DNA of 64,000 bases from Candidatus Spyradenecus sp. (GCA_045535075.1 JAZSKX010000015.1:1-64000); one strand, 5' to 3'. Shown: positions 1-64,000, counted from the first letter of the stretch. Numbers and translations are program-made. Notes: generated from the sequence alone by a model not told the origin.

Positions 1-2
1 GG

Positions 3-1010
3 CTGGTTACCTGGGATCCGACGCAGCCGACGGCGACGCGCCCGCTCGCGCTCCAAAAAGACGGCACTTGGTTCACTTACGGCTACGACATCACGAAAAA
101 CGTTTGCGAACTTTTCGGACCGAACGGCTACATCCGCACGACGTACAGTTACACTCCGTTCGGCTCGGTTTCCGCTTCCGAAAACGGCGTCGTCCAAAAC
201 TTCCAATGGTCGTCGGAATACTACGACTCCGAACTCGATCTCGTCTACTACAACTACCGCCACTACTCGCCCTCGCTCGGCCGCTTCCTCTCCCGCGACC
301 CCATCGAGGAGCAGGGAGTGTTGAATCTTTATGGATTTGTGGCAAACAGTACTATCTACGCTTTTGAGAGAATGGGGCTACGTCTTCTGCCGATTGAAAG
401 TAGCGCAGACAAAGTTCCTGTCATCGGCACAACAGGGATTTCAGCTGTCGCTGACTTCTATTTTGAAAATGTTAAATTCAAACCTGACATTGCAACGTTT
501 GCGGGGTTCTACTTGAAGATATCAATTAGCGGAAGCGTTCCCAAATTTACTATTCGCTACAACAAGAATTATTTTTCATCTGAATCAGAGTTTCGTCGAA
601 GCTCTGTCTATATACACGAAAAGCAACATTTTGAAATATCCAAACAGCATTATAACTCTCTTGTCATGGAGCTTAATGCTTACGAGGATTGGTGGATTCT
701 AAAGTGTTGCGATAAAGAATTTACATCTTTTTTTTACGCTAGGATTAAACTGTATAAAAAACGAAAAGAGTTACAAAATTTGAAACTTGAAATTAGGGAC
801 TATGACGGAGAAGCGTTAAGACAGGAATATATGAAACGAGTGGGCTCATTTTTACCAAACCAAGGGAATAATGAGACCGCAGACGAATTCAAAAAACGAA
901 TTGTAGACGACTTCAATAAAGATTATGTGAATGGCTTGAACGTTGCACTGAATCAACTAGAACTTAATGTTAGAAAAGCGAAAGAGGAGCTTGATCAATG
1001 TCTAAAATAA
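3..1010 (+). CDS. RHS-repeat protein, 5'-partial: RHS-associated core plus C-terminal putative toxin domain (HExxH)
   Basis: Frame 3 is open from the window start: ...WDPTQPTATRPL...YTPFG...SSEYYDSELDLVYYNYRHYSPSLGRFLSRDPIEEQGVLNLYGFVAN, the classic RHS core. An AT-rich variable C-terminus containing YIHEKQHFE follows. Confidence 0.9.
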   Translation: MVTWDPTQPTATRPLALQKDGTWFTYGYDITKNVCELFGPNGYIRTTYSYTPFGSVSASENGVVQNFQWSSEYYDSELDLVYYNYRHYSPSLGRFLSRDPIEEQGVLNLYGFVANSTIYAFERMGLRLLPIESSADKVPVIGTTGISAVADFYFENVKFKPDIATFAGFYLKISISGSVPKFTIRYNKNYFSSESEFRRSSVYIHEKQHFEISKQHYNSLVMELNAYEDWWILKCCDKEFTSFFYARIKLYKKRKELQNLKLEIRDYDGEALRQEYMKRVGSFLPNQGNNETADEFKKRIVDDFNKDYVNGLNVALNQLELNVRKAKEELDQCLK

Positions 1011-1360
1011 AAATTGTTTGGAGCCTGCTCTGGTGCTTAGGTTTAAGTGTGCTAATTGTTCTTCTTTTTTGTCCTCTATTTGACGTTGTTTCTCTATATA
1101 TGGATTTGGACAAAACCTTTAAATCAATACCAACAGAAGAAAAAAAATTATTGGAAGAACCGTTAAGTGCAATTCTCCTCGAAGAAGCAGGAAACGGAAG
1201 AGCTGAATACTTAACGGATTCTGATGTCTTTGAGCTTCGTTATAGGATGAGTTTTTGGCAGGCTATCTTTGATTGTGATGTGAAAATTCGCGCGAAGCAA
1301 AACGACACGATCAGAGAGCTGAAAAAGCGCTATACAGGTGCGGGAAAAATCGAATATTAG
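998..1360 (+). CDS. Putative immunity protein with N-terminal TM helix
   Basis: Small AT-rich ORF overlapping the RHS stop by 13 nt, with a hydrophobic N-terminus. The call is positional inference. Confidence 0.55.
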   Translation: MSKIKIVWSLLWCLGLSVLIVLLFCPLFDVVSLYMDLDKTFKSIPTEEKKLLEEPLSAILLEEAGNGRAEYLTDSDVFELRYRMSFWQAIFDCDVKIRAKQNDTIRELKKRYTGAGKIEY

Positions 1361-1412
1361 AGGAAGGGTGAATTATCATAAGGGAAACTTTTTTCAAATT
1401 ATTTCCGGCACG

Positions 1413-1886
1413 ATGATGGCAGCTTCGTCGGAAAACCTCGCCTACGGCTACAACTCGCGGAGTGAACTCGTTTCTGCGACGCTCGGGAACGATAATTATT
1501 CCTATGCTTTCGACGCCATCGGCAACCGCGAAACTTCTTCCGAAGCGGGAACGCCGTTGACTTACGCGGCAAACAATCTGAATCAATATACGGAAATTTG
1601 CTCGGCGGAGCCGATTCAACAGACGGCAACGCCGTCGGCTCAGCTCTCAGCTCTTCAGCTTTTGTATGACGCCGACGGGAACGCGACTATGATTCAAACT
1701 TCCACGGGAACGTGGACAATCTCCTACAACGCGGAAAACCGTCCGATTCGCTTTGAAAACGCGGGAATGCAAACCGTCGTGGAATGTGGCTACGATTCGC
1801 AGGGGCGACGGTTTGAGAAGAAAGTAACGGTCGCGGGAACGACGACGCTGCACCACCGCTACATTTATCGCGGGTATTTTTGGTAG
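1413..1886 (+). pseudogene. Orphan/truncated RHS (YD-repeat) fragment
   Basis: YGYNSRSEL...YAFDAIGNR...YDADGN...YNAENR...YDSQGRR...RYIYRGY. It stops before the core motif, against the convergent gene. Confidence 0.8.
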
Positions 1887-1897
1887 CAGTTTTTGAT

Positions 1898-2878
1898 TTA
1901 AGGAGATTGGGCGTAGGAGTGTTGTGTTGCGATGCCGGCGGTGAGGGCTCGGGGGTTGTTGCGTGTAGAGCTACAGAGTTCCCGTAGGATAATGCGTCCG
2001 ACTTCTGTTTCGAAAACCGAGGAAATGACAAAGCGCGGAGCATTTTTTTCGGCAAGAAGCCAAGTGCGCAGCCGCGGAAAGTTTCCGATAAGAAGCGGCT
2101 TTACGATGGCGACGACCAACGTTCCCGTAGGCATTTCCCAAGGTTCGCGTAAAGATTCGTCGAGGGCGATTTTTTTTGCATCAAGCGGCGGGAGCGCGTA
2201 AACGGCGGCGTCGTTTTCCGGGCTTGCTACGAGCGGTTGTTCGATAAATTCGAGTTGCGGGAACGCGTTGAGCGAAGCCAATGCCGTGAGGGCGGCGCGA
2301 TGATTCCACGCTCCGTTGGCGTCTAATCGGATTTTTGTTTCCGGGGAATTTGTTTTTGCGAGGGCTAGAAGTTTTTCGGCGAAGCGAATTTCTTCGTCGA
2401 GTGCGCAGAGTCCGATTTTAATTTTGAACGTCCGGTATCCTTTTTCGCGGGAACGAAGAATTTGCTCAAAAACGGCTTCCGGTTCGGCGGCGGAATCTCG
2501 CAAAATCAATTTGCAGACGCGTGAGGCGGATGGTTCCGATGACATGATTGCCTTCGGATTTTCCCAAAGAAAATGCGCGGCAGAGAGCGCGTGGCAGGTG
2601 CAAGGAAGATCGCTTATGTGTTTCGTGATTTCGGGAATGGTTTCGACGGGAAAGGGCTTTTCGGCGATTTCGGAGAGTGCTTTTCCCGCTTCGTCGAGCG
2701 TCTCGCATCCGAAGCCGCTCCAAGGCGCGATTTCAGTTTTCACCGGAGGTGTGCGTGCATTTTCGAGCGAAACGAGGATTCCTTCACGCGTTTCGGCGAT
2801 TCCGCGGGATGTTTTGACGGGAACGCGGAATCGGCGGGAGTAGCGGGTGTAAGAAAGCTTGCAGAAGGTTTGCGTCAT
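1898..2878 (-). CDS. menC: o-succinylbenzoate synthase-like enolase-superfamily protein
   Basis: KIKIG, RLDANGAW, FIEQP, LDESL, VKP and SVFET motifs. Confidence 0.7.
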   Translation of the reverse strand: MTQTFCKLSYTRYSRRFRVPVKTSRGIAETREGILVSLENARTPPVKTEIAPWSGFGCETLDEAGKALSEIAEKPFPVETIPEITKHISDLPCTCHALSAAHFLWENPKAIMSSEPSASRVCKLILRDSAAEPEAVFEQILRSREKGYRTFKIKIGLCALDEEIRFAEKLLALAKTNSPETKIRLDANGAWNHRAALTALASLNAFPQLEFIEQPLVASPENDAAVYALPPLDAKKIALDESLREPWEMPTGTLVVAIVKPLLIGNFPRLRTWLLAEKNAPRFVISSVFETEVGRIILRELCSSTRNNPRALTAGIATQHSYAQSP

Positions 2879-2950
2879 TTCGCGGGAAAATCGGGCGTTT
2901 TTTGTGATTCCATTTTAGCGGGAAAATCTGTTTCATAAAACCATTAACTT

Positions 2951-3949
2951 ATGAGAACTCCAACTCCGTCCGTTTATGTTCGCGGCATGGGCGTTTATAC
3001 GCCTGAGCGTCGCCTGACTAATGCCGATTTGACGCGCCTTGTTGATACTTCCGACGAATGGATTCGCACGCGTACGGGAATCATCGAGCGCCGTCTTGCC
3101 GATGCGGACGAGAGCGCTTCGGACATGGCGGCAAAAGCGGGAGAGAAAGCGATTGCCGATGCCGGAATCGCCAAAGAAGAAATTGATTTGATTATCGTGG
3201 CGACGGCGACGCCGGATCATGCGTTTCCGTCGACGGCTTGCCGCACGCAGGCGAAACTCGGATTAAAAGACATTCCCGCATTTGATATGTCGGCGGCGTG
3301 TTCAGGTTTCATCTACATGATGCAGATTGCAAATCACATGTTGCGCGCCGGTGATTATCGCAACGTACTGATTATTTCGACAGAAAAGCTTTCTTCGATC
3401 GTTAATTGGGAAGATCGCAATACTTGCGTGCTTTTCGGTGATGCGGCGGCGGCATTCGTTTTGACGAAATGCAACGAACCGTATGTCGGAATTCTCGGGA
3501 ATATTCTCGGTGCGGACGGATCGAGCGGAGATTTGTTAAACCTTCCGGCCGGCGGGAGCGCGTGTCCGGCAAGTTACGAAACGGTTCGCAACGGCGATCA
3601 TTATCTGCATATGGCAGGGCAGGAAGTTTTCAAGGTCGCCGTGCGTACGATGTCGGATTGTTGCAAGCGCTTGCTCGAAAAGTGCAATGTAACGGCGGAC
3701 GAAATTAAGTGCGTTATTCCCCATCAGGCAAACCTGCGCATCATCGATGCCGTGGCGCGTCAAGTCGGTATCCCGATTGAAAAATTCTGTGTGAACTTGC
3801 AGAACTACGGGAACACGTCTTCGGCGACAATCCCGAATTGTATGAAGGAAGCTTACGATGCCGGGCGGTTTAAAGCCGGTGATTTGGTACTCTTGACGGC
3901 ATTCGGCGGCGGATTTACTTGGGGCGCAACGCTCATCCGTTGGAAATAA
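2951..3949 (+). CDS. fabH: 3-oxoacyl-ACP synthase III
   Basis: DTSDEWIRTRTGI, AACSGF, HQANLRII, YGNTSSA, GGGFTWG. Confidence 0.97.
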   Translation: MRTPTPSVYVRGMGVYTPERRLTNADLTRLVDTSDEWIRTRTGIIERRLADADESASDMAAKAGEKAIADAGIAKEEIDLIIVATATPDHAFPSTACRTQAKLGLKDIPAFDMSAACSGFIYMMQIANHMLRAGDYRNVLIISTEKLSSIVNWEDRNTCVLFGDAAAAFVLTKCNEPYVGILGNILGADGSSGDLLNLPAGGSACPASYETVRNGDHYLHMAGQEVFKVAVRTMSDCCKRLLEKCNVTADEIKCVIPHQANLRIIDAVARQVGIPIEKFCVNLQNYGNTSSATIPNCMKEAYDAGRFKAGDLVLLTAFGGGFTWGATLIRWK

Positions 3950-3955
3950 TTCGGA

Positions 3956-5326
3956 ATGAAGTTTTTCGCGACAGCATTGTTGGCTGCAAGCCTGCTAAGC
4001 GTTCCCGCGTGGATGTATTCCGCCGATTCGGACGCGGTTTCTTCGACGAAGCAGGAATCAAGCGACGCGGCGCTTTCTTCGAGCGCATGGGAAAAAATCG
4101 CGGGAGCGATCAAGGCGGGCGGGAACGAGCTCGGCGCCCGCGAACCGCTTGTAAAAGCCTATGCCGAGGGGCTTTGGGTGCGTTCCCGTAATTGGCGTTT
4201 GTCCGACGAGATTCGCATTGAAGCGATTGCAATGTTGGCGAATGCGTATAATCTGCAGCGTGATCCCAATCATAAAAACGATGCCGGCGAGGCGGTGCTT
4301 TATTCGTTAAGCGATGATTGTAAGGAGGCGGAAGCACTTTACGAAGCGGTAATTACAGCGTTCCCGACGACGCTTTTTGCTGCGGAGGCGTTCTATCAGC
4401 AAAGCGTTATTTTGACGATGACGCGCCAGTTTGAGGATGCATTTGCGCGTATTACGGCTTTGGTGGAAACGTATCCCGGTTCGGATCGTATCGCCGATGC
4501 GCTGGCGCAAGGCTACATGATTGCGGAAATGGGGCGACAGGGCGTGCGGCCTCGCAAGTTCGGCGGAAGAATCCCCTGGCTGAAAGATCGGAAAGCGGTT
4601 TTGCGTTTTTACGATACTCTTTATGCGATTGCGCCGCAGTCTGCGATTGCGCCGCGCGTGCTTTTTCAGAAAGGTTCTTTTGCCTCGGAAATTGCGACGG
4701 AAATTTTTGAGGGTGAGCGCACGCAGGAGGCAATTGAGGCATTCGAACAACTGATTAGCTCTCACCCGGATTCTCCGCTTGTTCCCGACGCATATTTGCG
4801 CTTGGCGGCGACTTACGAGAGCCTTTGTCCGGGCGCGGATTGGGATCAGGTTTCGACACGCCGTGCTCTCAACTACTACACGGATTTCTACTCGCTTTAT
4901 CCCGACCACCCGAAGGCGGAATTTGCGTATAATCGTACGGAAGAACTGCGTTCGCTGATTGCCGAAAATCGGCTTACGGTCGGCGATTTTTACTATATTC
5001 GACGCAATAATTTGCGCGCCGCGCTCGTTTTTTACAACGAGGCTCTCACGCATGCTCCGGATTCTCCCGCCGCAGCCGAAGCGCGTAAACGCATCGAGAA
5101 AATTCGTCGCGGAGAACGCGCCCGACTCACATTTATCGACTGGCTTTTCGGGCGCTATCCGGCGCCGAGAACCAAGGATTTTGCCGATGCTCCGTCGCAA
5201 CAGTCTCTCGATGAGATGGGTTTCCGTTCTGCGGAATCGCTTGAGCGGGCGGAGGATGCGGAAGATGAGAAGGCGCCGCTGAATGAATCGCGCCGCGTAT
5301 TTACGGAACCCGGAGAAGATGCTTAA
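3956..5326 (+). CDS. bamD: BamD-like TPR outer-membrane assembly protein
   Basis: Signal peptide and TPR-like helices; DQVSTRRALNYYTDFYSLYPDHP...VGDFY...AALVFY. Confidence 0.7.
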   Translation: MKFFATALLAASLLSVPAWMYSADSDAVSSTKQESSDAALSSSAWEKIAGAIKAGGNELGAREPLVKAYAEGLWVRSRNWRLSDEIRIEAIAMLANAYNLQRDPNHKNDAGEAVLYSLSDDCKEAEALYEAVITAFPTTLFAAEAFYQQSVILTMTRQFEDAFARITALVETYPGSDRIADALAQGYMIAEMGRQGVRPRKFGGRIPWLKDRKAVLRFYDTLYAIAPQSAIAPRVLFQKGSFASEIATEIFEGERTQEAIEAFEQLISSHPDSPLVPDAYLRLAATYESLCPGADWDQVSTRRALNYYTDFYSLYPDHPKAEFAYNRTEELRSLIAENRLTVGDFYYIRRNNLRAALVFYNEALTHAPDSPAAAEARKRIEKIRRGERARLTFIDWLFGRYPAPRTKDFADAPSQQSLDEMGFRSAESLERAEDAEDEKAPLNESRRVFTEPGEDA

Positions 5327-5330
5327 TCCC

Positions 5331-5837
5331 ATGTTTAAACGTTTATTGTTTATTGTCGCTTTGTTCGCGGGAACGCTTTTGGGCGTGGCCTGCTCTTATT
5401 CTTTCGGCGGGCGCGGTCCTTTGCCTTTCTCGACGATTATGGTCGCTCCCGTCAAAAATATGACGGATTTGGCGCAGACGCAGGCAACGCTCGCTCGCAA
5501 TATCATCGACAGCCTCAACACCGAGGCAAATTTGGAAGTCGTGCCTTATAACGGGCAGGCGGAACTTTCCGTTGAAATTGCCGAAGTCAAGCGTACGGTT
5601 TCTCTGACGAATTCGCGAAACACGGATGTTGCCAGCACGACGACAATGACCTTGAAACTGAATTGCTCTCTGCGAGATATGCGAACGGGAAAATACTACT
5701 TCCGCAATCGGGTGATCCGCGTTTCGTCCGAAAATTATATGGGCGGGCAGGCAGGGCTTTTAGAAACGCAGGTTTTCCCGCAACTTTCCCGCGATGCCGC
5801 CCGAAAAATCAAGGATACGATTGTCAGTACCTGGTAG
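5331..5837 (+). CDS. lptE: LptE-like LPS assembly lipoprotein
   Basis: Lipobox GVAC-S-Y, VAPVKNMT, C-terminal ...IVSTW; lies after the bamD-like gene. Confidence 0.65.
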   Translation: MFKRLLFIVALFAGTLLGVACSYSFGGRGPLPFSTIMVAPVKNMTDLAQTQATLARNIIDSLNTEANLEVVPYNGQAELSVEIAEVKRTVSLTNSRNTDVASTTTMTLKLNCSLRDMRTGKYYFRNRVIRVSSENYMGGQAGLLETQVFPQLSRDAARKIKDTIVSTW

Positions 5838-5930
5838 CCTCTGAAGCCCTTTTATGGTTGAAACAACGCTCCGAAAGGCTTTAGTCTAAACGAATCAGTT
5901 TTCTCGTAACCCGTTTTATTTCCCCTATTT

Positions 5931-6692
5931 ATGAAAAATCCCCTCAAAAAATTCCTCGTATTGTTGTCCGCGTTTGCGGTTTGTGTCGTTCCCGCGTTTG
6001 CGCAGGAGGCTCCCGTGAAAGTTCCGGACATCCAAGTGCAAAAAGTTGACTTCAAGACGGTTCAAATGCCGAATGCCGATCCCGCGTACAAGTGGGGGCA
6101 GACAAAAGTTGAATTCAAAGTCAATGCGGCTCCGGGATACTTAGCCGGTTCGTTCCTGAACAACGTGAAGATGCGCGTAACCTTAGTCTATGAAAAGACG
6201 GCGGCATCGCTTACGTCTGAAGGCGGAACGAGTTCCCGCGCGCGCGGGAGCCGGGGCAAGGCGATGGTTGAAAAAGCAGTTGCCGAAGCCGGAGGAAGCC
6301 GTGGAGATGCATTCACATATTATCGTGCGGCAGTAACGTTCGCGGCTCTTAAAGTGAACGACGGAAAAAAAGAATTTACATTCTACATTCCGGGCGAAAT
6401 CGTTGAGCGCGATAAAGAAAAAATGCCCGGGAACGCCAAGCCGAAATTTTATTACGTCGAATTCGAATACAACGATATGGTGATTGCGCCGTTCGATGCT
6501 GCCGGCAAACGCCGCAATAACTATATTGATGCGCAAATCAAGCAAGTAGGCGATTTCGAACAGCTCAGCAACTGGGCGGATTCCGCCGTTTCCGAAACTA
6601 AAGGACTTTTCCTTCCCGCGTATTTGACGCCGGGCGGCTATGGCTTCGTGAAAGCGGCTCCGTCGGTTGTTCGCGATGAAGTTCAACAATAA
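5931..6692 (+). CDS. Secreted protein, probable Amuc_1102-like pilus-system component
   Basis: Signal peptide (AFA/QE); first gene of a five-gene cluster matching the Akkermansia Amuc_1102-1098 order (synteny inference). Confidence 0.5.
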   Translation: MKNPLKKFLVLLSAFAVCVVPAFAQEAPVKVPDIQVQKVDFKTVQMPNADPAYKWGQTKVEFKVNAAPGYLAGSFLNNVKMRVTLVYEKTAASLTSEGGTSSRARGSRGKAMVEKAVAEAGGSRGDAFTYYRAAVTFAALKVNDGKKEFTFYIPGEIVERDKEKMPGNAKPKFYYVEFEYNDMVIAPFDAAGKRRNNYIDAQIKQVGDFEQLSNWADSAVSETKGLFLPAYLTPGGYGFVKAAPSVVRDEVQQ

Positions 6693-6712
6693 TTCTTTTC
6701 ACCCTACGCTCT

Positions 6713-8455
6713 ATGGGCAGTAATGCTACAAAAACCATAATTAACTGCGGGACGACGCAGGTTTCCGCTTCCGTTTTTTCGGCGGATGCGGGAACGCTGG
6801 TGCTGGAGAAGCTCGTCGTCGAAAATCTCGTTTATAATTACACGGAGAAAGATGAGTGGCCGGTTGCGGCAACGAATGCGCTCCGCAATATTTTTTCGAC
6901 GATGAAGCCGAAAGGCGAGATCGTCGTTATTGCTCCCGGCCAGCTTTTGTTGACGCGCAATGTCCGTGTTCCGCAGGTTGAAGAATCGAAACGCGACGGT
7001 GTTATCGCCTTTGAAGCTGCCAATAATTTCCCGTTCCCGCTGGAAGAACTCGTTTGGGGAAGCCAGGTAATTGCATCGGACGGCGTTGAAGAAAGCGTTG
7101 TTATCTTCGCGTTGAAGAAAACGGAGATTGTGCGCTTCACGAATTTGCTTATCAAGGAAGCCAAGCTTGTTCCCGACACCATTCAGCCGGCGACTAATCT
7201 TGATGTTCAGGCTTATCGCTATGCGACACTGGGTGAGAGCGGAGAAGATCCGGTGCTTATCGTGAATGTCGGAGCGCACACGACGAATCTTACCTTTGTT
7301 ACACCGAACGGATTTGACATCAACAATATCGGCTTGGGCGGGAACTACGTTACCCAAAAACTCGCCGAGGCTACGGGGATTCCTTTCCAGGCGGCAGAAC
7401 AAAAGAAAATTGCGTATTTTACGGAATCGGCGCGTTTTGCTCACGACGATCCCGTTCCCGCGACGATTCTTGCCGCCGGCGATTCGTTTGTGCGCCGCTT
7501 GAGTCAGGACATCACGCGACGTCTCATAGCGTTTAAGCGCGCGAACGGCGGCGTAGGTCCTAAGAAAATCTTTATTTCCGGGCGCGGCTCGCTCTTGCCG
7601 GGCATGGCAAAGAAGCTTTCGGATTTGCAGCGTGTCGATGTTGAAGTGCTTGACGCGACATCGCTTGTGCGCTGTGCCCCCGGCGTTGATTCCGACATGG
7701 TGTACAATGAGCGCTTTGAATTGCAGGAAGTTATCGGCGAAGCCTCTTCGCTTGTAATGCCGGATGTAAAAAGCGTTAATCTTCTTCCGCCGGAAATTGC
7801 CAAAGAACTGGATTTTAAGAAGAAAATGCCGTTCCTTGCTCTTGCCGGACTCTTCCTTGCCGTTGCTCCGTGGCCGGTTTGGATGCATTATTCCGAGGTC
7901 GGCACCGCGCTTGATACGGTTAAAAAATCTCAGGTGGAAAACATCAAAAAGCTTGAGGAGCGTGAGAGCGTGCTGAAGGATTTGGACGAACAATGCAAAA
8001 AGCTCAGATTCTACGCCGAAGAATTTGCGTCCGTGCTGGACAGACGTTTTCGTTGGAATGATTTCATGGCGGACGGACAGGCGTGTTTGGGACGTTTGCA
8101 GACGCGCACGGCGAAAGATGAAGACGGCGAAACGATCTTTTCTTCGGATCGTCATATTTGGCTGGATTCGCTTTCCGTGCGTCGCTCGTTGAAACCGGCG
8201 GCGGAAGACCTTCCCGCGAAAATCGTTTGTGACGTTGAAATCAAGTTTGCCATGCTGATTCCGGAAGTCGATGCCGATACTCCGGAACATAACGCCGGCG
8301 TGTTTGAAGCGCGTCGGAAATTGATTCTCGAATCGTTGAAATCTGCGGAGTTTGTTGACCAAAACGAAAAAATCACCGACAAACCGGACTTCTCCAAGCC
8401 GAATTTGCCGACGCTGACGGTTACGCTTCGCCTCAAATCCGATAAAGGACTTTAA
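6713..8455 (+). CDS. PilM(-PilN)-like actin-fold pilus assembly protein (Amuc_1101-like)
   Basis: INCGTT, FEAANNFPFPLEE, VNVGAHTTNL, SGRGSLLPG, then VNLLP plus a TM helix and a coiled coil (PilN-like). Confidence 0.85.
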   Translation: MGSNATKTIINCGTTQVSASVFSADAGTLVLEKLVVENLVYNYTEKDEWPVAATNALRNIFSTMKPKGEIVVIAPGQLLLTRNVRVPQVEESKRDGVIAFEAANNFPFPLEELVWGSQVIASDGVEESVVIFALKKTEIVRFTNLLIKEAKLVPDTIQPATNLDVQAYRYATLGESGEDPVLIVNVGAHTTNLTFVTPNGFDINNIGLGGNYVTQKLAEATGIPFQAAEQKKIAYFTESARFAHDDPVPATILAAGDSFVRRLSQDITRRLIAFKRANGGVGPKKIFISGRGSLLPGMAKKLSDLQRVDVEVLDATSLVRCAPGVDSDMVYNERFELQEVIGEASSLVMPDVKSVNLLPPEIAKELDFKKKMPFLALAGLFLAVAPWPVWMHYSEVGTALDTVKKSQVENIKKLEERESVLKDLDEQCKKLRFYAEEFASVLDRRFRWNDFMADGQACLGRLQTRTAKDEDGETIFSSDRHIWLDSLSVRRSLKPAAEDLPAKIVCDVEIKFAMLIPEVDADTPEHNAGVFEARRKLILESLKSAEFVDQNEKITDKPDFSKPNLPTLTVTLRLKSDKGL

Positions 8456-8458
8456 GCC

Positions 8459-9565
8459 ATGAAAAAGAATTTACCTATCATTTTGATCTTGGCTCTTTGC
8501 GGGATCGCGTTTGTCGGCGGCGTTGCCGTGACGGTTTCTTCAATTCTCGACAACGGTAAAAAAGAAGTAACCATCGAAAAAAACAAAAAAACGATTGATA
8601 AATTGGTGAAGCGAAAGACGCTTGCTCTTTCCGAAGAAAACATCGAGCTCGGGAAGTCCACGCTTGAAGCGCTGAAGGCGACGGTAAAAGTCCGAATCGG
8701 AACGCTTTTGCAACCCAAGCGTCTCGAAACGTTTTTCAAGGGAGATGCGACGCAGTTTATGTCCATCCTGACGGAGCGTGCCCGTGACTGGTCGCGTATG
8801 TGCGAAGACCAGAGTGTTGAGGTCGCTCCTGCGGTTCGCGGATTTGGGTTCTCCCGTTATTTGGTTAATAATGAAACTGCTCCCGCAGCCATGTTGGAAA
8901 AGATGGATTTGGAAGCGGCGATTACCGGCGAACTTATCAAAGCGCTTGTGGAAGCACGTGCAGATAATGAGAAAGAATTGCGCACGGCAAATGTGCTTGC
9001 AGCGTCGGACTCGACGTATCTTAAGTTGGTTGCGGTCGCACGTGAGGCCATTGAGCTTGCTCCGGCGCAACGTCGTTCGCTTCAGCGCGACGAAATCGTC
9101 GTCGATCCCATCGCCGATGCCGGAGATACGGGACTCGCAAGACTTTCGGATTCTGCGTCACGGGAATTGAAATACGAATCTATGCGTCGGGAAAATGCGG
9201 TAGACGCGATCGCGTTCCGCATCAGTTTTATCGGCGACACGGGTGTACTTCGTAAATTTATCCGACATCTCGAAACGTACCCGATTTATGTGCGCGACAT
9301 TGAAGCTTCGCGTGCGACTCCGGATATGCTTCCGGAAAAGAACGTCCCGGCTGCGGGAACGTCGCCTGCTCCCGTTGTGAACAATATGTTCGACCTTTTC
9401 GGCGCGGGACCGACGGTTACCGCTACGGAACAGGCAGCTCCGCGCGTTCCCGCGCGCCGTGTAATTGTTGAGAATGTCCCGGAATTGTTTACCGTTACGT
9501 TGGAATACATTTCTCCGAAAATGACGAAAATGAAAAAGCAGGAAGAAGAACAAAAATCCGAATAG
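8459..9565 (+). CDS. PilO-like / Amuc_1100-like pilus-system protein
   Basis: N-terminal TM helix, coiled coil, FGFSRY, FRISFIGDTGVLRKFI; lies after the PilM-like gene. Confidence 0.6.
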   Translation: MKKNLPIILILALCGIAFVGGVAVTVSSILDNGKKEVTIEKNKKTIDKLVKRKTLALSEENIELGKSTLEALKATVKVRIGTLLQPKRLETFFKGDATQFMSILTERARDWSRMCEDQSVEVAPAVRGFGFSRYLVNNETAPAAMLEKMDLEAAITGELIKALVEARADNEKELRTANVLAASDSTYLKLVAVAREAIELAPAQRRSLQRDEIVVDPIADAGDTGLARLSDSASRELKYESMRRENAVDAIAFRISFIGDTGVLRKFIRHLETYPIYVRDIEASRATPDMLPEKNVPAAGTSPAPVVNNMFDLFGAGPTVTATEQAAPRVPARRVIVENVPELFTVTLEYISPKMTKMKKQEEEQKSE

Positions 9566-9577
9566 AAAGTTAAAAAC

Positions 9578-10588
9578 ATGAAACATTACGATAAAATTGT
9601 TTTTATTTTGGGTTTGATCGCTTGCCTTGCCGGAGTCGGTGTTTATTTCGGAGTAAAACCGGAAAATAAGGCGGAGCGGATGCCGAATCCGAAAGGTGAG
9701 GCGTTTGCCGAATGGAAAGATGACAAGACGTTTGCAAGTGCTCCCGTCCAATGGGAATCTCCGGTCCTCGATTTGGAAACCGGGTGGAATTATGACTTGT
9801 TTTCGACTCCGGAGACGACATGGTTGTCCGGCGAAAAAAAGTATATCGCCAAAGAATTGCCCGTTCCGCCTGAGGAGCCGTTCGGCTTAACGCTTGTTTC
9901 CGTTGAGAATCCGCTTTCTCGCTTGCGTGTCGCAACCTGTTCCTCGGATGTGCCGCCGCGCAGGATTAAAAATCCGGACGGGAAGGGATCGTCATTTAAC
10001 ACTTTCGTGAAGTTCGCAGATCCGAAAGGAGGAGAAGCCACCGTCGATTTTCGTAAAATTCCCGGAGTTAAAATGTCCAAGGAAGAAATTGACGGCCGAA
10101 CAATTATTTCGTTGACGCCGCGTCGTCCCGCAGAAATTGCCGGACAGAATGTTGCGCTGAAAGATTTTAAAATTGTTCGAGGCGAAAGCGAAAGCGGCGA
10201 CGGAACGTTTTACACGAAATACATGGCGACATTCGTCGACCATGACGACAAGGACAAGACATTTCGCGCTCTTGAGGAGTTTGTCCGTGATAGTTCCCGC
10301 GTGGAAGCCATACTTCGTGACGAGTTTTCTTCCCGCGAGTGGCGTTACCGAGAAACGCTCGTTCCCGGGGCGGAAAAGCCTGAAATTGAGATAATGACGC
10401 GTGAGTCTTCCGTGGAACCGTGGACTGCGCTCGGGAATGAACCGTCGTTCCAGGTGGGAAATGCAACTTATTTTGTCAAAATAGTTGACATTTCCGCTCA
10501 ACAGGCAACAATAACCAAACAATCGGAGTCTAACGGCAAATCAAAGCGCCCCAAGGTTCGCCAGGTTGTTTTAGACCTCGTAAGATAA
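9578..10588 (+). CDS. Membrane-anchored pilus-system protein (Amuc_1099-like)
   Basis: MKHYDKIV plus TM helix, YDLFSTP; lies between the PilO-like gene and the secretin. Confidence 0.5.
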   Translation: MKHYDKIVFILGLIACLAGVGVYFGVKPENKAERMPNPKGEAFAEWKDDKTFASAPVQWESPVLDLETGWNYDLFSTPETTWLSGEKKYIAKELPVPPEEPFGLTLVSVENPLSRLRVATCSSDVPPRRIKNPDGKGSSFNTFVKFADPKGGEATVDFRKIPGVKMSKEEIDGRTIISLTPRRPAEIAGQNVALKDFKIVRGESESGDGTFYTKYMATFVDHDDKDKTFRALEEFVRDSSRVEAILRDEFSSREWRYRETLVPGAEKPEIEIMTRESSVEPWTALGNEPSFQVGNATYFVKIVDISAQQATITKQSESNGKSKRPKVRQVVLDLVR

Positions 10589-10653
10589 TTTAACCCAATA
10601 TTTTCACCCAGACCCCAGCTCTGAAATAACCACTTAACTCGAATTGGCCCCGC

Positions 10654-13608
10654 ATGAAAAACCAGTTGCGCATCCAGAAAATCATTTCCTCAGCTTTCAT
10701 TACGACTGCCCTCGCAGGCGCGGTCGTCGCGTCTCCGAGCGCGTTTGCGGAAGGTGAGGACAACGATCAACTCAAAGCCAAGCTTTATCTTGAAGCGGAA
10801 AGCGCTGCCTCAGAGCAGAAACTCGATGTTGCCGTTGAAAAATATCGTGCCTTCCTGAAGCTTGATCCCAACAACGAAGAAGCCAAGGAACGTCTTGCCG
10901 AAGTGGAACTCAAACTCCGCGACAGCGTTTCCGAAGCAAGCGCGGGAACGAGCGGCGCTCCGAAAAACGAATTTGAACGTATTATTCAGCAACGTAACGC
11001 GATTTATCGCGAAGCGGACGGTGCGATTGAAGAAGCTCGCTTCTTGGCTCCCACGGATCCGGAACGCGCGCTTCGCCTCTTGGGCGAAATCCAAAGCGCT
11101 CTTCCGAATACGCCGGCATCGCGCCCGTATTTCGACAGAATTACGCTTGTTCGCCAGGAAGCGCAGGTGGCTCTCACGAATCTTGACCCGGATACGATTG
11201 CCGAACAAATGACCGTCGCCGAACGTGAAGCAATTCGTGAAGGAACGCTTGCCGCACGGCGTTCGCTTTCCCGTGCACAGGAAGAACGTTCCCGCCATCT
11301 GCTTCAGGAAGCGCTTAAGTCGTTGGATGAAGCGAAGCTGCTTCTTCCGAATGTTTCCTCAACGACGGAAATCGCGAAAGAAATTGATGAAGAGCGTGCG
11401 CTCGTTTATGCCGGATACTTCTTTGATATGGTTGAACGCCGCTCTGCGGTTGAAGCTGCTTCTTACCTGAAGATGGTTCAGGACTTGATCGGTTCGGAGC
11501 ATAAGATCGCCAAGCAACTCAATGCTTTTTATCAGGAATGGCGCAATACCGCCGATGCTCAGAATCCGGAAACTTTGAATCCCGGCGCGATTCGCTCACA
11601 GAAAGAATGCCAGGAAGCGCTTCTTCGCGGGAAGGCTCAATATCGCTATGGTGATTATCTGAGTGCGCTTGAAAGCTATCAGAAGGCTCTGCTTCACATG
11701 CCGGACAACGCAGAAGCCAAAGCGATGCAGATTCGTATCCGCAAAATTCTTGCAAATTCCGGAAGCTATAACCATGAGTTGACGCGCGAAACGATGTTCG
11801 CGGACGTGAACGAAAAATGGAAACTCGCGATGCCGTTTACCGCGGTTGCGGCAGTTGATGAATCGGAAGAAAAAACGAATCCGGTTGAAGCGAAAATGTC
11901 GCGCATCAATATTCCGGTTACATTGCGCGATGCTCCCTTGCAACGTGCAATTGATACGATTGCTGAACTTTCCGTTATTAACGACCCGGTCGGGCGCGGG
12001 ATTGATATTGTTTTGATTGACCCGGAAAACAAAAACCCGCTTGTCAATCTTCAGATGAAGAGCCAGCCGATGGACAAGGTGCTGAAGATGATGCTTAGCA
12101 CGGTCGGCTATCGCTATGACGTAAACAAGGACGGAATCGTTGAGGTTACGCCGAATATCGGTTCTGCCGGACTCGATCAGGAAGAATTCACGGTTTCTCC
12201 GAAGGTGGTTGCCCGCATGGCAGGGAAGAAAAATGCGGCAAGCGGCGGCGGAAGCGTTTTCGGTTCCTCCGGAGAAGAAGTTTCTGAAGAAAACGGAGAA
12301 GAGCTTGGAATTAAAAACTTCTTGGCACGCGCAGGCGTGAGTTGGGAAGGAGATCGCTCCCTCGTTTATGATGCGACGTCCAACTTGCTTATCGTCACTC
12401 AAGATCGCAAAGGAATGGACCGTATTCGCAACATTCTCCGTAGCTTGAGCACCGCGGAAACGAAGCAGGTTAATATCGAAGCGAAGTTTATCGAAGTCAA
12501 TAGCACCGTTTTGAACCAAGTTGTTACGAACTGGGCTCTTACGCGCGGTGAAGGCAATGAAATGTTCACGCGTGCAACGACGAATAATCGCACGGTTGCG
12601 GGAGCGCATGCTACGATTTCCGAAGATTCTAAAACGCTTATTTATACGCCTCCGACGGAAGAATATACCGATGAAGACGGTATCTTCCATCCGGGTAAAG
12701 ATGCATCGGAAAAGGAATTTGCGCAGAAACCGCCGCAGGTAACACGTCAGCCGAATTACGGTATTGACGCGCTCCCGACCTTTACCGGTGTTATCGGGAC
12801 TGTCGGGAATTATGATCTCCGCCTTATCTTGAACGCGCTCAGCGCTCGTGACGGAACGGATTTGATGGCTGCTCCGAGTTTGACGGTCCAATCCGAAATG
12901 GAAGCAACAATCAAAATCGTTCAGTTGCTCCGTTGGCCGCAGTCCTATGACGACATGGAAATTTCCGTCAGCGGGAACAATAACAACAACGACGATAACA
13001 ATAATAACGGTGGCTACGGGAACGCGTCCGTCGGTATTACTCCGGGAACGCCGCAGTTTGACGAAGAGGCAACCGAAGTCGGTATCCAAATGCGCGTTCT
13101 CCCGCGCGTAAACAACACCGAAAAATCCATTACGCTTGAACTTTCTCCGGAAATTAAAGAATTCGAAGGCTTTATCGAATACGGAGGAACGGCGGTTGCA
13201 ATCGCCGGCGGAATCGTGGTTACGACTCCGGCAGGCTTCTTCCAGCCAGTCTTTAATCTTCGCCAAGTTTCTACGACGGTTGAAGTTTACGACGGCGGCA
13301 CGATCGTTATCGGTGGTTTGACGCGTGAAGAAATTCGTACGGTCAATGACAAAGTGCCGGTTCTTGGCGACCTTCCGCTCATCGGCTCGGCTTTCCGTTC
13401 GACAGGAAAATCCATCACGAAGAAAAATCTTCTCATCTTTGTCACCGCGAACCTCATGGCGCGTGGCGGAGGAACCGAAGACGGTCTCTTCAAGGGCGTT
13501 CAAACGGGAGCGACGTATTCGAATCCGAGTTTGTTTATTTCTTCCGGACCGATTTATCGCGACTATGATGTTGCGCCGACGGCGGATGAAAATTCTGGAC
13601 TTGAATAA
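10654..13608 (+). CDS. TPR-containing secretin (PilQ/GspD family, Amuc_1098-like)
   Basis: QVNIEAKFIEV, APSLTV, EVGIQMRVLPRV, DGGTIVIGGL, DKVPVLGDLPLIGSAFRS, NLLIFVTA. Confidence 0.93.
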   Translation: MKNQLRIQKIISSAFITTALAGAVVASPSAFAEGEDNDQLKAKLYLEAESAASEQKLDVAVEKYRAFLKLDPNNEEAKERLAEVELKLRDSVSEASAGTSGAPKNEFERIIQQRNAIYREADGAIEEARFLAPTDPERALRLLGEIQSALPNTPASRPYFDRITLVRQEAQVALTNLDPDTIAEQMTVAEREAIREGTLAARRSLSRAQEERSRHLLQEALKSLDEAKLLLPNVSSTTEIAKEIDEERALVYAGYFFDMVERRSAVEAASYLKMVQDLIGSEHKIAKQLNAFYQEWRNTADAQNPETLNPGAIRSQKECQEALLRGKAQYRYGDYLSALESYQKALLHMPDNAEAKAMQIRIRKILANSGSYNHELTRETMFADVNEKWKLAMPFTAVAAVDESEEKTNPVEAKMSRINIPVTLRDAPLQRAIDTIAELSVINDPVGRGIDIVLIDPENKNPLVNLQMKSQPMDKVLKMMLSTVGYRYDVNKDGIVEVTPNIGSAGLDQEEFTVSPKVVARMAGKKNAASGGGSVFGSSGEEVSEENGEELGIKNFLARAGVSWEGDRSLVYDATSNLLIVTQDRKGMDRIRNILRSLSTAETKQVNIEAKFIEVNSTVLNQVVTNWALTRGEGNEMFTRATTNNRTVAGAHATISEDSKTLIYTPPTEEYTDEDGIFHPGKDASEKEFAQKPPQVTRQPNYGIDALPTFTGVIGTVGNYDLRLILNALSARDGTDLMAAPSLTVQSEMEATIKIVQLLRWPQSYDDMEISVSGNNNNNDDNNNNGGYGNASVGITPGTPQFDEEATEVGIQMRVLPRVNNTEKSITLELSPEIKEFEGFIEYGGTAVAIAGGIVVTTPAGFFQPVFNLRQVSTTVEVYDGGTIVIGGLTREEIRTVNDKVPVLGDLPLIGSAFRSTGKSITKKNLLIFVTANLMARGGGTEDGLFKGVQTGATYSNPSLFISSGPIYRDYDVAPTADENSGLE

Positions 13609-13623
13609 ACCAAGACTCTTCGG

Positions 13624-13659
13624 AAAAAAGGCGAACGGTTTGCGTTCGCCTTTTTTTTT
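13624..13659 (+). terminator. Intrinsic terminator
   Basis: aaaaaaggcgaac...gttcgcc followed by T9. Confidence 0.85.
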
Positions 13660-13745
13660 GCCTTTAAAATTCTTAAATTCGCTTGAATGAAATTTTGGTT
13701 GAGCGTATAGTCGATCTTGAGTTTTATCATTCGATCATAACACAT

Positions 13746-14618
13746 ATGAAAATCAAAAATACCTTATCCGTACTCGCTGCAATTTTGGCATCTTCTGTTA
13801 TTGGTTTTTCGGAAGAATCCGCTCCCGCAACGAATGAAGTCGTTGAAGAGAAGAAACTCGACTACATCGAACAAAACGGAACGAAATTTCTCCACGTCTC
13901 GACACTCTCGACTGTTGAGGCAAACCGGGAGTTTATGCGTAATGTTCAGGTCATTGCGCAGTTGCGTCAGACGTTGATTCGACTCGGCGAACATCGAAAA
14001 ATCGCCTTTACTGAAGAAGAACGTAAAGTAACCGACGAAAAGATTAAAGAACTGACGGAGCAGTTAAACACGGGAGATCAGACGATGGCGAAGAGCTACG
14101 GTTACTCCCTTTCGCGTGATTATATCCACGTTCCCGTCGTTACCTACGTTTATCTGAAACTGACGGAAGAAGAGTACGCCAAAATGAAGGAAGAGGAAAA
14201 AGATCTTAAAGTCGGAGAAGATTTCCTCGTGAGAGATGACGACAAATATCGTCGTGTTGCCCAAATCACGAACGAGCAGGGGAATGCCGAATTCCGTCGT
14301 AATGTCCAAAGCATGATGAATTGGCGTAACCAGCTCCGTCAGATGGACGAAGTCATCAAGAAAATGCCGGAGGGCGAAGAAAAGGAAAAAGCGAAAACGC
14401 AGTTTTCCGAAAACGAAAAGCAGCTGATTGAAGCCAATGAAAAAATGGTGAAAGCCTACGGCTATTCGATTGCCCGCGATTACTATATGGAAGTCGTGAA
14501 GTCGAAACTCTATACGAAAGTGACGGAAGAGGAATTTTTGCGTGCCGAAGCTCAAAAAGCGCTTGAGGACGAAGCTGACGCTCCCGCTAAAACGGTTTCT
14601 GAAGAAGAAGCAAAATAA
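13746..14618 (+). CDS. Hypothetical secreted protein with internal duplication
   Basis: Signal peptide; two copies of N-x-x-F-x-x-NVQ...YGYS[LI]xRDY...K[LV]TEEE; paralog of the next gene. Confidence 0.8.
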   Translation: MKIKNTLSVLAAILASSVIGFSEESAPATNEVVEEKKLDYIEQNGTKFLHVSTLSTVEANREFMRNVQVIAQLRQTLIRLGEHRKIAFTEEERKVTDEKIKELTEQLNTGDQTMAKSYGYSLSRDYIHVPVVTYVYLKLTEEEYAKMKEEEKDLKVGEDFLVRDDDKYRRVAQITNEQGNAEFRRNVQSMMNWRNQLRQMDEVIKKMPEGEEKEKAKTQFSENEKQLIEANEKMVKAYGYSIARDYYMEVVKSKLYTKVTEEEFLRAEAQKALEDEADAPAKTVSEEEAK

Positions 14619-14648
14619 TTTTTATTAACCTTAAATATAAAACCTATT

Positions 14649-15380
14649 ATGGCAGAAAATACAGGACTCGATTTTATCGAGCAGAACGGACAGAAGTTCA
14701 TTCACGTTTCCACGATTAACACTGTCGAAGCGAATACGCAGTTTGTTCAAAATGTTCAGGTCGTTCAACGCCAACGTCAGGCTGTGATTGAATTGAATCA
14801 GCGCGCAAAGACGGCGCTTACGGACGCAGAACGCACGGCGGCTCTCGAAAAGAGCAAGGAAATCGTCGCAAAGCTTGAAGAAAACAACCAGGCGATGGCA
14901 CGCGCGTACGGATATTCTTTGGCGCGTGATTATCTGCATCAGATTCTCAAAACGCGTATCTTCCTTAAGCTTACGGATGCGGAGTACGCCGCCGCCAAAG
15001 ATGATGCCTCCGTTCCCGCAGAGCAGCTCTTGGTTAAGGGCGATGATAAATTCCGCCTTATTGCGGAAATTCCGGGCGCAGAAGCGAATCAGCAATTCCG
15101 CCACAACGTTCAGGTAATGCACAACCTGCGTCAGCAACTGGTCGCCCTCAACGAATCCATCAAGAAAATGCCGGAAAGCGAAGAAAAGAACAAGGCATTG
15201 GAAAACGTTAAGACCGCAGAAGAGAACCTGATTAAAAATAACGATCTGATGATCAAACAATACGGTTTTTCGCTTGCGCGCGATTATCTGATGGAAATCG
15301 TCGAATCGAAGCTCTACACGAAGGTCAACGAGGAAGAATTCCTCAATGCCCAAAAGAAAGCTTCGGAAACGGCGGCTTAA
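14649..15380 (+). CDS. Hypothetical protein without signal peptide, paralog of the upstream gene
   Basis: LDFIEQNGQKFIHVST versus LDYIEQNGTKFLHVST; same two-repeat architecture. Confidence 0.8.
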   Translation: MAENTGLDFIEQNGQKFIHVSTINTVEANTQFVQNVQVVQRQRQAVIELNQRAKTALTDAERTAALEKSKEIVAKLEENNQAMARAYGYSLARDYLHQILKTRIFLKLTDAEYAAAKDDASVPAEQLLVKGDDKFRLIAEIPGAEANQQFRHNVQVMHNLRQQLVALNESIKKMPESEEKNKALENVKTAEENLIKNNDLMIKQYGFSLARDYLMEIVESKLYTKVNEEEFLNAQKKASETAA

Positions 15381-15402
15381 TAAGGAATTTCCCTTTTACG
15401 AG

Positions 15403-15432
15403 AACGCTCCCGTGTTGCGCGGGAGCGTTTTT
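15403..15432 (+). terminator. Intrinsic terminator
   Basis: aacgctcccg/cgggagcgtt stem followed by Ts. Confidence 0.8.
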
Positions 15433-15462
15433 GTGTCTTGGCGCAACGCTAAATGTTTCATA

Positions 15463-15583
15463 TTTACTCCGATTTTCTCGCTAGCAATCTGAGAGGAGCA
15501 AGGCGTTGCTCCGTGCAGAAATTACTTTAATCGGAGTTGTTTTTTTGATCCCGGTTTACGCGTTCCCGTAATTAATTTTGCGG
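15463..15583 (-). repeat. Dispersed ~120-bp structured repeat, copy A
   Basis: Its reverse complement aligns by eye with 22555-22681; internal inverted repeat actccgatt/aatcggagt. Confidence 0.75.
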
Positions 15584-15710
15584 GGATAATGAGCTTGCAG
15601 AGTTCACAAAGACAAATTTGAAGAGAAACTCACGGGAACGTTATTTCAGGTTTACTTTCCCGTGAACGCTCAAAGCTCAAACAGCGAAGACAGCCATTCC
15701 TCGCCCGCAA

Positions 15711-15747
15711 AAAAGCGCTCCCGCGAAATGAATTACGGGAACGCTTT
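15711..15747 (-). terminator. Probable terminator of the GH84 gene
   Basis: aaagcgctcccg...cgggaacgcttt with an A-run on the left. Confidence 0.6.
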
Positions 15748-15808
15748 AATGGAATTGCTTCGCAACTGCTTTTTATCTTCTTTCCATTGATATTGGAGCC
15801 AATCGATT

Positions 15809-18265
15809 TTATTTCGAGCGGATGATTTCGAAGATTGTTACGGGCTTTCCTTTTTCCGGATTGATTTGGATTGAACCGTCCGAGGCAAGTTTGACTCGTT
15901 CCGGATGAGACGAAAAAACATGCGTTTTTCGGAATCCTTTTTCCGGAGGCAGGGTTGCCGGGGCGGAAAATGTGTAACCGGAGCGCGGATCGCCGTCCGT
16001 CATCGCAGCACGGGAACTGACTTTCGCGTCTTGCGGAATATCGAATTTGAATTCTTCCAGTTTGATGCTCATCGGCTTTCCGGAGCCGTTGACATAGCGG
16101 AAGAAGCGAATCTTCTGTTTTAAATCCAAGCCGCGTTGAAGCTCTGCACCGTTGTTATTGGTCTTGAGTCGCGTCCAACTGATTCCGTCTTTTGAGACTT
16201 CCACAAAACCGTTTTTAGAGGCGTCAGGGTTATTTAATTTTAAGTGAATATAGGTTCCGTATATTCCTTCCGGAAGCTCAATGCCAACGTATTGCTTTGG
16301 GTTTAATGTAATCGGTTCGTACTTACGAACGCGTACATATTTCCCGTCACGCTGGGCAATATCCTTTTCCATTTGTTTTACATCGGAAATGACTTTAAAC
16401 ATTGATTCTTCCGTGCCCGCAGAAACGGTTTGCCCGCCTAGTTGCTTGTGAAGTTTCTTCCATTCCGTCAAGAAAACTTCATTGATGAACGGCATGACAA
16501 TGCGCTCGGCGACTTTACTCGGATTGCGATGCGGCGCACCGATTTTATCCGCATGAGCCGCCTGAGATTCCATCGTGTGTTCCCGCGACGCATAGAATTT
16601 TGCGGCTTTTGCTGCCAATTCTTCGCGCTTTTTCGGATCTGAACTTGTAATAAATTTTACGGTTGCGCCTCCGAGCTTTCCGGTTTCGCCGAGAGCGCGC
16701 ACCCAAAATTCGACTTCTTCCCAAAGCGCCGGATTGTCTTTCGGAATCACCTTGATGAGTTTTTTGCTGTCTTTGCTCATCTTTGCGAATTCCGCCATCA
16801 GCTTCGTTCCCGTGGCCTTGGAGAGCTTTCCGCTTTTCTTGTATTCCGCTAACGCAGCGTCAACGACGGGCTTAAAATCGACGGATTCTTCCCGACGGTA
16901 GCCGTGCCCGTTCGGGCCTTGGTCCGAACTGTGATTGGCAAGCGTCTGCATCGCTGAAGCATAGTGCGGGAACAGCTGTTTTACGCCGGCTTTCCACGAT
17001 TTTTCGGAATTAAAATCGTCAATATTCCAGCAATAATCGGCGACTCCGAAGAGTGCGATTTTCGATGCCTCCGGCTTGTCCATCGGATTGGAAACAAATC
17101 CGGAATATTTCCCCTTGTTTTCCTTTGCTAAGCCGTAAGTGCGTCCGAGCAAAAGCGCGCTCGCACAATAATCGACGACCGGCCAATTCCACCAAATATA
17201 CGGCGGGCGCTTGATGCGTTTCGACACCCAATCCACCGTGTCTTCCGTAATATCCGTACAAACGGAATTCCCCGTCCACATCACGCGAATACTCGGGTGA
17301 AGTTTGTCCCCGAGAATGTCCAAATAATCTCCGCCGGACCAGCTTTTGTTGTATTGGCTCGGGCACATGACAATCGGCGCAACGTCCTTTTTCTTGGAAA
17401 CAAAATTTTCGACGACGTAATTACAGACTTCTGCCTGCAAATCCGCATTGTGAACAAAAATATCGTCAAAAAACACGCCGAACGAGCGAACGCCGAGTGC
17501 GTACATTATTTCGAATTTTTCGACGAGCTTTTTCATGTTTTCGGCTGCGTTGTCCGGCTTCGTGATGATACTTCCGACGTGCGCCGCCCAAACGAAATCA
17601 ACGTGATTATCATGTGCCGCCTTGATCTGTTTTTTCAGAAGTTCCGCAGTTTCTTTCGGGTACGGTTCCCACCAGCGAGCATGGTGGTACGGATCGTCCT
17701 TCGGTCCGTAAATGTAAGTATTGATTTTGTATTTTCCGTAAAAATCAAACTGGCTGAGGCGCGCTTCCGGAGTCCAAGGTCTGCCGTAATAACCTTCAAC
17801 CACGCCGCGATGAAGCACATCCGGCCAGTCGAGCACGCTTCCGCATGTCAATTTCCCGTCCGCTTCAATCATTCTAGCGAGCGTTTGAATCGCGTAAAAT
17901 TCTCCCGTCGCATCCGCCGCGCTGACGGTAATCGCTTTGGGGGAAATCGACAAAAAATACGCGCCCGAACGCGGTTCGATTTTTTCCGCGTTGAGCATTT
18001 TTTTCAACATCTCGCCGTCTTTCTCGACGTTAATTGCGATGTTCCCGCCGGGAGTCAGTTTCTTTTCCTTAAAAACCGTTGCGAGCGGAGCGTATTTTCG
18101 AAGTGCTCCGGCGGAAAGCATCTTGGCGTCAATGCTTTGAGAAGCGTTTTCCTTCACAACTTGAGGAACCGGAAAAATATTTTTTGCCGAAGCCGCATTG
18201 GAAAGCGGAACTGCAAAAGCCGAAAGAGAAAGTGCAAAAATGAAAGGGAGTTTCGGGGATTTCAT
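15809..18265 (-). CDS. GH84 beta-N-acetylglucosaminidase (O-GlcNAcase/hyaluronidase-like)
   Basis: Signal peptide, IFPVPQ, RGVVEGYYGRPW, YIYGPKDDPYH, FFDDI, WWNWPVVDY, SNPM. Confidence 0.92.
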   Translation of the reverse strand: MKSPKLPFIFALSLSAFAVPLSNAASAKNIFPVPQVVKENASQSIDAKMLSAGALRKYAPLATVFKEKKLTPGGNIAINVEKDGEMLKKMLNAEKIEPRSGAYFLSISPKAITVSAADATGEFYAIQTLARMIEADGKLTCGSVLDWPDVLHRGVVEGYYGRPWTPEARLSQFDFYGKYKINTYIYGPKDDPYHHARWWEPYPKETAELLKKQIKAAHDNHVDFVWAAHVGSIITKPDNAAENMKKLVEKFEIMYALGVRSFGVFFDDIFVHNADLQAEVCNYVVENFVSKKKDVAPIVMCPSQYNKSWSGGDYLDILGDKLHPSIRVMWTGNSVCTDITEDTVDWVSKRIKRPPYIWWNWPVVDYCASALLLGRTYGLAKENKGKYSGFVSNPMDKPEASKIALFGVADYCWNIDDFNSEKSWKAGVKQLFPHYASAMQTLANHSSDQGPNGHGYRREESVDFKPVVDAALAEYKKSGKLSKATGTKLMAEFAKMSKDSKKLIKVIPKDNPALWEEVEFWVRALGETGKLGGATVKFITSSDPKKREELAAKAAKFYASREHTMESQAAHADKIGAPHRNPSKVAERIVMPFINEVFLTEWKKLHKQLGGQTVSAGTEESMFKVISDVKQMEKDIAQRDGKYVRVRKYEPITLNPKQYVGIELPEGIYGTYIHLKLNNPDASKNGFVEVSKDGISWTRLKTNNNGAELQRGLDLKQKIRFFRYVNGSGKPMSIKLEEFKFDIPQDAKVSSRAAMTDGDPRSGYTFSAPATLPPEKGFRKTHVFSSHPERVKLASDGSIQINPEKGKPVTIFEIIRSK

Positions 18266-18381
18266 GTAAAGCATTGAAGCGTTCCCGCCCCGAAACGTCA
18301 AAAGAAAAGCCCTGCGTCCTTCGGAGTTTTCCGCGCAAAAATAGATTGCGGGAACAGGCTTCGAAAAGCATAGTTTTCAGC

Positions 18382-18675
18382 ATGGAATTGATTCGCCCCA
18401 TTCTCGGTCTCCCAACCGGTATGACGATTCTGATCGTCATCGTCGTCATTCTTCTGCTTTTCGGCGGAAGCAAAATCCCGGAACTCGCACGCGGCATTGC
18501 GCGGGCGCGTAAGGAATTCAAAAAAGCCAGCGACGAAGTCGAGCGAGAATTCGCACAAAAAGAAGAAGACGAAATGCGCACCGAGGTCCGCCGCAAAATC
18601 ATCGAAGAGGAAGAACGCGCTAAGATTCGTGCGCGCCTTGAAGCCGAAGAGCGCGAAAAGCTCGAAAAAAAATAA
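18382..18675 (+). CDS. tatA: Twin-arginine translocase TatA/E subunit
   Basis: ILLLFGGSKIPELARGIARARKEFKKA. Confidence 0.9.
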   Translation: MELIRPILGLPTGMTILIVIVVILLLFGGSKIPELARGIARARKEFKKASDEVEREFAQKEEDEMRTEVRRKIIEEEERAKIRARLEAEEREKLEKK

Positions 18676-18816
18676 ACCGGCAGGCAACCGGCGTTTGCCT
18701 GCGCGGACGGGAACGCTTGGCGGCCGTTTTTTATTTTCGCCCGGAACGGGATTCTCGCATTTGATTTATTCGCGCAAACCTTTTTCGTTAGCCTTTTTCG
18801 ACAATCATAAAACGTT

Positions 18817-20955
18817 ATGAAAAAAATTCTCGCAGCTTTATTTGCTTTTGTCGCCGTCGCGACGGGAACGCCCGCTCTTGCGCAGGATTCTGCCTCGTCC
18901 TTGGCAATGTTCGGCGCACCGGCACAATCTTCCGCTCCCGCGACAAGCGTCGGAGCGTTTTACGCGGAACAGGTAAAATCGGCAAGCTCCGAATCCCGTC
19001 AATTTTCCGTTTTTATAAAAATGACAATGGCTCCCGGCTGGCATCTTTACTGGAAAAATCCGGGAGAAGCCGGAATGCCGCTTAGCGTGGAATGGCAGGG
19101 CGTTCCCGCCGGAGTAAAATTCGGCGAATGGAAATGGAGTACGCCGAAATATTACGAACTTCAAGGCCTCGCAAGCTACGTTTATGAAGATGTCGCTTAC
19201 GTCGAAATCCCTGTTTCCGTGCCGAAGAATTTTCCCGAGAAAACACTTACGCTTACGGGAACGGCATCGTGGCTTGCTTGCGACGATAACGGATGTTTCC
19301 CGCAAGACAAACGAATCTCCGTCCGTATTGATCTCGCAGTAGCGAATCCGGCTGCTTGGAACTCGCCGGAATTTGCCGATGTGCAAAAAGCGTTCCCGCG
19401 TATCGGGGAACTCTCCGCGACGTTTTCCGAAAAGCCCGGTGCAGTTGAAATTTCTTTGAAGAAAAACGACTCCGCTGCACTTCCCGCCGAGTCTCGCTTT
19501 TTTCCGGAAAGCGGAAAATTCGCGGGAACTGCGGCAACCGTCGCTCCCGCCTCCCAAAACGGAGAATTGGTTTTTTCGCTTCCGCTCCTTGAAGGCGAAA
19601 AAATTGACTCCGTAAGCGACCTTTCCGGCGTACTCGTAACGCCTGACGGGAACGCGTTTTCCCTCTCTGCAGAAAAAATTTCCGCCGCCGGGACGACGGA
19701 AAACGTCGCCGCAGACACCAATGATTCAGGCTCGGCATTTTCCCCGGACTTCGCCTTTTTCGGATTGCTGTTGCTGGCATTTGCGGGTGGATTGATTCTG
19801 AATCTGATGCCCTGCGTTTTCCCTGTCCTCGGTTTGAAAATTATGCATTTTGTCGGGAAAGCCGGCTCGGACAAAAAGAAAATCGCGCGCCACGGCTTTG
19901 TCTTCGGCGCCGGCGTGCTGATTTCATTCTGGATTCTCGCGGGAGCGCTGGCGATTCTGCGTAGCGGCGGCGAACAACTCGGTTGGGGATTCCAACTGCA
20001 GGAGCCGGGCTTCGTTTACGGAATGATTTTACTGATGCTTGTTTTCGGACTCTCGATGTCGGGCGTGTTTGAATTTGGTGCCGGTGCAACGAGTGTCGGC
20101 GGCTCGTTAACGGAAAAGTCCGGTTACGCGGGTTCGTTTTTCTCCGGAGTCTTGGCGGTAATTATTGCAACGCCTTGCGCCGCGCCGTTTCTCGCCCCCG
20201 CGCTCGGAAGCGCGCTGACATTGCCGCTCGTGCCGTCGTTTGCGCTCTTTACGGCAATTGCAATCGGGCTCGCTGCTCCTTACGTAATCCTGTCCTGCGT
20301 TCCCGCGTTACTGAAATTCCTGCCGAAGCCCGGAGCCTGGATGGAAACATTCAAGCAGGCAATGGCGTTTCTGCTTTACGCCCCCGCATTATATTTCGTC
20401 TGGGTGCTCATGGGACAAGTGGAAGACGCATTTGCGCAACGCGATTTGCTGATTTCGCTCTCTGTTATAGCTCTCGCATGCTGGATTTACGGGCGATGGG
20501 CAGCGCCGTGGCGTAGCCGATTTGCTCGCATTACGGGAACGCTCGTCGCTCTGGTTCTCTTCGCGGGAACGGTGGTTTATGCAATAAATCTGCTTTATGC
20601 AAAAAAATCCGACGAATGGATTGCGTGGACTCCGGAAGCGCAGGCGGAAGCCTTGGAAGACGGGAAAATCGTCTATATCGACTTTACGGCGCGCTGGTGC
20701 GCAACGTGCCAGGTAAACAAACGCGTTTATGAAGATGCCGATTTGAAAAAAGAGCTCAACGCCGCCGGTGTTGTAAAAATGCGTGCAGATTGGACAAACA
20801 AAAACGCAACGATCGCAGAAGAACTCGAAAAATACGGACGCGCTGCCGTTCCCGTAAATGTTTTCCTCAAAGACGGGAAAACTCCCGTCATTCTCGGCGA
20901 GCTCTTCTCCGGCCCCGGAACCGTTTCCGCCGGGCTGGAAGAAATCTCAAAATAA
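18817..20955 (+). CDS. dsbD: DsbD-family thiol:disulfide interchange protein
   Basis: GWHLYWKNPGEAG, LNLMPCVFPVL, ATPCAAPF, FTARWCATC, RADWT. Confidence 0.9.
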   Translation: MKKILAALFAFVAVATGTPALAQDSASSLAMFGAPAQSSAPATSVGAFYAEQVKSASSESRQFSVFIKMTMAPGWHLYWKNPGEAGMPLSVEWQGVPAGVKFGEWKWSTPKYYELQGLASYVYEDVAYVEIPVSVPKNFPEKTLTLTGTASWLACDDNGCFPQDKRISVRIDLAVANPAAWNSPEFADVQKAFPRIGELSATFSEKPGAVEISLKKNDSAALPAESRFFPESGKFAGTAATVAPASQNGELVFSLPLLEGEKIDSVSDLSGVLVTPDGNAFSLSAEKISAAGTTENVAADTNDSGSAFSPDFAFFGLLLLAFAGGLILNLMPCVFPVLGLKIMHFVGKAGSDKKKIARHGFVFGAGVLISFWILAGALAILRSGGEQLGWGFQLQEPGFVYGMILLMLVFGLSMSGVFEFGAGATSVGGSLTEKSGYAGSFFSGVLAVIIATPCAAPFLAPALGSALTLPLVPSFALFTAIAIGLAAPYVILSCVPALLKFLPKPGAWMETFKQAMAFLLYAPALYFVWVLMGQVEDAFAQRDLLISLSVIALACWIYGRWAAPWRSRFARITGTLVALVLFAGTVVYAINLLYAKKSDEWIAWTPEAQAEALEDGKIVYIDFTARWCATCQVNKRVYEDADLKKELNAAGVVKMRADWTNKNATIAEELEKYGRAAVPVNVFLKDGKTPVILGELFSGPGTVSAGLEEISK

Positions 20956-20958
20956 CCG

Positions 20959-21882
20959 ATGAAATTTGCTGATTCCCTCATTTTCCCTCTCGGGCTTCTC
21001 TGTGCTGTTCCCGCGGCGGCAGACACTTTTTCCGTCTGGGACGAAAATGATTACTGGGGACGTTGGTCGGACAAATACTATACCAATCACACGCGCCTTG
21101 CTTATACTCGTGATTCCGGGGAAACGCCGGGCGCACATTATTTTTTCTCAATCGGGCAGGAAATGTACACGCCGGCAAACAAATCTGCAGCGATTCCGCC
21201 TGCCAACGATCGTCCCTACGCCGGCTTTCTTTACGCGTCCGCCGGATTCGCCGAACATTCGAAAAATCACCTGCGAGCCGTTGAGCTCCAGCTCGGAGTT
21301 GTCGGCCCGAGCGCACTCGCCTACGAATGCCAACGTGATTATCACAACTTCATCGACGAACCGTACCCGAGCGGCTGGGACTCTCAAATCAAAGACCAAG
21401 CCGGAATCAATTTGCTCAGCGAAACCCGTATGCGCCAAATGCTCGCGGGAACGCTCGGCGAAGGATACGCAAGCGACTTAATTCTCCGCGGATTTTTTTC
21501 CCTCGGAACCGTACGCACTCAACTTTCCGGAGGCGCACAAATCCGCTACGGAATTAATCTTCCGCACGATTTCGGCTTCACGACCATGCGGCAAGGCACA
21601 TCCGTTGTCCTCAAACCCGAAGTTCCCGCAAGCCTCTACGTATTCGCGGATTTTCAAGCAGACTTAAATATTTACGACGTTACGCTTGGAGGCGAATTGC
21701 TACGGGAACACGACTCGGACGTTTACGCCTATCCGCTGTCTGCCGAATTTTCTTTCGGCATCGCCGCCGTTTACGACAATTGGTCTGTAATGTTTTTTCA
21801 ATCCTTCCGAAGCCGGGATTTTTCTTCCGCGGATAAAACATTCTTTGCATTCGGCGGTGTTCGTATCAGCTACTCTTTCTGA
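20959..21882 (+). CDS. LpxR-family lipid A deacylase (outer-membrane barrel)
   Basis: ENDY...DKYYTN, GQEMYTP, DRPYAGFLY, GVVGPSAL, GWDSQI, terminal Phe. Confidence 0.8.
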   Translation: MKFADSLIFPLGLLCAVPAAADTFSVWDENDYWGRWSDKYYTNHTRLAYTRDSGETPGAHYFFSIGQEMYTPANKSAAIPPANDRPYAGFLYASAGFAEHSKNHLRAVELQLGVVGPSALAYECQRDYHNFIDEPYPSGWDSQIKDQAGINLLSETRMRQMLAGTLGEGYASDLILRGFFSLGTVRTQLSGGAQIRYGINLPHDFGFTTMRQGTSVVLKPEVPASLYVFADFQADLNIYDVTLGGELLREHDSDVYAYPLSAEFSFGIAAVYDNWSVMFFQSFRSRDFSSADKTFFAFGGVRISYSF

Positions 21883-21883
21883 C

Positions 21884-22543
21884 ATGAATTTTGCTTCTTA
21901 CTTACTCATCGACGCATCTTTACCAAACGCAATTATCGTCGCGCAACTGGATGAAAGCGGACGCCGATGGTCCCATTTTTCGGAAGAACCCGTCGCCGCT
22001 CTCGAAGGCATTTTTTCCGCAGTAGAAACCGTTTGCCCGCAATTCTCTCCTTTCGGATTTCTCTTTTGCGAAGGCCCCGGATCAATCCTCGGCATCCGAA
22101 TCGCCGCTGCCGCAATTCGCGGACGAAATGCCATCGGCAAGCCCGTTCCCGTTCTCGCGTTTCAAAGCCTTCCACTCATCGCAACGCTCATCTCCCGGGC
22201 TTTCCCGCAGGAGAAAAAATTTTGTGTGCTCGCAGAATCTCGAATGAACGCGTGGAACTTACTCTCCGTCGAAAACGGCGTTCCCGCAGACCGATTCCGC
22301 GAAATAAAAACTGCAGATTTGAGCAACTACGCATCGGAAAAAATCTTCCTGCTTCCGCAACGCAGTGCAAAATTGCCGCCGGTAGAAACCGTTCCCGTAA
22401 ACACTGCCGTGCTACTAAGGGAAAATCCCGATGTCTTTGCCGAAAATACGCAACTTCTTCACGATTGCGGAAATGCTCCCGATGCCGTCAATACCGCCGC
22501 AAGTTCCGGCTATGTCAAATGGACGCCCGCGCGGCATCGCTAA
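21884..22543 (+). CDS. tsaB: TsaB-like tRNA t6A biosynthesis protein
   Basis: LLIDAS at the N-terminus, EGPGSILGIRIA, ESR. Confidence 0.65.
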   Translation: MNFASYLLIDASLPNAIIVAQLDESGRRWSHFSEEPVAALEGIFSAVETVCPQFSPFGFLFCEGPGSILGIRIAAAAIRGRNAIGKPVPVLAFQSLPLIATLISRAFPQEKKFCVLAESRMNAWNLLSVENGVPADRFREIKTADLSNYASEKIFLLPQRSAKLPPVETVPVNTAVLLRENPDVFAENTQLLHDCGNAPDAVNTAASSGYVKWTPARHR

Positions 22544-22554
22544 GATTTGCCGTA

Positions 22555-22681
22555 CCGCAAAACACGGGAACGCACAAACGTAGAATCAAAAAGAACGAAC
22601 TCCGATTTATCCCATTCCTGCGCGGCTAACGCCTTGCTTCTCTCGGAGCGTTAGAGAGAAAATCGGACTAATCGGAGTAAA
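22555..22681 (+). repeat. Dispersed ~120-bp structured repeat, copy B
   Basis: Matches the reverse complement of 15463-15583. Confidence 0.75.
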
Positions 22682-22707
22682 AATACAATACGACAGGAAT
22701 TCGCCCG

Positions 22708-22751
22708 AAAACAACGTTCCCGCGACCTTTGCCGCGGGAACGTTGTTTTTT
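22708..22751. terminator. Bidirectional terminator built from an inverted pair of the CGGGAACG motif
   Basis: Perfect 17-bp stem aaaacaacgttcccgcg/cgcgggaacgttgtttt between convergent tsaB and infC. Confidence 0.9.
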
Positions 22752-22755
22752 CGGA

Positions 22756-23433
22756 TTATTCTTCGTCTGTATCGTCGGTGTCGTCGAGCTCGTCATCGTC
22801 AACCGGCGCGGCGTTATGAATGAGCTTGCGTCGATTTTGCGGTACCGGCGAGAGCATTGCCGTAATTGAGCGTCCCATCAGCTTGGGTTGATTGTCGAGG
22901 GTGCCGACGTGGGCGATTGCTTCGACCAGTTTCTGTACTGCTTCAAATCCGAATTCGGGATGTTCGAGTTCGCGGAAGCGGAACATTAGCGTTACTTTAA
23001 CTTTATTCCCGTTAAAGAGAAACATTTCGGCGAGGCGAACTTTAACAAAGAGATCGTGATTGTCGATACGGGGGCGCAGTTTGACTTCCTTCATCTTGGT
23101 TGCCGACTGCTTTTGTTGTTTTTGTTTTTTTGCCTCTTCGTAAAGATATTTTCCGTAGTCAACAATGCGGCAGACGGGCGGTTGGGCGGTCGGTGCGATT
23201 TCGAGCAGATCGAGCCCGTGGAGCTTTGCAATTTCGAGCGCGTCTTTGGTTGCAACAATTCCGAGTTGTTCTCCGCGCGGTCCGATACAGCGAATTTCGG
23301 GAGCGCGAATGCGTTCGTTGCGACGAGGTCCGTTATCGTGCCCGCGGCGGTTTCGGTTGTCGCGTCCGTTACGGTTCATACCGGGGCGAGCGGAATTATT
23401 GTTGTTGCTGCTAAATTGCTTGGGAGCTGCCAT
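22756..23433 (-). CDS. infC: Translation initiation factor IF-3
   Basis: NERIRAPEIRCI, LDLLEIAPTAQPPVCRIVDYGKY, KEVKLRP. Confidence 0.96.
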   Translation of the reverse strand: MAAPKQFSSNNNNSARPGMNRNGRDNRNRRGHDNGPRRNERIRAPEIRCIGPRGEQLGIVATKDALEIAKLHGLDLLEIAPTAQPPVCRIVDYGKYLYEEAKKQKQQKQSATKMKEVKLRPRIDNHDLFVKVRLAEMFLFNGNKVKVTLMFRFRELEHPEFGFEAVQKLVEAIAHVGTLDNQPKLMGRSITAMLSPVPQNRRKLIHNAAPVDDDELDDTDDTDEE

Positions 23434-23497
23434 TCAGTTGTTTTTGTTAAAAGCGTTAGGAAAATCGTGAGTAATTTAAGAAAAAATCACAATTGAA

Positions 23498-24040
23498 TTA
23501 TTCTTGGTCGATTTGAATTTTTTCGCCGGATGCGTAAAGTTCTTCCAAGTTGTAAAGCGCTCGCTGTTCGGCAGCGAAAACGTGGATGACGACGTCAAAA
23601 GCGTCGACGACGCACCAACCGCTATGCGGTTCGTTTTGAATGCGAACCGTTCCTTCGGGAACGACGGCATCAATCACTTTTTCGAGTTCAATACGGATTG
23701 AGCGCAGATGAGGGTCGGATGTTCCCGTCGCCAAAATGTAGAAATCGGTGACGGAGGATTGTTCTCCGACGCGGATAACCTCGATGTTGACGGCTTTTTT
23801 ATCTTGGAGCGCACCAACGCAACGGCGTACCAAATCCATGCCGTGTCCGGTTTTCTCCGTCGGTGTCGAGCTTGTTTTTTTGGTGCGAGAAGCGACTTTT
23901 TTTGCCGGGGATTTCCGGGCTGGAGTTTTCTTTTCCGGCGTTGCTTTCTTTGTCGCGGTTTTTGCGGAAGTTTTTCCGGATGCGGCTTTTTTTACCGTCT
24001 TTTTGGCGGGAACGTCGGATTTTTCTTTTTTAGTCGGCAT
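23498..24040 (-). CDS. rsfS: Ribosome silencing factor with Lys/Ala-rich N-terminal extension
   Basis: DKKAVNI, TDFYILATGTS, WCVVDAFDVVIHVF, YNLEELY. Confidence 0.92.
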   Translation of the reverse strand: MPTKKEKSDVPAKKTVKKAASGKTSAKTATKKATPEKKTPARKSPAKKVASRTKKTSSTPTEKTGHGMDLVRRCVGALQDKKAVNIEVIRVGEQSSVTDFYILATGTSDPHLRSIRIELEKVIDAVVPEGTVRIQNEPHSGWCVVDAFDVVIHVFAAEQRALYNLEELYASGEKIQIDQE

Positions 24041-24920
24041 GAATATAAAGTTTGTTTTTGCGAATGATGCGGATTACGGAACGCGGCATGTAGTTTTCGA
24101 GTTCATCGTCCGAGAGCGTTGAGAGTTTTTCGCGAATAAAGGAAGAGCTGATGTCGACCGGAGGAACGGAGAGCGGTTCGACGCTGACGAATTTTGCCAG
24201 ATCGCTTGGTATTGTCGGGAGCGAATCGCCGTCACGACACATCGCGGCGAAGCGTACCAGGCGGGAGAGCGACTCGATGTCGCGCCATTTCCCGAGAGCA
24301 GCCAATTGGTCTGCGCCGAGGAGCCAATAAAATTCGGCGAACGGGAACATATCGGAAAAGTGTTTTGCCGTTTCGATCGAGTAACTTACGCCGCCGTGGC
24401 TCAGCTCCCAATCGGAAACTTCGAAGCCGGATTTCTTTTCGATTGCGGCGGAGAGCATTGCCAAGCGGGCTTCTCCGTCAGCGTGCGGCGTGCCTTCTTT
24501 GAGGGGCGATTGGGCGGCGGGAACGAAGATTACGCGGTCAAGCCCGAGTGCGTCGCGTGCGGCTTCCGCGAGTGTCAGGTGGGCGTTGTGGACCGGGTCG
24601 AAGCATCCGCCGAAGATGCCGACTTTTTCATAGCAATTCCGCCATCGGCCTTTGGGCGGAACCGGGTCTGCACCGCCCGGGCAAAGCGGATTGCAACGGA
24701 GCAAACGATAGGAAGATAGGGCAAGCCCTTTTAGGAAGCCGTGTCGCATGAATGCTTGCCGTGCATATTCGGAACACGAGGGCGTGAAGCGACAAAACCC
24801 TTCCGAGCCGAAAATCGCATGAAGCGCCGGCGAAATCACGCGGCGGTAAAAAGCGATTACTCCGAGCATGAAGCGCACCGGAAAGCCCTTGAGTGTTTTT
24901 AGTAAACTTTTCTTTTTCAT
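24030..24920 (-). CDS. nadD: YidD-NadD fusion (membrane insertion efficiency factor plus nicotinate-nucleotide adenylyltransferase)
   Basis: N-terminal YRRVISP...CRFTPSCSEY...RLLRCNP...GGADPVP, then GIFGGCFDPVHNAH...ISSSFIR in the same frame. Confidence 0.9.
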   Translation of the reverse strand: MKKKSLLKTLKGFPVRFMLGVIAFYRRVISPALHAIFGSEGFCRFTPSCSEYARQAFMRHGFLKGLALSSYRLLRCNPLCPGGADPVPPKGRWRNCYEKVGIFGGCFDPVHNAHLTLAEAARDALGLDRVIFVPAAQSPLKEGTPHADGEARLAMLSAAIEKKSGFEVSDWELSHGGVSYSIETAKHFSDMFPFAEFYWLLGADQLAALGKWRDIESLSRLVRFAAMCRDGDSLPTIPSDLAKFVSVEPLSVPPVDISSSFIREKLSTLSDDELENYMPRSVIRIIRKNKLYIHAD

Positions 24921-24923
24921 GAG

Positions 24924-25316
24924 TTATGCGACGAGAGTTGAATGTTGCCGCTTGGAAATCTTTGAGACAAGGCGGCGAGCGCCTTCAAGATACTTTGCGG
25001 TTAATTCGTCTACAGTTTGTTCCGAAAATGCGCGGCGTGCAATAACGATTACATCCCAACCTGCGGGAAATGCTTCCGGGTGAGTTCTGAAAATCTGACG
25101 GAAAACCCGCTTGGCTCGATTACGCATTACAGCCCGGTTGCTTACCATTTTTTTGGATGCGATGATTCCGAATCGGGCAAAATTTCGAGGCAAAATTTCA
25201 GGGTCGGGCGGAGCCGCATTTAACACAAAAGACCCGCAGTCGTACCGCGAGCCTTTTGTCCTCAAACGAGCGAAATCGGCCGGTCGCCGAATTCTATGTG
25301 AAGCGGAAAAGCGCAT
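24924..25316 (-). CDS. rnpA: Ribonuclease P protein component
   Basis: RFGIIASKK...AVMRNRAKRVFRQIFR. Confidence 0.92.
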   Translation of the reverse strand: MRFSASHRIRRPADFARLRTKGSRYDCGSFVLNAAPPDPEILPRNFARFGIIASKKMVSNRAVMRNRAKRVFRQIFRTHPEAFPAGWDVIVIARRAFSEQTVDELTAKYLEGARRLVSKISKRQHSTLVA

Positions 25317-25328
25317 TGCGCTCCGCGC

Positions 25329-25463
25329 CTAGTCGGCGAGGCGTTTGCGCCCCTGAGCGCGACGGTTGTTAATCACCGCGCGACCGCCGCGGGTACGCAT
25401 ACGTGCACGGAAACCGCACTTACGCGCGCGGCAAAGTTTCGAAGGACGATAGGTCGGTTGCAT
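25329..25463 (-). CDS. rpmH: 50S ribosomal protein L34 (44 aa, missing from the ORF track)
   Basis: Manual translation [44 protein letters not shown]; lies upstream of rnpA. Confidence 0.95.
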
Positions 25464-26079
25464 AGTAAATGTCTCCTAAATTTAAAGTTGAATTACCAAT
25501 GAAATCGTTTCCCGCGGTTGCTGTCAACTGTGTTTTTTCTTCTTCGGATTCAAATGCGGAAAGGAAAAGGGCTGTCAGAAACCAAACGAAAAGGAGCATG
25601 CAAACAAAAAGTTTTACCAGGGTAGCGGCAATTGCTCCGACTAAGGTGCCGAACCCCGCTCGGGCGCTCCCGCCGCAGGTGTTTCCGCCGAGATACTCAC
25701 CGATAAATGCGCCGATAATGGGTCCGATAAGCAAGCCGATAATCGCACCCGGGATTCCCGCCATGACGAGAGAGAAAATCATCGGGAAGACGATGGCGCC
25801 GACGAGTGCACCGACTCCGCCGTGCCATGTAGCTCCGAATTTAACCGCCCCCCAGTAGCTTGACCAGTAGTCAAAAATAAAGGATGCGGCGACAAGGATT
25901 CCCGAGATTGTCAGCGTCCAAATGTTGACGGTCGGCAGAAGCGATTCTTCCGGAGTGAAAATGAAATACACCAAAATTCCTGCCCACGAAACCAGCGGTC
26001 CCGGAATTACGGGAACGAAAATGCCTATGGCGCCGATGAGCAGAAGTATGAAAACAAGAATTATAAGAAAAACTTCCAT
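25420..26079 (-). CDS. DUF456-like membrane protein
   Basis: [35 protein letters not shown]; 3' end overlaps rpmH by 44 nt. Confidence 0.8.
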
Positions 26080-26131
26080 GAGAGGAAACTAAGGCTTCGA
26101 AGTGGCGGATGAAAGCTTATTTCTCGGAAAG

Positions 26132-26165
26132 CAAACGCCTTCCCGCAGTCTCGGGAAGGCGTTTG
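26132..26165 (-). terminator. Hairpin downstream of tkt
   Basis: 14-bp stem caaacgccttcccg/cgggaaggcgtttg. Confidence 0.65.
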
Positions 26166-26193
26166 TTTGAAGTGTTTTGCCGGAAACGGAATT

Positions 26194-28179
26194 TTATCGG
26201 CAGGCGGCGACGAGGTTGTCAACGGACATGCCCATCGCTTCGAGGACGATATTTCCGGGGGCGGAGAAACCGAAGCTGTCCGTTCCCAAAACTTTGCCGT
26301 TGAGTCCGACGTATTTCCACCACATCGTTGAGATTCCGGCTTCAATAGCGATACGGTTTGTGCAGGCGGCGGGAAGAACTTCTTCGCGGTATTCCGGTGC
26401 CTGTTTGTCAAAAATTTCCATCGACGGCATGGAGACGACTCGCGTTCCCGCGCCGAGTTGTTCGGCGGCGGCGACTGCCAGTTGCAATTCGCTTCCCGTT
26501 GCGATGATAATGCGTTCGAGGGCGGCGGTTTCCTTTACTGCGATATACGCGCCTTTGAGCGTTCCCGCGCGGCGAAGTTCCGCCGGAATCATCTCCAGAG
26601 CGGGAACGTTTTGGCGGGAAAGACAGAGGGCAACCGGCCCGTCTTTGCGGGCAACGGCGTAGGCGTAAGCGGCGGCGGTTTCTTCCGAATCGCCCGGACG
26701 GATAACGTCGAGGTTCGGAATGCAGCGCAACGACGAAACAAGCTCAACCGGTTGGTGTGTCGGGCCGTCTTCGCCGACAGCGACGGAATCGTGCGTCAAA
26801 ACATAATAAACCGGAAGCTTTGCGAGTGCGGAAACGCGAACGGCACCGCGTGCGTAATCAATAAACGTCAGGAATGTCGAAGCCATCGGCTTGAAAATGC
26901 CGTAGTAGCCGATACCGTTTGTGATTGCTGCCATCGCGTGCTCGCGGATTCCGTAGAAAATGTTACGACCGGCGGGCGTTTCGGCGTCAAAGTCTCCGCC
27001 TTCCTTAATGTAGGTTTTGACGGACGAGAAAAGGTCTGCCGAGCCGGCAATCATGAGCGGATCGTTTTTCGCAAGAGCATTGAGTGCGATTTCGCCGGAG
27101 ACGCGGGTTGCGTTGTTGTTGGCTCCGAATTCCGGAATGAGGGAGAGGAGTGCTTCCGCGTTCCCGTGGTCGCCGGAAATACCTTTTTCGAGCAGGGCGG
27201 CGAGTTCCGGGTTGGCGGCTTGCCAGTCTGCGAATGTTTTTTCCCATGCTTGGTAGTGTTCTTCGCGACGAGCGGCAATAGCGGAAAAATATTCGCGCGT
27301 TTCAGGGGAAACATAGAAGTGCTCCGCGGGAAGACCCCAGTTTTTGCGGGCTTCTTCCGCGAACTTCGCTCCTCCTTCGCCGTGCGCTTTTGTCGTTCCC
27401 GCAACCTCGGGAACTCCCTTGCCGATGAGCGTTTTGCAGACGATGATTTTCGGACGACCGTTTTTGTGCGACTTGGCGTCTTCGTAAACGCGAATCAGTT
27501 CCGCGATGTTGTGCCCGTCTTCCAAAAGCCAGGCGTCCCAGCCGGCGGCTTCAAAGCGGAGCATGGTGTCTTCCCGCTGAGTTTTGTCTGCAGGGGCGTC
27601 GAGCGTGATGTCATTCGAGTCGTAGAAGAGGATCAGATTGTCGAGCCCGAAACGTGCGGCAAAGGAGGCTGCTTCGTAGGAAATGCCTTCCTGAAGGCAA
27701 CCGTCTCCGCAGAGTCCGACGACGACGTGGTCAAAAATTGTGTGTTCTGCGGTATTGAATTTTGCCGCCGCCATTTTTTCGGCGAGCGCCATGCCGACGA
27801 TGTTGCCGATGCCCTGACCGAGCGGACCGGTTGTGGCTTCAATGCCGGGAGTGTCTCCGAATTCCGGGTGTCCGGGTGTAAGGCTTCCGCGTTTGCGAAA
27901 TGCTTTCAGGTTGTCTATCGAGATGTCAAACCCTGCAAGATGCAACCATGCATAGCTGAACATACTTCCGTGGCCTGCCGACAGTACGAAACGATCGCGG
28001 TTGATCCATTTTGCGTGTTTGGGGGCTACGTTCAGGCAACGTCCGAAGAGCGCCGCGCCGATTTCTGCGGCACCGAGCGGAAGCCCCATGTGTCCGGATT
28101 TGCAACCGGCGATTGCGTCAATAGCCAAGCCGCGGGCTTCGTTCGCCGCGCGCGTCAATGCGTTGAGTTCTGTGGTCAT
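26194..28179 (-). CDS. tkt: Transketolase
   Basis: SGHMGLPLG, NRDRFVLSAGHGSM, GDGCLQEG, THDSVAVGEDGPTHQPVE. Confidence 0.97.
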   Translation of the reverse strand: MTTELNALTRAANEARGLAIDAIAGCKSGHMGLPLGAAEIGAALFGRCLNVAPKHAKWINRDRFVLSAGHGSMFSYAWLHLAGFDISIDNLKAFRKRGSLTPGHPEFGDTPGIEATTGPLGQGIGNIVGMALAEKMAAAKFNTAEHTIFDHVVVGLCGDGCLQEGISYEAASFAARFGLDNLILFYDSNDITLDAPADKTQREDTMLRFEAAGWDAWLLEDGHNIAELIRVYEDAKSHKNGRPKIIVCKTLIGKGVPEVAGTTKAHGEGGAKFAEEARKNWGLPAEHFYVSPETREYFSAIAARREEHYQAWEKTFADWQAANPELAALLEKGISGDHGNAEALLSLIPEFGANNNATRVSGEIALNALAKNDPLMIAGSADLFSSVKTYIKEGGDFDAETPAGRNIFYGIREHAMAAITNGIGYYGIFKPMASTFLTFIDYARGAVRVSALAKLPVYYVLTHDSVAVGEDGPTHQPVELVSSLRCIPNLDVIRPGDSEETAAAYAYAVARKDGPVALCLSRQNVPALEMIPAELRRAGTLKGAYIAVKETAALERIIIATGSELQLAVAAAEQLGAGTRVVSMPSMEIFDKQAPEYREEVLPAACTNRIAIEAGISTMWWKYVGLNGKVLGTDSFGFSAPGNIVLEAMGMSVDNLVAACR

Positions 28180-28296
28180 CTCGAATAAGTTGAAAAGTGG
28201 ATTTTATAGCGTTCCCGCGCTTGCGGGGCGAACTTTTTTTTTGTCGGAGGCGATTTTGTCGAAAACAAAAATCCCGCACGGGACGCGCGGGATAAA

Positions 28297-28371
28297 TGGT
28301 TGCCCGACCAGGATTCGAACCTGGACTAAATGAGTCAGAGTCATTGGTGCTGACCGTTACACTATCGGGCA
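28297..28371 (-). tRNA. tRNA-Gln(CTG)
   Basis: Reverse complement TGCCCGATAGTGTAACGG...ACTCTGACT...GGTTCGAATCC...GGGCAACCA. Confidence 0.95.
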
Positions 28372-28380
28372 GAAATTGAG

Positions 28381-28455
28381 TGGAGCCAGAAGTCAGGATC
28401 GAACTGACGACCTATCGCTTACAAGGCGATTGCACTACCACTGTGCTATTCTGGC
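28381..28455 (-). tRNA. tRNA-Thr(TGT)
   Basis: Reverse complement GCCAGAATAGCACAGTGGTAG...CTTGTAA...GTTCGATCC...TGGCTCCA. Confidence 0.95.
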
Positions 28456-28670
28456 CTCCGGCATTTTGCATCCTCGCGGGAAGCAAAATAGAGCTTAAAG
28501 CATTTCATGATTCTGCGGGAACGTCAAATATAAATTATTTGAAAACTGAAAAATATTTGAACGCGGAGAGGCGAAGTTCCCGTATTCAATTTATCATTGA
28601 AAAAAAATCCGCATTCCGTAGGATTTAAGGAACTTATTACTTTAATCAAAAGCTATAACCCGAAGATCTT

Positions 28671-29672
28671 ATGAACCTCGACCTCATTAAATCCTTGTCG
28701 CTGTCGGCATTTTGTGCCGTTGCAACCGGTTGTGTGAACTATGACATCGCTACGCAACAAAAGGTTTCTTTTTACTCGGAAGATACGCCTGCGGTAACGG
28801 TTTCCGTCAACGGACAGGTTGTCGGCGAAACTACTTGCTCGACCGTCCTTGACCGTTCGAATTCCTACGTCGTTATGTTTACGAAGGACGGTTATGAGCC
28901 GGCTAAGTATGATTTGGTGCCGTTTACGGATCCGGACACCGGAGTTGTTGCCTTTGTTGACGAAGTTTATTGTCCGGAACTCTCGCCGGCTTCGGAAGAG
29001 CCCGTTCCCGCAGAACCGGCAACGGCCGTAGCGGTTGCGGACGTTGAAGAGCCGCCGGTTGACGAGCCGGTTGTTGAACCGGAAACGGTTGTGGAGCCGT
29101 CTGAAGACGCGGTTCCCGCTGTCGTTCTTGGAGAAGAAATTGATGCGGAGCCGGAAGTGGTCGCCGAAGAATCGGATGATGCAGTCCCGGCAGTTGTTCT
29201 TGAAGACGAAGTCGTCGCGGACGTTGTTCCCGCAGACGCGGAACCGGCTGTTGAGCCGGAAGTTGCTCCCGAAGAGCCGGTTGCGGAACCGGAAGCGGTC
29301 GCGGAAGATATTCCCGCGGAATCGGACGAAGCGGTTGCGGAAGACGTTGCAGACGCAGAACCGGCTGTTGAGCCGGAAGTCGCTCCCGAAGAGCCGGTCG
29401 CAGAACCGGAAGCGGCTGCGGAAGATATTCCCGCAGAATCGGATGAAGCGGTTGCGGAAGATGTTGCAGACGCGGAACCGGTTGTTGAGCCGGAAGTTGT
29501 TCCCGCAGAGCCGGCGGAAGTTGAAGCTCCGGCAAAGCAGCTTCGTACGATGTCCGAGTTGCGCGCGGAACTTACGGAGCTCAAGCGTCAGCGCAAGCTC
29601 AACCTCATCTCTGCAGAGGAATTTGACAAACGTATGGCTGCCCTTGCGGAAGAAGTCAGCCAAACTTACTAA
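28671..29672 (+). CDS. Lipoprotein: PEGA-like domain, acidic Glu/Pro/Ala/Val repeat stalk, SHOCT-like C-terminus
   Basis: Lipobox ATGC; VTVSVNGQVVGET...FTKDGYEP; LTELKRQRKLNLISAEEFDKR. Confidence 0.75.
   Translation: MNLDLIKSLSLSAFCAVATGCVNYDIATQQKVSFYSEDTPAVTVSVNGQVVGETTCSTVLDRSNSYVVMFTKDGYEPAKYDLVPFTDPDTGVVAFVDEVYCPELSPASEEPVPAEPATAVAVADVEEPPVDEPVVEPETVVEPSEDAVPAVVLGEEIDAEPEVVAEESDDAVPAVVLEDEVVADVVPADAEPAVEPEVAPEEPVAEPEAVAEDIPAESDEAVAEDVADAEPAVEPEVAPEEPVAEPEAAAEDIPAESDEAVAEDVADAEPVVEPEVVPAEPAEVEAPAKQLRTMSELRAELTELKRQRKLNLISAEEFDKRMAALAEEVSQTY
29232..29500 (+). repeat. 117-bp in-frame tandem repeat (about 2.3 copies)
   Basis: Units start at 29232, 29349 and 29466 and encode ADAEPAVEPEVAPEEPVAEPEAxAEDIPAESDEAVAEDV. 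Confidence 0.9.
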
Positions 29673-29684
29673 TCGGTTTCCGAT

Positions 29685-29717
29685 AAAAACGCCCTCGTGA
29701 ATGCGGGGGCGTTTTTT
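29685..29717 (+). terminator. Intrinsic terminator
   Basis: aaaaacgccctcg...cgggggcgtttttt. Confidence 0.75.
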
Positions 29718-29763
29718 ATTAAAAAGAATCGCACCGAATGGGGTTCAATATTAGAGTTTGTCT

Positions 29764-31617
29764 ATGAAATCGTTTCTGAAATCTTTCTTTGCGAGCTATT
29801 TCGGCTCTTGCCTGGGGATTGTGAGCCTGGCACTTTTCCCGGTTGTCATTTTTTTTCTGATTGTGTTTGCGGCAATTTCCGAAACGGTTTCCGGCAAGGC
29901 CCCGCCGCTTGAACGTCAAACATTTCTTGTTGTTGATATTTCCCGCGGTTTTTCGGATCACCCGACTTTCAGTGCTTATAATCGAAACGATACCTTGCTT
30001 TCGCAGGGATACGGATCTTACGGGCTGCTGGATACACTTCTTGCGGTTTCGGAAGCAAAAAAAGATCCGAAAATTTGCGGGATTTTGCTCACGGGAACGG
30101 CTTGCTATGCCGGCCTGCCGACCCTAGAGGAAATCCGGAAATCGTTGATCGATTTTCGGGAGTCGGGGAAACCCGTATTCGCGTATCTTTCCTCGCCGAC
30201 GCTTGCCGATTATTTTCTCGCGACGGCGACAAATTGCATTTGGCTTCATCCGTTTGCAGAGCTTCCGCTCAACGGCTTGGCTTCCGAAAGTATTTATTTT
30301 AAGCAAGCTCTTGAAAAAATCGGAGTCGGAATTCAAATCGTGAAAGTCGGGAAGTTTAAGTCCGCTGTCGAACCGCTTATAGCCGATACGATGAGCGAGG
30401 AAGACCGGCGTCAGCGTGAAGCCCTTCTGAGAACGCAATGGAACAAAGTCGTTGACGCAATTTCGCGTTCCCGCCAAACGGATCCCCGCGCCTTGAATTC
30501 AATTTCCCGTCAAAACGGATTTTTGGATGCACAGGAAGCTCTTGCGGGAAAGCTTGTTGACGGAATTGCCTATAAAGATGAACTCATCGCAAGCCTTTGC
30601 GAAACCGGAGCCTTCGATTCTCAAATTAATTCATTTCGTCAAATTGATCTTGCCGACTATATTGAGCAGAAAGGCATTGCCGTAATTCCCGAATTTAACG
30701 CATTGCCCGAAGATGTTGAAAATCAAATCGCGGTTGTTTACGCGGAAGGAGAAATCGTCGACGGATACGGAGATATTTATAGTGTCGGCGGGGAGCGGCT
30801 CTCGGAGATAATCCGTGAGTTGCGCAGCAATCTCAATGTGCATGCAATCGTTTTGCGCGTAAATAGTCCGGGCGGCTCGGTTTTTGCCAGCGAGCAAATT
30901 CGGCGGGAACTGGAACTTGCCGCGCAACGGATTCCTGTCGTCGTTTCCATGGGCGATGTCGCCGCGAGCGGCGGCTATTGGATTGCAACTCCGGCGCAGA
31001 AAATTTTTGCGGAGTCGACGACGATTACGGGATCAATCGGCGTTTTCGGTGTTTTGCCGAATCTTAAAAGTCTCGGAGAAAAAATCGGAGTTTCGACGGC
31101 GAGTGTTGCGACATCGGAACTTGCAGAGCTCGGGACAATCAGCCGTCCGCAGACTCCGCAGGAACTTGCCGTTTTCCAAAAATCGGTGGACAAAATTTAT
31201 GATCGATTTACCTCGCTTGTTGCGCAAAGCCGTAAACTTTCTCAGGCGCGAGTGAAAGAAATCGCCGAAGGGAGAGTTTGGGACGGGAACGCCGCTAAAA
31301 ATCTTGCTTTGGTGGACGAAATCGGAGGGCTTTCCGCAGCAATTAATTATACGAAAAAGCTGGTAAAAGTTTCGCATCCGCGCTTGCGTCAGTATCCGGG
31401 CTCGGTGAATCCGTATCAGCAAATCGTAGACAGCTTGTCTGCGCCGCCAAACGGTCCCGTTGTCTCGGCGAATCGGTTTTTCGGAGAAAAGAATTCTCCG
31501 ACGGGAACGCTTTCCCGGGAGTTTACGGATTTTTGGAAAAAATTGCGTGCGCTTAACGATCCTAATTGTGTTTATGCGCGCTTGCCTTGGGATTTCCCGA
31601 TTCCGTCCGAACGATAA
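29764..31617 (+). CDS. sppA: Signal peptide peptidase SppA (67K type)
   Basis: GKFKSAVEP, LRVNSPGGS, SMGDVAASGGYWI, TGSIGVFG. Confidence 0.95.
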   Translation: MKSFLKSFFASYFGSCLGIVSLALFPVVIFFLIVFAAISETVSGKAPPLERQTFLVVDISRGFSDHPTFSAYNRNDTLLSQGYGSYGLLDTLLAVSEAKKDPKICGILLTGTACYAGLPTLEEIRKSLIDFRESGKPVFAYLSSPTLADYFLATATNCIWLHPFAELPLNGLASESIYFKQALEKIGVGIQIVKVGKFKSAVEPLIADTMSEEDRRQREALLRTQWNKVVDAISRSRQTDPRALNSISRQNGFLDAQEALAGKLVDGIAYKDELIASLCETGAFDSQINSFRQIDLADYIEQKGIAVIPEFNALPEDVENQIAVVYAEGEIVDGYGDIYSVGGERLSEIIRELRSNLNVHAIVLRVNSPGGSVFASEQIRRELELAAQRIPVVVSMGDVAASGGYWIATPAQKIFAESTTITGSIGVFGVLPNLKSLGEKIGVSTASVATSELAELGTISRPQTPQELAVFQKSVDKIYDRFTSLVAQSRKLSQARVKEIAEGRVWDGNAAKNLALVDEIGGLSAAINYTKKLVKVSHPRLRQYPGSVNPYQQIVDSLSAPPNGPVVSANRFFGEKNSPTGTLSREFTDFWKKLRALNDPNCVYARLPWDFPIPSER

Positions 31618-31621
31618 GACC

Positions 31622-32359
31622 ATGAAATCTCTCGCAAAAAAAGTTATTGATGCAACGCGGGAACTCTCCGATGCCGTTTCCGCTCTGACGTTTTCCGATC
31701 CCGTCGCGTATGTGTATAATCCGCTCGATTATGCGCGTGAAACGCACGAAGCCTTTTTGGAACGCTACGCGGCAAATAAAAAACGGGTTATTTTTATCGG
31801 AATGAATCCCGGTCCGTTCGGCATGGCACAAACCGGCGTTCCGTTCGGAGAAATTGATGCCGTCCAAAATTGGTTAGGTATTTTCGGCTTTGTCGGCAAT
31901 CCGCCGCGGGAACATCCCGCGAAACCCGTCGAAGGTTTTGCCTGTAAACGTTCGGAAGTCAGCGGGCGGCGTCTTTGGGGGCTTTTTAAGGAGCGATTTG
32001 TTACGCCGGAACGTTTCTTTGAAGAACATTTCGTGACGAATTTTTGCCCCTTGCTTTTTACGGCTGATAATCCCCGAGGGAAAAATCTTACGCCGGAGGA
32101 TCTTGTTCCCGCCGAACGCAACGCGGTGCTTGCACCTTGTGATGCGTTTTTGCGAAAGCTGACGGAGTTGCTCGAACCCGAGTGGTTGGTCGGTGTGGGC
32201 GCGTTTGCGCAAAAAGCCGCGATGCGTGCCTGCGACGGGCTTCCCGTGAAATATTCAACGGTGATTCACCCTTCGCCTGCTTCTCCGCTTGCCAATAAAG
32301 GTTGGGCGGAAAATGCTTCGGGCGCACTTGTTCGCAACGGCATTTGGCAGGCGGACTAA
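31622..32359 (+). CDS. SMUG1-type single-strand-selective uracil-DNA glycosylase
   Basis: YVYNPLDYA, GMNPGPFGMAQTGVPFG, RSEVSGRRLW, HPSPASP. Confidence 0.9.
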   Translation: MKSLAKKVIDATRELSDAVSALTFSDPVAYVYNPLDYARETHEAFLERYAANKKRVIFIGMNPGPFGMAQTGVPFGEIDAVQNWLGIFGFVGNPPREHPAKPVEGFACKRSEVSGRRLWGLFKERFVTPERFFEEHFVTNFCPLLFTADNPRGKNLTPEDLVPAERNAVLAPCDAFLRKLTELLEPEWLVGVGAFAQKAAMRACDGLPVKYSTVIHPSPASPLANKGWAENASGALVRNGIWQAD

Positions 32360-32386
32360 TTCAGTTTTCTATTTTTCTGTATCGTT

Positions 32387-34420
32387 ATGAGTTACGCTAT
32401 TTCACGTTTTAATACGATTCGCCGCAAAACGCGCGAAGTCCTCGTCGGAGGCACGGTCGGCATCGGAGGAAAGAATCCGATTCGTATCCAATCCATGACT
32501 ACATCGAATACGCTTGATGTCGCGGGAACGGTTGCGCAGTGCATCCGCCTTGCGGAAGCCGGAAGCGAATTGATTCGTATTACGGCTCCGAGTGTTCCCG
32601 CAGCTCAGGCTCTTAAGTCAATCAGCGAACAATTTCGTGCCGCAGGGTTCTCTCAGCCGCTTGTCGCTGACATCCACTTCCTTCCGGCTGCGGCGATGGA
32701 GGCGATAGAGCACGTCGAAAAAGTGCGCATCAATCCGGGAAATTATGCGGACAAACGCTCTGCGGGAACGCGCGATTATTCCGATAAGGAATATGCCGAA
32801 GAACTCGAACGCATTCACGATGCCGTTGCGCCGCTGATTCGCCGGGCAAAGGAACTCGGGCGTACGTTGCGCATCGGAACAAATCACGGCTCGTTGTCCG
32901 AACGGACGATGCGGCGTTTTGGGGATACGCCGGCGGGAATGGTGGAAGCGGCGCTTGAGTTTGTCCGCATTTGTGAAGCGGAAAATTTCCGCGACATCGT
33001 GCTTTCGATGAAGTCTTCCAATCCGAAAGTTATGATTGAAGCATACCGCCTCGCCGTGGAGAAAATGAATGCCGAGCGCATGGATTATCCGATTCATCTC
33101 GGCGTGACGGAAGCCGGCGAAGGCGAAGACGCACGCATTAAATCGACAATCGGAATCGGGTCTTTGTTGGTGGACGGAATCGGTGATACGATCCGTGTTT
33201 CCCTGACGGAAGATCCCTGGCACGAGCTTCCCGTTTGCCGAGAAATTCTTTCCCGCATTCGTCCGGAAAAAATTTCGGGAAGTGTTTCCGCGAGCCCGGT
33301 TTCCGACCGAAGCGTCGATCCGCTCGAATACCATCGTCGTGAAATTGTGTCAGTAAAATTTAATGACAAATGCTCTGTTTCCGCGGGAACGCCGCCGCGG
33401 GTTTTTACGTTTGCGGATGTCGAAAAACCGCTCCCGCAAATTATTGCCGATGTGCGTGCCGCAAATTTGAAGTCGATGCCGATTGAGGGGCTTGTCCTTC
33501 CCGTTGCGACGAAATCGGACCTCGCGGCGGCCTGTGAATTGCAATGCGCGTTGGAAGATGAAATCCCAGCGTTCGTTTTCGATCCCGTGAAAGACAGCAC
33601 TCCGGAACTTTTCGAAAATTTCTGTCCTTCCCGAAAGTCCGCGTCATATATTCAGCGGCGCTTCAATCCGGCAAACGCGGAGATTATTCCCGAGTGGGTT
33701 AATATCTGCCGCCGGAAGGAAGTCGGGCTAGTCGTTGATTCCACGGCGGCGGCGCGTTCGGCGGTTTTGCCGGCGTTGCGCGATTTCCCTCAGGAAAAAC
33801 TCATTTTTACCACGAGCCGGAAAACTCCCGGCGTCCACATGGTGGGCGGTTATCGCCAGCTTGCGCAAGCACTCGCTAACGTCGGAATTCATTCCCCGAT
33901 TTGGATTCGGGCAAGCGCGAAAAACACCGTCTTGCCGTTCCCGAAAATCCCGACGGCTTCTCCCGACGAAGCGCCGACTCTGGAAGCCGCCTTGCTTGCC
34001 GGTCCGCTTCTTTGCGACGGCATCGGCGATATTATTTCCGTTGAAACCGCGGGAACGCTTTCCAAAAACCTGCAACTTGCTTACGGAATTCTCCAAGGCG
34101 CGCGCACGCGCCAGACGCGTACTGAATACATCGCGTGTCCGAGTTGCGGAAGAACGCTTTACAATATTCAGGAAACCGTTCGCGAAATCAAAGCGCGTAC
34201 ATCACATCTTGACGGTGTAACGATCGGGATTATGGGTTGCATCGTAAACGGCCCGGGCGAAATGGCGGATGCCGATTTCGGTTATGTCGGCGGGGCTCCG
34301 GGGAAAATTAATCTTTATGTTCGCAAGGAATGTGTCGCGACCGGAATCCCGCAGGCAGAAGCCGTTGAGCGCCTTATTGCTTTGATTAAAGAACACGGGC
34401 GTTGGAAAGATCCGGACTGA
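32387..34420 (+). CDS. ispG: HMBPP synthase (long form)
   Basis: IQSMTT, LVADIHF, RINPGN, RIGTNHGSLS, ACPSCGRT, IMGCIVNGPGE. Confidence 0.97.
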   Translation: MSYAISRFNTIRRKTREVLVGGTVGIGGKNPIRIQSMTTSNTLDVAGTVAQCIRLAEAGSELIRITAPSVPAAQALKSISEQFRAAGFSQPLVADIHFLPAAAMEAIEHVEKVRINPGNYADKRSAGTRDYSDKEYAEELERIHDAVAPLIRRAKELGRTLRIGTNHGSLSERTMRRFGDTPAGMVEAALEFVRICEAENFRDIVLSMKSSNPKVMIEAYRLAVEKMNAERMDYPIHLGVTEAGEGEDARIKSTIGIGSLLVDGIGDTIRVSLTEDPWHELPVCREILSRIRPEKISGSVSASPVSDRSVDPLEYHRREIVSVKFNDKCSVSAGTPPRVFTFADVEKPLPQIIADVRAANLKSMPIEGLVLPVATKSDLAAACELQCALEDEIPAFVFDPVKDSTPELFENFCPSRKSASYIQRRFNPANAEIIPEWVNICRRKEVGLVVDSTAAARSAVLPALRDFPQEKLIFTTSRKTPGVHMVGGYRQLAQALANVGIHSPIWIRASAKNTVLPFPKIPTASPDEAPTLEAALLAGPLLCDGIGDIISVETAGTLSKNLQLAYGILQGARTRQTRTEYIACPSCGRTLYNIQETVREIKARTSHLDGVTIGIMGCIVNGPGEMADADFGYVGGAPGKINLYVRKECVATGIPQAEAVERLIALIKEHGRWKDPD

Positions 34421-34427
34421 TTTGACG

Positions 34428-34459
34428 AAATCCTCCGAGAAAATTCGGAGGATTTTTTT
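34428..34459 (+). terminator. Intrinsic terminator
   Basis: aaatcctccga/tcggaggattt followed by Ts. Confidence 0.8.
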
Positions 34460-34626
34460 GCGTTCCCGCAAAATGTTTCCGCCGGAAAAATCTTCGTTAG
34501 ATAGCTTTTTCTCGCAATTCCCGCGTTCTTTTAGGAAACGCTCTTGCCTTTGTCAAAAAACAGATTTTAATTCGTCAACGTAGCCGCGAAAGCGCGGAGC
34601 TACGAACAAGTCTTTACAAAAACCAC

Positions 34627-37600
34627 ATGGCAAAAAAAACACCCGTTAAATCCGGCGCAAAATCGACCAAGTTCGTTTATGAATTCGGTAAAAAAACCGA
34701 CGGCGCCGCGACGATGAAAAACCTTCTTGGCGGCAAAGGCGCCAATCTCGCCGAAATGGCTCGCATCGGTCTTCCCGTGCCGCCCGGCTTTACGATCAGC
34801 ACTGAAGTCTGCACGTATTATTATAATAATAACAAGACTTATCCGGTTACTTTGATGGAGGATGTGCGCAAGGCCGTCGCCAACATCGAAAAGCAACTCG
34901 GCAAAAAATTCGGCGACTCGGAAGGATTTCCGTTGCTCGTTGCCGTGCGTTCCGGAGCCCGCGAATCGATGCCGGGCATGATGGATACGATTTTGAACTT
35001 GGGGCTTAACGATGCGACTGTCGAAGCGCTTGCCCGCGTGACGCAGAATGAGCGTTTTGCTTGGGATTGCTATCGCCGATTCGTTCAGATGTACGGCGAC
35101 GTTGTTCTCGGTGTGCAAAAACTTCCGGGCGAAGATCACGAGCCGTTTGAAGTTGTCATTGAATCCGTCAAAGCGGATATGCTCGGCAATCCGGCGGCAA
35201 GCGATACGGAGTTGAATGCGCCGGAACTGCGGGAACTCGTTGTCCGCTTCAAAAAATTGATTAAAGACCGTACGGGATCGGAGTTTCCGAGCGATCCGTG
35301 GGTGCAACTCGAAGGCGCAATCGGCGCTGTCTTCGGGTCTTGGATGAACGATCGCGCGATTGTTTATCGCCAGAAATACCACATTCCGTCGGATTGGGGA
35401 ACGGCTGTCAACGTGCAGTCGATGGTTTTCGGGAACACGGGTGAAAAATCCGGTTCCGGAGTCGCTTTTACGCGCGACCCGGCGAGCGGCGAGAAAGTTT
35501 TCTACGGTGAATTTTTGATGAACGCGCAGGGCGAAGATGTCGTTGCGGGCGTCCGCACGCCGGCTCCCGTCGCAGCGCTCAAAAAAGTTATGCCGCCTGC
35601 ACACGCTCAATTGCTCTCGATTTGCAAAACTTTGGAAAATCACTTCCGCGATATGCAGGACTTCGAGTTTACAATCGAAGATTCCAAGGTTTTCATGCTT
35701 CAAACGCGTAACGGCAAGCGCACCGGTCTTGCGGCAATCCGTATTGCCTGCGAAATGGAACAGGAAGGACTTATCGATTGGAAGACGGCGGTTCGCCGCG
35801 TTCCCGCCGATCAGCTTGACCAAGCGCTCGCTCCGATTTTTGACCGCGTTGCGCTAAAAGACGCTAAGCAAATCGCGAAAGGGCTGCCCGCCGGTCCGGG
35901 GGCGGCTTCCGGACGCATTTACTTCAATGCGGAACGCGCGGAAGCGGCTGCGAAGGAAGGACAAAAAGTACTCCTTGTCCGCCTCGAAACCTCGCCGGAA
36001 GATTTGCGCGGAATGATTGCCGCAGAAGGCATTCTCACGGCGCGTGGCGGCGTTTCTTCGCACGCGGCGCTCGTTGCTCGCCAAATGGGGAAGGTATGCG
36101 TCTGCGGCGCTTCGGGAATCTCGATCGACTACGCGAAAAAAACGCTCTACGCGGGAACGCTCAAAGTCGAAGAAGGCGAATTTCTTTCCATCGACGGAAC
36201 GACGGGAACGGTTTACGAAGGACAGATTCCGACGGCTCCGTCCGATATCGTTCTCGGGCTCGTGAAAAAAGACGCAACGGCGCGCCGTTCCAAAGCGTTT
36301 AAGAATTTTGCTAAGCTCATGGATTGGTGCTCGCAGGTTACGCGCCTCGGCGTGCGTACGAACGCGGACGCGCCCGAGCAGGCGGAAGTCGCCGTCGCTT
36401 TCGGTGCGCAAGGTATCGGGCTGACGCGTACGGAACACATGTTCTTTGAAGGTAATCGGATTGATGCCGTTCGCGAAATGATTTTGGCGACGGATCTTGA
36501 AGGTCGTCGCACGGCAGTGAATAAATTGCTCCCGTATCAGCGCGGCGATTTCCTCGGAATCTTCAAAACGCTCAAAGGGCTTCCCGCAACGATTCGCTTG
36601 CTCGACCCGCCGCTACACGAATTCCTTCCGCATACCAAGGAACAGCAACTCGACCTCGCGAAGAAGCTCAACGTCTCCGTCGAGCAGGTGCAGCGTCGTG
36701 TTGCCGAACTTCACGAATTCAATCCGATGCTCGGACATCGTGGTTGCCGCCTCGGAATTTCTTATCCGGAAATTACCGAAATGCAGGCACGCGCCATTTT
36801 TGAAGCGGCGGCGGAAGTCATCAAAATGCGCATTCCCGTCAATCCGGAAGTGATGATTCCGCTTGTCGGCTTTGCGGCTGAATTTAAGAACCAAGCTGCA
36901 GTCATTCGCCGCGTTGCCGCGGAAGTGATGGCAGAGAAAAAGGTAACGATTAATTACAAAGTCGGAACGATGATTGAAATTCCGCGAGCCTGTGCGACAG
37001 CGGATCAAATTGCCGAAGAAGCGGAATTCTTCTCGTTCGGGACAAATGACCTTACCCAAACCACGCTCGGAATGAGCCGCGATGACTCCGGTTCGTTCCT
37101 TGGCGATTACATCAATCGTGAAATCCTGAAGGCGAATCCGTTTGCCTCGGTCGATCGCGAAGGCGTCGGCGCAATGATGCGTCTTGGCGTCAATCTCGGT
37201 CGCCAGACGCGTCCGGACATCAAGCTCGGCATTTGCGGCGAACACGGCGGCGATCCCGCGTCCGTTAAGTTCTGCCACAGCCTTGGTTTGACCTACGTCA
37301 GCTGTTCTCCGTATCGCGTCCCGACGGCGCGCTTGGCGGCGGCTCAGGCGGCGATTGAAGAGTCCGCTGCTTTAACCTCCCAAAACATGGCTACCAAAAC
37401 CACCAAAAAAGCAGCCCCGGCGAAGAAACCGGCGGCGAAGAAAGCTCCGGCCGCTAAGGCCGCTCCGAAGAAACCGGTTGCAAAGAAAGCCGCTCCTGCG
37501 AAGAAGGCGGCAGCCCCCAAACCGGCCGCTAAGAAACCGGCAGCGAAAGCTCCGGCGAAAAAGCCCGCTCCCGCCCAAAAACCGGCAGCCAAAGCCGCTC

Positions 37601-37779
37601 CGGCTAAGAAAACCGTAGCGAAGAAAGCTGCGGCTCCGGCGAAAAAGGCTGCTCCGGCAAAGAAGCCGGCGGCGAAAAAAGCGGTTGCCAAAGCCGCTCC
37701 CGCGAAGAAGGCGGTTGCAACGAAGGCTGCTCCGGCGAAAAAGCCCTGCGCGAAGCGTTGCGGCTGCAAGAAGAAATAG
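34627..37779 (+). CDS. ppdK: Pyruvate,phosphate dikinase with in-frame histone-H1-like C-terminal tail
   Basis: [42 protein letters not shown], then about 130 aa of K/A/P repeats. Confidence 0.96.
37387..37779 (+). repeat. Lys/Ala/Pro-rich repeats (KKAAPAKK), histone-H1-like; possible nested in-frame gene
   Basis: In-frame ATG at 37387: [19 protein letters not shown]...[13 protein letters not shown]. Confidence 0.75.
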
Positions 37780-37803
37780 AACTTCTTCTCTAACCTAAAA
37801 CAG

Positions 37804-37862
37804 AAAACGTTCCCGTGAAAATCGGCACTTGCCGCACGGGAACGCTTTTTTTGCAGAGATGA
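37804..37862 (+). terminator. Terminator built from an inverted motif pair
   Basis: cgttcccgtg...cacgggaacg followed by c and T7. Confidence 0.7.
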
Positions 37863-37996
37863 GCATTTTTGCCTGTCTCGAAAGAAATATGACGGCAACC
37901 GGGACAGACGAAAGTGTCTGTCCTGTGTTTTAACTTTTGAAAATCTTATTTTGCTTTTGGCTTTGGCGGATAAAAAAATTATGCTTTCCCGCCAGT

Positions 37997-39514
37997 ATGT
38001 TTCTGAATCTTTTTGCACAAATAGTTGAAACGACGGAGCAGGCGGCTTCCGGTTTGTCGAGCGGTGTTCCGCTTTGGGCTTGGATTGCATTCGGAGTCTT
38101 TATTGTCGGAATGCTTGCGCTTGATTTAGGCGTTTTTCATCGGAGCGACAAGGCGGTCCCGTTTAAGGAAGCGGTGCTTTGGAGCGTGATCTGGGTCGGC
38201 TTGGCGGCGCTTGCTTGCGGTGCTATCGGTTTGTGGCACGGGAGCTCGGTCGCCGAACTTTTTGCCGCCGGCTATTTGCTCGAGTTGTCGCTCAGCGTGG
38301 ACAATCTTTTTGTTTTTCTGCTGATTTTTTCGTTTTTTAAAGTTCCGGACAAATACATGCACCGTGTGCTGTTTTGGGGCATCCTCGGTGCGGTTTTCTT
38401 CCGTGCGCTGTTTATTTTCGGTGGTGTTGCGCTCGTTGAGAAATTCTCGTGGCTGATGTATGTGTTCGGCGCGTTCCTGATTTATACCGGGATCAAAATG
38501 TTTTTCCCGGAAAAAAAGGATGCGGATCTCTCGAACAATTTTATTGTCAAGCTTGCCGCAAGAACCGGACGCTTTTCGAAGGAATTGCACGGACATTCCT
38601 TTTTCTTTCTTAAGGACGGATTGATTTATGCGACACCGCTTTTTTTGGTGTTAATCGTTATTGAGCTTTCGGACGTTATGTTTGCCGTGGATAGCGTTCC
38701 CGCGATTCTCGGTGTAATCCCGAAGGAAACGGATACGGAAATGAAAATGTTCTTGGCGTTTACGTCGAATATTTTTGCCATTCTCGGGCTGCGTTCGTTT
38801 TTCTTCGCCTTGTCGGGCTTTATGAAAATGCTGCGTTTCCTGCGTTTCGGGTTGGGCGTGATTCTCGCTTTTATCGGCGTAAAGCTGACGCTCGCGGAAC
38901 TGGATTGGTGGCACCCGAGTACGCAGGTTTCTTTGCTTGTTTTGCTGAGTGTTTTGGTCGTTTCGGTTTTGCTTTCCGTTTTTATTCCGCCGAAAGGCGA
39001 GAAGACGGCCGACGAGCCGGATCTCTCGGATGAATCCTTGCCCGAAAATCGCGGTGAAGAACCGACGGCGGAAAACGAGAACGCTCCGTGGATCGGCGTT
39101 GACTTGGACGGCACATTGGCGCGGTACGACGGGTGGCGCGGTTTTGATAAAATCGGCAAGCCCGTTCCCGTCATGCTGGCTCGCGTGAAGCATTGGATTA
39201 AAAACGGCTATACCGTGAAAATTTTCACGGCACGGGCGGCGTTCCCGCAACAAGGTATCCCGCCGGTGAAGAAGTGGCTTGCGGAAAACGGATTGCCGGA
39301 ACTCGAAGTTACGAATCGGAAGGATTTTTCGATGATTGAACTTTGGGACGATCGCGCAATTCAGGTGGTCGCCAATTCCGGAAAACCTTTCCTTTCGCAA
39401 TATTCCGCCGGTCGCCCGAAAGCACCGATTCTTCCTGACGAAAATGCCGGGGAGACCTTTTATCTGATGAGACCGTGCGGTAAGCCGGAAACGGCAGATG
39501 AAAATAATGCTTGA
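37997..39514 (+). CDS. TerC/Alx-family membrane protein fused to a C-terminal HAD-like domain
   Basis: YLLELSLSVDNLFVF, IELSDVMFAVDSVPA, SNIFAILGLRS; then WIGVDLDGTLA...IFTAR...LWDDRAIQV. Confidence 0.88.
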   Translation: MFLNLFAQIVETTEQAASGLSSGVPLWAWIAFGVFIVGMLALDLGVFHRSDKAVPFKEAVLWSVIWVGLAALACGAIGLWHGSSVAELFAAGYLLELSLSVDNLFVFLLIFSFFKVPDKYMHRVLFWGILGAVFFRALFIFGGVALVEKFSWLMYVFGAFLIYTGIKMFFPEKKDADLSNNFIVKLAARTGRFSKELHGHSFFFLKDGLIYATPLFLVLIVIELSDVMFAVDSVPAILGVIPKETDTEMKMFLAFTSNIFAILGLRSFFFALSGFMKMLRFLRFGLGVILAFIGVKLTLAELDWWHPSTQVSLLVLLSVLVVSVLLSVFIPPKGEKTADEPDLSDESLPENRGEEPTAENENAPWIGVDLDGTLARYDGWRGFDKIGKPVPVMLARVKHWIKNGYTVKIFTARAAFPQQGIPPVKKWLAENGLPELEVTNRKDFSMIELWDDRAIQVVANSGKPFLSQYSAGRPKAPILPDENAGETFYLMRPCGKPETADENNA

Positions 39515-39539
39515 CGACGCATCAATTTAAAGGCATATT
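39511..39539 (+). promoter_or_regulatory. Sigma70-like promoter of the tRNA
   Basis: TTGACG-17 nt-CATATT, ending 14 nt before the tRNA. Confidence 0.55.
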
Positions 39540-39553
39540 GGGGTTTCAATTTT

Positions 39554-39628
39554 GCCAGAGTAGCTCAGCGGTAGAGCACGGGACTCATAAGCCTATGGTC
39601 GGTGGTTCAAATCCACCCTTTGGCACCA
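39554..39628 (+). tRNA. tRNA with CAT anticodon (elongator Met or Ile2)
   Basis: GCCAGAGTAGCTCAGCGGTAGAGC...CTCATAA...GGTTCAAATCC...TGGCACCA; G1-C72 is paired, so not an initiator. Confidence 0.9.
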
Positions 39629-39769
39629 ATTTCGAAAAGAGAGCGTTTCTGCGGGAACGCTCTCTTGCTTTTTCTTGATGGAACCAGAGTGATGAGGGTT
39701 GATTTTTTCCTTTACAAAAAAATGCCATGGTTTAACCTTAGACAAAATTTAACCCCTTTAATCTCATAA

Positions 39770-40051
39770 ATGAAGACCATGCGCAAAATCTCTCTTATTG
39801 CTTCGGCTCTCGCACTCGCTTTTGCATTCACGGGTTGCAATGCCTATGACACGGATTACCACGGAACTAATGTTAGCGCGGAAGCGTCTCACAATTTCAT
39901 GGGCATCGTGAAAACAAATCCGAATTCCTACCGATACGTGGATGATGCGTCCACTATTATCGTTGATACGGATGAATTGTGGTGCCGTCGCGATTTTAGC
40001 GGATCCGATACGTCGCTCTTCTGGGGACTTATCAATATTCGCGATTACTAG
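39770..40051 (+). CDS. Small lipoprotein
   Basis: Lipobox FTGC; followed by a terminator. Confidence 0.75.
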   Translation: MKTMRKISLIASALALAFAFTGCNAYDTDYHGTNVSAEASHNFMGIVKTNPNSYRYVDDASTIIVDTDELWCRRDFSGSDTSLFWGLINIRDY

Positions 40052-40073
40052 ACCGAAAATATTTTCTTACGCG

Positions 40074-40101
40074 AAAACCCTCGAGAGCTTCGAGGGTTTT
40101 T
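40074..40101 (+). terminator. Intrinsic terminator
   Basis: aaaaccctcga/tcgagggttttt. Confidence 0.8.
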
Positions 40102-40123
40102 GTTTTGTTAAAAATCTTTCCCG

Positions 40124-41791
40124 ATGACAGTCCATTCTTCCAATGTTGCCCGATTTCTCCGCGAGTCTGCCGAACGCGTTCCCGCCGTGTGCGCGATTCG
40201 CCTTCCCGCAGGGCGTGAGTCCGACGGCTCTATTCGCTATCGAGAGCTGAATTTTGCGGAGCTGGATCGTCATACTGCCGCTGCTGCCGAAATCTTTCGT
40301 GCCAACGGAATTGTTGCGGGAACGCGTACCCTTTTGATGGCGCGCCCGGGCTGGGATCTGATTTTATGCGCCTTTGCGCTGTTTCGAATCGGAGCTGTTC
40401 CCGTCGCGATCGACCCCGGAATGGGCTTGCGTCATTTTCTGCGTTGCGTCGAAAACACGCGCCCGGAAGCTCTTGTCGGTATTCGGCTTGCGCATTGGAT
40501 CAGCCGTTTTTTCCGAAAATCGTTTGCCTCTGTGAAAACGAAAATCGTTGTCGGGAGCCGTAAATTCAATCGGATGATTTCGGAGCTCGCGACGTCTCCG
40601 GATCTTAGAAGCGAAATTGCCGTGTGCGGCGAGGAGGAGCTTGCGGCAATTCTTTTTACCAGCGGTTCGACGGGCGCTCCCAAAGGGGTTTGTTATACGC
40701 ACGGAATGTTTGACGCACAGCAACGCATTGTGCGTGATTTTTACAAAATTGAACCCGGAGAAATCGATTTGCCGCTGTTGCCGATTTTTGCACTTTTTAA
40801 TCCGGCGCTCGGAATGACGACGATTACGCCGGAGATGAATCCGTCAAAGCCGGCGACGCTCGACCCGGAAAAAGTCGTTCGCGCGATCCGCCAAAATCAG
40901 GTAACAAATAGCTTCGGTTCGCCGATTCTTTGGCGGAAAATTGCCGAATATTGCGAGGCTCGCGGCGAAACGCTTCCGAGCGTTCGCCGTATTCTTTGCG
41001 CGGGAACGGCGGTTCATCCTTCCGTCATGGCGCTTTTGAAAAAAGTGCTTCCGAATGCCGAAATTCATTCTCCTTACGGAGCGACCGAAAATTTGCCCGT
41101 CGCCGACGTTGATGCGGAAACCGTACTCGGAGAAACCGGCATTCTTACGGCGCAAGGATTCGGCACGTGCACGGGAACAGTTGTCCCCGGCAATCGCGTA
41201 CGCCTTGTTCCCGCGTCCGACGAAGCATTTCCCGATTTCGAAACGGCGGGAACGCCGCAGGAACGTTTTCGCGGTTTCTCCGTCGGAGAAATCTGCGTTT
41301 GCGGTCCGACGACGACGCGTGCCTACGATAACAATGTGCAGGCAACCGCGTTAGCAAAAATTGTTGATTCCGCAGACGGAACGCTTTGGCATCGCATGGG
41401 CGATCTCGGCTATCTCGACGGGCAGGGGCGGCTTTGGTTTCTCGGGCGCAAAGTCGAACGCGTCGAAACAAAACGGGGAACGCTTTACACCGAAGCTTGC
41501 GAACCGATTTTCAATACGCATCCCGACGTGTTTCGCTCGGCGCTTATCGGTTTGGGAGAACGCGGAAGCGCCGTTCCCGCAATCGTTGTCGAATTGCGTG
41601 CGGGAACGCCGAAGCGCCGCCACGCCGAAATTCTCGATGAGTTGCGGCGGCTTGCGCGGGAACACTCGGTCACGCAGCCGATTACGCAGTTTTTTATTTA
41701 TCCGAAAAAATTCCCGGTCGATGTTCGCCACAATGCAAAAATTCATCGACTCACGCTTCGAAAATTTTACGAAAAAACTTCGTCTCTCTAG
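40124..41791 (+). CDS. AMP-dependent ligase, OleC-like
   Basis: ILFTSGSTGAPKG, YGATE, WHRMGDLGY, FPVDVRHNAKI. Confidence 0.8.
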   Translation: MTVHSSNVARFLRESAERVPAVCAIRLPAGRESDGSIRYRELNFAELDRHTAAAAEIFRANGIVAGTRTLLMARPGWDLILCAFALFRIGAVPVAIDPGMGLRHFLRCVENTRPEALVGIRLAHWISRFFRKSFASVKTKIVVGSRKFNRMISELATSPDLRSEIAVCGEEELAAILFTSGSTGAPKGVCYTHGMFDAQQRIVRDFYKIEPGEIDLPLLPIFALFNPALGMTTITPEMNPSKPATLDPEKVVRAIRQNQVTNSFGSPILWRKIAEYCEARGETLPSVRRILCAGTAVHPSVMALLKKVLPNAEIHSPYGATENLPVADVDAETVLGETGILTAQGFGTCTGTVVPGNRVRLVPASDEAFPDFETAGTPQERFRGFSVGEICVCGPTTTRAYDNNVQATALAKIVDSADGTLWHRMGDLGYLDGQGRLWFLGRKVERVETKRGTLYTEACEPIFNTHPDVFRSALIGLGERGSAVPAIVVELRAGTPKRRHAEILDELRRLAREHSVTQPITQFFIYPKKFPVDVRHNAKIHRLTLRKFYEKTSSL

Positions 41792-41830
41792 ATTTTAAGC
41801 ATTAGGCTTCTCAACTTTATAAAAATATCA

Positions 41831-42907
41831 ATGAATACGATTAAAACAGACGATACACGCATTCAGCGCCGCAAGCCGCTTTTGACGCCGGCGTTGCTGA
41901 TTGATGAAATTTGCCCGAGCCCCGACGGACTTCACGTCGTGGAAACCGCCCGCGCCGCCATCAGTGATATTCTTAACGGGAACGACGATCGCCTGATTTT
42001 TATCACGGGTCCGTGCTCTATTCACGACATTGCCGCCGCCAAAGAATACGCGGCACACGCCAAACGTCTCGCCGAAAAATACAAAGACGATTTGCTCGTC
42101 GTTATGCGCACTTACTTTGAAAAACCGCGTACCGTTGTCGGCTGGAAAGGATTGATCAACGACCCGTATATCGACGGCACTTTCCAAATCAACGACGGGC
42201 TTCGCATCGCACGCCGGCTTCTTTGCGATTTGGCGGAATTCGGCGTGCCGAGCGCAACCGAATTTCTCGATCCGATTACGCCGCAATTCCTCGCAGACCT
42301 CGTCTCTTACGGCGCAATCGGCGCGCGCACGACGGAAAGCCAAATCCACCGCGAACTCGCGTCCGGAATGTCCATGCCCATCGGATTTAAAAACGGAACC
42401 GACGGCACGATTCAGGTCGCTATCGATGCCGTTCGCGCGGCTCATCACTCGCATTGGTTCCCGTCGGTTACCAAAGACGGCGTTGTGGCAATTTTTGAAA
42501 CGCAGGGCAATAAAGACTCGCATATCATTTTGCGCGGCGGCTCCCGAACGGGCCCGAATTACGGCCCGGAATTTATCGCCGAATGCGCCGAGAAGCTTGC
42601 GAAAGTTAAGTTGCCGGAAAGCGTTGTCGTCGATTGTTCTCACGGGAACAGCAAAAAAGATTACAAGCGCCAGCCGCAGGTTGCGGCGGAAATCGCCGAA
42701 CAAATTGCCGCGGGAACACGCACGATTGTCGGTGTCATGATCGAAAGCAATCTCGTGGAAGGTCGTCAGGATTACGATTGTTCGCAAAAAGGTTCTTGTG
42801 TTTACGGACAAAGTATCACGGACGCCTGTATCGACGTCGCGGCGACGGAAGCGATTTGCGAAACCCTCGCGACTGCCGTTCGTTCCCGCCGAAGATCCGG
42901 AAAATAG
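41831..42907 (+). CDS. aroG: DAHP synthase class I (AroF/G/H type)
   Basis: GPCSIHD, YFEKPRTVVGWKGLINDP, GARTTESQIHRE, DCSHGNS. Confidence 0.95.
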   Translation: MNTIKTDDTRIQRRKPLLTPALLIDEICPSPDGLHVVETARAAISDILNGNDDRLIFITGPCSIHDIAAAKEYAAHAKRLAEKYKDDLLVVMRTYFEKPRTVVGWKGLINDPYIDGTFQINDGLRIARRLLCDLAEFGVPSATEFLDPITPQFLADLVSYGAIGARTTESQIHRELASGMSMPIGFKNGTDGTIQVAIDAVRAAHHSHWFPSVTKDGVVAIFETQGNKDSHIILRGGSRTGPNYGPEFIAECAEKLAKVKLPESVVVDCSHGNSKKDYKRQPQVAAEIAEQIAAGTRTIVGVMIESNLVEGRQDYDCSQKGSCVYGQSITDACIDVAATEAICETLATAVRSRRRSGK

Positions 42908-43095
42908 AAAACGTCGCGGCGGAAATTTAATCCGAATTGCGGATTGCCGGAAAAACTCGCCGGCTCTTTCCCGTTTTCGAGCGATATTGTGTTCGGAAGC
43001 GGGAATTTGCCGTTTGAAAATTTTTATTAATCTTTAACCGAACACGCTTTTGCGTTAGTTTTTTTACAACACATTTCGAACTTTCTATATAAGCC

Positions 43096-44631
43096 ATGGC
43101 ACTCATTTCTTTTTGCAGCCAACTCATTGCAGACACCGGAATCAGCACCGGAGACGAAGGCAAGGGACGCCTCATTCCCGAAGTCATTCGCGAGCTTCAA
43201 GCCGAAACCGGCAAGCGCGGGATCGTTTCCGTCGTTATGAAAGTGAACGGCGGCGCCAATTCCGGGCACACCGTCGGCGGGCTCAAGCTCAACCTGCTTC
43301 CCGCAGGCGTGATCGAAAAGGATGTTGCCGTGCTCGCCATCGGTGCCGGTGTCGTTGCCGACCCGCGCAAATTCCACTGGGAAGCGCGCCCGCTCGAAAA
43401 GATGGACATCCCGATTTATTCGCGCCTGCGCATCGACGAGCGCACGATGCTCAGCGACGTTTCGCACCGCATGCTCGACCTCGCGTTTGAGGATTACCGC
43501 GTGAACGTCTTGAAGCACCTGCCGCGCGGCTCCACGGGGCGCGGAATCACGCCCGCGTATTGCGACGAAGTAGGGCAGTGGCAAATCACCTACGCGGATT
43601 TTCTCGGACCGAAGGAAGTTTTCGAAGAAAAAATGAACGCGCGCATGGACCGCGCCGAGCGCACGATTGAGCACGTTTGCCGCGTGGCACCGGAGCTTTG
43701 GAGCGAATTTTTCAAAAAACTCACCGCCGCGGAAGTGCGCGGGAACGCGCCCGCCATTAAAGACGGCATTTTCACCGAAGCCGATTTCGACTTCACGCAA
43801 TTCGACGCGGGAACGCCGTTTAAGTTTAACCGCGAAAAAGTGATCGAAGTTTACTGGAACGCCGGGCAGGAGCTCGTTCCCGCGATTTGCGATGTGCGCG
43901 ATCTCGTGCTCGATACGATGAAGCGCGGCGAATACATCATCGGCGAATTCGGGCAGGCTTACTGGCTCGACAAACGCCACGGCTTCCCGCCGAACGTTAC
44001 CGCTTCGCACACCTTTACGCCGGAATTTTTCCAATCCGCCGGCATTCCCGCGCAGCCCGTGCACACGATGGGCTGTTGCAAGGCTTACGACACCAAGGTC
44101 GGTACGCACGTTTTCCTCACGCAGATGGACGACGAACATCCGCTTTGTAGACGCCTGAAGAAGCTTGAATTCGGCGTTGTCTCCGGCCGCCAACGCATGG
44201 TCGGCTGGTGCGACTGCGTGGAAAAGGCAGACGCGCTCCGCTACGGCGGTTATCAGGATTTGGTCATTAATAAGCTCGATGCGCTTTCGCCCGCCGACGA
44301 ATGGCAGGGCGGCGATTTGCTCGTATGCGTCGCCTACAAGGGACCGGACGGAAAAATTTACAAACACGTGCCGCGCAACGACGCGCTGCGCCAGACGCTC
44401 GTTCCCGTCTACGAAACGCTCCCGGGCTGGACGGAAGACATTTCCGGCGTGCGCTCGTTTAACGATCTTCCCGAGAACGCCAAACGCTACATCGCGTTCG
44501 TGATGAAGACCATCGTCGAACTCGCCGACGCTCCCGCGCTCCCGAACCTCCGCTACATCGGCGTAGGCCCGCTCCCCTCCCAAATCATCAAAGACATCCC
44601 CACCACCGAAGAACTCATCAACCTCGTCTAA
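43096..44631 (+). CDS. purA: Adenylosuccinate synthetase
   Basis: [45 protein letters not shown]. Confidence 0.93.
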
Positions 44632-44669
44632 CGCGGGAACGCTGTTTTTACTTTGACGTTTTTGCAATT

Positions 44670-46520
44670 ATGGCTGAGAAAAAGAAAGAACAGTGTATAA
44701 ATCAGCACTGCGTGCTTATTGGAACGTATAGGTCTGGACAATTTGAATCTTGGCAAGGGTATTACAATTACCCGATTTCAGAGCAGGATGATATGAGTTC
44801 AGACCTGTATTCCATGATTGATGAGTTATGGCTTTTTTCTGGAAAAAAATCTCCGCTTTTTAGAAAAGCTCAATTTGTAGGGGTAAAGAGCAGAAATGAG
44901 TTAGTAAGGGATTACGGATATACTCCAAAAGGGGAAGGGCATGGAAAAAAGTATTTGCTCTTCAAAACAAAGCCTACGTATCTGCCGTCTAATTCGATTT
45001 CTAAAAAAGTGATTATTCGGGCCAAAGATTTCGCGCGGACACCTAGTGTAGCGAAGAAGATAAAGATTCTTCTCGCGTCTGATGATCGAAAGGATCAACC
45101 ATTGCTGGCTCAATTGCCAGAGGTGCTTTTGACCATTCCTCCAGAACGACTTTGTGTTTGTGAGGCAGCTTTTCAGATGGATTTTCTTGCCCAAATTTTC
45201 TCACCAAGAATAATATCAGTAAAAAAGAAACCCATTGCGAAAAAATGTGTAAAGTTTATTGACCTTTTTGCTGGTATTGGGGGAATTCGCAAAGGTTTTG
45301 AAATTGCCGCATCAGAGGAGGGGTTTGACTCTCAGTGTGTTTTTACGTCAGAAATCAAGCCGCATGCGGTAAAAGTTTTGATGCAGAATCATCCTGAGGA
45401 AGAGATTTATGGCGATATAACTTGTATTAACGCTGATGATATTCCAGACTTCGACTTCTTACTGGCAGGTTTCCCGTGTCAGGCGTTTTCTTCTGCAGGA
45501 AAGCGTCTCGGGTTTCAGGATACACGCGGAACGTTGTTCTTTGATGTTGAGCGAATCCTAAAAGCGAAAAAACCTAAGGGGTTCATTTTGGAAAATGTCG
45601 AAGGTTTGGTAAACCACGACAAGAGAAACCCGAATGATCGAATTGGAAATACCTTATCCACGGTTCTCGAACATTTAAGAGATTTAGGTTATAAAGTTGC
45701 GTGGCGTGTTTTGAATGCGAAGGATTTTGGTGTTCCCCAGGATCGGAAGCGGATTTACATTGTTGGCACGAAGGACTCTACTCCAGATCTGGAGAACTTT
45801 GAAGAAAAACACGCTATTGTTGAAGATGTTCTTGAATGTGGTCTTCCTCCCCAAAAAAGCCGATTCATAGATCTATTGCTTTCTCACTATAGCTTGGAAG
45901 AGCTTCATGGACGTTCTGTGAAAGATAAGCGGGGTGGTGAGAATAACATCCATAGCTGGGATATCGAATATAAGGGGGCTGTCTCCGTGAAAGAAAAGGC
46001 TCTTCTTAATGCAATACTTCGAGAAAGGCGCAAAAAGAAGTGGGCGGAAATATACGGCATTGATTGGATGGATGGAATGCCTCTTACAATTGACATGATT
46101 CGCTCTTTTTTTGACGTTCCTGGATTGACTGAAATGCTAAAAGATCTGGTAGAAAAAAAATATTTGAAGTATGAGCATCCTAAACGGAAAAGTGGTCATT
46201 CGCGGATTCAGGATTCGACTTTGCCGAAAGGATACAACATCGTCGCAGGAAAAATGTCTTTTGAAGTGAGCAAGGTGCTTGATCCTAAGGACGTTGCTCC
46301 GACATTGGTTGCAATGGATATGCAGCATCTTTTTGTTCCAGACTCTGGAGGAATTCGTCAGCTTTCTCTTCGTGAGGGGTTGAGATTCTTCGGATATCCT
46401 GAAAGTTTTAAATTTGATGTGGATCTCCATTCTGGCTATGACCTTTTAGGAAACACGGTCGTTGTTCCTGTTATTACATCCGTTGCAAATCGCGTTTTTA
46501 AAGCAATTAAACATTTGTAG
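44670..46520 (+). CDS. DNA (cytosine-5)-methyltransferase, M.NlaIV-like, with ~190-aa N-terminal extension
   Basis: FIDLFAGIGG, GFPCQAFS, ENVEGL, QDRKRIY, LGNTV; closely resembles M.NlaIV as recalled. Confidence 0.93.
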   Translation: MAEKKKEQCINQHCVLIGTYRSGQFESWQGYYNYPISEQDDMSSDLYSMIDELWLFSGKKSPLFRKAQFVGVKSRNELVRDYGYTPKGEGHGKKYLLFKTKPTYLPSNSISKKVIIRAKDFARTPSVAKKIKILLASDDRKDQPLLAQLPEVLLTIPPERLCVCEAAFQMDFLAQIFSPRIISVKKKPIAKKCVKFIDLFAGIGGIRKGFEIAASEEGFDSQCVFTSEIKPHAVKVLMQNHPEEEIYGDITCINADDIPDFDFLLAGFPCQAFSSAGKRLGFQDTRGTLFFDVERILKAKKPKGFILENVEGLVNHDKRNPNDRIGNTLSTVLEHLRDLGYKVAWRVLNAKDFGVPQDRKRIYIVGTKDSTPDLENFEEKHAIVEDVLECGLPPQKSRFIDLLLSHYSLEELHGRSVKDKRGGENNIHSWDIEYKGAVSVKEKALLNAILRERRKKKWAEIYGIDWMDGMPLTIDMIRSFFDVPGLTEMLKDLVEKKYLKYEHPKRKSGHSRIQDSTLPKGYNIVAGKMSFEVSKVLDPKDVAPTLVAMDMQHLFVPDSGGIRQLSLREGLRFFGYPESFKFDVDLHSGYDLLGNTVVVPVITSVANRVFKAIKHL

Positions 46521-46522
46521 AT

Positions 46523-47257
46523 ATGAAAATACTCGCTGCACAAGAAATTTACAGTAAGTTGATCAATGAAGATTGCATCTTAACTCTGAAAGGGCAGATT
46601 CAATTTCATCTTGGAGATGTTGGTATTGTTGTCCGCCAGAAAGATGTCGTGGGAAATATTATTCAGGAGTGGCTTCAGGGTTGGATGGAAAAAAGCGGAA
46701 TTGCGTATACGCTCAATTCAAACTCTCAGATGCCTCCTGATTTTTTCTTAAATCCTAACGACAAAACTCGTTCTCTCTTGGAGGTCAAGGCATTTAATCG
46801 TGATTCTACGCCTGGTTTTGACATTGCGGATTTTAGAATGTACAGCGAAGAAATCATAGAAAAACCCTATATGTTGGATGCGGACTATCTTATTTTTGGC
46901 TATCGCATGAATCCTAATGGGGTGGTGACGATAAAGGATTTGTGGTTGAAGAAAGTTTGGCAGATAACTCGACGTATGGGGAATTGGCCACTAAATCTCC
47001 AAGTGAAGGCTAAAGTTGTTCATAAAATTCGCCCAGGAGTTTGGTATAGGACTCCGAATAAGTTTAAAATGTTTGAATCATTGGAAGATTTTATTTCTGC
47101 TGTGAATCATACAGTTTGGCAAAACCCTAAAACAAAAGAGTCTTCTGGGACTTGGCTGGTGAACTTTATAAAGGCGTATAAATCTTTTTACGGAAAAAAG
47201 CTTAGAATTCCTCGTTGGGAGGATATTGAAGATAAATATTTGGTCGGTAATTCCTGA
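46523..47257 (+). CDS. Type II restriction endonuclease, NgoBV/NlaIV family (probably GGNNCC)
   Basis: KDVVGNIIQEWL, QMPPDFFLN, LEVKAFNR, PGFDIADF, KIRPGVWY. Confidence 0.88.
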   Translation: MKILAAQEIYSKLINEDCILTLKGQIQFHLGDVGIVVRQKDVVGNIIQEWLQGWMEKSGIAYTLNSNSQMPPDFFLNPNDKTRSLLEVKAFNRDSTPGFDIADFRMYSEEIIEKPYMLDADYLIFGYRMNPNGVVTIKDLWLKKVWQITRRMGNWPLNLQVKAKVVHKIRPGVWYRTPNKFKMFESLEDFISAVNHTVWQNPKTKESSGTWLVNFIKAYKSFYGKKLRIPRWEDIEDKYLVGNS

Positions 47258-47282
47258 TTAGAAATTTCGTTATTTGTACTTT

Positions 47283-48977
47283 ATGAAAATTAGCAAAATC
47301 AAAGTTAAAAATTTTCGGTCAATACAAGATGCGGAAATAAGTGTTTCAAATTTAAATATTTTTGTTGGGCAAAATAATAGCGGGAAGACAAATTTATTTG
47401 AAGCCCTTGATTTCTTCTTTAATGGAGTCGGAAGAGGGGTTGATTTAATAGATTTAAAATATAAAAAGCATGATGAGTTAACGCTCTCTGTCGAAGTTGA
47501 ATTTAAAGGGGCTCAAGATGGACTTGCTAAAATGCAGAACGAGAAAAACAAGGCGACTCTTGAGAGAAAGATAGGTGGGAGTGATTGTGTTACACTAATT
47601 CGGCGTTCCGATGATCCCAAAAAACGTCAGATGATTGTTAATGGAGAGGAAGTGACTCCAGGTACCGGCTTTGATGCTGCTGTAAATGACTTTTTGCCCA
47701 AATTTGAGTATATAAATACGAAGCAGTACTACGATGCGGTTGCAAAATATTCAAAGACAACTCCGATGGGGATTATGCTTTCAGGAGTCTTATCTGCAAT
47801 CTTGGAGAATGACCCTCAGTACCAAAAGTTTCAGAAAACATTTCATGATCTTTTTGATGGGGAGGATTCAGGTATCAAAGCGAAGTTTGAACAAGTTGGC
47901 GTGGATGTAAAAGGGTATTTGGCAAAGCAGTTTCCGGATACAAAGAGAGTCCGATTCGAGGTACTCCCTCCTTTATTTGATGATTTGTTGAAAAATTTCA
48001 CAACGAGTGTTGATGACGGCGTTGAGACGTTTGCAGAAGATAAGGGAGATGGGATGCAGCGAGCGTTAATGCTCGCCATAATTCAAGTATACGCAGATTT
48101 TCGAAAACAGGGGGTAGATGCGGGAAAATCATTTTTATTTTTTATCGATGAGGCGGAACTTCACTTGCATCCTACAGCGCAAAGAAAATTGAAAGATGTT
48201 TTGGCGGAACTTTCTTGTAGCTCTGATCAGGTTTTTGTTAATACGCATTCGTCTGTTTTTGTTGCGGATGATTGTAGCGGACAAACAATTTTTAAGGTTG
48301 AGAAGTTGGAGGGGAGGACAGAGATAGAGATGATTGGCGACCAACAAAAGTTTGGCTTGGTGTTCGAGCTTCTTGGCGGGACTCCTGGTGATTTGCTGCT
48401 TCCACAAAATTTTTTGATTGTAGAAGGTGCTAGTGAAGTTGAATTACTAACGCGAGTCATTGGTCGGTTTTACTCGGACAAGCCTAAAATTCAGATTTTA
48501 GATGCACACGGTGATACAGGCCAGGTTGAGCGTTCCATTAACGCAATCGAGAAACTTTTCAATCCTTTGGATAAAACAATTTATGGAGACAAGTTGGTTG
48601 TTCTAATTGATTCTCCAAGCCCTGAGAGAGAAGCTGGTGTAAAACAGTTCAAAAAAGATCATAAGTCGCTAGTGAAAAGCGACCGCCTTTTTGTTTTGCC
48701 AAAGAGAGATGTTGAGCAGTGCTATCCTGATAGGTCTGATTCTATTTATGGGAGGTGGTTAAAAACACAGGGGGAAGTTGATAATATGAGCGGGAAACAA
48801 AAAAGGAATCTCGCCAAACACGTTGGGGGTAACATAACGCAGGAGGAATTTGAAACTGCATTAGGAGTCTGTTTTTGTGCACTGCAGAAATGTTGGAGAC
48901 TTTCGTTTTGCACAGACAATGGATCGGGTGAGCAGAGGAGCGCGTTCCCGCAATATGTAGCGGGAGAGGAGTCGTGA
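47283..48977 (+). CDS. OLD-like ATP-dependent nuclease (ABC/SMC ATPase plus TOPRIM)
   Basis: KNFRSI, GQNNSGKT, GDGMQR, FIDEAELHLHP, NTHS, LIVEGASE. Confidence 0.85.
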   Translation: MKISKIKVKNFRSIQDAEISVSNLNIFVGQNNSGKTNLFEALDFFFNGVGRGVDLIDLKYKKHDELTLSVEVEFKGAQDGLAKMQNEKNKATLERKIGGSDCVTLIRRSDDPKKRQMIVNGEEVTPGTGFDAAVNDFLPKFEYINTKQYYDAVAKYSKTTPMGIMLSGVLSAILENDPQYQKFQKTFHDLFDGEDSGIKAKFEQVGVDVKGYLAKQFPDTKRVRFEVLPPLFDDLLKNFTTSVDDGVETFAEDKGDGMQRALMLAIIQVYADFRKQGVDAGKSFLFFIDEAELHLHPTAQRKLKDVLAELSCSSDQVFVNTHSSVFVADDCSGQTIFKVEKLEGRTEIEMIGDQQKFGLVFELLGGTPGDLLLPQNFLIVEGASEVELLTRVIGRFYSDKPKIQILDAHGDTGQVERSINAIEKLFNPLDKTIYGDKLVVLIDSPSPEREAGVKQFKKDHKSLVKSDRLFVLPKRDVEQCYPDRSDSIYGRWLKTQGEVDNMSGKQKRNLAKHVGGNITQEEFETALGVCFCALQKCWRLSFCTDNGSGEQRSAFPQYVAGEES

Positions 48978-49001
48978 TACCAAGCCAGGAGCTAAAATAG
49001 T

Positions 49002-49685
49002 CTACTTAAATCGAATTTGAAGATTTAGTTTTAGGTGAAAATTTCCATTTTTGTCTTTTCTTATTTTCCCAAATTGGAGAGCAGGATCGTTCGGCGTTTC
49101 TAGCATTGTCGCTCTTGAAAGGTATTTATCAAATTGGGGAGAATGGGAAATTAGCGTTTCCTGCTGAAGATTAGATTTCCCGACGAGAGTGTAATCTTTC
49201 GTCATTTTATATAATCCGTTCCATGTTTGATTCGAAGTCAAGCCAAGTGCAATACAGGATAAGAATTGTGTGAGTTTGTATGTGTAAAAATTTTTTGTAT
49301 TAAAGGGAAGCCTGAGTGGATTTTTATCGTCTATCTTTTTAGCAAGTTCTTGAAAATCATTCGTTCCTGTAGTGAAAAATTCGAGAATTAGATCTCCAAG
49401 AATTTTGGCTAAAAAAGATTTAACGAGCATCAAGTTCGAATTGAATGTTTTGTTCTCGATATGAGAGAAAATGATTTTTGCGTCGAGAACCTGAATGTAT
49501 GGTATTCTGTCTTCAATGGAGATTGCATTTATTTCTTCGAGCTCTCTTTTTGAAAAATTTCTTCCAAGAACCTTGTAGGTAAAAGCCGTTTCCCGAGTGG
49601 CTTCGAAAAATATTTGACGACCCTTGCTTCGGAATTTGATTTTGATATTTGATTTTTCGTCGTTGGAATAGCTGTCGTGATTCAT
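49002..49685 (-). pseudogene. Degenerate/N-truncated HpaII-family restriction endonuclease
   Basis: NPL...FYTYKLTQFLSCIALGL...WNG...LETP...FGKI...KLNLQIRF resembles the R.HpaII C-terminal half; the N-terminal half is missing. Confidence 0.6.
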
Positions 49686-49931
49686 ACTGACAAGCATTCC
49701 GGATTTGCGTTCCCGTGTCCGGGATATTTTGCGGGAATCCAGCGATCTTTGACGGCGGCGGGAACGCAGGCTTGTTTTTTGTAAGGATTTTTTCGGGGAC
49801 TCATCGGAGGAAATTTTACCGACAGAGTATTCCGGGAAAGGCGTGAATTGTCCGGGGGATTTTTTCGTTTCTACGGGAACGGGAATAAAATCTCGCATGA
49901 GGTAGGATTTTTTGCCGAAAACATAGTGACG

Positions 49932-50520
49932 ATGGCTCACAACGACGGAGAAAATTTGATTCTTTACCGGACGGCGGGCGGTAGGGCGGAGGTCGCACTT
50001 TATGTCTGTGACGGGAACGTTTGGTTGACGCAACAACAGATGGTGAACTTTTGCCTCCTCGAAGCAAAATGTAGGGCAACACATTGCCAATCTCTTTGCT
50101 GAAGCGGAATTGGACGAAAATTCAGTTGTAAAGAAATTCTTTACAACTGCCGCTGACGGGAAGAAATACAATGTGTTGTACTACTCGTTGGAAGTTATTT
50201 TAGCGGTAGGATTTCGTGTGCGCGGCGTCCGCGGAACGCAGTTTAGACAGTGGGCGAATCGTCATTTGCGAAACTTTCTCGTTAAGGGGTTTGTTATTGA
50301 TTCCGGGCGTCTTAAAAATCCGGATGGGAGACCGGATTATTTTGACGAATTACTTGCGAGCATTCGCGATATTCGAGCCTCTGAAAAACGGTTTTATCAG
50401 AAATCCGGGATTTGTTTGCGCTTAGCAGTGATTACGAAAAAACAGACAAGTCGGCGCAGATGTTTTTTGCAGAAACGCAGAATGAGTTGCTTTTTGCCGT
50501 TACGGGAAAAACAGCGGGGA
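49932..50520 (+). pseudogene. RhuM-family DNA-binding protein, frameshifted twice and truncated
   Basis: ILYRT...VWLTQQQM / SVVKKFFTTAADGKKY...ILAVGFRV...GTQFRQWA...IRDIRASEKRFYQK / IRDLFALSSDY...AVTGKTA, spread over three frames. Confidence 0.85.
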
Positions 50521-50595
50521 AACGGGGCTGCGTGCTTGAAAGATTTTTATGGGAGAAAAGACAATTCGGAGGGTGACCTTCGCTCCTAATAAAGA

Positions 50596-51276
50596 ATGGA
50601 CGTCCAAGAACCTGTAAATTCTAAAACCTTAAATCAACTTTATAACGAGCTTTGGAGTGCATACGAAAAAGACGATCGGGAGTTGGTTATTCGCGCTATT
50701 GGTAAAATCGGCTGTGCACTTCCGGACATCCCGGGGCAGGCGTTAGACGTGACGCGTCAAATTTTCATGTCTCACGGGCAAGTAATGGTGGAGACGAATA
50801 TTTACTTGGTTTTTGGGGAAGAATTAAAGTGGAATGTTCAAGGATACCTGACTGCGATGGAGAGAGTCTTGCGGGAAGAAGATGAGACATTCTTTTCGAT
50901 CGAAGCTTTCGGGAAGTTGTTTGAAAATGCCGTAAAGTTTGAGGGGAAACAAAAACTTTACGAGCGGGAAGGCAAAACTCTAACCGTCGCCGGCTTGCTC
51001 TCTGTCGTGGAGTACGGGGTGCGGGCGTTTTATACGTTTGGTCCGGAAAAAGCGGCGGCGTATACGGAGGAAGTCGTTTCCGTGTTAAAAGAAATCCGTT
51101 CTTCGCTTCAAAACGAAAGCGGGGCTCAAAAACCTTTAAATCGTCAACTCCACGAAACGGTGGAATACTTTCGAAATCTCGTAAAACCGAACTTGGAAAA
51201 GGAAACGCATCGACGGGCGGAGGAGGGAATTTCGGCTTTGGTTGATTTAGCGATAGATTTCTTTTGTTGGCGATAG
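50596..51276 (+). CDS. Hypothetical protein
   Basis: 226-aa open ATG frame with no recognised motif. Confidence 0.6.
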   Translation: MDVQEPVNSKTLNQLYNELWSAYEKDDRELVIRAIGKIGCALPDIPGQALDVTRQIFMSHGQVMVETNIYLVFGEELKWNVQGYLTAMERVLREEDETFFSIEAFGKLFENAVKFEGKQKLYEREGKTLTVAGLLSVVEYGVRAFYTFGPEKAAAYTEEVVSVLKEIRSSLQNESGAQKPLNRQLHETVEYFRNLVKPNLEKETHRRAEEGISALVDLAIDFFCWR

Positions 51277-51277
51277 C

Positions 51278-51991
51278 CTAATAGATTATTAAGTCGCAAC
51301 AAATGTTTCTGTGGAATTCAAAGTTCAGAGCTTCCACGTCGTCGTTGTTTGCAGATTCAAGATTTTTAGCACCCTCTTCCGCGTAATTACAGATAGTTTC
51401 ACGGAGCGAGCGATTGTGATTCCATAGGTAGTTCATGATACGCGAAAGCTCGGCAAGAAGAAATTTGGCATGTTGCAGACAAAGATTGTAGGCAGGGGTA
51501 AGTTCTCCGCGTGCACGGATGAAGTAGTTTATGTCATTCATGCTTTTTACAAAGCTATCTATCATTGTAAAGATACGTTCCCGCGCTTTACTGCTTCTTT
51601 TTTGCCTGATTTCGGAAATGACCAGTTCGCGTTCCCTCAAGTGCGGAAATGCTTTGGCAAAAGCATTGATTCGTTTCCGGAGTTCTCTTTCCGGCATTTG
51701 AGTTGAGAGTTTTTTCCATCGGGAAATATCGTTTTTCTCTGCATTAAGAAGTGCAAGAGCGACGAGATGTTTACAGAATTTACCGGATTGTCCGACGGGG
51801 CAAGAGCAAGAGTAGGAGATATTTCCTGTTCTGCTACGAGATATGTTGGCGGTGTAGTCTTTTCTTCCGGAAACAACGGCAGAAAGCTTCGTGTGGGAGC
51901 GTCTTTTTATATCAACATTGTTCAGATAGCACTCTCCTCTCTTGAAAAATCGTTCTTCCGTAAGATTTTTAATTTCGCGTAGTGTCAGCAT
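51278..51991 (-). CDS. SWIM zinc-finger protein
   Basis: FKRGECY, VSGRKDY, SCSCP...FCKHLVAL. Confidence 0.8.
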   Translation of the reverse strand: MLTLREIKNLTEERFFKRGECYLNNVDIKRRSHTKLSAVVSGRKDYTANISRSRTGNISYSCSCPVGQSGKFCKHLVALALLNAEKNDISRWKKLSTQMPERELRKRINAFAKAFPHLRERELVISEIRQKRSSKARERIFTMIDSFVKSMNDINYFIRARGELTPAYNLCLQHAKFLLAELSRIMNYLWNHNRSLRETICNYAEEGAKNLESANNDDVEALNFEFHRNICCDLIIY

Positions 51992-52096
51992 CGTGTAGAT
52001 CTTTCGAATTATACAAGGGATATTTAAATTAAGTCTTTTGCAATACTAAATAAGTTTGAGAAGACGTAGCGGATTTATGTTCCCGCGGGAACGCGA

Positions 52097-52417
52097 TTAG
52101 TGGGCGATTTTGAGGAGGATGACGCCGGCGACGATGAAGAACGCACCGAGCAGGCGCAGGAGGTTGAGCGCGTCGTGAAACGCGATTACGCCGATCGCGA
52201 AGGTGCAAACGGCACCGATTCCCGTCCACACGGCGTAGGCGGTTCCGACGGGAATTGTTTTTTGTGCGAAATAAAGAAAAACGCCGCTGAGCGTCATGGC
52301 TACGACGGCGAAGGCGATCCACGCGAATTTGTACGGCGAGCCTGCCGCCATTTTCAGACCGAACGGCCAACCGACTTCAAACACTGCGGCGACCAAGAGG
52401 TAAATCCATCCCAACAT
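52097..52417 (-). CDS. SMR-family efflux transporter (SugE/Gdx-like)
   Basis: WIYLLVAAVFEVGW, IPVGTAYAVWTGIGA. Confidence 0.92.
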   Translation of the reverse strand: MLGWIYLLVAAVFEVGWPFGLKMAAGSPYKFAWIAFAVVAMTLSGVFLYFAQKTIPVGTAYAVWTGIGAVCTFAIGVIAFHDALNLLRLLGAFFIVAGVILLKIAH

Positions 52418-52569
52418 GATTTTTCCAATAAAACGAATTTCCGGTTTTGAATAAATCCAAAACAAAGTTTTAGAGAAAGCACTGCTTAAAAATCCGGACG
52501 CATTGCGGGAACGGCAATTCGTTGAAGAATTGAATTTATAGACGCGTTTTTAAGGGTTAGGATTTTTAC

Positions 52570-53514
52570 ATGAAGATTTCGAAGGCTCGAACGGAGAAAG
52601 TTTTTGCGGGAACGGAGGTTTTGACAAGCGTACGCGATTGGGTACGTTTTGCCGTCTCGCTGTTTAATCGGGAAGAATTATTTTTCGGACAAGGAAGCCG
52701 AAGCGCCTACGACGAAGCGCTCTACCTTGTTCAGCGGGTTTTGCATTTGCCCTTGGAAGGACCGGAAACATTTCTGGATGCGCGCTTGACGGCTTCGGAA
52801 ATCGAATCCGTTAAGGATGCGCTCGCACGCCGTGCGCTCGGGCGTGTTCCCGCAGCTTACATCACTAAGGAAGCGTGGCTGGGCGATTATCGCTTTTATG
52901 TGGACGAGCGCGTCATCGTTCCGCGTTCGTATTTCATGGAAATTATTCCGGATCAGCTGATGCCGTGGATTGCCGACCCCGATGCGGTTGAGCGTGTTGC
53001 CGATGTTTGCACGGGCGGCGGCTCGATCGCGATTTTGCTCGCACATGCGTTCCCGAACGCGCAGGTGGACGCTTGTGATATCTCCGTTCCCGCGCTTGAG
53101 GTGGCGACAAAAAATGTCGAAGATTACGGCTTAGTTGAGCAAATTTCGCTTTTCCAATCGGATGTTTTGGATGATGTTCCCGCCGAAGAAAATGCTTACG
53201 ACGTTATTGTGTCCAATCCGCCTTACGAACCGGACGCGCTTCGCAAAACCCTTCCCGAGGAATTTAAGCACGAGCCGGACAATGCGCTGTTTTCCGGGGA
53301 AGACGGCATGGATGTGATTCGGAAATTGCTTCGGCAGGCGGCGGAAAAACTCAAACCGTCCGGGCTTCTCTTAATCGAAGTCGGCGGCTTGCAGGATGCG
53401 CTCGAAGCCGCGTTCCCGCAGATTGAATTCAATTGGCTGGCGACGGCGGACGAGTCCGACTGCGTTTGCCTGATTCAGGCATCGTCGCTGAAGCGTGCGT
53501 TCGAAAAAAAGTAA
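52570..53514 (+). CDS. prmB: 50S L3 N5-glutamine methyltransferase
   Basis: TSVRDWVRFAVSLF, FYVDERVIVPRS, DVCTGGGSI, SNPPY, HEP. Confidence 0.9.
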   Translation: MKISKARTEKVFAGTEVLTSVRDWVRFAVSLFNREELFFGQGSRSAYDEALYLVQRVLHLPLEGPETFLDARLTASEIESVKDALARRALGRVPAAYITKEAWLGDYRFYVDERVIVPRSYFMEIIPDQLMPWIADPDAVERVADVCTGGGSIAILLAHAFPNAQVDACDISVPALEVATKNVEDYGLVEQISLFQSDVLDDVPAEENAYDVIVSNPPYEPDALRKTLPEEFKHEPDNALFSGEDGMDVIRKLLRQAAEKLKPSGLLLIEVGGLQDALEAAFPQIEFNWLATADESDCVCLIQASSLKRAFEKK

Positions 53515-53524
53515 AAGCCTTGCG

Positions 53525-54304
53525 ATGAAATTTAAATTTCAGATTCTCGGTTCGAGTAGCGGCGGGAACTGCGCTGTTTTGGCGAGCAATGCGGGAACGA
53601 TTCTCATAGATGCCGGTTTTACGGGAAAAAAAATCAAAGACGGACTGAAGACGCTCGGGCTTGCAATCGGCGATATTGACGCTGTTTTTTTTACGCATGA
53701 GCATCGCGACCATTCGCAGGGCGTTCCGGGTTTGTCGTCGGCGAAACATCTTCAGTTTTTTGCTAACCGTCGGACGGCGCGGGAAATCGAATATCGCTAC
53801 AACCGCGCGCTCCCGTGGAATTATTTCGATTCCGGCGATGCGTTTGAATTTCGCGATATGCGTGTAACGACTTTCGCGATCCCGCACGATTCGCAGGACG
53901 CCGTCGGCTACGCGTTTGAAATCGGCGGCGAAAAACTTGTTTGGCTGACGGATTGCGGGAAGATCACGCATCTTGTTCGCAGTAATCTTGCCGAGGCGGA
54001 TCACCTCGTAATTGAATCCAATTACGATCCGGTGATGTTGAATCGCTCCGATCGTCCTGAGGATTTGAAAAACCGAATTCGCGGGACGCACGGGCATCTT
54101 TCCAATGAACAATGCTCGGAATTTCTCGGCGAATACGATAATCCCCGGCTTCAAAATCTGTTTTTCGCGCACATCAGCCGCGAGTGTAATTCGCTTGATT
54201 TGGTCAGAGAAACTTCGCTTGCCGCTATCGGAGCGCGTTGCGGGAACGCCGCCATTGTCGATCCTTGCGCGTTTCTTGCGCCGGAAGCCGGATTCGGATT
54301 TTAA
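53525..54304 (+). CDS. MBL-fold metallohydrolase (YycJ/WalJ-like)
   Basis: LGSSSGGNC, THEHRDH, ESNYD, GHLSN, AHISRECN. Confidence 0.88.
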   Translation: MKFKFQILGSSSGGNCAVLASNAGTILIDAGFTGKKIKDGLKTLGLAIGDIDAVFFTHEHRDHSQGVPGLSSAKHLQFFANRRTAREIEYRYNRALPWNYFDSGDAFEFRDMRVTTFAIPHDSQDAVGYAFEIGGEKLVWLTDCGKITHLVRSNLAEADHLVIESNYDPVMLNRSDRPEDLKNRIRGTHGHLSNEQCSEFLGEYDNPRLQNLFFAHISRECNSLDLVRETSLAAIGARCGNAAIVDPCAFLAPEAGFGF

Positions 54305-54364
54305 AACGGTTTCCGTTCTAAAATTTTGTGTTATTTTCTTTTCCGTCTCGTTAAACTGGAACCC

Positions 54365-55321
54365 ATGGAACGCATTCTCATCATCAAGCCTTCTTCCCTC
54401 GGCGATATTTTACACGCGCTTCAGGTCGTCGAGACCATCCGAGAATGTCGCGGGAACGCCGGCGTCGAAATCACTTGGCTCGTTCGTGATATTTTTGCGC
54501 CGCTTCTCGAAGCTTGTTCGACTGTTGACCGAACGATTGTTTACGAGCGCGGGAAAGGCTTGCGCGGGATTTGGGAATTGGGGCAACGCCTGAAGCGGGA
54601 ACGCTTCGATCTTGTACTCGATATGCAGGGTTTGGCGCGTTCCGCGTTTTGGGCAAAATGCGCACGCGCGCCCGAAAAAATCGGACGCGGAGACGGACGC
54701 GAGTTTTCCCGCTTCTTTTTCAAAAAACTCGCCGATGAACCGGCAAACGGTTTCAAAAATTCTCACGCCGTTGAAATCCTCCTTCAGTTTTTGCCGAAAA
54801 TCGGATTGCCCGCCGAATTGCGCGGGAGCGTAAAGTTCCCGGGAGCAACGCTTTCCGAAACTCTCGAAAAAACGCTCGCCGAAACGCCCGGAAAACCGAT
54901 TTTACTTTTCCCCGATTCGCGCCGCGCCGAAAAAGAATGGCCGAAATTTGCCGAGCTCACGCCTTTGCTTCTCGAAAAATTCCCGGATTCGCAAATTGTT
55001 TGGGTCGGACAAAGCAATTTGAAGCCGCTTTCCGCATGGGAAAACCATCCCAATTTCCTGAACTTCATGGGAAAAACTCGCTTGGCGGACGTCATCGCGC
55101 TGATTGCACGCGCACGTTTTTGCATTACCAATGACAGCGGCCCCATGCATATCGCCGCCGCGATGAACGTTCCCGTGCTTGGGCTTTTCGGTCCGACGTC
55201 GCCGCAACTTTACGGCCCGTTCCCGCTGACGCGCTCAATCAATCGCGTGCTTTGCGCGCCCGACGGCGATTTGAAAAAGCTTTCCGCCGAAACCGTCGCC
55301 GACGAATGCCTGAAATTCTGA
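54365..55321 (+). CDS. GT9 heptosyltransferase-like glycosyltransferase
   Basis: IIKPSSLGD, DMQGL, NDSGPMHIAAA, LFGPT. Confidence 0.9.
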   Translation: MERILIIKPSSLGDILHALQVVETIRECRGNAGVEITWLVRDIFAPLLEACSTVDRTIVYERGKGLRGIWELGQRLKRERFDLVLDMQGLARSAFWAKCARAPEKIGRGDGREFSRFFFKKLADEPANGFKNSHAVEILLQFLPKIGLPAELRGSVKFPGATLSETLEKTLAETPGKPILLFPDSRRAEKEWPKFAELTPLLLEKFPDSQIVWVGQSNLKPLSAWENHPNFLNFMGKTRLADVIALIARARFCITNDSGPMHIAAAMNVPVLGLFGPTSPQLYGPFPLTRSINRVLCAPDGDLKKLSAETVADECLKF

Positions 55322-55444
55322 GTTTCTAACTCCGACTCAATCAATTCCCGCCCGGCTAGCGCTTTCTTTGCAGAAAGTCGTTCCAGCGATTTAGGTGCGG
55401 GAATGCACGCACAAAACGCTAGCTAAAACCGCTTTAAATAGGCG

Positions 55445-55470
55445 TTGACAACTTTTAGGGGGGGTAAAAT
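55445..55470 (+). promoter_or_regulatory. Sigma70-like promoter with a G7 tract in a 14-nt spacer
   Basis: TTGACA-acttttaGGGGGGG-TAAAAT, 35 nt upstream of the PEP-CTERM gene. Confidence 0.6.
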
Positions 55471-55504
55471 GACAGGCTCATTTTAATCTCAATCCTAAAA
55501 TTCT

Positions 55505-56134
55505 ATGAAAAAATATATTCCTATCGTTGCTTGCCTCGTTGCGGGAACGGCATTCGCGAATGCGGCAGACACAGTCATTTTCGACTTCGATGCGACGGAT
55601 TTGACTACAACCGGTTTAACTTCCGTCACGCTTACGGACGAACTCTCGCAATTCAAAGCTACAATCGAAGTTGCTTCCGGCTACACCTTAGTCGGCGGAG
55701 ATTGGGGAACTGCAGGTTCGGGGGCGGAGTACGACTATATTGCTGCCAGTTCGAAGGTCCAAGCCGCGACACTCACTCTTACATTCTCAGGACTTGAAGC
55801 CGGGGAAAAATACGATATTTCCCTTGTTACGGGCGTTCCGTTTGAGGGAGCCGGTTCTTGGAATTCCATGAACACGTCCAACGAATATGATTCAACGGAT
55901 TTGGATCTCGGGACTCAAAATGTTCAGGTTCGTGCCATTACGACTTACAATGTCAAAGCAGTTCTTGCCGATCCTGAAGGGAACATTGAGTTCTCAATTG
56001 GTAAACATAGCGGCGCGCACACGGCTTCGTTCAACTATGCGACGATTACGCCGATTCCGGAGCCGTCGACCTTCGGGTTGCTCGCGGGCTTGGGCGCGTT
56101 GGCGCTCGTCGGCGCGCGCCGCCGCCGTCGTTAA
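55505..56134 (+). CDS. PEP-CTERM surface protein
   Basis: Signal peptide; IPEPSTFGLLAGLGALALVGARRRRR. Confidence 0.93.
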   Translation: MKKYIPIVACLVAGTAFANAADTVIFDFDATDLTTTGLTSVTLTDELSQFKATIEVASGYTLVGGDWGTAGSGAEYDYIAASSKVQAATLTLTFSGLEAGEKYDISLVTGVPFEGAGSWNSMNTSNEYDSTDLDLGTQNVQVRAITTYNVKAVLADPEGNIEFSIGKHSGAHTASFNYATITPIPEPSTFGLLAGLGALALVGARRRRR

Positions 56135-56165
56135 TTTTTTGTGATAGATTAATTCATCTGTTGAC

Positions 56166-56202
56166 GTTCCCGCAGAGCAATACTTTGCGGGAACATTTTT
56201 TT
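56166..56202 (+). terminator. Terminator built from an inverted motif pair
   Basis: gttcccgcagag...ctttgcgggaac followed by a and T7. Confidence 0.85.
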
Positions 56203-56531
56203 AGGCGCCTAAAAAGATATTCATGAAAGTTAGTGGTGGCTCGCGGCTTCCCGCGAGCCGATTCTTATTTTTATCTTGAAACGAGAATCAAGAAAATCAG
56301 AATAAGAATCAGGATTAGTTGATTCGTATTTATCATCACTGAGTCCTTTAACCGTGAGAGGTGCAACTCTCACGGTTTTTTGCTTTAGCCCTGAGTTTGT
56401 TTTACCCAAGCGCGCGGGCGCATCCGTGCTTGGTTGTGTATAAGATTGCAGTGTATTTCCGTAAAAAAGCAAGTGTTTTCACGGAAATGAAAGATGTAAT
56501 TTCTTGCTAATTACGAATTAAATCCGCCCGA

Positions 56532-58655
56532 CTAGCGCTTTGCTTTTTTGCCGGCGAAGATTTTTTTGGCGAGCCAAGGCGGAAGTTTGCGCTTGGCGGA
56601 GGAAGCGGATTTTTTCTTCTTGGGGTGCGGAGCGCGAATTTGCTCCATAAAATCTTCCTCTTCCCGTGTGAGCACACCGGGATCTCGCGGAACGGAAATA
56701 CCTGCAAATGCCGAGGCTTTGCGTGTTGTGCGCGTTCCCGCCGGCTTTTCCGGCGGAGGAGTTTGCCATTCCATTTCAAAGTTCTCACAACCGCGCATGA
56801 CGCGTGATCCGAACGCCGTCAGTTTACAAAGCGGATATTCGCCGGAATTTTCGATTGCCAACAATTTTTCCCGCGTGAGCGCGTCCATTATCGCGGCAAT
56901 GAATTCGCGTTTCTCTCCGCGAAGAATTCCGTAGGTCGAAAGTTTGTCGTGCCCGAGCCGAAGCGTTTCGGCGTTGCGGGAACCGACAAGGCAATCAATG
57001 ACACGTTGTTTCCCGAAAATCGCCTGCCAGTCGTCCTGTCCGTTTTTGCGGGACAGTCGGGCGACGGCGCTGAGGATTTTTTTGACGAAGATGAGCTCCT
57101 CGGCATCCGGGCGGCGACGCGTTCCCGTGGCGCGGGCGCGGCAGACGTCGCATTGCCCGCAGGGAACGGCGGCTTCGCTGTCTCCGAAATAATTTAAAAT
57201 GGCTTCTTGCCGGCAAGTGTTCCCGTAGGCGAGGCTGACGACGGCTTCGAGCTTTTTTTCGTCTCGGCGTTGCTTTTCCGAAAGTCCTTCCCATGGGATT
57301 TTGAGTTGCGCGGCGGGAACGTCGGGTTGGAGCAGGCGCGTGCCGCGAATGCGCAATCCGGGAATGTCGAACCGTTCGATAATTCCGTAGCGTGCGAGCA
57401 TTCCGACGGCAGTTGAAATTGCCATCGGGTTAATTTTTTCCCCGCTGCGGCGCAGGATTTCTTCGCAGAGCGCGTCCATTGAAATTTTGACTTCGTTCCC
57501 GTTGTCGGCGAGTTTGCGAAGCATTTCGTAAACGGCGGAGATGATGATGCGCCCGGGATTGGCGCCTTCGATGAAGAAATCCTGCACGCGTTTATCCGAG
57601 AAATTGAAAAGCATTTCGCAATGGCCGGGTGCGCCGTCTCTTCCCGCGCGTCCGGCCTCCTGATAATAGGCTTCGATGCTTCCGGGCATTTCATAGTGGA
57701 CGACGAAGCGAATGTCCGAGCGGTCGATGCCCATGCCGAATGCGTTGGTGGCGACGGCGACATCGGCGGCGTTGGACATAAATTTTTCTTGGGCGGCGGA
57801 GCGCTCGTCGTCGCTCATCCCGCCGTGATACATAACGAGATTGACCTTTTGCGATGCAAGATCGTCGGCGACGCGTTCGACGCTTTTTCGCGTGGCGCAA
57901 TAAATAATCCCCGTGCGGTGAGCGGTGATGATTTTGAGAATTTCGCGAAGTTTGTTCAGGTGAAGCGAGCTGCGACCTTCGTTCCCGCGTCGCGCGCTGA
58001 TGCTGCTTTCGATGTGGCGGATATTGAAGGAAAGATTCGGGCGGGCGAATCCGGCGATGAACTCTGCGGGAGCGCGCAGGCGCAGAGATTTTTGAATGTC
58101 TTCCCGCACGTCGGGCGTTGCCGTTGCGGTGAACGCGGCGACAATCGGGCGTTTTTTAAAGAGTTTTAACGCCGAATCGAGGCGCAGATAATCCGGGCGG
58201 AAGTCGTGTCCCCATTGCGAAAGGCAGTGGGCTTCGTCAACGGCGAAGAGCGAGACGTCGAGCTCTGAAATGGTGCGGACGAAACGCTCGGCGCGAAAAC
58301 GTTCCGGCGCGATGTAAACGAGCTTGAGTTCGCCGGCGCGCATGGCGTCGAAGACGGCGTTTTGCTCGGCGAGGGTTTGCATTCCGTTGAGGCTGGCGGC
58401 GGCGATTCCGCGGGAACGCAGTGCATCAACCTGATCTTTCATCAGAGCGATGAGCGGCGAGACGACGATCGTCAGATGCGGAAGCATGAGCGCGGGAAGC
58501 TGGTAGCAAATTGATTTCCCGCCGCCCGTCGGCATGATGACAAGCGTGTCCTTTCCCTGAAGGATTGCGGAAACGATACGATCTTGGGGCTCGCGAAATT
58601 TTTCGAACCCGAAGTGTTTTTTGAGGACGGTTTCCGGCAAATCCATAATCGGCAA
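56532..58655 (-). CDS. recQ: ATP-dependent DNA helicase RecQ
   Basis: MPTGGGKSICYQ, DEAHCLSQWGHDFRP, YYQEAGRAGRDG, CGQCDVC, RQC domain. Confidence 0.95.
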   Translation of the reverse strand: MPIMDLPETVLKKHFGFEKFREPQDRIVSAILQGKDTLVIMPTGGGKSICYQLPALMLPHLTIVVSPLIALMKDQVDALRSRGIAAASLNGMQTLAEQNAVFDAMRAGELKLVYIAPERFRAERFVRTISELDVSLFAVDEAHCLSQWGHDFRPDYLRLDSALKLFKKRPIVAAFTATATPDVREDIQKSLRLRAPAEFIAGFARPNLSFNIRHIESSISARRGNEGRSSLHLNKLREILKIITAHRTGIIYCATRKSVERVADDLASQKVNLVMYHGGMSDDERSAAQEKFMSNAADVAVATNAFGMGIDRSDIRFVVHYEMPGSIEAYYQEAGRAGRDGAPGHCEMLFNFSDKRVQDFFIEGANPGRIIISAVYEMLRKLADNGNEVKISMDALCEEILRRSGEKINPMAISTAVGMLARYGIIERFDIPGLRIRGTRLLQPDVPAAQLKIPWEGLSEKQRRDEKKLEAVVSLAYGNTCRQEAILNYFGDSEAAVPCGQCDVCRARATGTRRRPDAEELIFVKKILSAVARLSRKNGQDDWQAIFGKQRVIDCLVGSRNAETLRLGHDKLSTYGILRGEKREFIAAIMDALTREKLLAIENSGEYPLCKLTAFGSRVMRGCENFEMEWQTPPPEKPAGTRTTRKASAFAGISVPRDPGVLTREEEDFMEQIRAPHPKKKKSASSAKRKLPPWLAKKIFAGKKAKR

Positions 58656-58789
58656 AGCCTAGCGGCGTTTGCGCCTGCGTTAAAGAAAAATGAAGCCGAT
58701 TCCGTGGCAATCGCGGGAACGCCTTTTGAGCGTCAGTATTGTTTTCCCGCGCTTGCAATTCGATGTGAAAAGTTTTGGAATTTGGGTTA

Positions 58790-60427
58790 ATGAAATTCGA
58801 CATCATCGTTATCGGAAGCGGGATTGCGGGTTTGAGTTTTGCAATCAAATCGGCGGCGGGCGGTTTGCGTGTCGCCGTTGTTACCAAAAAGGCTTCCTCC
58901 GAATCGAATACCAATCACGCTCAGGGCGGAATCGCCTGTGTTTACGACCAAGCGGACGATTTTGAAAATCATGTACGTGATACTTTGATTGCCGGCGACG
59001 GTTTATGTGACGAAGCGGCGACGCGTGCGATTGTGAGCGCCGCGCCGGAGCGTATTCGGGAACTGATTGAAATCGGGGTAAAGTTTTCCCGCGGGAACGA
59101 CGGCGGGTATGATTTGACGCGGGAAGGCGGACATTCGTTCCGACGCATTCTCCACGCGGACGATCTGACGGGAAAGGCGATTGAAGACGCGTTGTTATCC
59201 GTTGCCGGGAACAATCCCAACATCCGCTTCTTTGAGTATCATATGGCGCTTGACCTCATTACGGCGGCGCGCCTGCCGGGATCGAAAATCGCGACGAATT
59301 CTCCCGAAAATCGAGTGCTAGGCGCTTACGTGCTTGAAGTCGGCACCGGAAAGGTGAAAACGTTTCGTGCGGATGCCGTTGTGCTCGCTTCCGGCGGGAT
59401 CGGGCAAGTTTACCAGTACACGACGAATCCGGACATCGCGACGGGCGACGGTATTGCGATGGCGTATCGCGCGGGAGCGCTTGTTCGAAACATGGAATTT
59501 GTCCAGTTTCACCCGACGGCCCTCTACGCGCCGGACGGTTCCCGCGAGTTGATTTCGGAGTCTGTTCGCGGCGAGGGCGCGATTTTGCGCGATATTTCCG
59601 GGCGCGCGTTTATGAAGGATTACGACGAACGCGGAGACTTGGCGCCACGCGACATTGTGGCGCGTGCGATTGATTCCGAAATGAAAAAATCCGGAGCTCC
59701 GCACGTTTGGTTAGACATCACGCATAAGCCGGCGGACTACCTGCGGGAACGTTTCCCGCATATTTACAAAACCTGCCTCGCGCACGGAATCGATATGGCA
59801 AAAGACCGCATTCCGGTTGTTCCCGCGGCTCATTATCTCTGCGGCGGCGTGAAAACGAATATGCGCGCGGAAACGAATTTGCGCGGGCTTTATGCTTGCG
59901 GCGAAACGGCGGGAACGGGGCTTCACGGCGCCAATCGACTGGCCTCGAATTCCCTTTTGGAGGCCGTAGTCCTAGCGCACAACGGCGCGCATGCCGCTTG
60001 CGAATATTTACGAAAATGCGAAAAAGGAAACACGATTGACGTGCCCGAATGGCAGGACGGAAGCGTGTCCGATTCCGACGAACGCGTTATTCTTTCGCAC
60101 AATTGGAGCGAATTACGCCACACGATGTGGGATTACGTTGGCATTGTCCGCACAACGAAACGTCTTCACCGGGCACTGCGCCGCGTCCAAATGTTGAAGA
60201 AGGAAATCAACGAATATTATTGGGACTTTAAGGTCGAGGCGCGCCTGCTTGAGTTGCGGAATTTGGTTCAGGTTGCCGAAATTATTATTCTTTGTGCGCT
60301 TCAGCGGCATGAGTCGCGAGGCTTGCATTGCACGCGCGATTATCCGAACAAGTCTGACGAAATTTACGACTCGACGGCGTTGCATCCGGATTTGCAGCCG
60401 GGCGAACGCGCCGGGAATAAGTTGTAG
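58790..60427 (+). CDS. nadB: L-aspartate oxidase
   Basis: GSGIAGL, AQGGIA, REGGHS, QFHPT, GLHGANRLASNSLLE, ESRGLH. Confidence 0.95.
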   Translation: MKFDIIVIGSGIAGLSFAIKSAAGGLRVAVVTKKASSESNTNHAQGGIACVYDQADDFENHVRDTLIAGDGLCDEAATRAIVSAAPERIRELIEIGVKFSRGNDGGYDLTREGGHSFRRILHADDLTGKAIEDALLSVAGNNPNIRFFEYHMALDLITAARLPGSKIATNSPENRVLGAYVLEVGTGKVKTFRADAVVLASGGIGQVYQYTTNPDIATGDGIAMAYRAGALVRNMEFVQFHPTALYAPDGSRELISESVRGEGAILRDISGRAFMKDYDERGDLAPRDIVARAIDSEMKKSGAPHVWLDITHKPADYLRERFPHIYKTCLAHGIDMAKDRIPVVPAAHYLCGGVKTNMRAETNLRGLYACGETAGTGLHGANRLASNSLLEAVVLAHNGAHAACEYLRKCEKGNTIDVPEWQDGSVSDSDERVILSHNWSELRHTMWDYVGIVRTTKRLHRALRRVQMLKKEINEYYWDFKVEARLLELRNLVQVAEIIILCALQRHESRGLHCTRDYPNKSDEIYDSTALHPDLQPGERAGNKL

Positions 60428-60517
60428 CTTGTCCGTAAAGGCTTTTTCGGTTAGAAATAATCCGAAAGCGGCGTTCCCGCAGTTCGTATCTCCAAGCAAA
60501 ATTACTTTTATAAATCT

Positions 60518-61618
60518 ATGAACGCATCTCTGATTGCTAAGCAATTCGACGTCGCCGGGCGCCTCGTCGCAGTTGAACCTTTCGGTTCCGGCAACATTAA
60601 CGACACTTATCGAGTCATCTTCCGGACGACATTTTCCGAAGTTCGATTTATCCTCCAACGCGTGCGCCGCAACGTGTTCCCGCATCCGGAATACATTATG
60701 GAAAATATGCGCAGAGTTACGGATGTCTGCCACGAAAAGCTGGAGGAAATCAATGAATTTTCGGATCGTATTTGGCAGATGCCGAAGATTATTCCGACTC
60801 GGGAAGGAAAAGATTTTTACATCGACGGCTCCGGCGATTTGTGGCGCGCGATTTCGAATATCGCGTCTGCAGTTTCTTATGAAAAAGTGCAGAGCCCGGA
60901 TCACGCATTCGAGGCGGGAACCGTGCTCGGGTGTTTCCAAAATCTTATCAGCGATATCCCTTGCGAGGAGCTTAAGTACGTTATTGAAAATTTCCACATT
61001 ACGCCGAGCTATCTTGAACAACTGGACGCTGCGCTGAAAACGCCGCTCGCACAGGAATTGCTGGCTCATTCCCGCGAAGCCCGCAACTGCCTCCGCCTAA
61101 TCGAAGAACGCCGCGATTTCTGTCACACGTTTGAAAACGCAAAAAAATCCGGAGAATTGAAACTGCGCCCGACGCACGGCGACCCGAAGGTCGCAAATAT
61201 CCTTATCGATACGGCAACGGGCAAGGGAATCTGTATCGTCGATTTGGATACAATTCAGCCCGGTCTTGTTCATGCCGATATCGGCGACGCCGTGCGCTCC
61301 GCCTGTAACCCTGCCGGCGAAGATGCCATGGATTTACATTCCGTTTTCTTTGACACGGATCTTTTTTCCGCATTCTATCGCGGATACATGCGCCATGCGA
61401 AAAAGTTCTTCACCGAGGCGGATTATAAATATCTTTTCGATTCCGTGCGCATCCTGCCGCTCGAACTCGGATTGCGGTTCTTCGCCGACTATCTTGCCGG
61501 AGACGTCTATTTCAAAACGCGTTACAAAGAACACAATCTCAAGCGTGCGCTCGTTCAATTAAAGCTCATGGAAAGCATCGAGTCCCGCGAGTCGCAGATT
61601 CGCAAGGTTATCGGTTAA
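60518..61618 (+). CDS. APH-family phosphotransferase (N-acetylhexosamine-kinase-like)
   Basis: GSGNINDTY, ILQR, HGDPKVANIL, VDLDT, DIGDAVR, GLRFFADYL. Confidence 0.8.
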   Translation: MNASLIAKQFDVAGRLVAVEPFGSGNINDTYRVIFRTTFSEVRFILQRVRRNVFPHPEYIMENMRRVTDVCHEKLEEINEFSDRIWQMPKIIPTREGKDFYIDGSGDLWRAISNIASAVSYEKVQSPDHAFEAGTVLGCFQNLISDIPCEELKYVIENFHITPSYLEQLDAALKTPLAQELLAHSREARNCLRLIEERRDFCHTFENAKKSGELKLRPTHGDPKVANILIDTATGKGICIVDLDTIQPGLVHADIGDAVRSACNPAGEDAMDLHSVFFDTDLFSAFYRGYMRHAKKFFTEADYKYLFDSVRILPLELGLRFFADYLAGDVYFKTRYKEHNLKRALVQLKLMESIESRESQIRKVIG

Positions 61619-61631
61619 TCGTTCCCGCAAC

Positions 61632-62498
61632 ATGCTGTTGCTTGCCGAAAACACGACTTCAAATTCACCCGCGAGTTATTGGCTTGCGGGTGTTTTTGCA
61701 CTCGTGTTTTTGGCGATTTTGTTTGTGAACTCCTGGCGCGGCTATTGGCGAGGTCCGATTCGCAGCGTTGCGCCGCTTGTCGCTTTCGCCTTCGCGGGAA
61801 CGCTTGCATGGCTTTTCGGCGCAGATTTGGGATTCGCGTTTCTCGGAAAATTCGGCATTCCGTGGGTATTGCGCGGGATTTTCGGCGTGTTAATCACGGG
61901 AATGCTTGTTTGGCTTCCTGTGTTCAGCCTGCTTTGGATGTGGGGAAAAAAGGATGTTTCCGAGAAAACCGGAGAACCGGAATCGCCGGTGCTCGGAGCG
62001 TGCGTCGGATGCTGGGCCGGATTTTTCTGGATCGGGGTTTGCGTGTTGGTGCTGACTTCCGTAGGCGCACTCGGCGAAGCGCTTTTGTCCGCTTCCCGCA
62101 ATAGAAAACAGGGAGCGTGGACGGCGATTTGCCGCGGTGCGGCATGCGCGCGCGGCTCCGTCGGGCTACTTCCCGGATTTTCTTTTGCCGCGAGCTGGAA
62201 TCCGCTTCCCGAAAGCGTGGTGCGCAAAATCGATAAATTATCTGCTGTCCTTTCCGATAGAAACTCCGCCAAAAAATTCATTTATACCGCAGAAGTACAG
62301 TCCGTCCTTTCGCTGCCCGCCGTTTATCCGATTGTAAATTCTCCGAGAATCCAGCAAATGCTTGACGCTCACGATGTTGACGGGATTCTTTCCGATCCCG
62401 AAATCAGCAAAATGCTCGACGACGAAGACTTCCGCCAAGCTTTGTCCGAAATCGATTTTGAGCGCCTTTTAGACCAAATCTTGGAGGCAAAACCGTAG
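61632..62498 (+). CDS. CvpA-like membrane protein
   Basis: Four TM segments, WRGYWRGPIR, LGACVG. Confidence 0.55.
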   Translation: MLLLAENTTSNSPASYWLAGVFALVFLAILFVNSWRGYWRGPIRSVAPLVAFAFAGTLAWLFGADLGFAFLGKFGIPWVLRGIFGVLITGMLVWLPVFSLLWMWGKKDVSEKTGEPESPVLGACVGCWAGFFWIGVCVLVLTSVGALGEALLSASRNRKQGAWTAICRGAACARGSVGLLPGFSFAASWNPLPESVVRKIDKLSAVLSDRNSAKKFIYTAEVQSVLSLPAVYPIVNSPRIQQMLDAHDVDGILSDPEISKMLDDEDFRQALSEIDFERLLDQILEAKP

Positions 62499-62554
62499 AA
62501 ACGGCTTTTCCGAATATCCGCTTCAGCAAAAGCAGGTGCGCTAAATCAAAGAAG

Positions 62555-62594
62555 TTGCGGGAGAAACCTTATTCGATTTCTCCCGCAGTTTTTT
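62555..62594. terminator. Terminator between convergent genes
   Basis: tgcgggagaaa/tttctcccgca stem followed by Ts. Confidence 0.75.
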
Positions 62595-62619
62595 GGGATG
62601 TAGGTTATGTCAGATGTCT

Positions 62620-63999
62620 TTATTCACCTCTGCTTTTGAGCATCGGATCGGCTAAGATTTTTGTTAGCTTGGGCGAGGGTATATTCCAGAAGCGCTGAAT
62701 CGGCTTGCGTCCGTCTTTGTCCTTCGCGTAGACACTTGCTCCCGCGTTGAGCAGGGCGATAACGCAGGCTTCGTCTTCTTTCTCTGCCGCAAGATGCAAC
62801 GGCGTATCATCATGCTTGTTTTGCACGTTCACGGGAACGCCGCGCTTGACGATTTCGGGAATCATATCCGCTCTCCCCGCCAAAACCGCGCGATGCAAAA
62901 TCGAGTTTCCGAGAGCATCTTCGGGAACGTCCGTAAGACTGTTAATTCGCGGGAACATCTTTTTGAGCAAGTCAAAATCGTTGAGTTCGCAGACGTGAAA
63001 CAGAGCCAATTTTTTATCTGCGCCGTAGTTCAGGAGCAATTTTTCGAACTCAGGCTTGTCCCACAAATACGCGCAAACGAGGGCAGGGTGGTTTGTCTCG
63101 TTCGCACGCGCATTCACGTCGACTCCGTAATCCAGAAGGGCTTTTGCCGCTTCGACGAAGATTTCCGGTTTTTTAAATTCTCCGATACAGTGCTTTTTAT
63201 ACCAGTTCGGATCGACATCCCGCGGGTGCGGCGGATTGGCAATGAGTTCTTCCACGGGAACATCTTTGAAGAAGTCTGAAGCAAAAAAGCGTTCGAGCAA
63301 AGCCTGTTCTTCCTTCTGGCGGCCGATGCGCGCTTCCAGCTCTTCTATTGCTTTGTCGAAATCGTTTATTTCGGGGTTGAATTCCGGATTTTTTACCCAT
63401 TCGTCCAATTTCGCTTTGTATTCGACAAGGACCGGACGAATTTTTTCGATAAGCGCTTTTTTTGTCGCAGCTTGCGCCTTTATGCGAGCGGCCCAGGTTT
63501 CTTTCCATTGCTCGGCGAGTTCTCCTTCCAAAGGAGCTTCTTCGTAAAGTTCAAAGATTCTGGCGTTCAATTCGCGCTTAGGAGCATTCCATCCTTCGAT
63601 GCGTGAGTTGATTTCCGCGACTAGTTTTTCGCCGTTTGATGCAAGCTCAATCGCGCCGAGATAACGCCCGATTTGAGAGCCTTGCCGTTCGCCTTCCGCG
63701 CGTGCGGATTCCGTTTCCGCTTCCGTGAGATTTTCCCGCACAACAATCGAGCCGCCGCCGGCTCCGAGGCTCAGGAAACCGTCGTCGCCCGAAATTCCGA
63801 TGCCCATGCGCGCGGAAGACCAGTTGACTTTGCGTGTGTTTTTTTCTTTAGCGACAATCAAGTCCGAAACCGCCTCAATGCCTTGCTTTGCTGCTTCTGC
63901 GACTTCTCTGTCTTTAAGATAGAGGGTGAAGAGATATTCCTGCGGGACCGGTAAATCCAGCGTTTGAATCTGCTTTTTGAAGATTTCGTCGCTACGTCC
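62620..63999 (-). CDS. Ankyrin-repeat protein with coiled coil, 5'-partial
   Basis: The frame stays open to the window end; GNSILHRAV, DTPLHLAA, LLNAGASVYAKDKDGRKP. Confidence 0.85.
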   Translation of the reverse strand, partial: GRSDEIFKKQIQTLDLPVPQEYLFTLYLKDREVAEAAKQGIEAVSDLIVAKEKNTRKVNWSSARMGIGISGDDGFLSLGAGGGSIVVRENLTEAETESARAEGERQGSQIGRYLGAIELASNGEKLVAEINSRIEGWNAPKRELNARIFELYEEAPLEGELAEQWKETWAARIKAQAATKKALIEKIRPVLVEYKAKLDEWVKNPEFNPEINDFDKAIEELEARIGRQKEEQALLERFFASDFFKDVPVEELIANPPHPRDVDPNWYKKHCIGEFKKPEIFVEAAKALLDYGVDVNARANETNHPALVCAYLWDKPEFEKLLLNYGADKKLALFHVCELNDFDLLKKMFPRINSLTDVPEDALGNSILHRAVLAGRADMIPEIVKRGVPVNVQNKHDDTPLHLAAEKEDEACVIALLNAGASVYAKDKDGRKPIQRFWNIPSPKLTKILADPMLKSRGE

Positions 64000-64000
64000 G

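Follow-up and report, generated by a model that had tools for sequence, protein, structure and literature searches.

The word (G/A)CGGGAACG is iterated throughout the genome of a member of a ruminant-gut genus of Verrucomicrobiota, and we consider it about an even call that this word, specific to the genus, serves self-recognition in the manner of a DNA uptake sequence. The analysis demonstrated the statistics and the distribution of the word, and also that its copies turn over through point substitutions and that most of the machinery is encoded. Such a pattern was hitherto known only from the uptake sequences of Neisseria and Haemophilus relatives, and literature searches returned no report of natural transformation or of an uptake sequence in the phylum Verrucomicrobiota. 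An earlier note on this DNA had proposed an uptake signal in a member of this phylum; the phylum fits the closest named relatives, as judged from one protein. The uptake signal itself gained support from the word statistics, the islands, the terminators, the conservation within the genus and the pilus, ComEC and DprA genes, but not from the searches for dialects and ComEA, and word-decayed lineages with intact machinery do not fit it.

In the window, which is the whole stretch of 64,000 nucleotides that was analyzed, the core CGGGAAC or its complement GTTCCCG was counted 183 times (99 copies on the plus strand and 84 on the minus strand).

1484..63261, both strands: core field of 183 copies by window count, running from a first copy at 1484 to a last one at 63255-63261, in agreement with the earlier note

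Dinucleotide-preserving shuffles of the window (n = 100) contained a mean of 12.8 cores (s.d. 3.5, maximum 23), and none of the 100 reached 183; with about 13 copies expected, the effect is stronger than the earlier tally of roughly 170-180 copies had claimed. The usual extension to RCGGGAACG was likewise recovered, with 129 of the 183 cores reaching CGGGAACG and 120 of those 129 reaching RCGGGAACG. Across the genome of 1,949,087 bp, the 7-mer occurs 6,528 times, CGGGAACG 5,159 times (one per 378 bp) and GCGGGAACG 3,244 times, and the top k-mer of the whole genome for each k from 6 to 12 is always a sub-word or an extension of the motif. Genome-wide, the core is preceded by G (62%) or A (24%) at position -1 and followed by G at +7 (79%) and C at +8 (46%); flank composition held no information outside positions -3 to +8. 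Core density in the window without the island described below is about 3.1 per kb; the RecQ gene in the window, with 8 cores in 2.1 kb, is near average.

The excess persisted under codon- and amino-acid-aware models. Synonymous-codon shuffles of the ORFs (n = 20) left an excess of 8.3-9.7x for the 8-mer and 10.5-12.6x for the 9-mer (8-12x altogether), and codon-order shuffles (n = 20) left 25-29x and 55-58x (25-58x). The comparison of perfect with single-mismatch copies revealed a sharp cliff: GCGGGAACGC is present in 1,614 copies, and all 21 variants with one mismatch among the seven core positions sum to 828, compared with 437 expected under an order-3 model that is itself inflated by the word. 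Variants with C changed to T at the first core base were observed 8 times versus 7.8 expected.

Both orientations, described earlier as common, are so genome-wide as well (3,168 versus 3,359 copies on the two strands). The G-rich strand is the leading strand for 54.8% of copies and the intergenic copies divide 344:315, indicating no polarity of the Chi or KOPS kind. The word is read in all six frames, in line with the peptides listed previously: xCG-GGA-ACG (1,449 copies), xxC-GTT-CCC-G (1,161), xxC-GGG-AAC-G (765), CGG-GAA-CG (418), CGT-TCC-CG (360) and xCG-TTC-CCG (303). Density is 4.0 per kb in intergenic versus 2.5 per kb in coding DNA, about 86% of the copies are coding, and 1,356 of 1,581 ORFs contain at least one core. 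Gaps between cores are near-random in length (CV 1.09). CGGGAACG differs from its reverse complement, and palindromic doublets are a minority, numbering 21 genome-wide.

Inverted pairs were found in terminators, as had been claimed. The arrangement GTTCCCG-N(0-18)-CGGGAAC occurs 207 times in the genome, and 139 of these pairs are intergenic, with a run of at least four T 3' of 99 and a run of at least four A 5' of 94. By spacer, 49 pairs are convergent and 8 divergent, against a background of 300 convergent and 293 divergent among 1,563 spacers. A crude prediction placed the word in the stem of 183 of 283 intergenic terminator hairpins. Examples in the window, read from the sequence, are as follows.

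22716..22741: inverted pair forming a hairpin that resembles a terminator, its arms CGTTCCCGC and GCGGGAACG separated by a loop and flanked by an A-run before and a T-run after; the IF-3 gene ends 15 nt away
37809..37843, plus strand: inverted pair with an A-run 5' and a T-run 3', 30 nt 3' of the pyruvate phosphate dikinase gene
56166..56194: inverted pair and then TTTTTTT, within the convergent spacer that separates the gene of a PEP-CTERM protein from a small minus-strand ORF

According to the DUES preprint (10.1101/2025.10.24.684340), about half of the DUS/USS copies and more than 90% of the inverted-repeat copies lie in predicted terminators; the largest shares of terminators with such a motif given in another report are 22% and 37% (PMC13020248).

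Depletion of the word in horizontally acquired islands, another expectation of the earlier note, was borne out. Sixteen gaps longer than 2.5 kb lack the core, versus about one expected from an exponential distribution, and the word-poor gaps that were annotated contain a Mu-like prophage, genes for restriction-modification and for defence, and ORFs that match no known family. The window contains a strain-variable island of this kind, bordered by a perfect doublet that had been noted previously.

44616..52084: word-poor accessory island, GC 0.41, 7 cores in 7.5 kb (Pfam and counts)
52079..52092: palindromic doublet GTTCCCGCGGGAAC (sequence)

By Pfam, the island encodes a C5 DNA methylase, an NgoBV-type endonuclease, an AAA_15/AAA_21 ATPase and an HpaII-type endonuclease, together with two ORFs of no known family. 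Other DNA replaces it in three conspecific strains from three studies, in which contigs of runs X3, X4 and X10 join 44615 to 52084/52085 across different DNA; the right-hand end of the island (52084/52085) is the centre of the doublet.

The enrichment is confined to the genus among the genomes compared. Each of the 19 genomes of the genus is enriched, with the 9-mer present in 340-5,581 copies and a reversed control in 34-88, and none was enriched among 102 genomes of four sister genera, 12 of other families of the order and 299 of the rest of the phylum. The same word was present at the sampled loci of genus genomes ranging from 52% to 65% GC. Dialects, which the earlier note had suggested looking for in related genomes, did not appear: one word only was seen within the genus, and none were seen in samples of 57-100 kb from the four sister genera.

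Copies of the word originate by point substitution, as is evident from comparing sites between species, including those of the following gene.

34627..37776, plus strand: pyruvate phosphate dikinase gene, 5 word sites in the genome of the window (G000; site-by-site species comparison)

Site 1173 of the dikinase gene (GTTCCCG, read as Val-Pro-Ala) involves a synonymous position and is kept in 7 of 10 species; a synonymous change removed the word in the G002 clade. Sixteen sites are found only in G000 and 16 only in G018; at most species-only sites, the sequences of the other species are one or two substitutions off the core, and several of the changes are protein-neutral. Retention between species was 7 of 30 sites versus a background of 13.9% for G018, and 4 of 19 versus 8.6% for G010. 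The word has also decayed, in one clade and one further species. In the low-density clade, the sites come close to being a subset of those in G000 (13 of 14, 7 of 11 and 10 of 13), and the 51 sites of G000 are kept in that clade at 14-25%, equal to the background 7-mer rate (22-23%). Nine sites are common with an outgroup, and G000 kept 7 of them, G002 and G013 2 each, and G001 1. These comparisons reveal an ongoing directional process, which we count in favour of an uptake sequence.

A candidate for the DNA-uptake machinery is encoded within the window itself (Pfam assignments).

6713..13605, plus strand: type IV pilus-like operon, candidate DNA-uptake machinery
6713-8452, plus strand: PilM
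8459-9562 and 9578-10585, plus strand: two ORFs of no known family
10654-13605, plus strand: secretin of 984 aa

The operon is intact and conserved in each of the 10 genus genomes retrieved to compare it; the secretin match of G014 spans residues 107-974. Elsewhere, seven pilin-like genes (a cluster of four and three standalone), two PilB-like ATPases, one shorter PilT-like ATPase, PilC, ComEC and DprA were found. The competence genes that the earlier note had named were thus recovered in part, with a type IV pilus, pilin-like genes, ComEC and DprA present and ComEA not found in any of the 19 genomes searched. The PF12836 family search for ComEA returned only a Tex-like ORF of about 800 aa and DnaE in G000, the Tex-like ORF only in 17 of the 18 other genus genomes, and no match in G012, which is 82% complete; the Tex-like matches of those 17 genomes are open frames of 357-901 aa, the shortest at a contig start. 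ComEC, DprA and the pilus genes are weak evidence for uptake, and control genomes of bacteria not known to be transformable have them as well. In G001, G002, G013 and G014, where the word has decayed, ComEC, DprA, the pilus operon, the pilin cluster, the ATPases and the standalone pilins are full-length and stop-free, except that one G014 pilin has a single in-frame TGA and one G002 pilin is broken across contig ends. The fading of the drive therefore cannot be put down to the disappearance of any competence gene tested.

If the word is an uptake sequence, double-stranded DNA that carries it would be bound at the cell surface by a receptor, for which a minor type IV pilin is the most plausible candidate; word-bearing fragments would be drawn through the secretin and handed inward by ComEC, and the imported fragments would be recombined with the aid of DprA and RecA. 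Word binding, preferential uptake and transformation are the steps that we infer. We propose that preferential import and recombination of word-bearing DNA would cause alleles carrying the word to be over-transmitted; point mutation with biased fixation would then build the word up across long-resident DNA, and inverted pairs may have been co-opted as terminator stems.

Similar to the DUS of the Neisseriaceae (10-12 nt), the word is non-palindromic, hyper-abundant, strand-equal, read in every frame, arranged as inverted pairs in intrinsic terminators, scarce in islands and prophages and clade-wide, and a type IV pilus, ComEC and DprA are present here also. However, the DUS is read by the minor pilin ComP, and for the word the seven pilin-like genes are the candidate receptors; the word has a shorter core of 7-8 nt, is about three times denser and mostly coding, belongs to another phylum and takes one genus-wide form with no dialects seen, and ComEA was not found. 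Similar to the USS of the Pasteurellaceae (9-nt core), the word has a short core, many genic copies that shape peptides, accumulation by point mutation, terminator copies and strand neutrality; dissimilar from the USS, which has AT-rich flanks, it has no flanking AT-rich segments and nothing outside -3 to +8, and is of higher density, in another phylum and without a ComEA match. The receptor of the USS is itself so far only predicted, according to one report (PMC12616744). It should be noted that the ComEA result and the intact machinery of the word-decayed lineages speak against uptake, as do the unusually high density and the coding share of about 86%, compared with the roughly one half of DUS/USS copies placed in terminators by the preprint cited above. 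To our knowledge, no described uptake sequence reaches more than about a third of this density, which is nearer to that of HIP1.

The main rival, which we regard as somewhat unlikely, is a HIP1-like word that is sustained either through selection for some chromosome-level function or through biased repair or gene conversion, and plays no role in uptake; it could be the site of a nucleoid or architectural protein, or the product of a sequence-specific repair or conversion process. The alternative offered in the earlier note, a site for an abundant nucleoid or repair protein, survives in this form. Cyanobacterial HIP1 (GCGATCGC) is likewise an 8-mer with sites conserved between genomes and a putative function, and one source gives an over-representation of 15-300x and more than one copy per gene (PMC5861425); one copy of the word per 300-380 bp and its 25-58x excess fall within the range given there. 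Its mostly coding copies, its retention between species somewhat above background, the ComEA result across 19 genus genomes and the word-losing lineages that retain all tested competence genes also agree with a HIP1-like word. However, HIP1 is palindromic and linked to a cognate methyltransferase, whereas the word is asymmetric and no conserved methyltransferase fits it, the MmeI-type being the only family surveyed genus-wide. The placed methylases of G000 lie in or beside word-poor stretches, no Vsr was found and the spacing is random. Terminator pairs and island depletion are the classic signature of an uptake sequence, yet they are compatible with a HIP1-like word.

A Chi-like signal for RecBCD, which would label DNA as self, turn the nuclease towards recombination and owe its abundance to selection for double-strand-break repair, is improbable. 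A RecC family match (199 bits, in a 1,152-aa ORF) and a 1,107-aa PD-(D/E)XK nuclease ORF are present, so a Chi sequence of some kind is expected in the genome. Like Chi (a 5-8-mer of RecBCD/AddAB), the word is asymmetric and over-represented in core DNA; it is an 8-mer that is G-rich on one strand with a slight leading-strand excess, and foreign DNA is poor in it. Chi, however, is strongly co-oriented with replication (about 75% in E. coli) and only few-fold enriched, whereas the polarity of the word is almost nil (54.8% overall, 52% intergenic), its excess is roughly ten times that reached by known Chi sites, and both orientations serve as paired terminator arms.

Still less credence is given to a by-product of restriction-modification or methylation, in which the word or a near-variant would be methylated and a very-short-patch-like repair would turn near-cognate sites into the word. 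The genome is rich in restriction-modification systems, and CpG stands at both ends of the word; the methylases of G000 comprise an MmeI-type enzyme, three type I HsdM, two C5 and one D12-class, of which the MmeI-type is the only kind that reads a contiguous asymmetric word. However, MmeI-type genes, found in 10 of 19 genomes, do not follow word density: six high-density genomes lack them and low-density G001 has them. Moreover, the lack of a Vsr match, the word-poor surroundings of the placed methylases, the strain-variable restriction island in the window and the C-to-T variants at expectation all weigh against conversion of this kind, and genomes normally avoid restriction targets instead of accumulating them.

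The idea of an artefact, whether from composition, codon usage, repetitive peptides or a dispersed repeat element, was refuted by the codon-aware shuffles, the information-free flanks, the use of all frames and of spacers, an even density of 3.1-3.9 cores per kb across all ten contigs longer than 25 kb and the constancy of the word at 52-65% GC. Giant repeat genes do raise single-word counts locally: two 20-kb stretches of G000 have strand counts of 9:66 and 11:55, the latter carrying a 4,268-aa autotransporter-like gene, and in the sister-genus genome G031 the copies of CGGGTACG lie nearly all in one region. A search of 301 genomes also detected, in one of them (G425), the 9-mer GCCTAACGA/TCGTTAGGC of soil Chthoniobacterales, a different order of the same class of bacteria, in 1,803 copies versus 70 for the control. 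Its statistics are similar; however, it is a distinct word at about one quarter of the density, and the only shared stretch, AACG, may be due to chance.

The 7-mer CGGGAAC/GTTCCCG (the core) had been put at about 170-180 copies in the window by the earlier note, and a direct count gave 183 (99 on the plus strand and 84 on the minus strand), against a mean of 12.8 and a maximum of 23 in 100 dinucleotide-preserving shuffles. The 8-mer CGGGAACG (the word) accounts for 129 of these cores, and the extension to RCGGGAACG that had been described was found in 120 of those 129. The window is the start of contig C12 of the query genome, G000, an assembly of 18 contigs and 1,949,087 bp in which the 7-mer occurs 6,528 times, the 8-mer 5,159 times (1 per 378 bp) and the 9-mer form GCGGGAACG 3,244 times. 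The top k-mer at each k from 6 to 12 stems from the word, about 2% of the genome consists of it, and core density is uniform, at 3.1-3.9 per kb, across the ten contigs that exceed 25 kb. The oriented logo reads [C/T][G/A]CGGGAACG[C], with information confined to positions -3 to +8; since there is none outside that span, the word is a bare word rather than a conserved segment within some longer repeat. The exact form is strongly favored, as GCGGGAACGC has 1,614 copies against a combined 828 for the 21 variants that differ from it at one of the seven core positions, the variants standing at about expectation at core positions 1-5 and about threefold above it at positions 6-7.

In a crude ORF set (1,581 ORFs covering 91% of the genome), 4,456 copies of the 8-mer were coding, 697 were intergenic and 6 lay on boundaries; density was higher in intergenic DNA (4.0 per kb) than in coding DNA (2.5 per kb), and the use of several frames noted before extends to all six. 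The enrichment persisted under codon-aware models, so the refuting outcome that the earlier note had named for this check did not occur. Shuffling synonymous codons within genes (n=20), which preserves proteins and per-gene codon usage, still left the 8-mer 8.3-9.7x and the 9-mer 10.5-12.6x over-represented, and this estimate is conservative because codon usage is partly shaped by the word; shuffling codon order (n=20) gave 25-29x and 55-58x, respectively. The observation of a hyper-abundant word is confirmed in full.

Gaps between adjacent cores were approximately exponential (CV 1.09), apart from one clear excess, of pairs in which GTTCCCG precedes CGGGAAC. Their starts lie 16-20 apart (peak at 19, n=58) or 7 apart; the latter are the 21 perfect doublets of the genome, including the palindromic doublet reported at 52079-52092 of the window. 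At distances of up to 25 this order occurred 208 times and the opposite order 47 times. The inverted pairs that had been seen in terminators proved widespread: 207 pairs have 0-18 nt between their arms and 139 of them are intergenic, with a run of at least four T after 99 of the 139 and a run of at least four A before 94. Convergent spacers contain 49 of these pairs and divergent spacers 8, against a background of 300 convergent and 293 divergent among 1,563 spacers. The word lies in the stem of 183 of 283 (65%) intergenic terminator-like sites called by a crude hairpin-plus-T-run finder; excerpts of a published paper give such motifs in up to 22% of terminators in Pasteurellaceae and up to 37% in Neisseriaceae, and report no other families (PMC13020248). 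Three examples in the window are as follows.

22716-22741, inverted pair of the word at a terminator-like site
37809-37843, inverted pair of the word at a terminator-like site
56166-56194, inverted pair of the word at a terminator-like site

Sixteen gaps between cores exceed 2.5 kb in G000, and these deserts are mostly of low GC. Depletion in islands, a check proposed earlier, was borne out, the annotated deserts being mostly restriction, defense or prophage DNA or ORFs of no known family. They include the following.

Window 44616-52084, restriction island with a C5 methylase, NgoBV-type and HpaII-type endonucleases and an AAA ATPase
Reverse-transcriptase and T5orf172 genes alongside an MmeI-type enzyme
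HamA with a helicase
Type I specificity subunit with an Abi protein
A 1,608-aa double helicase
C8:20790-31056 (L186), probable Mu-like prophage with Mu Gam, an AAA_22-domain ATPase, DUF3850 and a C5 methylase, word-free
Several clusters of ORFs without a known family
C5:245196-248374, 3.2 kb, word-free, mostly within a long ORF (C5:244035-247769) adjoining ribosomal protein L10

The last of these lies outside any island, so some long-resident DNA is also without the word. Another word-poor stretch, C16:206561-208021 (L194:62-1522), holds an ORF of 487 aa that weakly matches an ADP-ribosyltransferase exoenzyme domain (33 bits). In the window island the GC fraction is 0.41 and there are just 7 cores over 7.5 kb, compared to 3.1 per kb elsewhere. 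Its flanks were matched at about 98-99% identity by contigs from public ruminant-gut or feces runs, and contigs of three runs from three studies (X3, X4 and X10) span from 44615 to 52084/52085 with different DNA between; the island is therefore a strain-variable replacement hotspot. Its left junction is the 3' end of the adenylosuccinate synthetase gene, and its right junction, 52084/52085, is the exact midpoint of the palindromic doublet. At least half of the sampled query words were found in 18 runs from 11 studies; the run labels that name a host give sheep or goat, and the remaining labels give gut or feces metagenome only. None of the 40 conspecific differences listed (a further 308 exist) fell in a core, where about 0.9 were expected, a comparison without power.

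Every one of the 19 genus genomes is enriched for the 9-mer GCGGGAACG: copy numbers range from 340 to 5,581, those of the reversed control from 34 to 88. The same word was present in sampled genus loci spanning 52%-65% GC. All 12 genomes from other families of the order and all 102 from four other genera of the family were at control level, as were 299 genomes of 147 genera from the rest of the phylum, where the top count was 326, in a 3.8-Mb genome whose control count was 98. Four genomes of the genus are of low density: a clade of three (G001, G002 and G013, the trio) with about 740 copies each, and a separate species, G014, with 340. Relative to the 15 high-density genomes, the trio stands at about one quarter and G014 at about one tenth. 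A variant word in these four was considered and rejected, as samples of 46-80 kb held the same word, sparser, and no new one. The dialects whose search had been suggested were not seen in the sampled genus loci, and 57-100 kb samples of four sister genera were without a genome-wide word. A one-base dialect, CGGGTACG, was rejected in a sister-genus genome, G031, as 42 of 48 core copies fell within one 20-kb stretch (L119) and 54 of 61 GGGTAC copies lay on one strand. The word hairpin was found in 33 viral contigs, none at host-like density (maximum 0.93 cores per kb), a result that is neutral between the readings of the word. One viral contig, L173 (19 kb, GC 0.48), has 14 cores against 1 control copy (0.73 per kb) and may be a phage or prophage of the genus that has partly acquired the word.

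The turnover of sites was followed in aligned orthologs. The pyruvate phosphate dikinase of the window (34627-37776) is 93-94% identical in protein between G000 and the trio, 91% for the outgroups G018 and G004, and 82-85% for the rest, and its codon alignment contains 12 word sites in total. Seven of 10 species retain a GTTCCCG site that encodes Val-Pro-Ala, and a synonymous change removed it in the trio; two gains are specific to G000, one synonymous and one Ser to Thr. Across about 20 kb of aligned orthologs, G000 has 51 sites, G002 14, G013 11 and G001 13, and most trio sites are also present in G000 (13 of 14, 7 of 11 and 10 of 13, respectively). Survival of G000 sites in the trio, at 14-25%, is no higher than the background level for 7-mers (22-23%). 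Nine sites occur in an outgroup as well as in one or more ingroup genomes; of these, 7 persist in G000, 2 each in G002 and G013, and 1 in G001. Sixteen sites are private to G000 and 16 to G018, and most of these are 1-2 substitutions from the core in the other species. Taken together, these data indicate that the word is continually made by point substitution and retained in most lineages; in the trio and in G014, the force holding it no longer acts or acts less strongly.

Residues 905-1049 of the dikinase form a Lys-rich C-terminal tail with an HC2 (histone H1-like) match below the cut-off (33 versus 40 bits), and relatives within the genus align nearly full length, tail included. A relatives search with the dikinase as query returned no genus member, with matches at up to 84% identity. 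Its nearest named relatives, at 63-72% identity, are Verrucomicrobiota of several orders, including Akkermansia, Luteolibacter, Chthoniobacterales and Opitutales, and placement in the phylum Verrucomicrobiota fits. A universal 16S primer site had no match in the G000 assembly, which therefore seems to be without rRNA.

The statistical anatomy of the word matches that of an uptake sequence on every statistical feature computed, and we regard an uptake-type signal as about evenly balanced against all other readings combined; uptake, its receptor and competence are what we infer. To our knowledge, sequence-specific DNA uptake is established in two proteobacterial families only; the uptake receptor is known in one of these and predicted in the other. 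The expectation of competence genes in G000 held in part: ComEC, DprA and pilin-like genes were found, and ComEA was not in a PF12836 search of the genus genomes. ComEC, DprA and RecC are each encoded, together with PilC, two PilB-like ATPases, a shorter PilT-like ATPase, and pilin-like genes in a cluster of four (C1:259100-262397) plus three standalone genes (C2:45148-45810, C16:99151-99861 and C5:98972-99448); PilM, a secretin of 984 aa and two ORFs without a known family are encoded inside the window. The PF12836 search returned only a Tex-like ORF and DnaE in G000 and only a Tex-like ORF in 17 of the 18 other genus genomes; elsewhere in the order, small ORFs match PF12836 in just 2 of 12 families. 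Loss of the competence genes examined as the cause of the decay was rejected, because ComEC, DprA, the pilM-to-secretin operon and the four-pilin cluster are full-length and intact in the low-density genomes, and the ATPases and two standalone pilins are likewise present and stop-free; the exceptions are one pilin of G014, which has an in-frame TGA, and a contig break in G002. The decay is thus not explained by any known competence gene. Both the failure to find ComEA and the intact machinery in decayed lineages count against the canonical pathway. The fuller proposal, of a DNA-uptake specificity that evolved independently in Verrucomicrobiota, the first outside Proteobacteria and the densest known, without a recognizable ComEA, is tentative and falls a little short of even.

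Three T2SSE ATPases are encoded in G000 (C5:26641-30620), and a fourth (about 440 bits) is present in each of G001, G002, G013, G014 and G018, the other genus genomes searched; in G014 it adjoins the pilin cluster. Downstream of the secretin, window positions 13683-15380 hold two tandem paralogous ORFs without a Pfam match, the second of which is 96-97% identical to its counterparts in the G002 clade, compared to 75-91% for neighboring genes.

The strongest alternative, itself unlikely, is a signal akin to HIP1, the palindromic word of cyanobacteria, with no role in uptake. The failure to find ComEA and the competence genes kept in decayed lineages both fit it, and the density of the word resembles that given for HIP1 in PMC5861425. 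Chi-like, methylation-linked and other causes share whatever probability these two readings leave. A Chi-like signal would suit a genome encoding RecC, but it is disfavored, because the excess is too large and polarity is missing: with the word masked from the GC skew, the G-rich strand is on the leading strand in 54.8% of copies, far from a Chi-like or KOPS-like bias, as the uptake reading of the earlier note needs. In 20-kb bins the strand ratio tracks GC skew weakly, intergenic copies split 344:315 between leading and lagging, and the genic sense preference is 63% in co-oriented and 54% in head-on genes. An autotransporter-like protein of 4,268 aa, which carries PATR repeats and the Peptidase_S6 domain of IgA1 proteases, is encoded at C8:185333-198139 (L114:5334-18140, minus strand), and the 20-kb stretch that includes its gene has word strand counts of 55 versus 11. 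A methylation or repair drive lacks support, as no Vsr was found, first-base C-to-T variants are at expectation, other methylases, where placed, are in or beside word-poor stretches, and MmeI-type enzymes, which we take to be the only kind found here able to read a contiguous asymmetric word, were rejected as the driver for their patchy distribution (10 of 19 genus genomes), which does not track word density.

A full-text literature search found the word used in no relevant sense, the single paper it brought up being, by its listing, on a microbial fuel cell, and the titles and abstracts returned held nothing tying uptake sequences or natural transformation to Verrucomicrobia. If the word is an uptake signal, it would be a third, independent case, in a gut-dwelling genus of Verrucomicrobiota, and self-recognition in transformation would be a recurrent evolutionary solution. 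Natural competence would be implied in a phylum for which no reports were found, and uncultured or hard-to-engineer gut bacteria might then be transformed if donor DNA simply carried the word. The on/off contrast between members of the genus would also give a rare means of approaching the receptor by comparison: the trio and G014 would form a natural experiment in which the drive is off and the pilus, ComEC and DprA are kept, so that comparative genomics could identify the receptor or specificity factor. If it is not an uptake signal, the word would be an asymmetric counterpart of HIP1, and its 16-fold density variation among close relatives could help explain the purpose of such words.

One of 301 phylum genomes searched, G425 (2.9 Mb; same class, other order), has 1,803 copies of GCCTAACGA against 70 for the control; its family has one more sampled genome, G179, which is not enriched. 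The phenomenon therefore recurs in the class, with words that are unrelated or loosely related, and a second, different word in this soil lineage would mean that such systems arise repeatedly in the phylum. Elsewhere, L046, a 22.7-kb locus of a named Verrucomicrobia MAG, contains TGTTAGAA 16 times, a local over-representation, and in a sample of G033 a 10-12-mer around CAACGCCCTGGG occurs 14 times in 60 kb.
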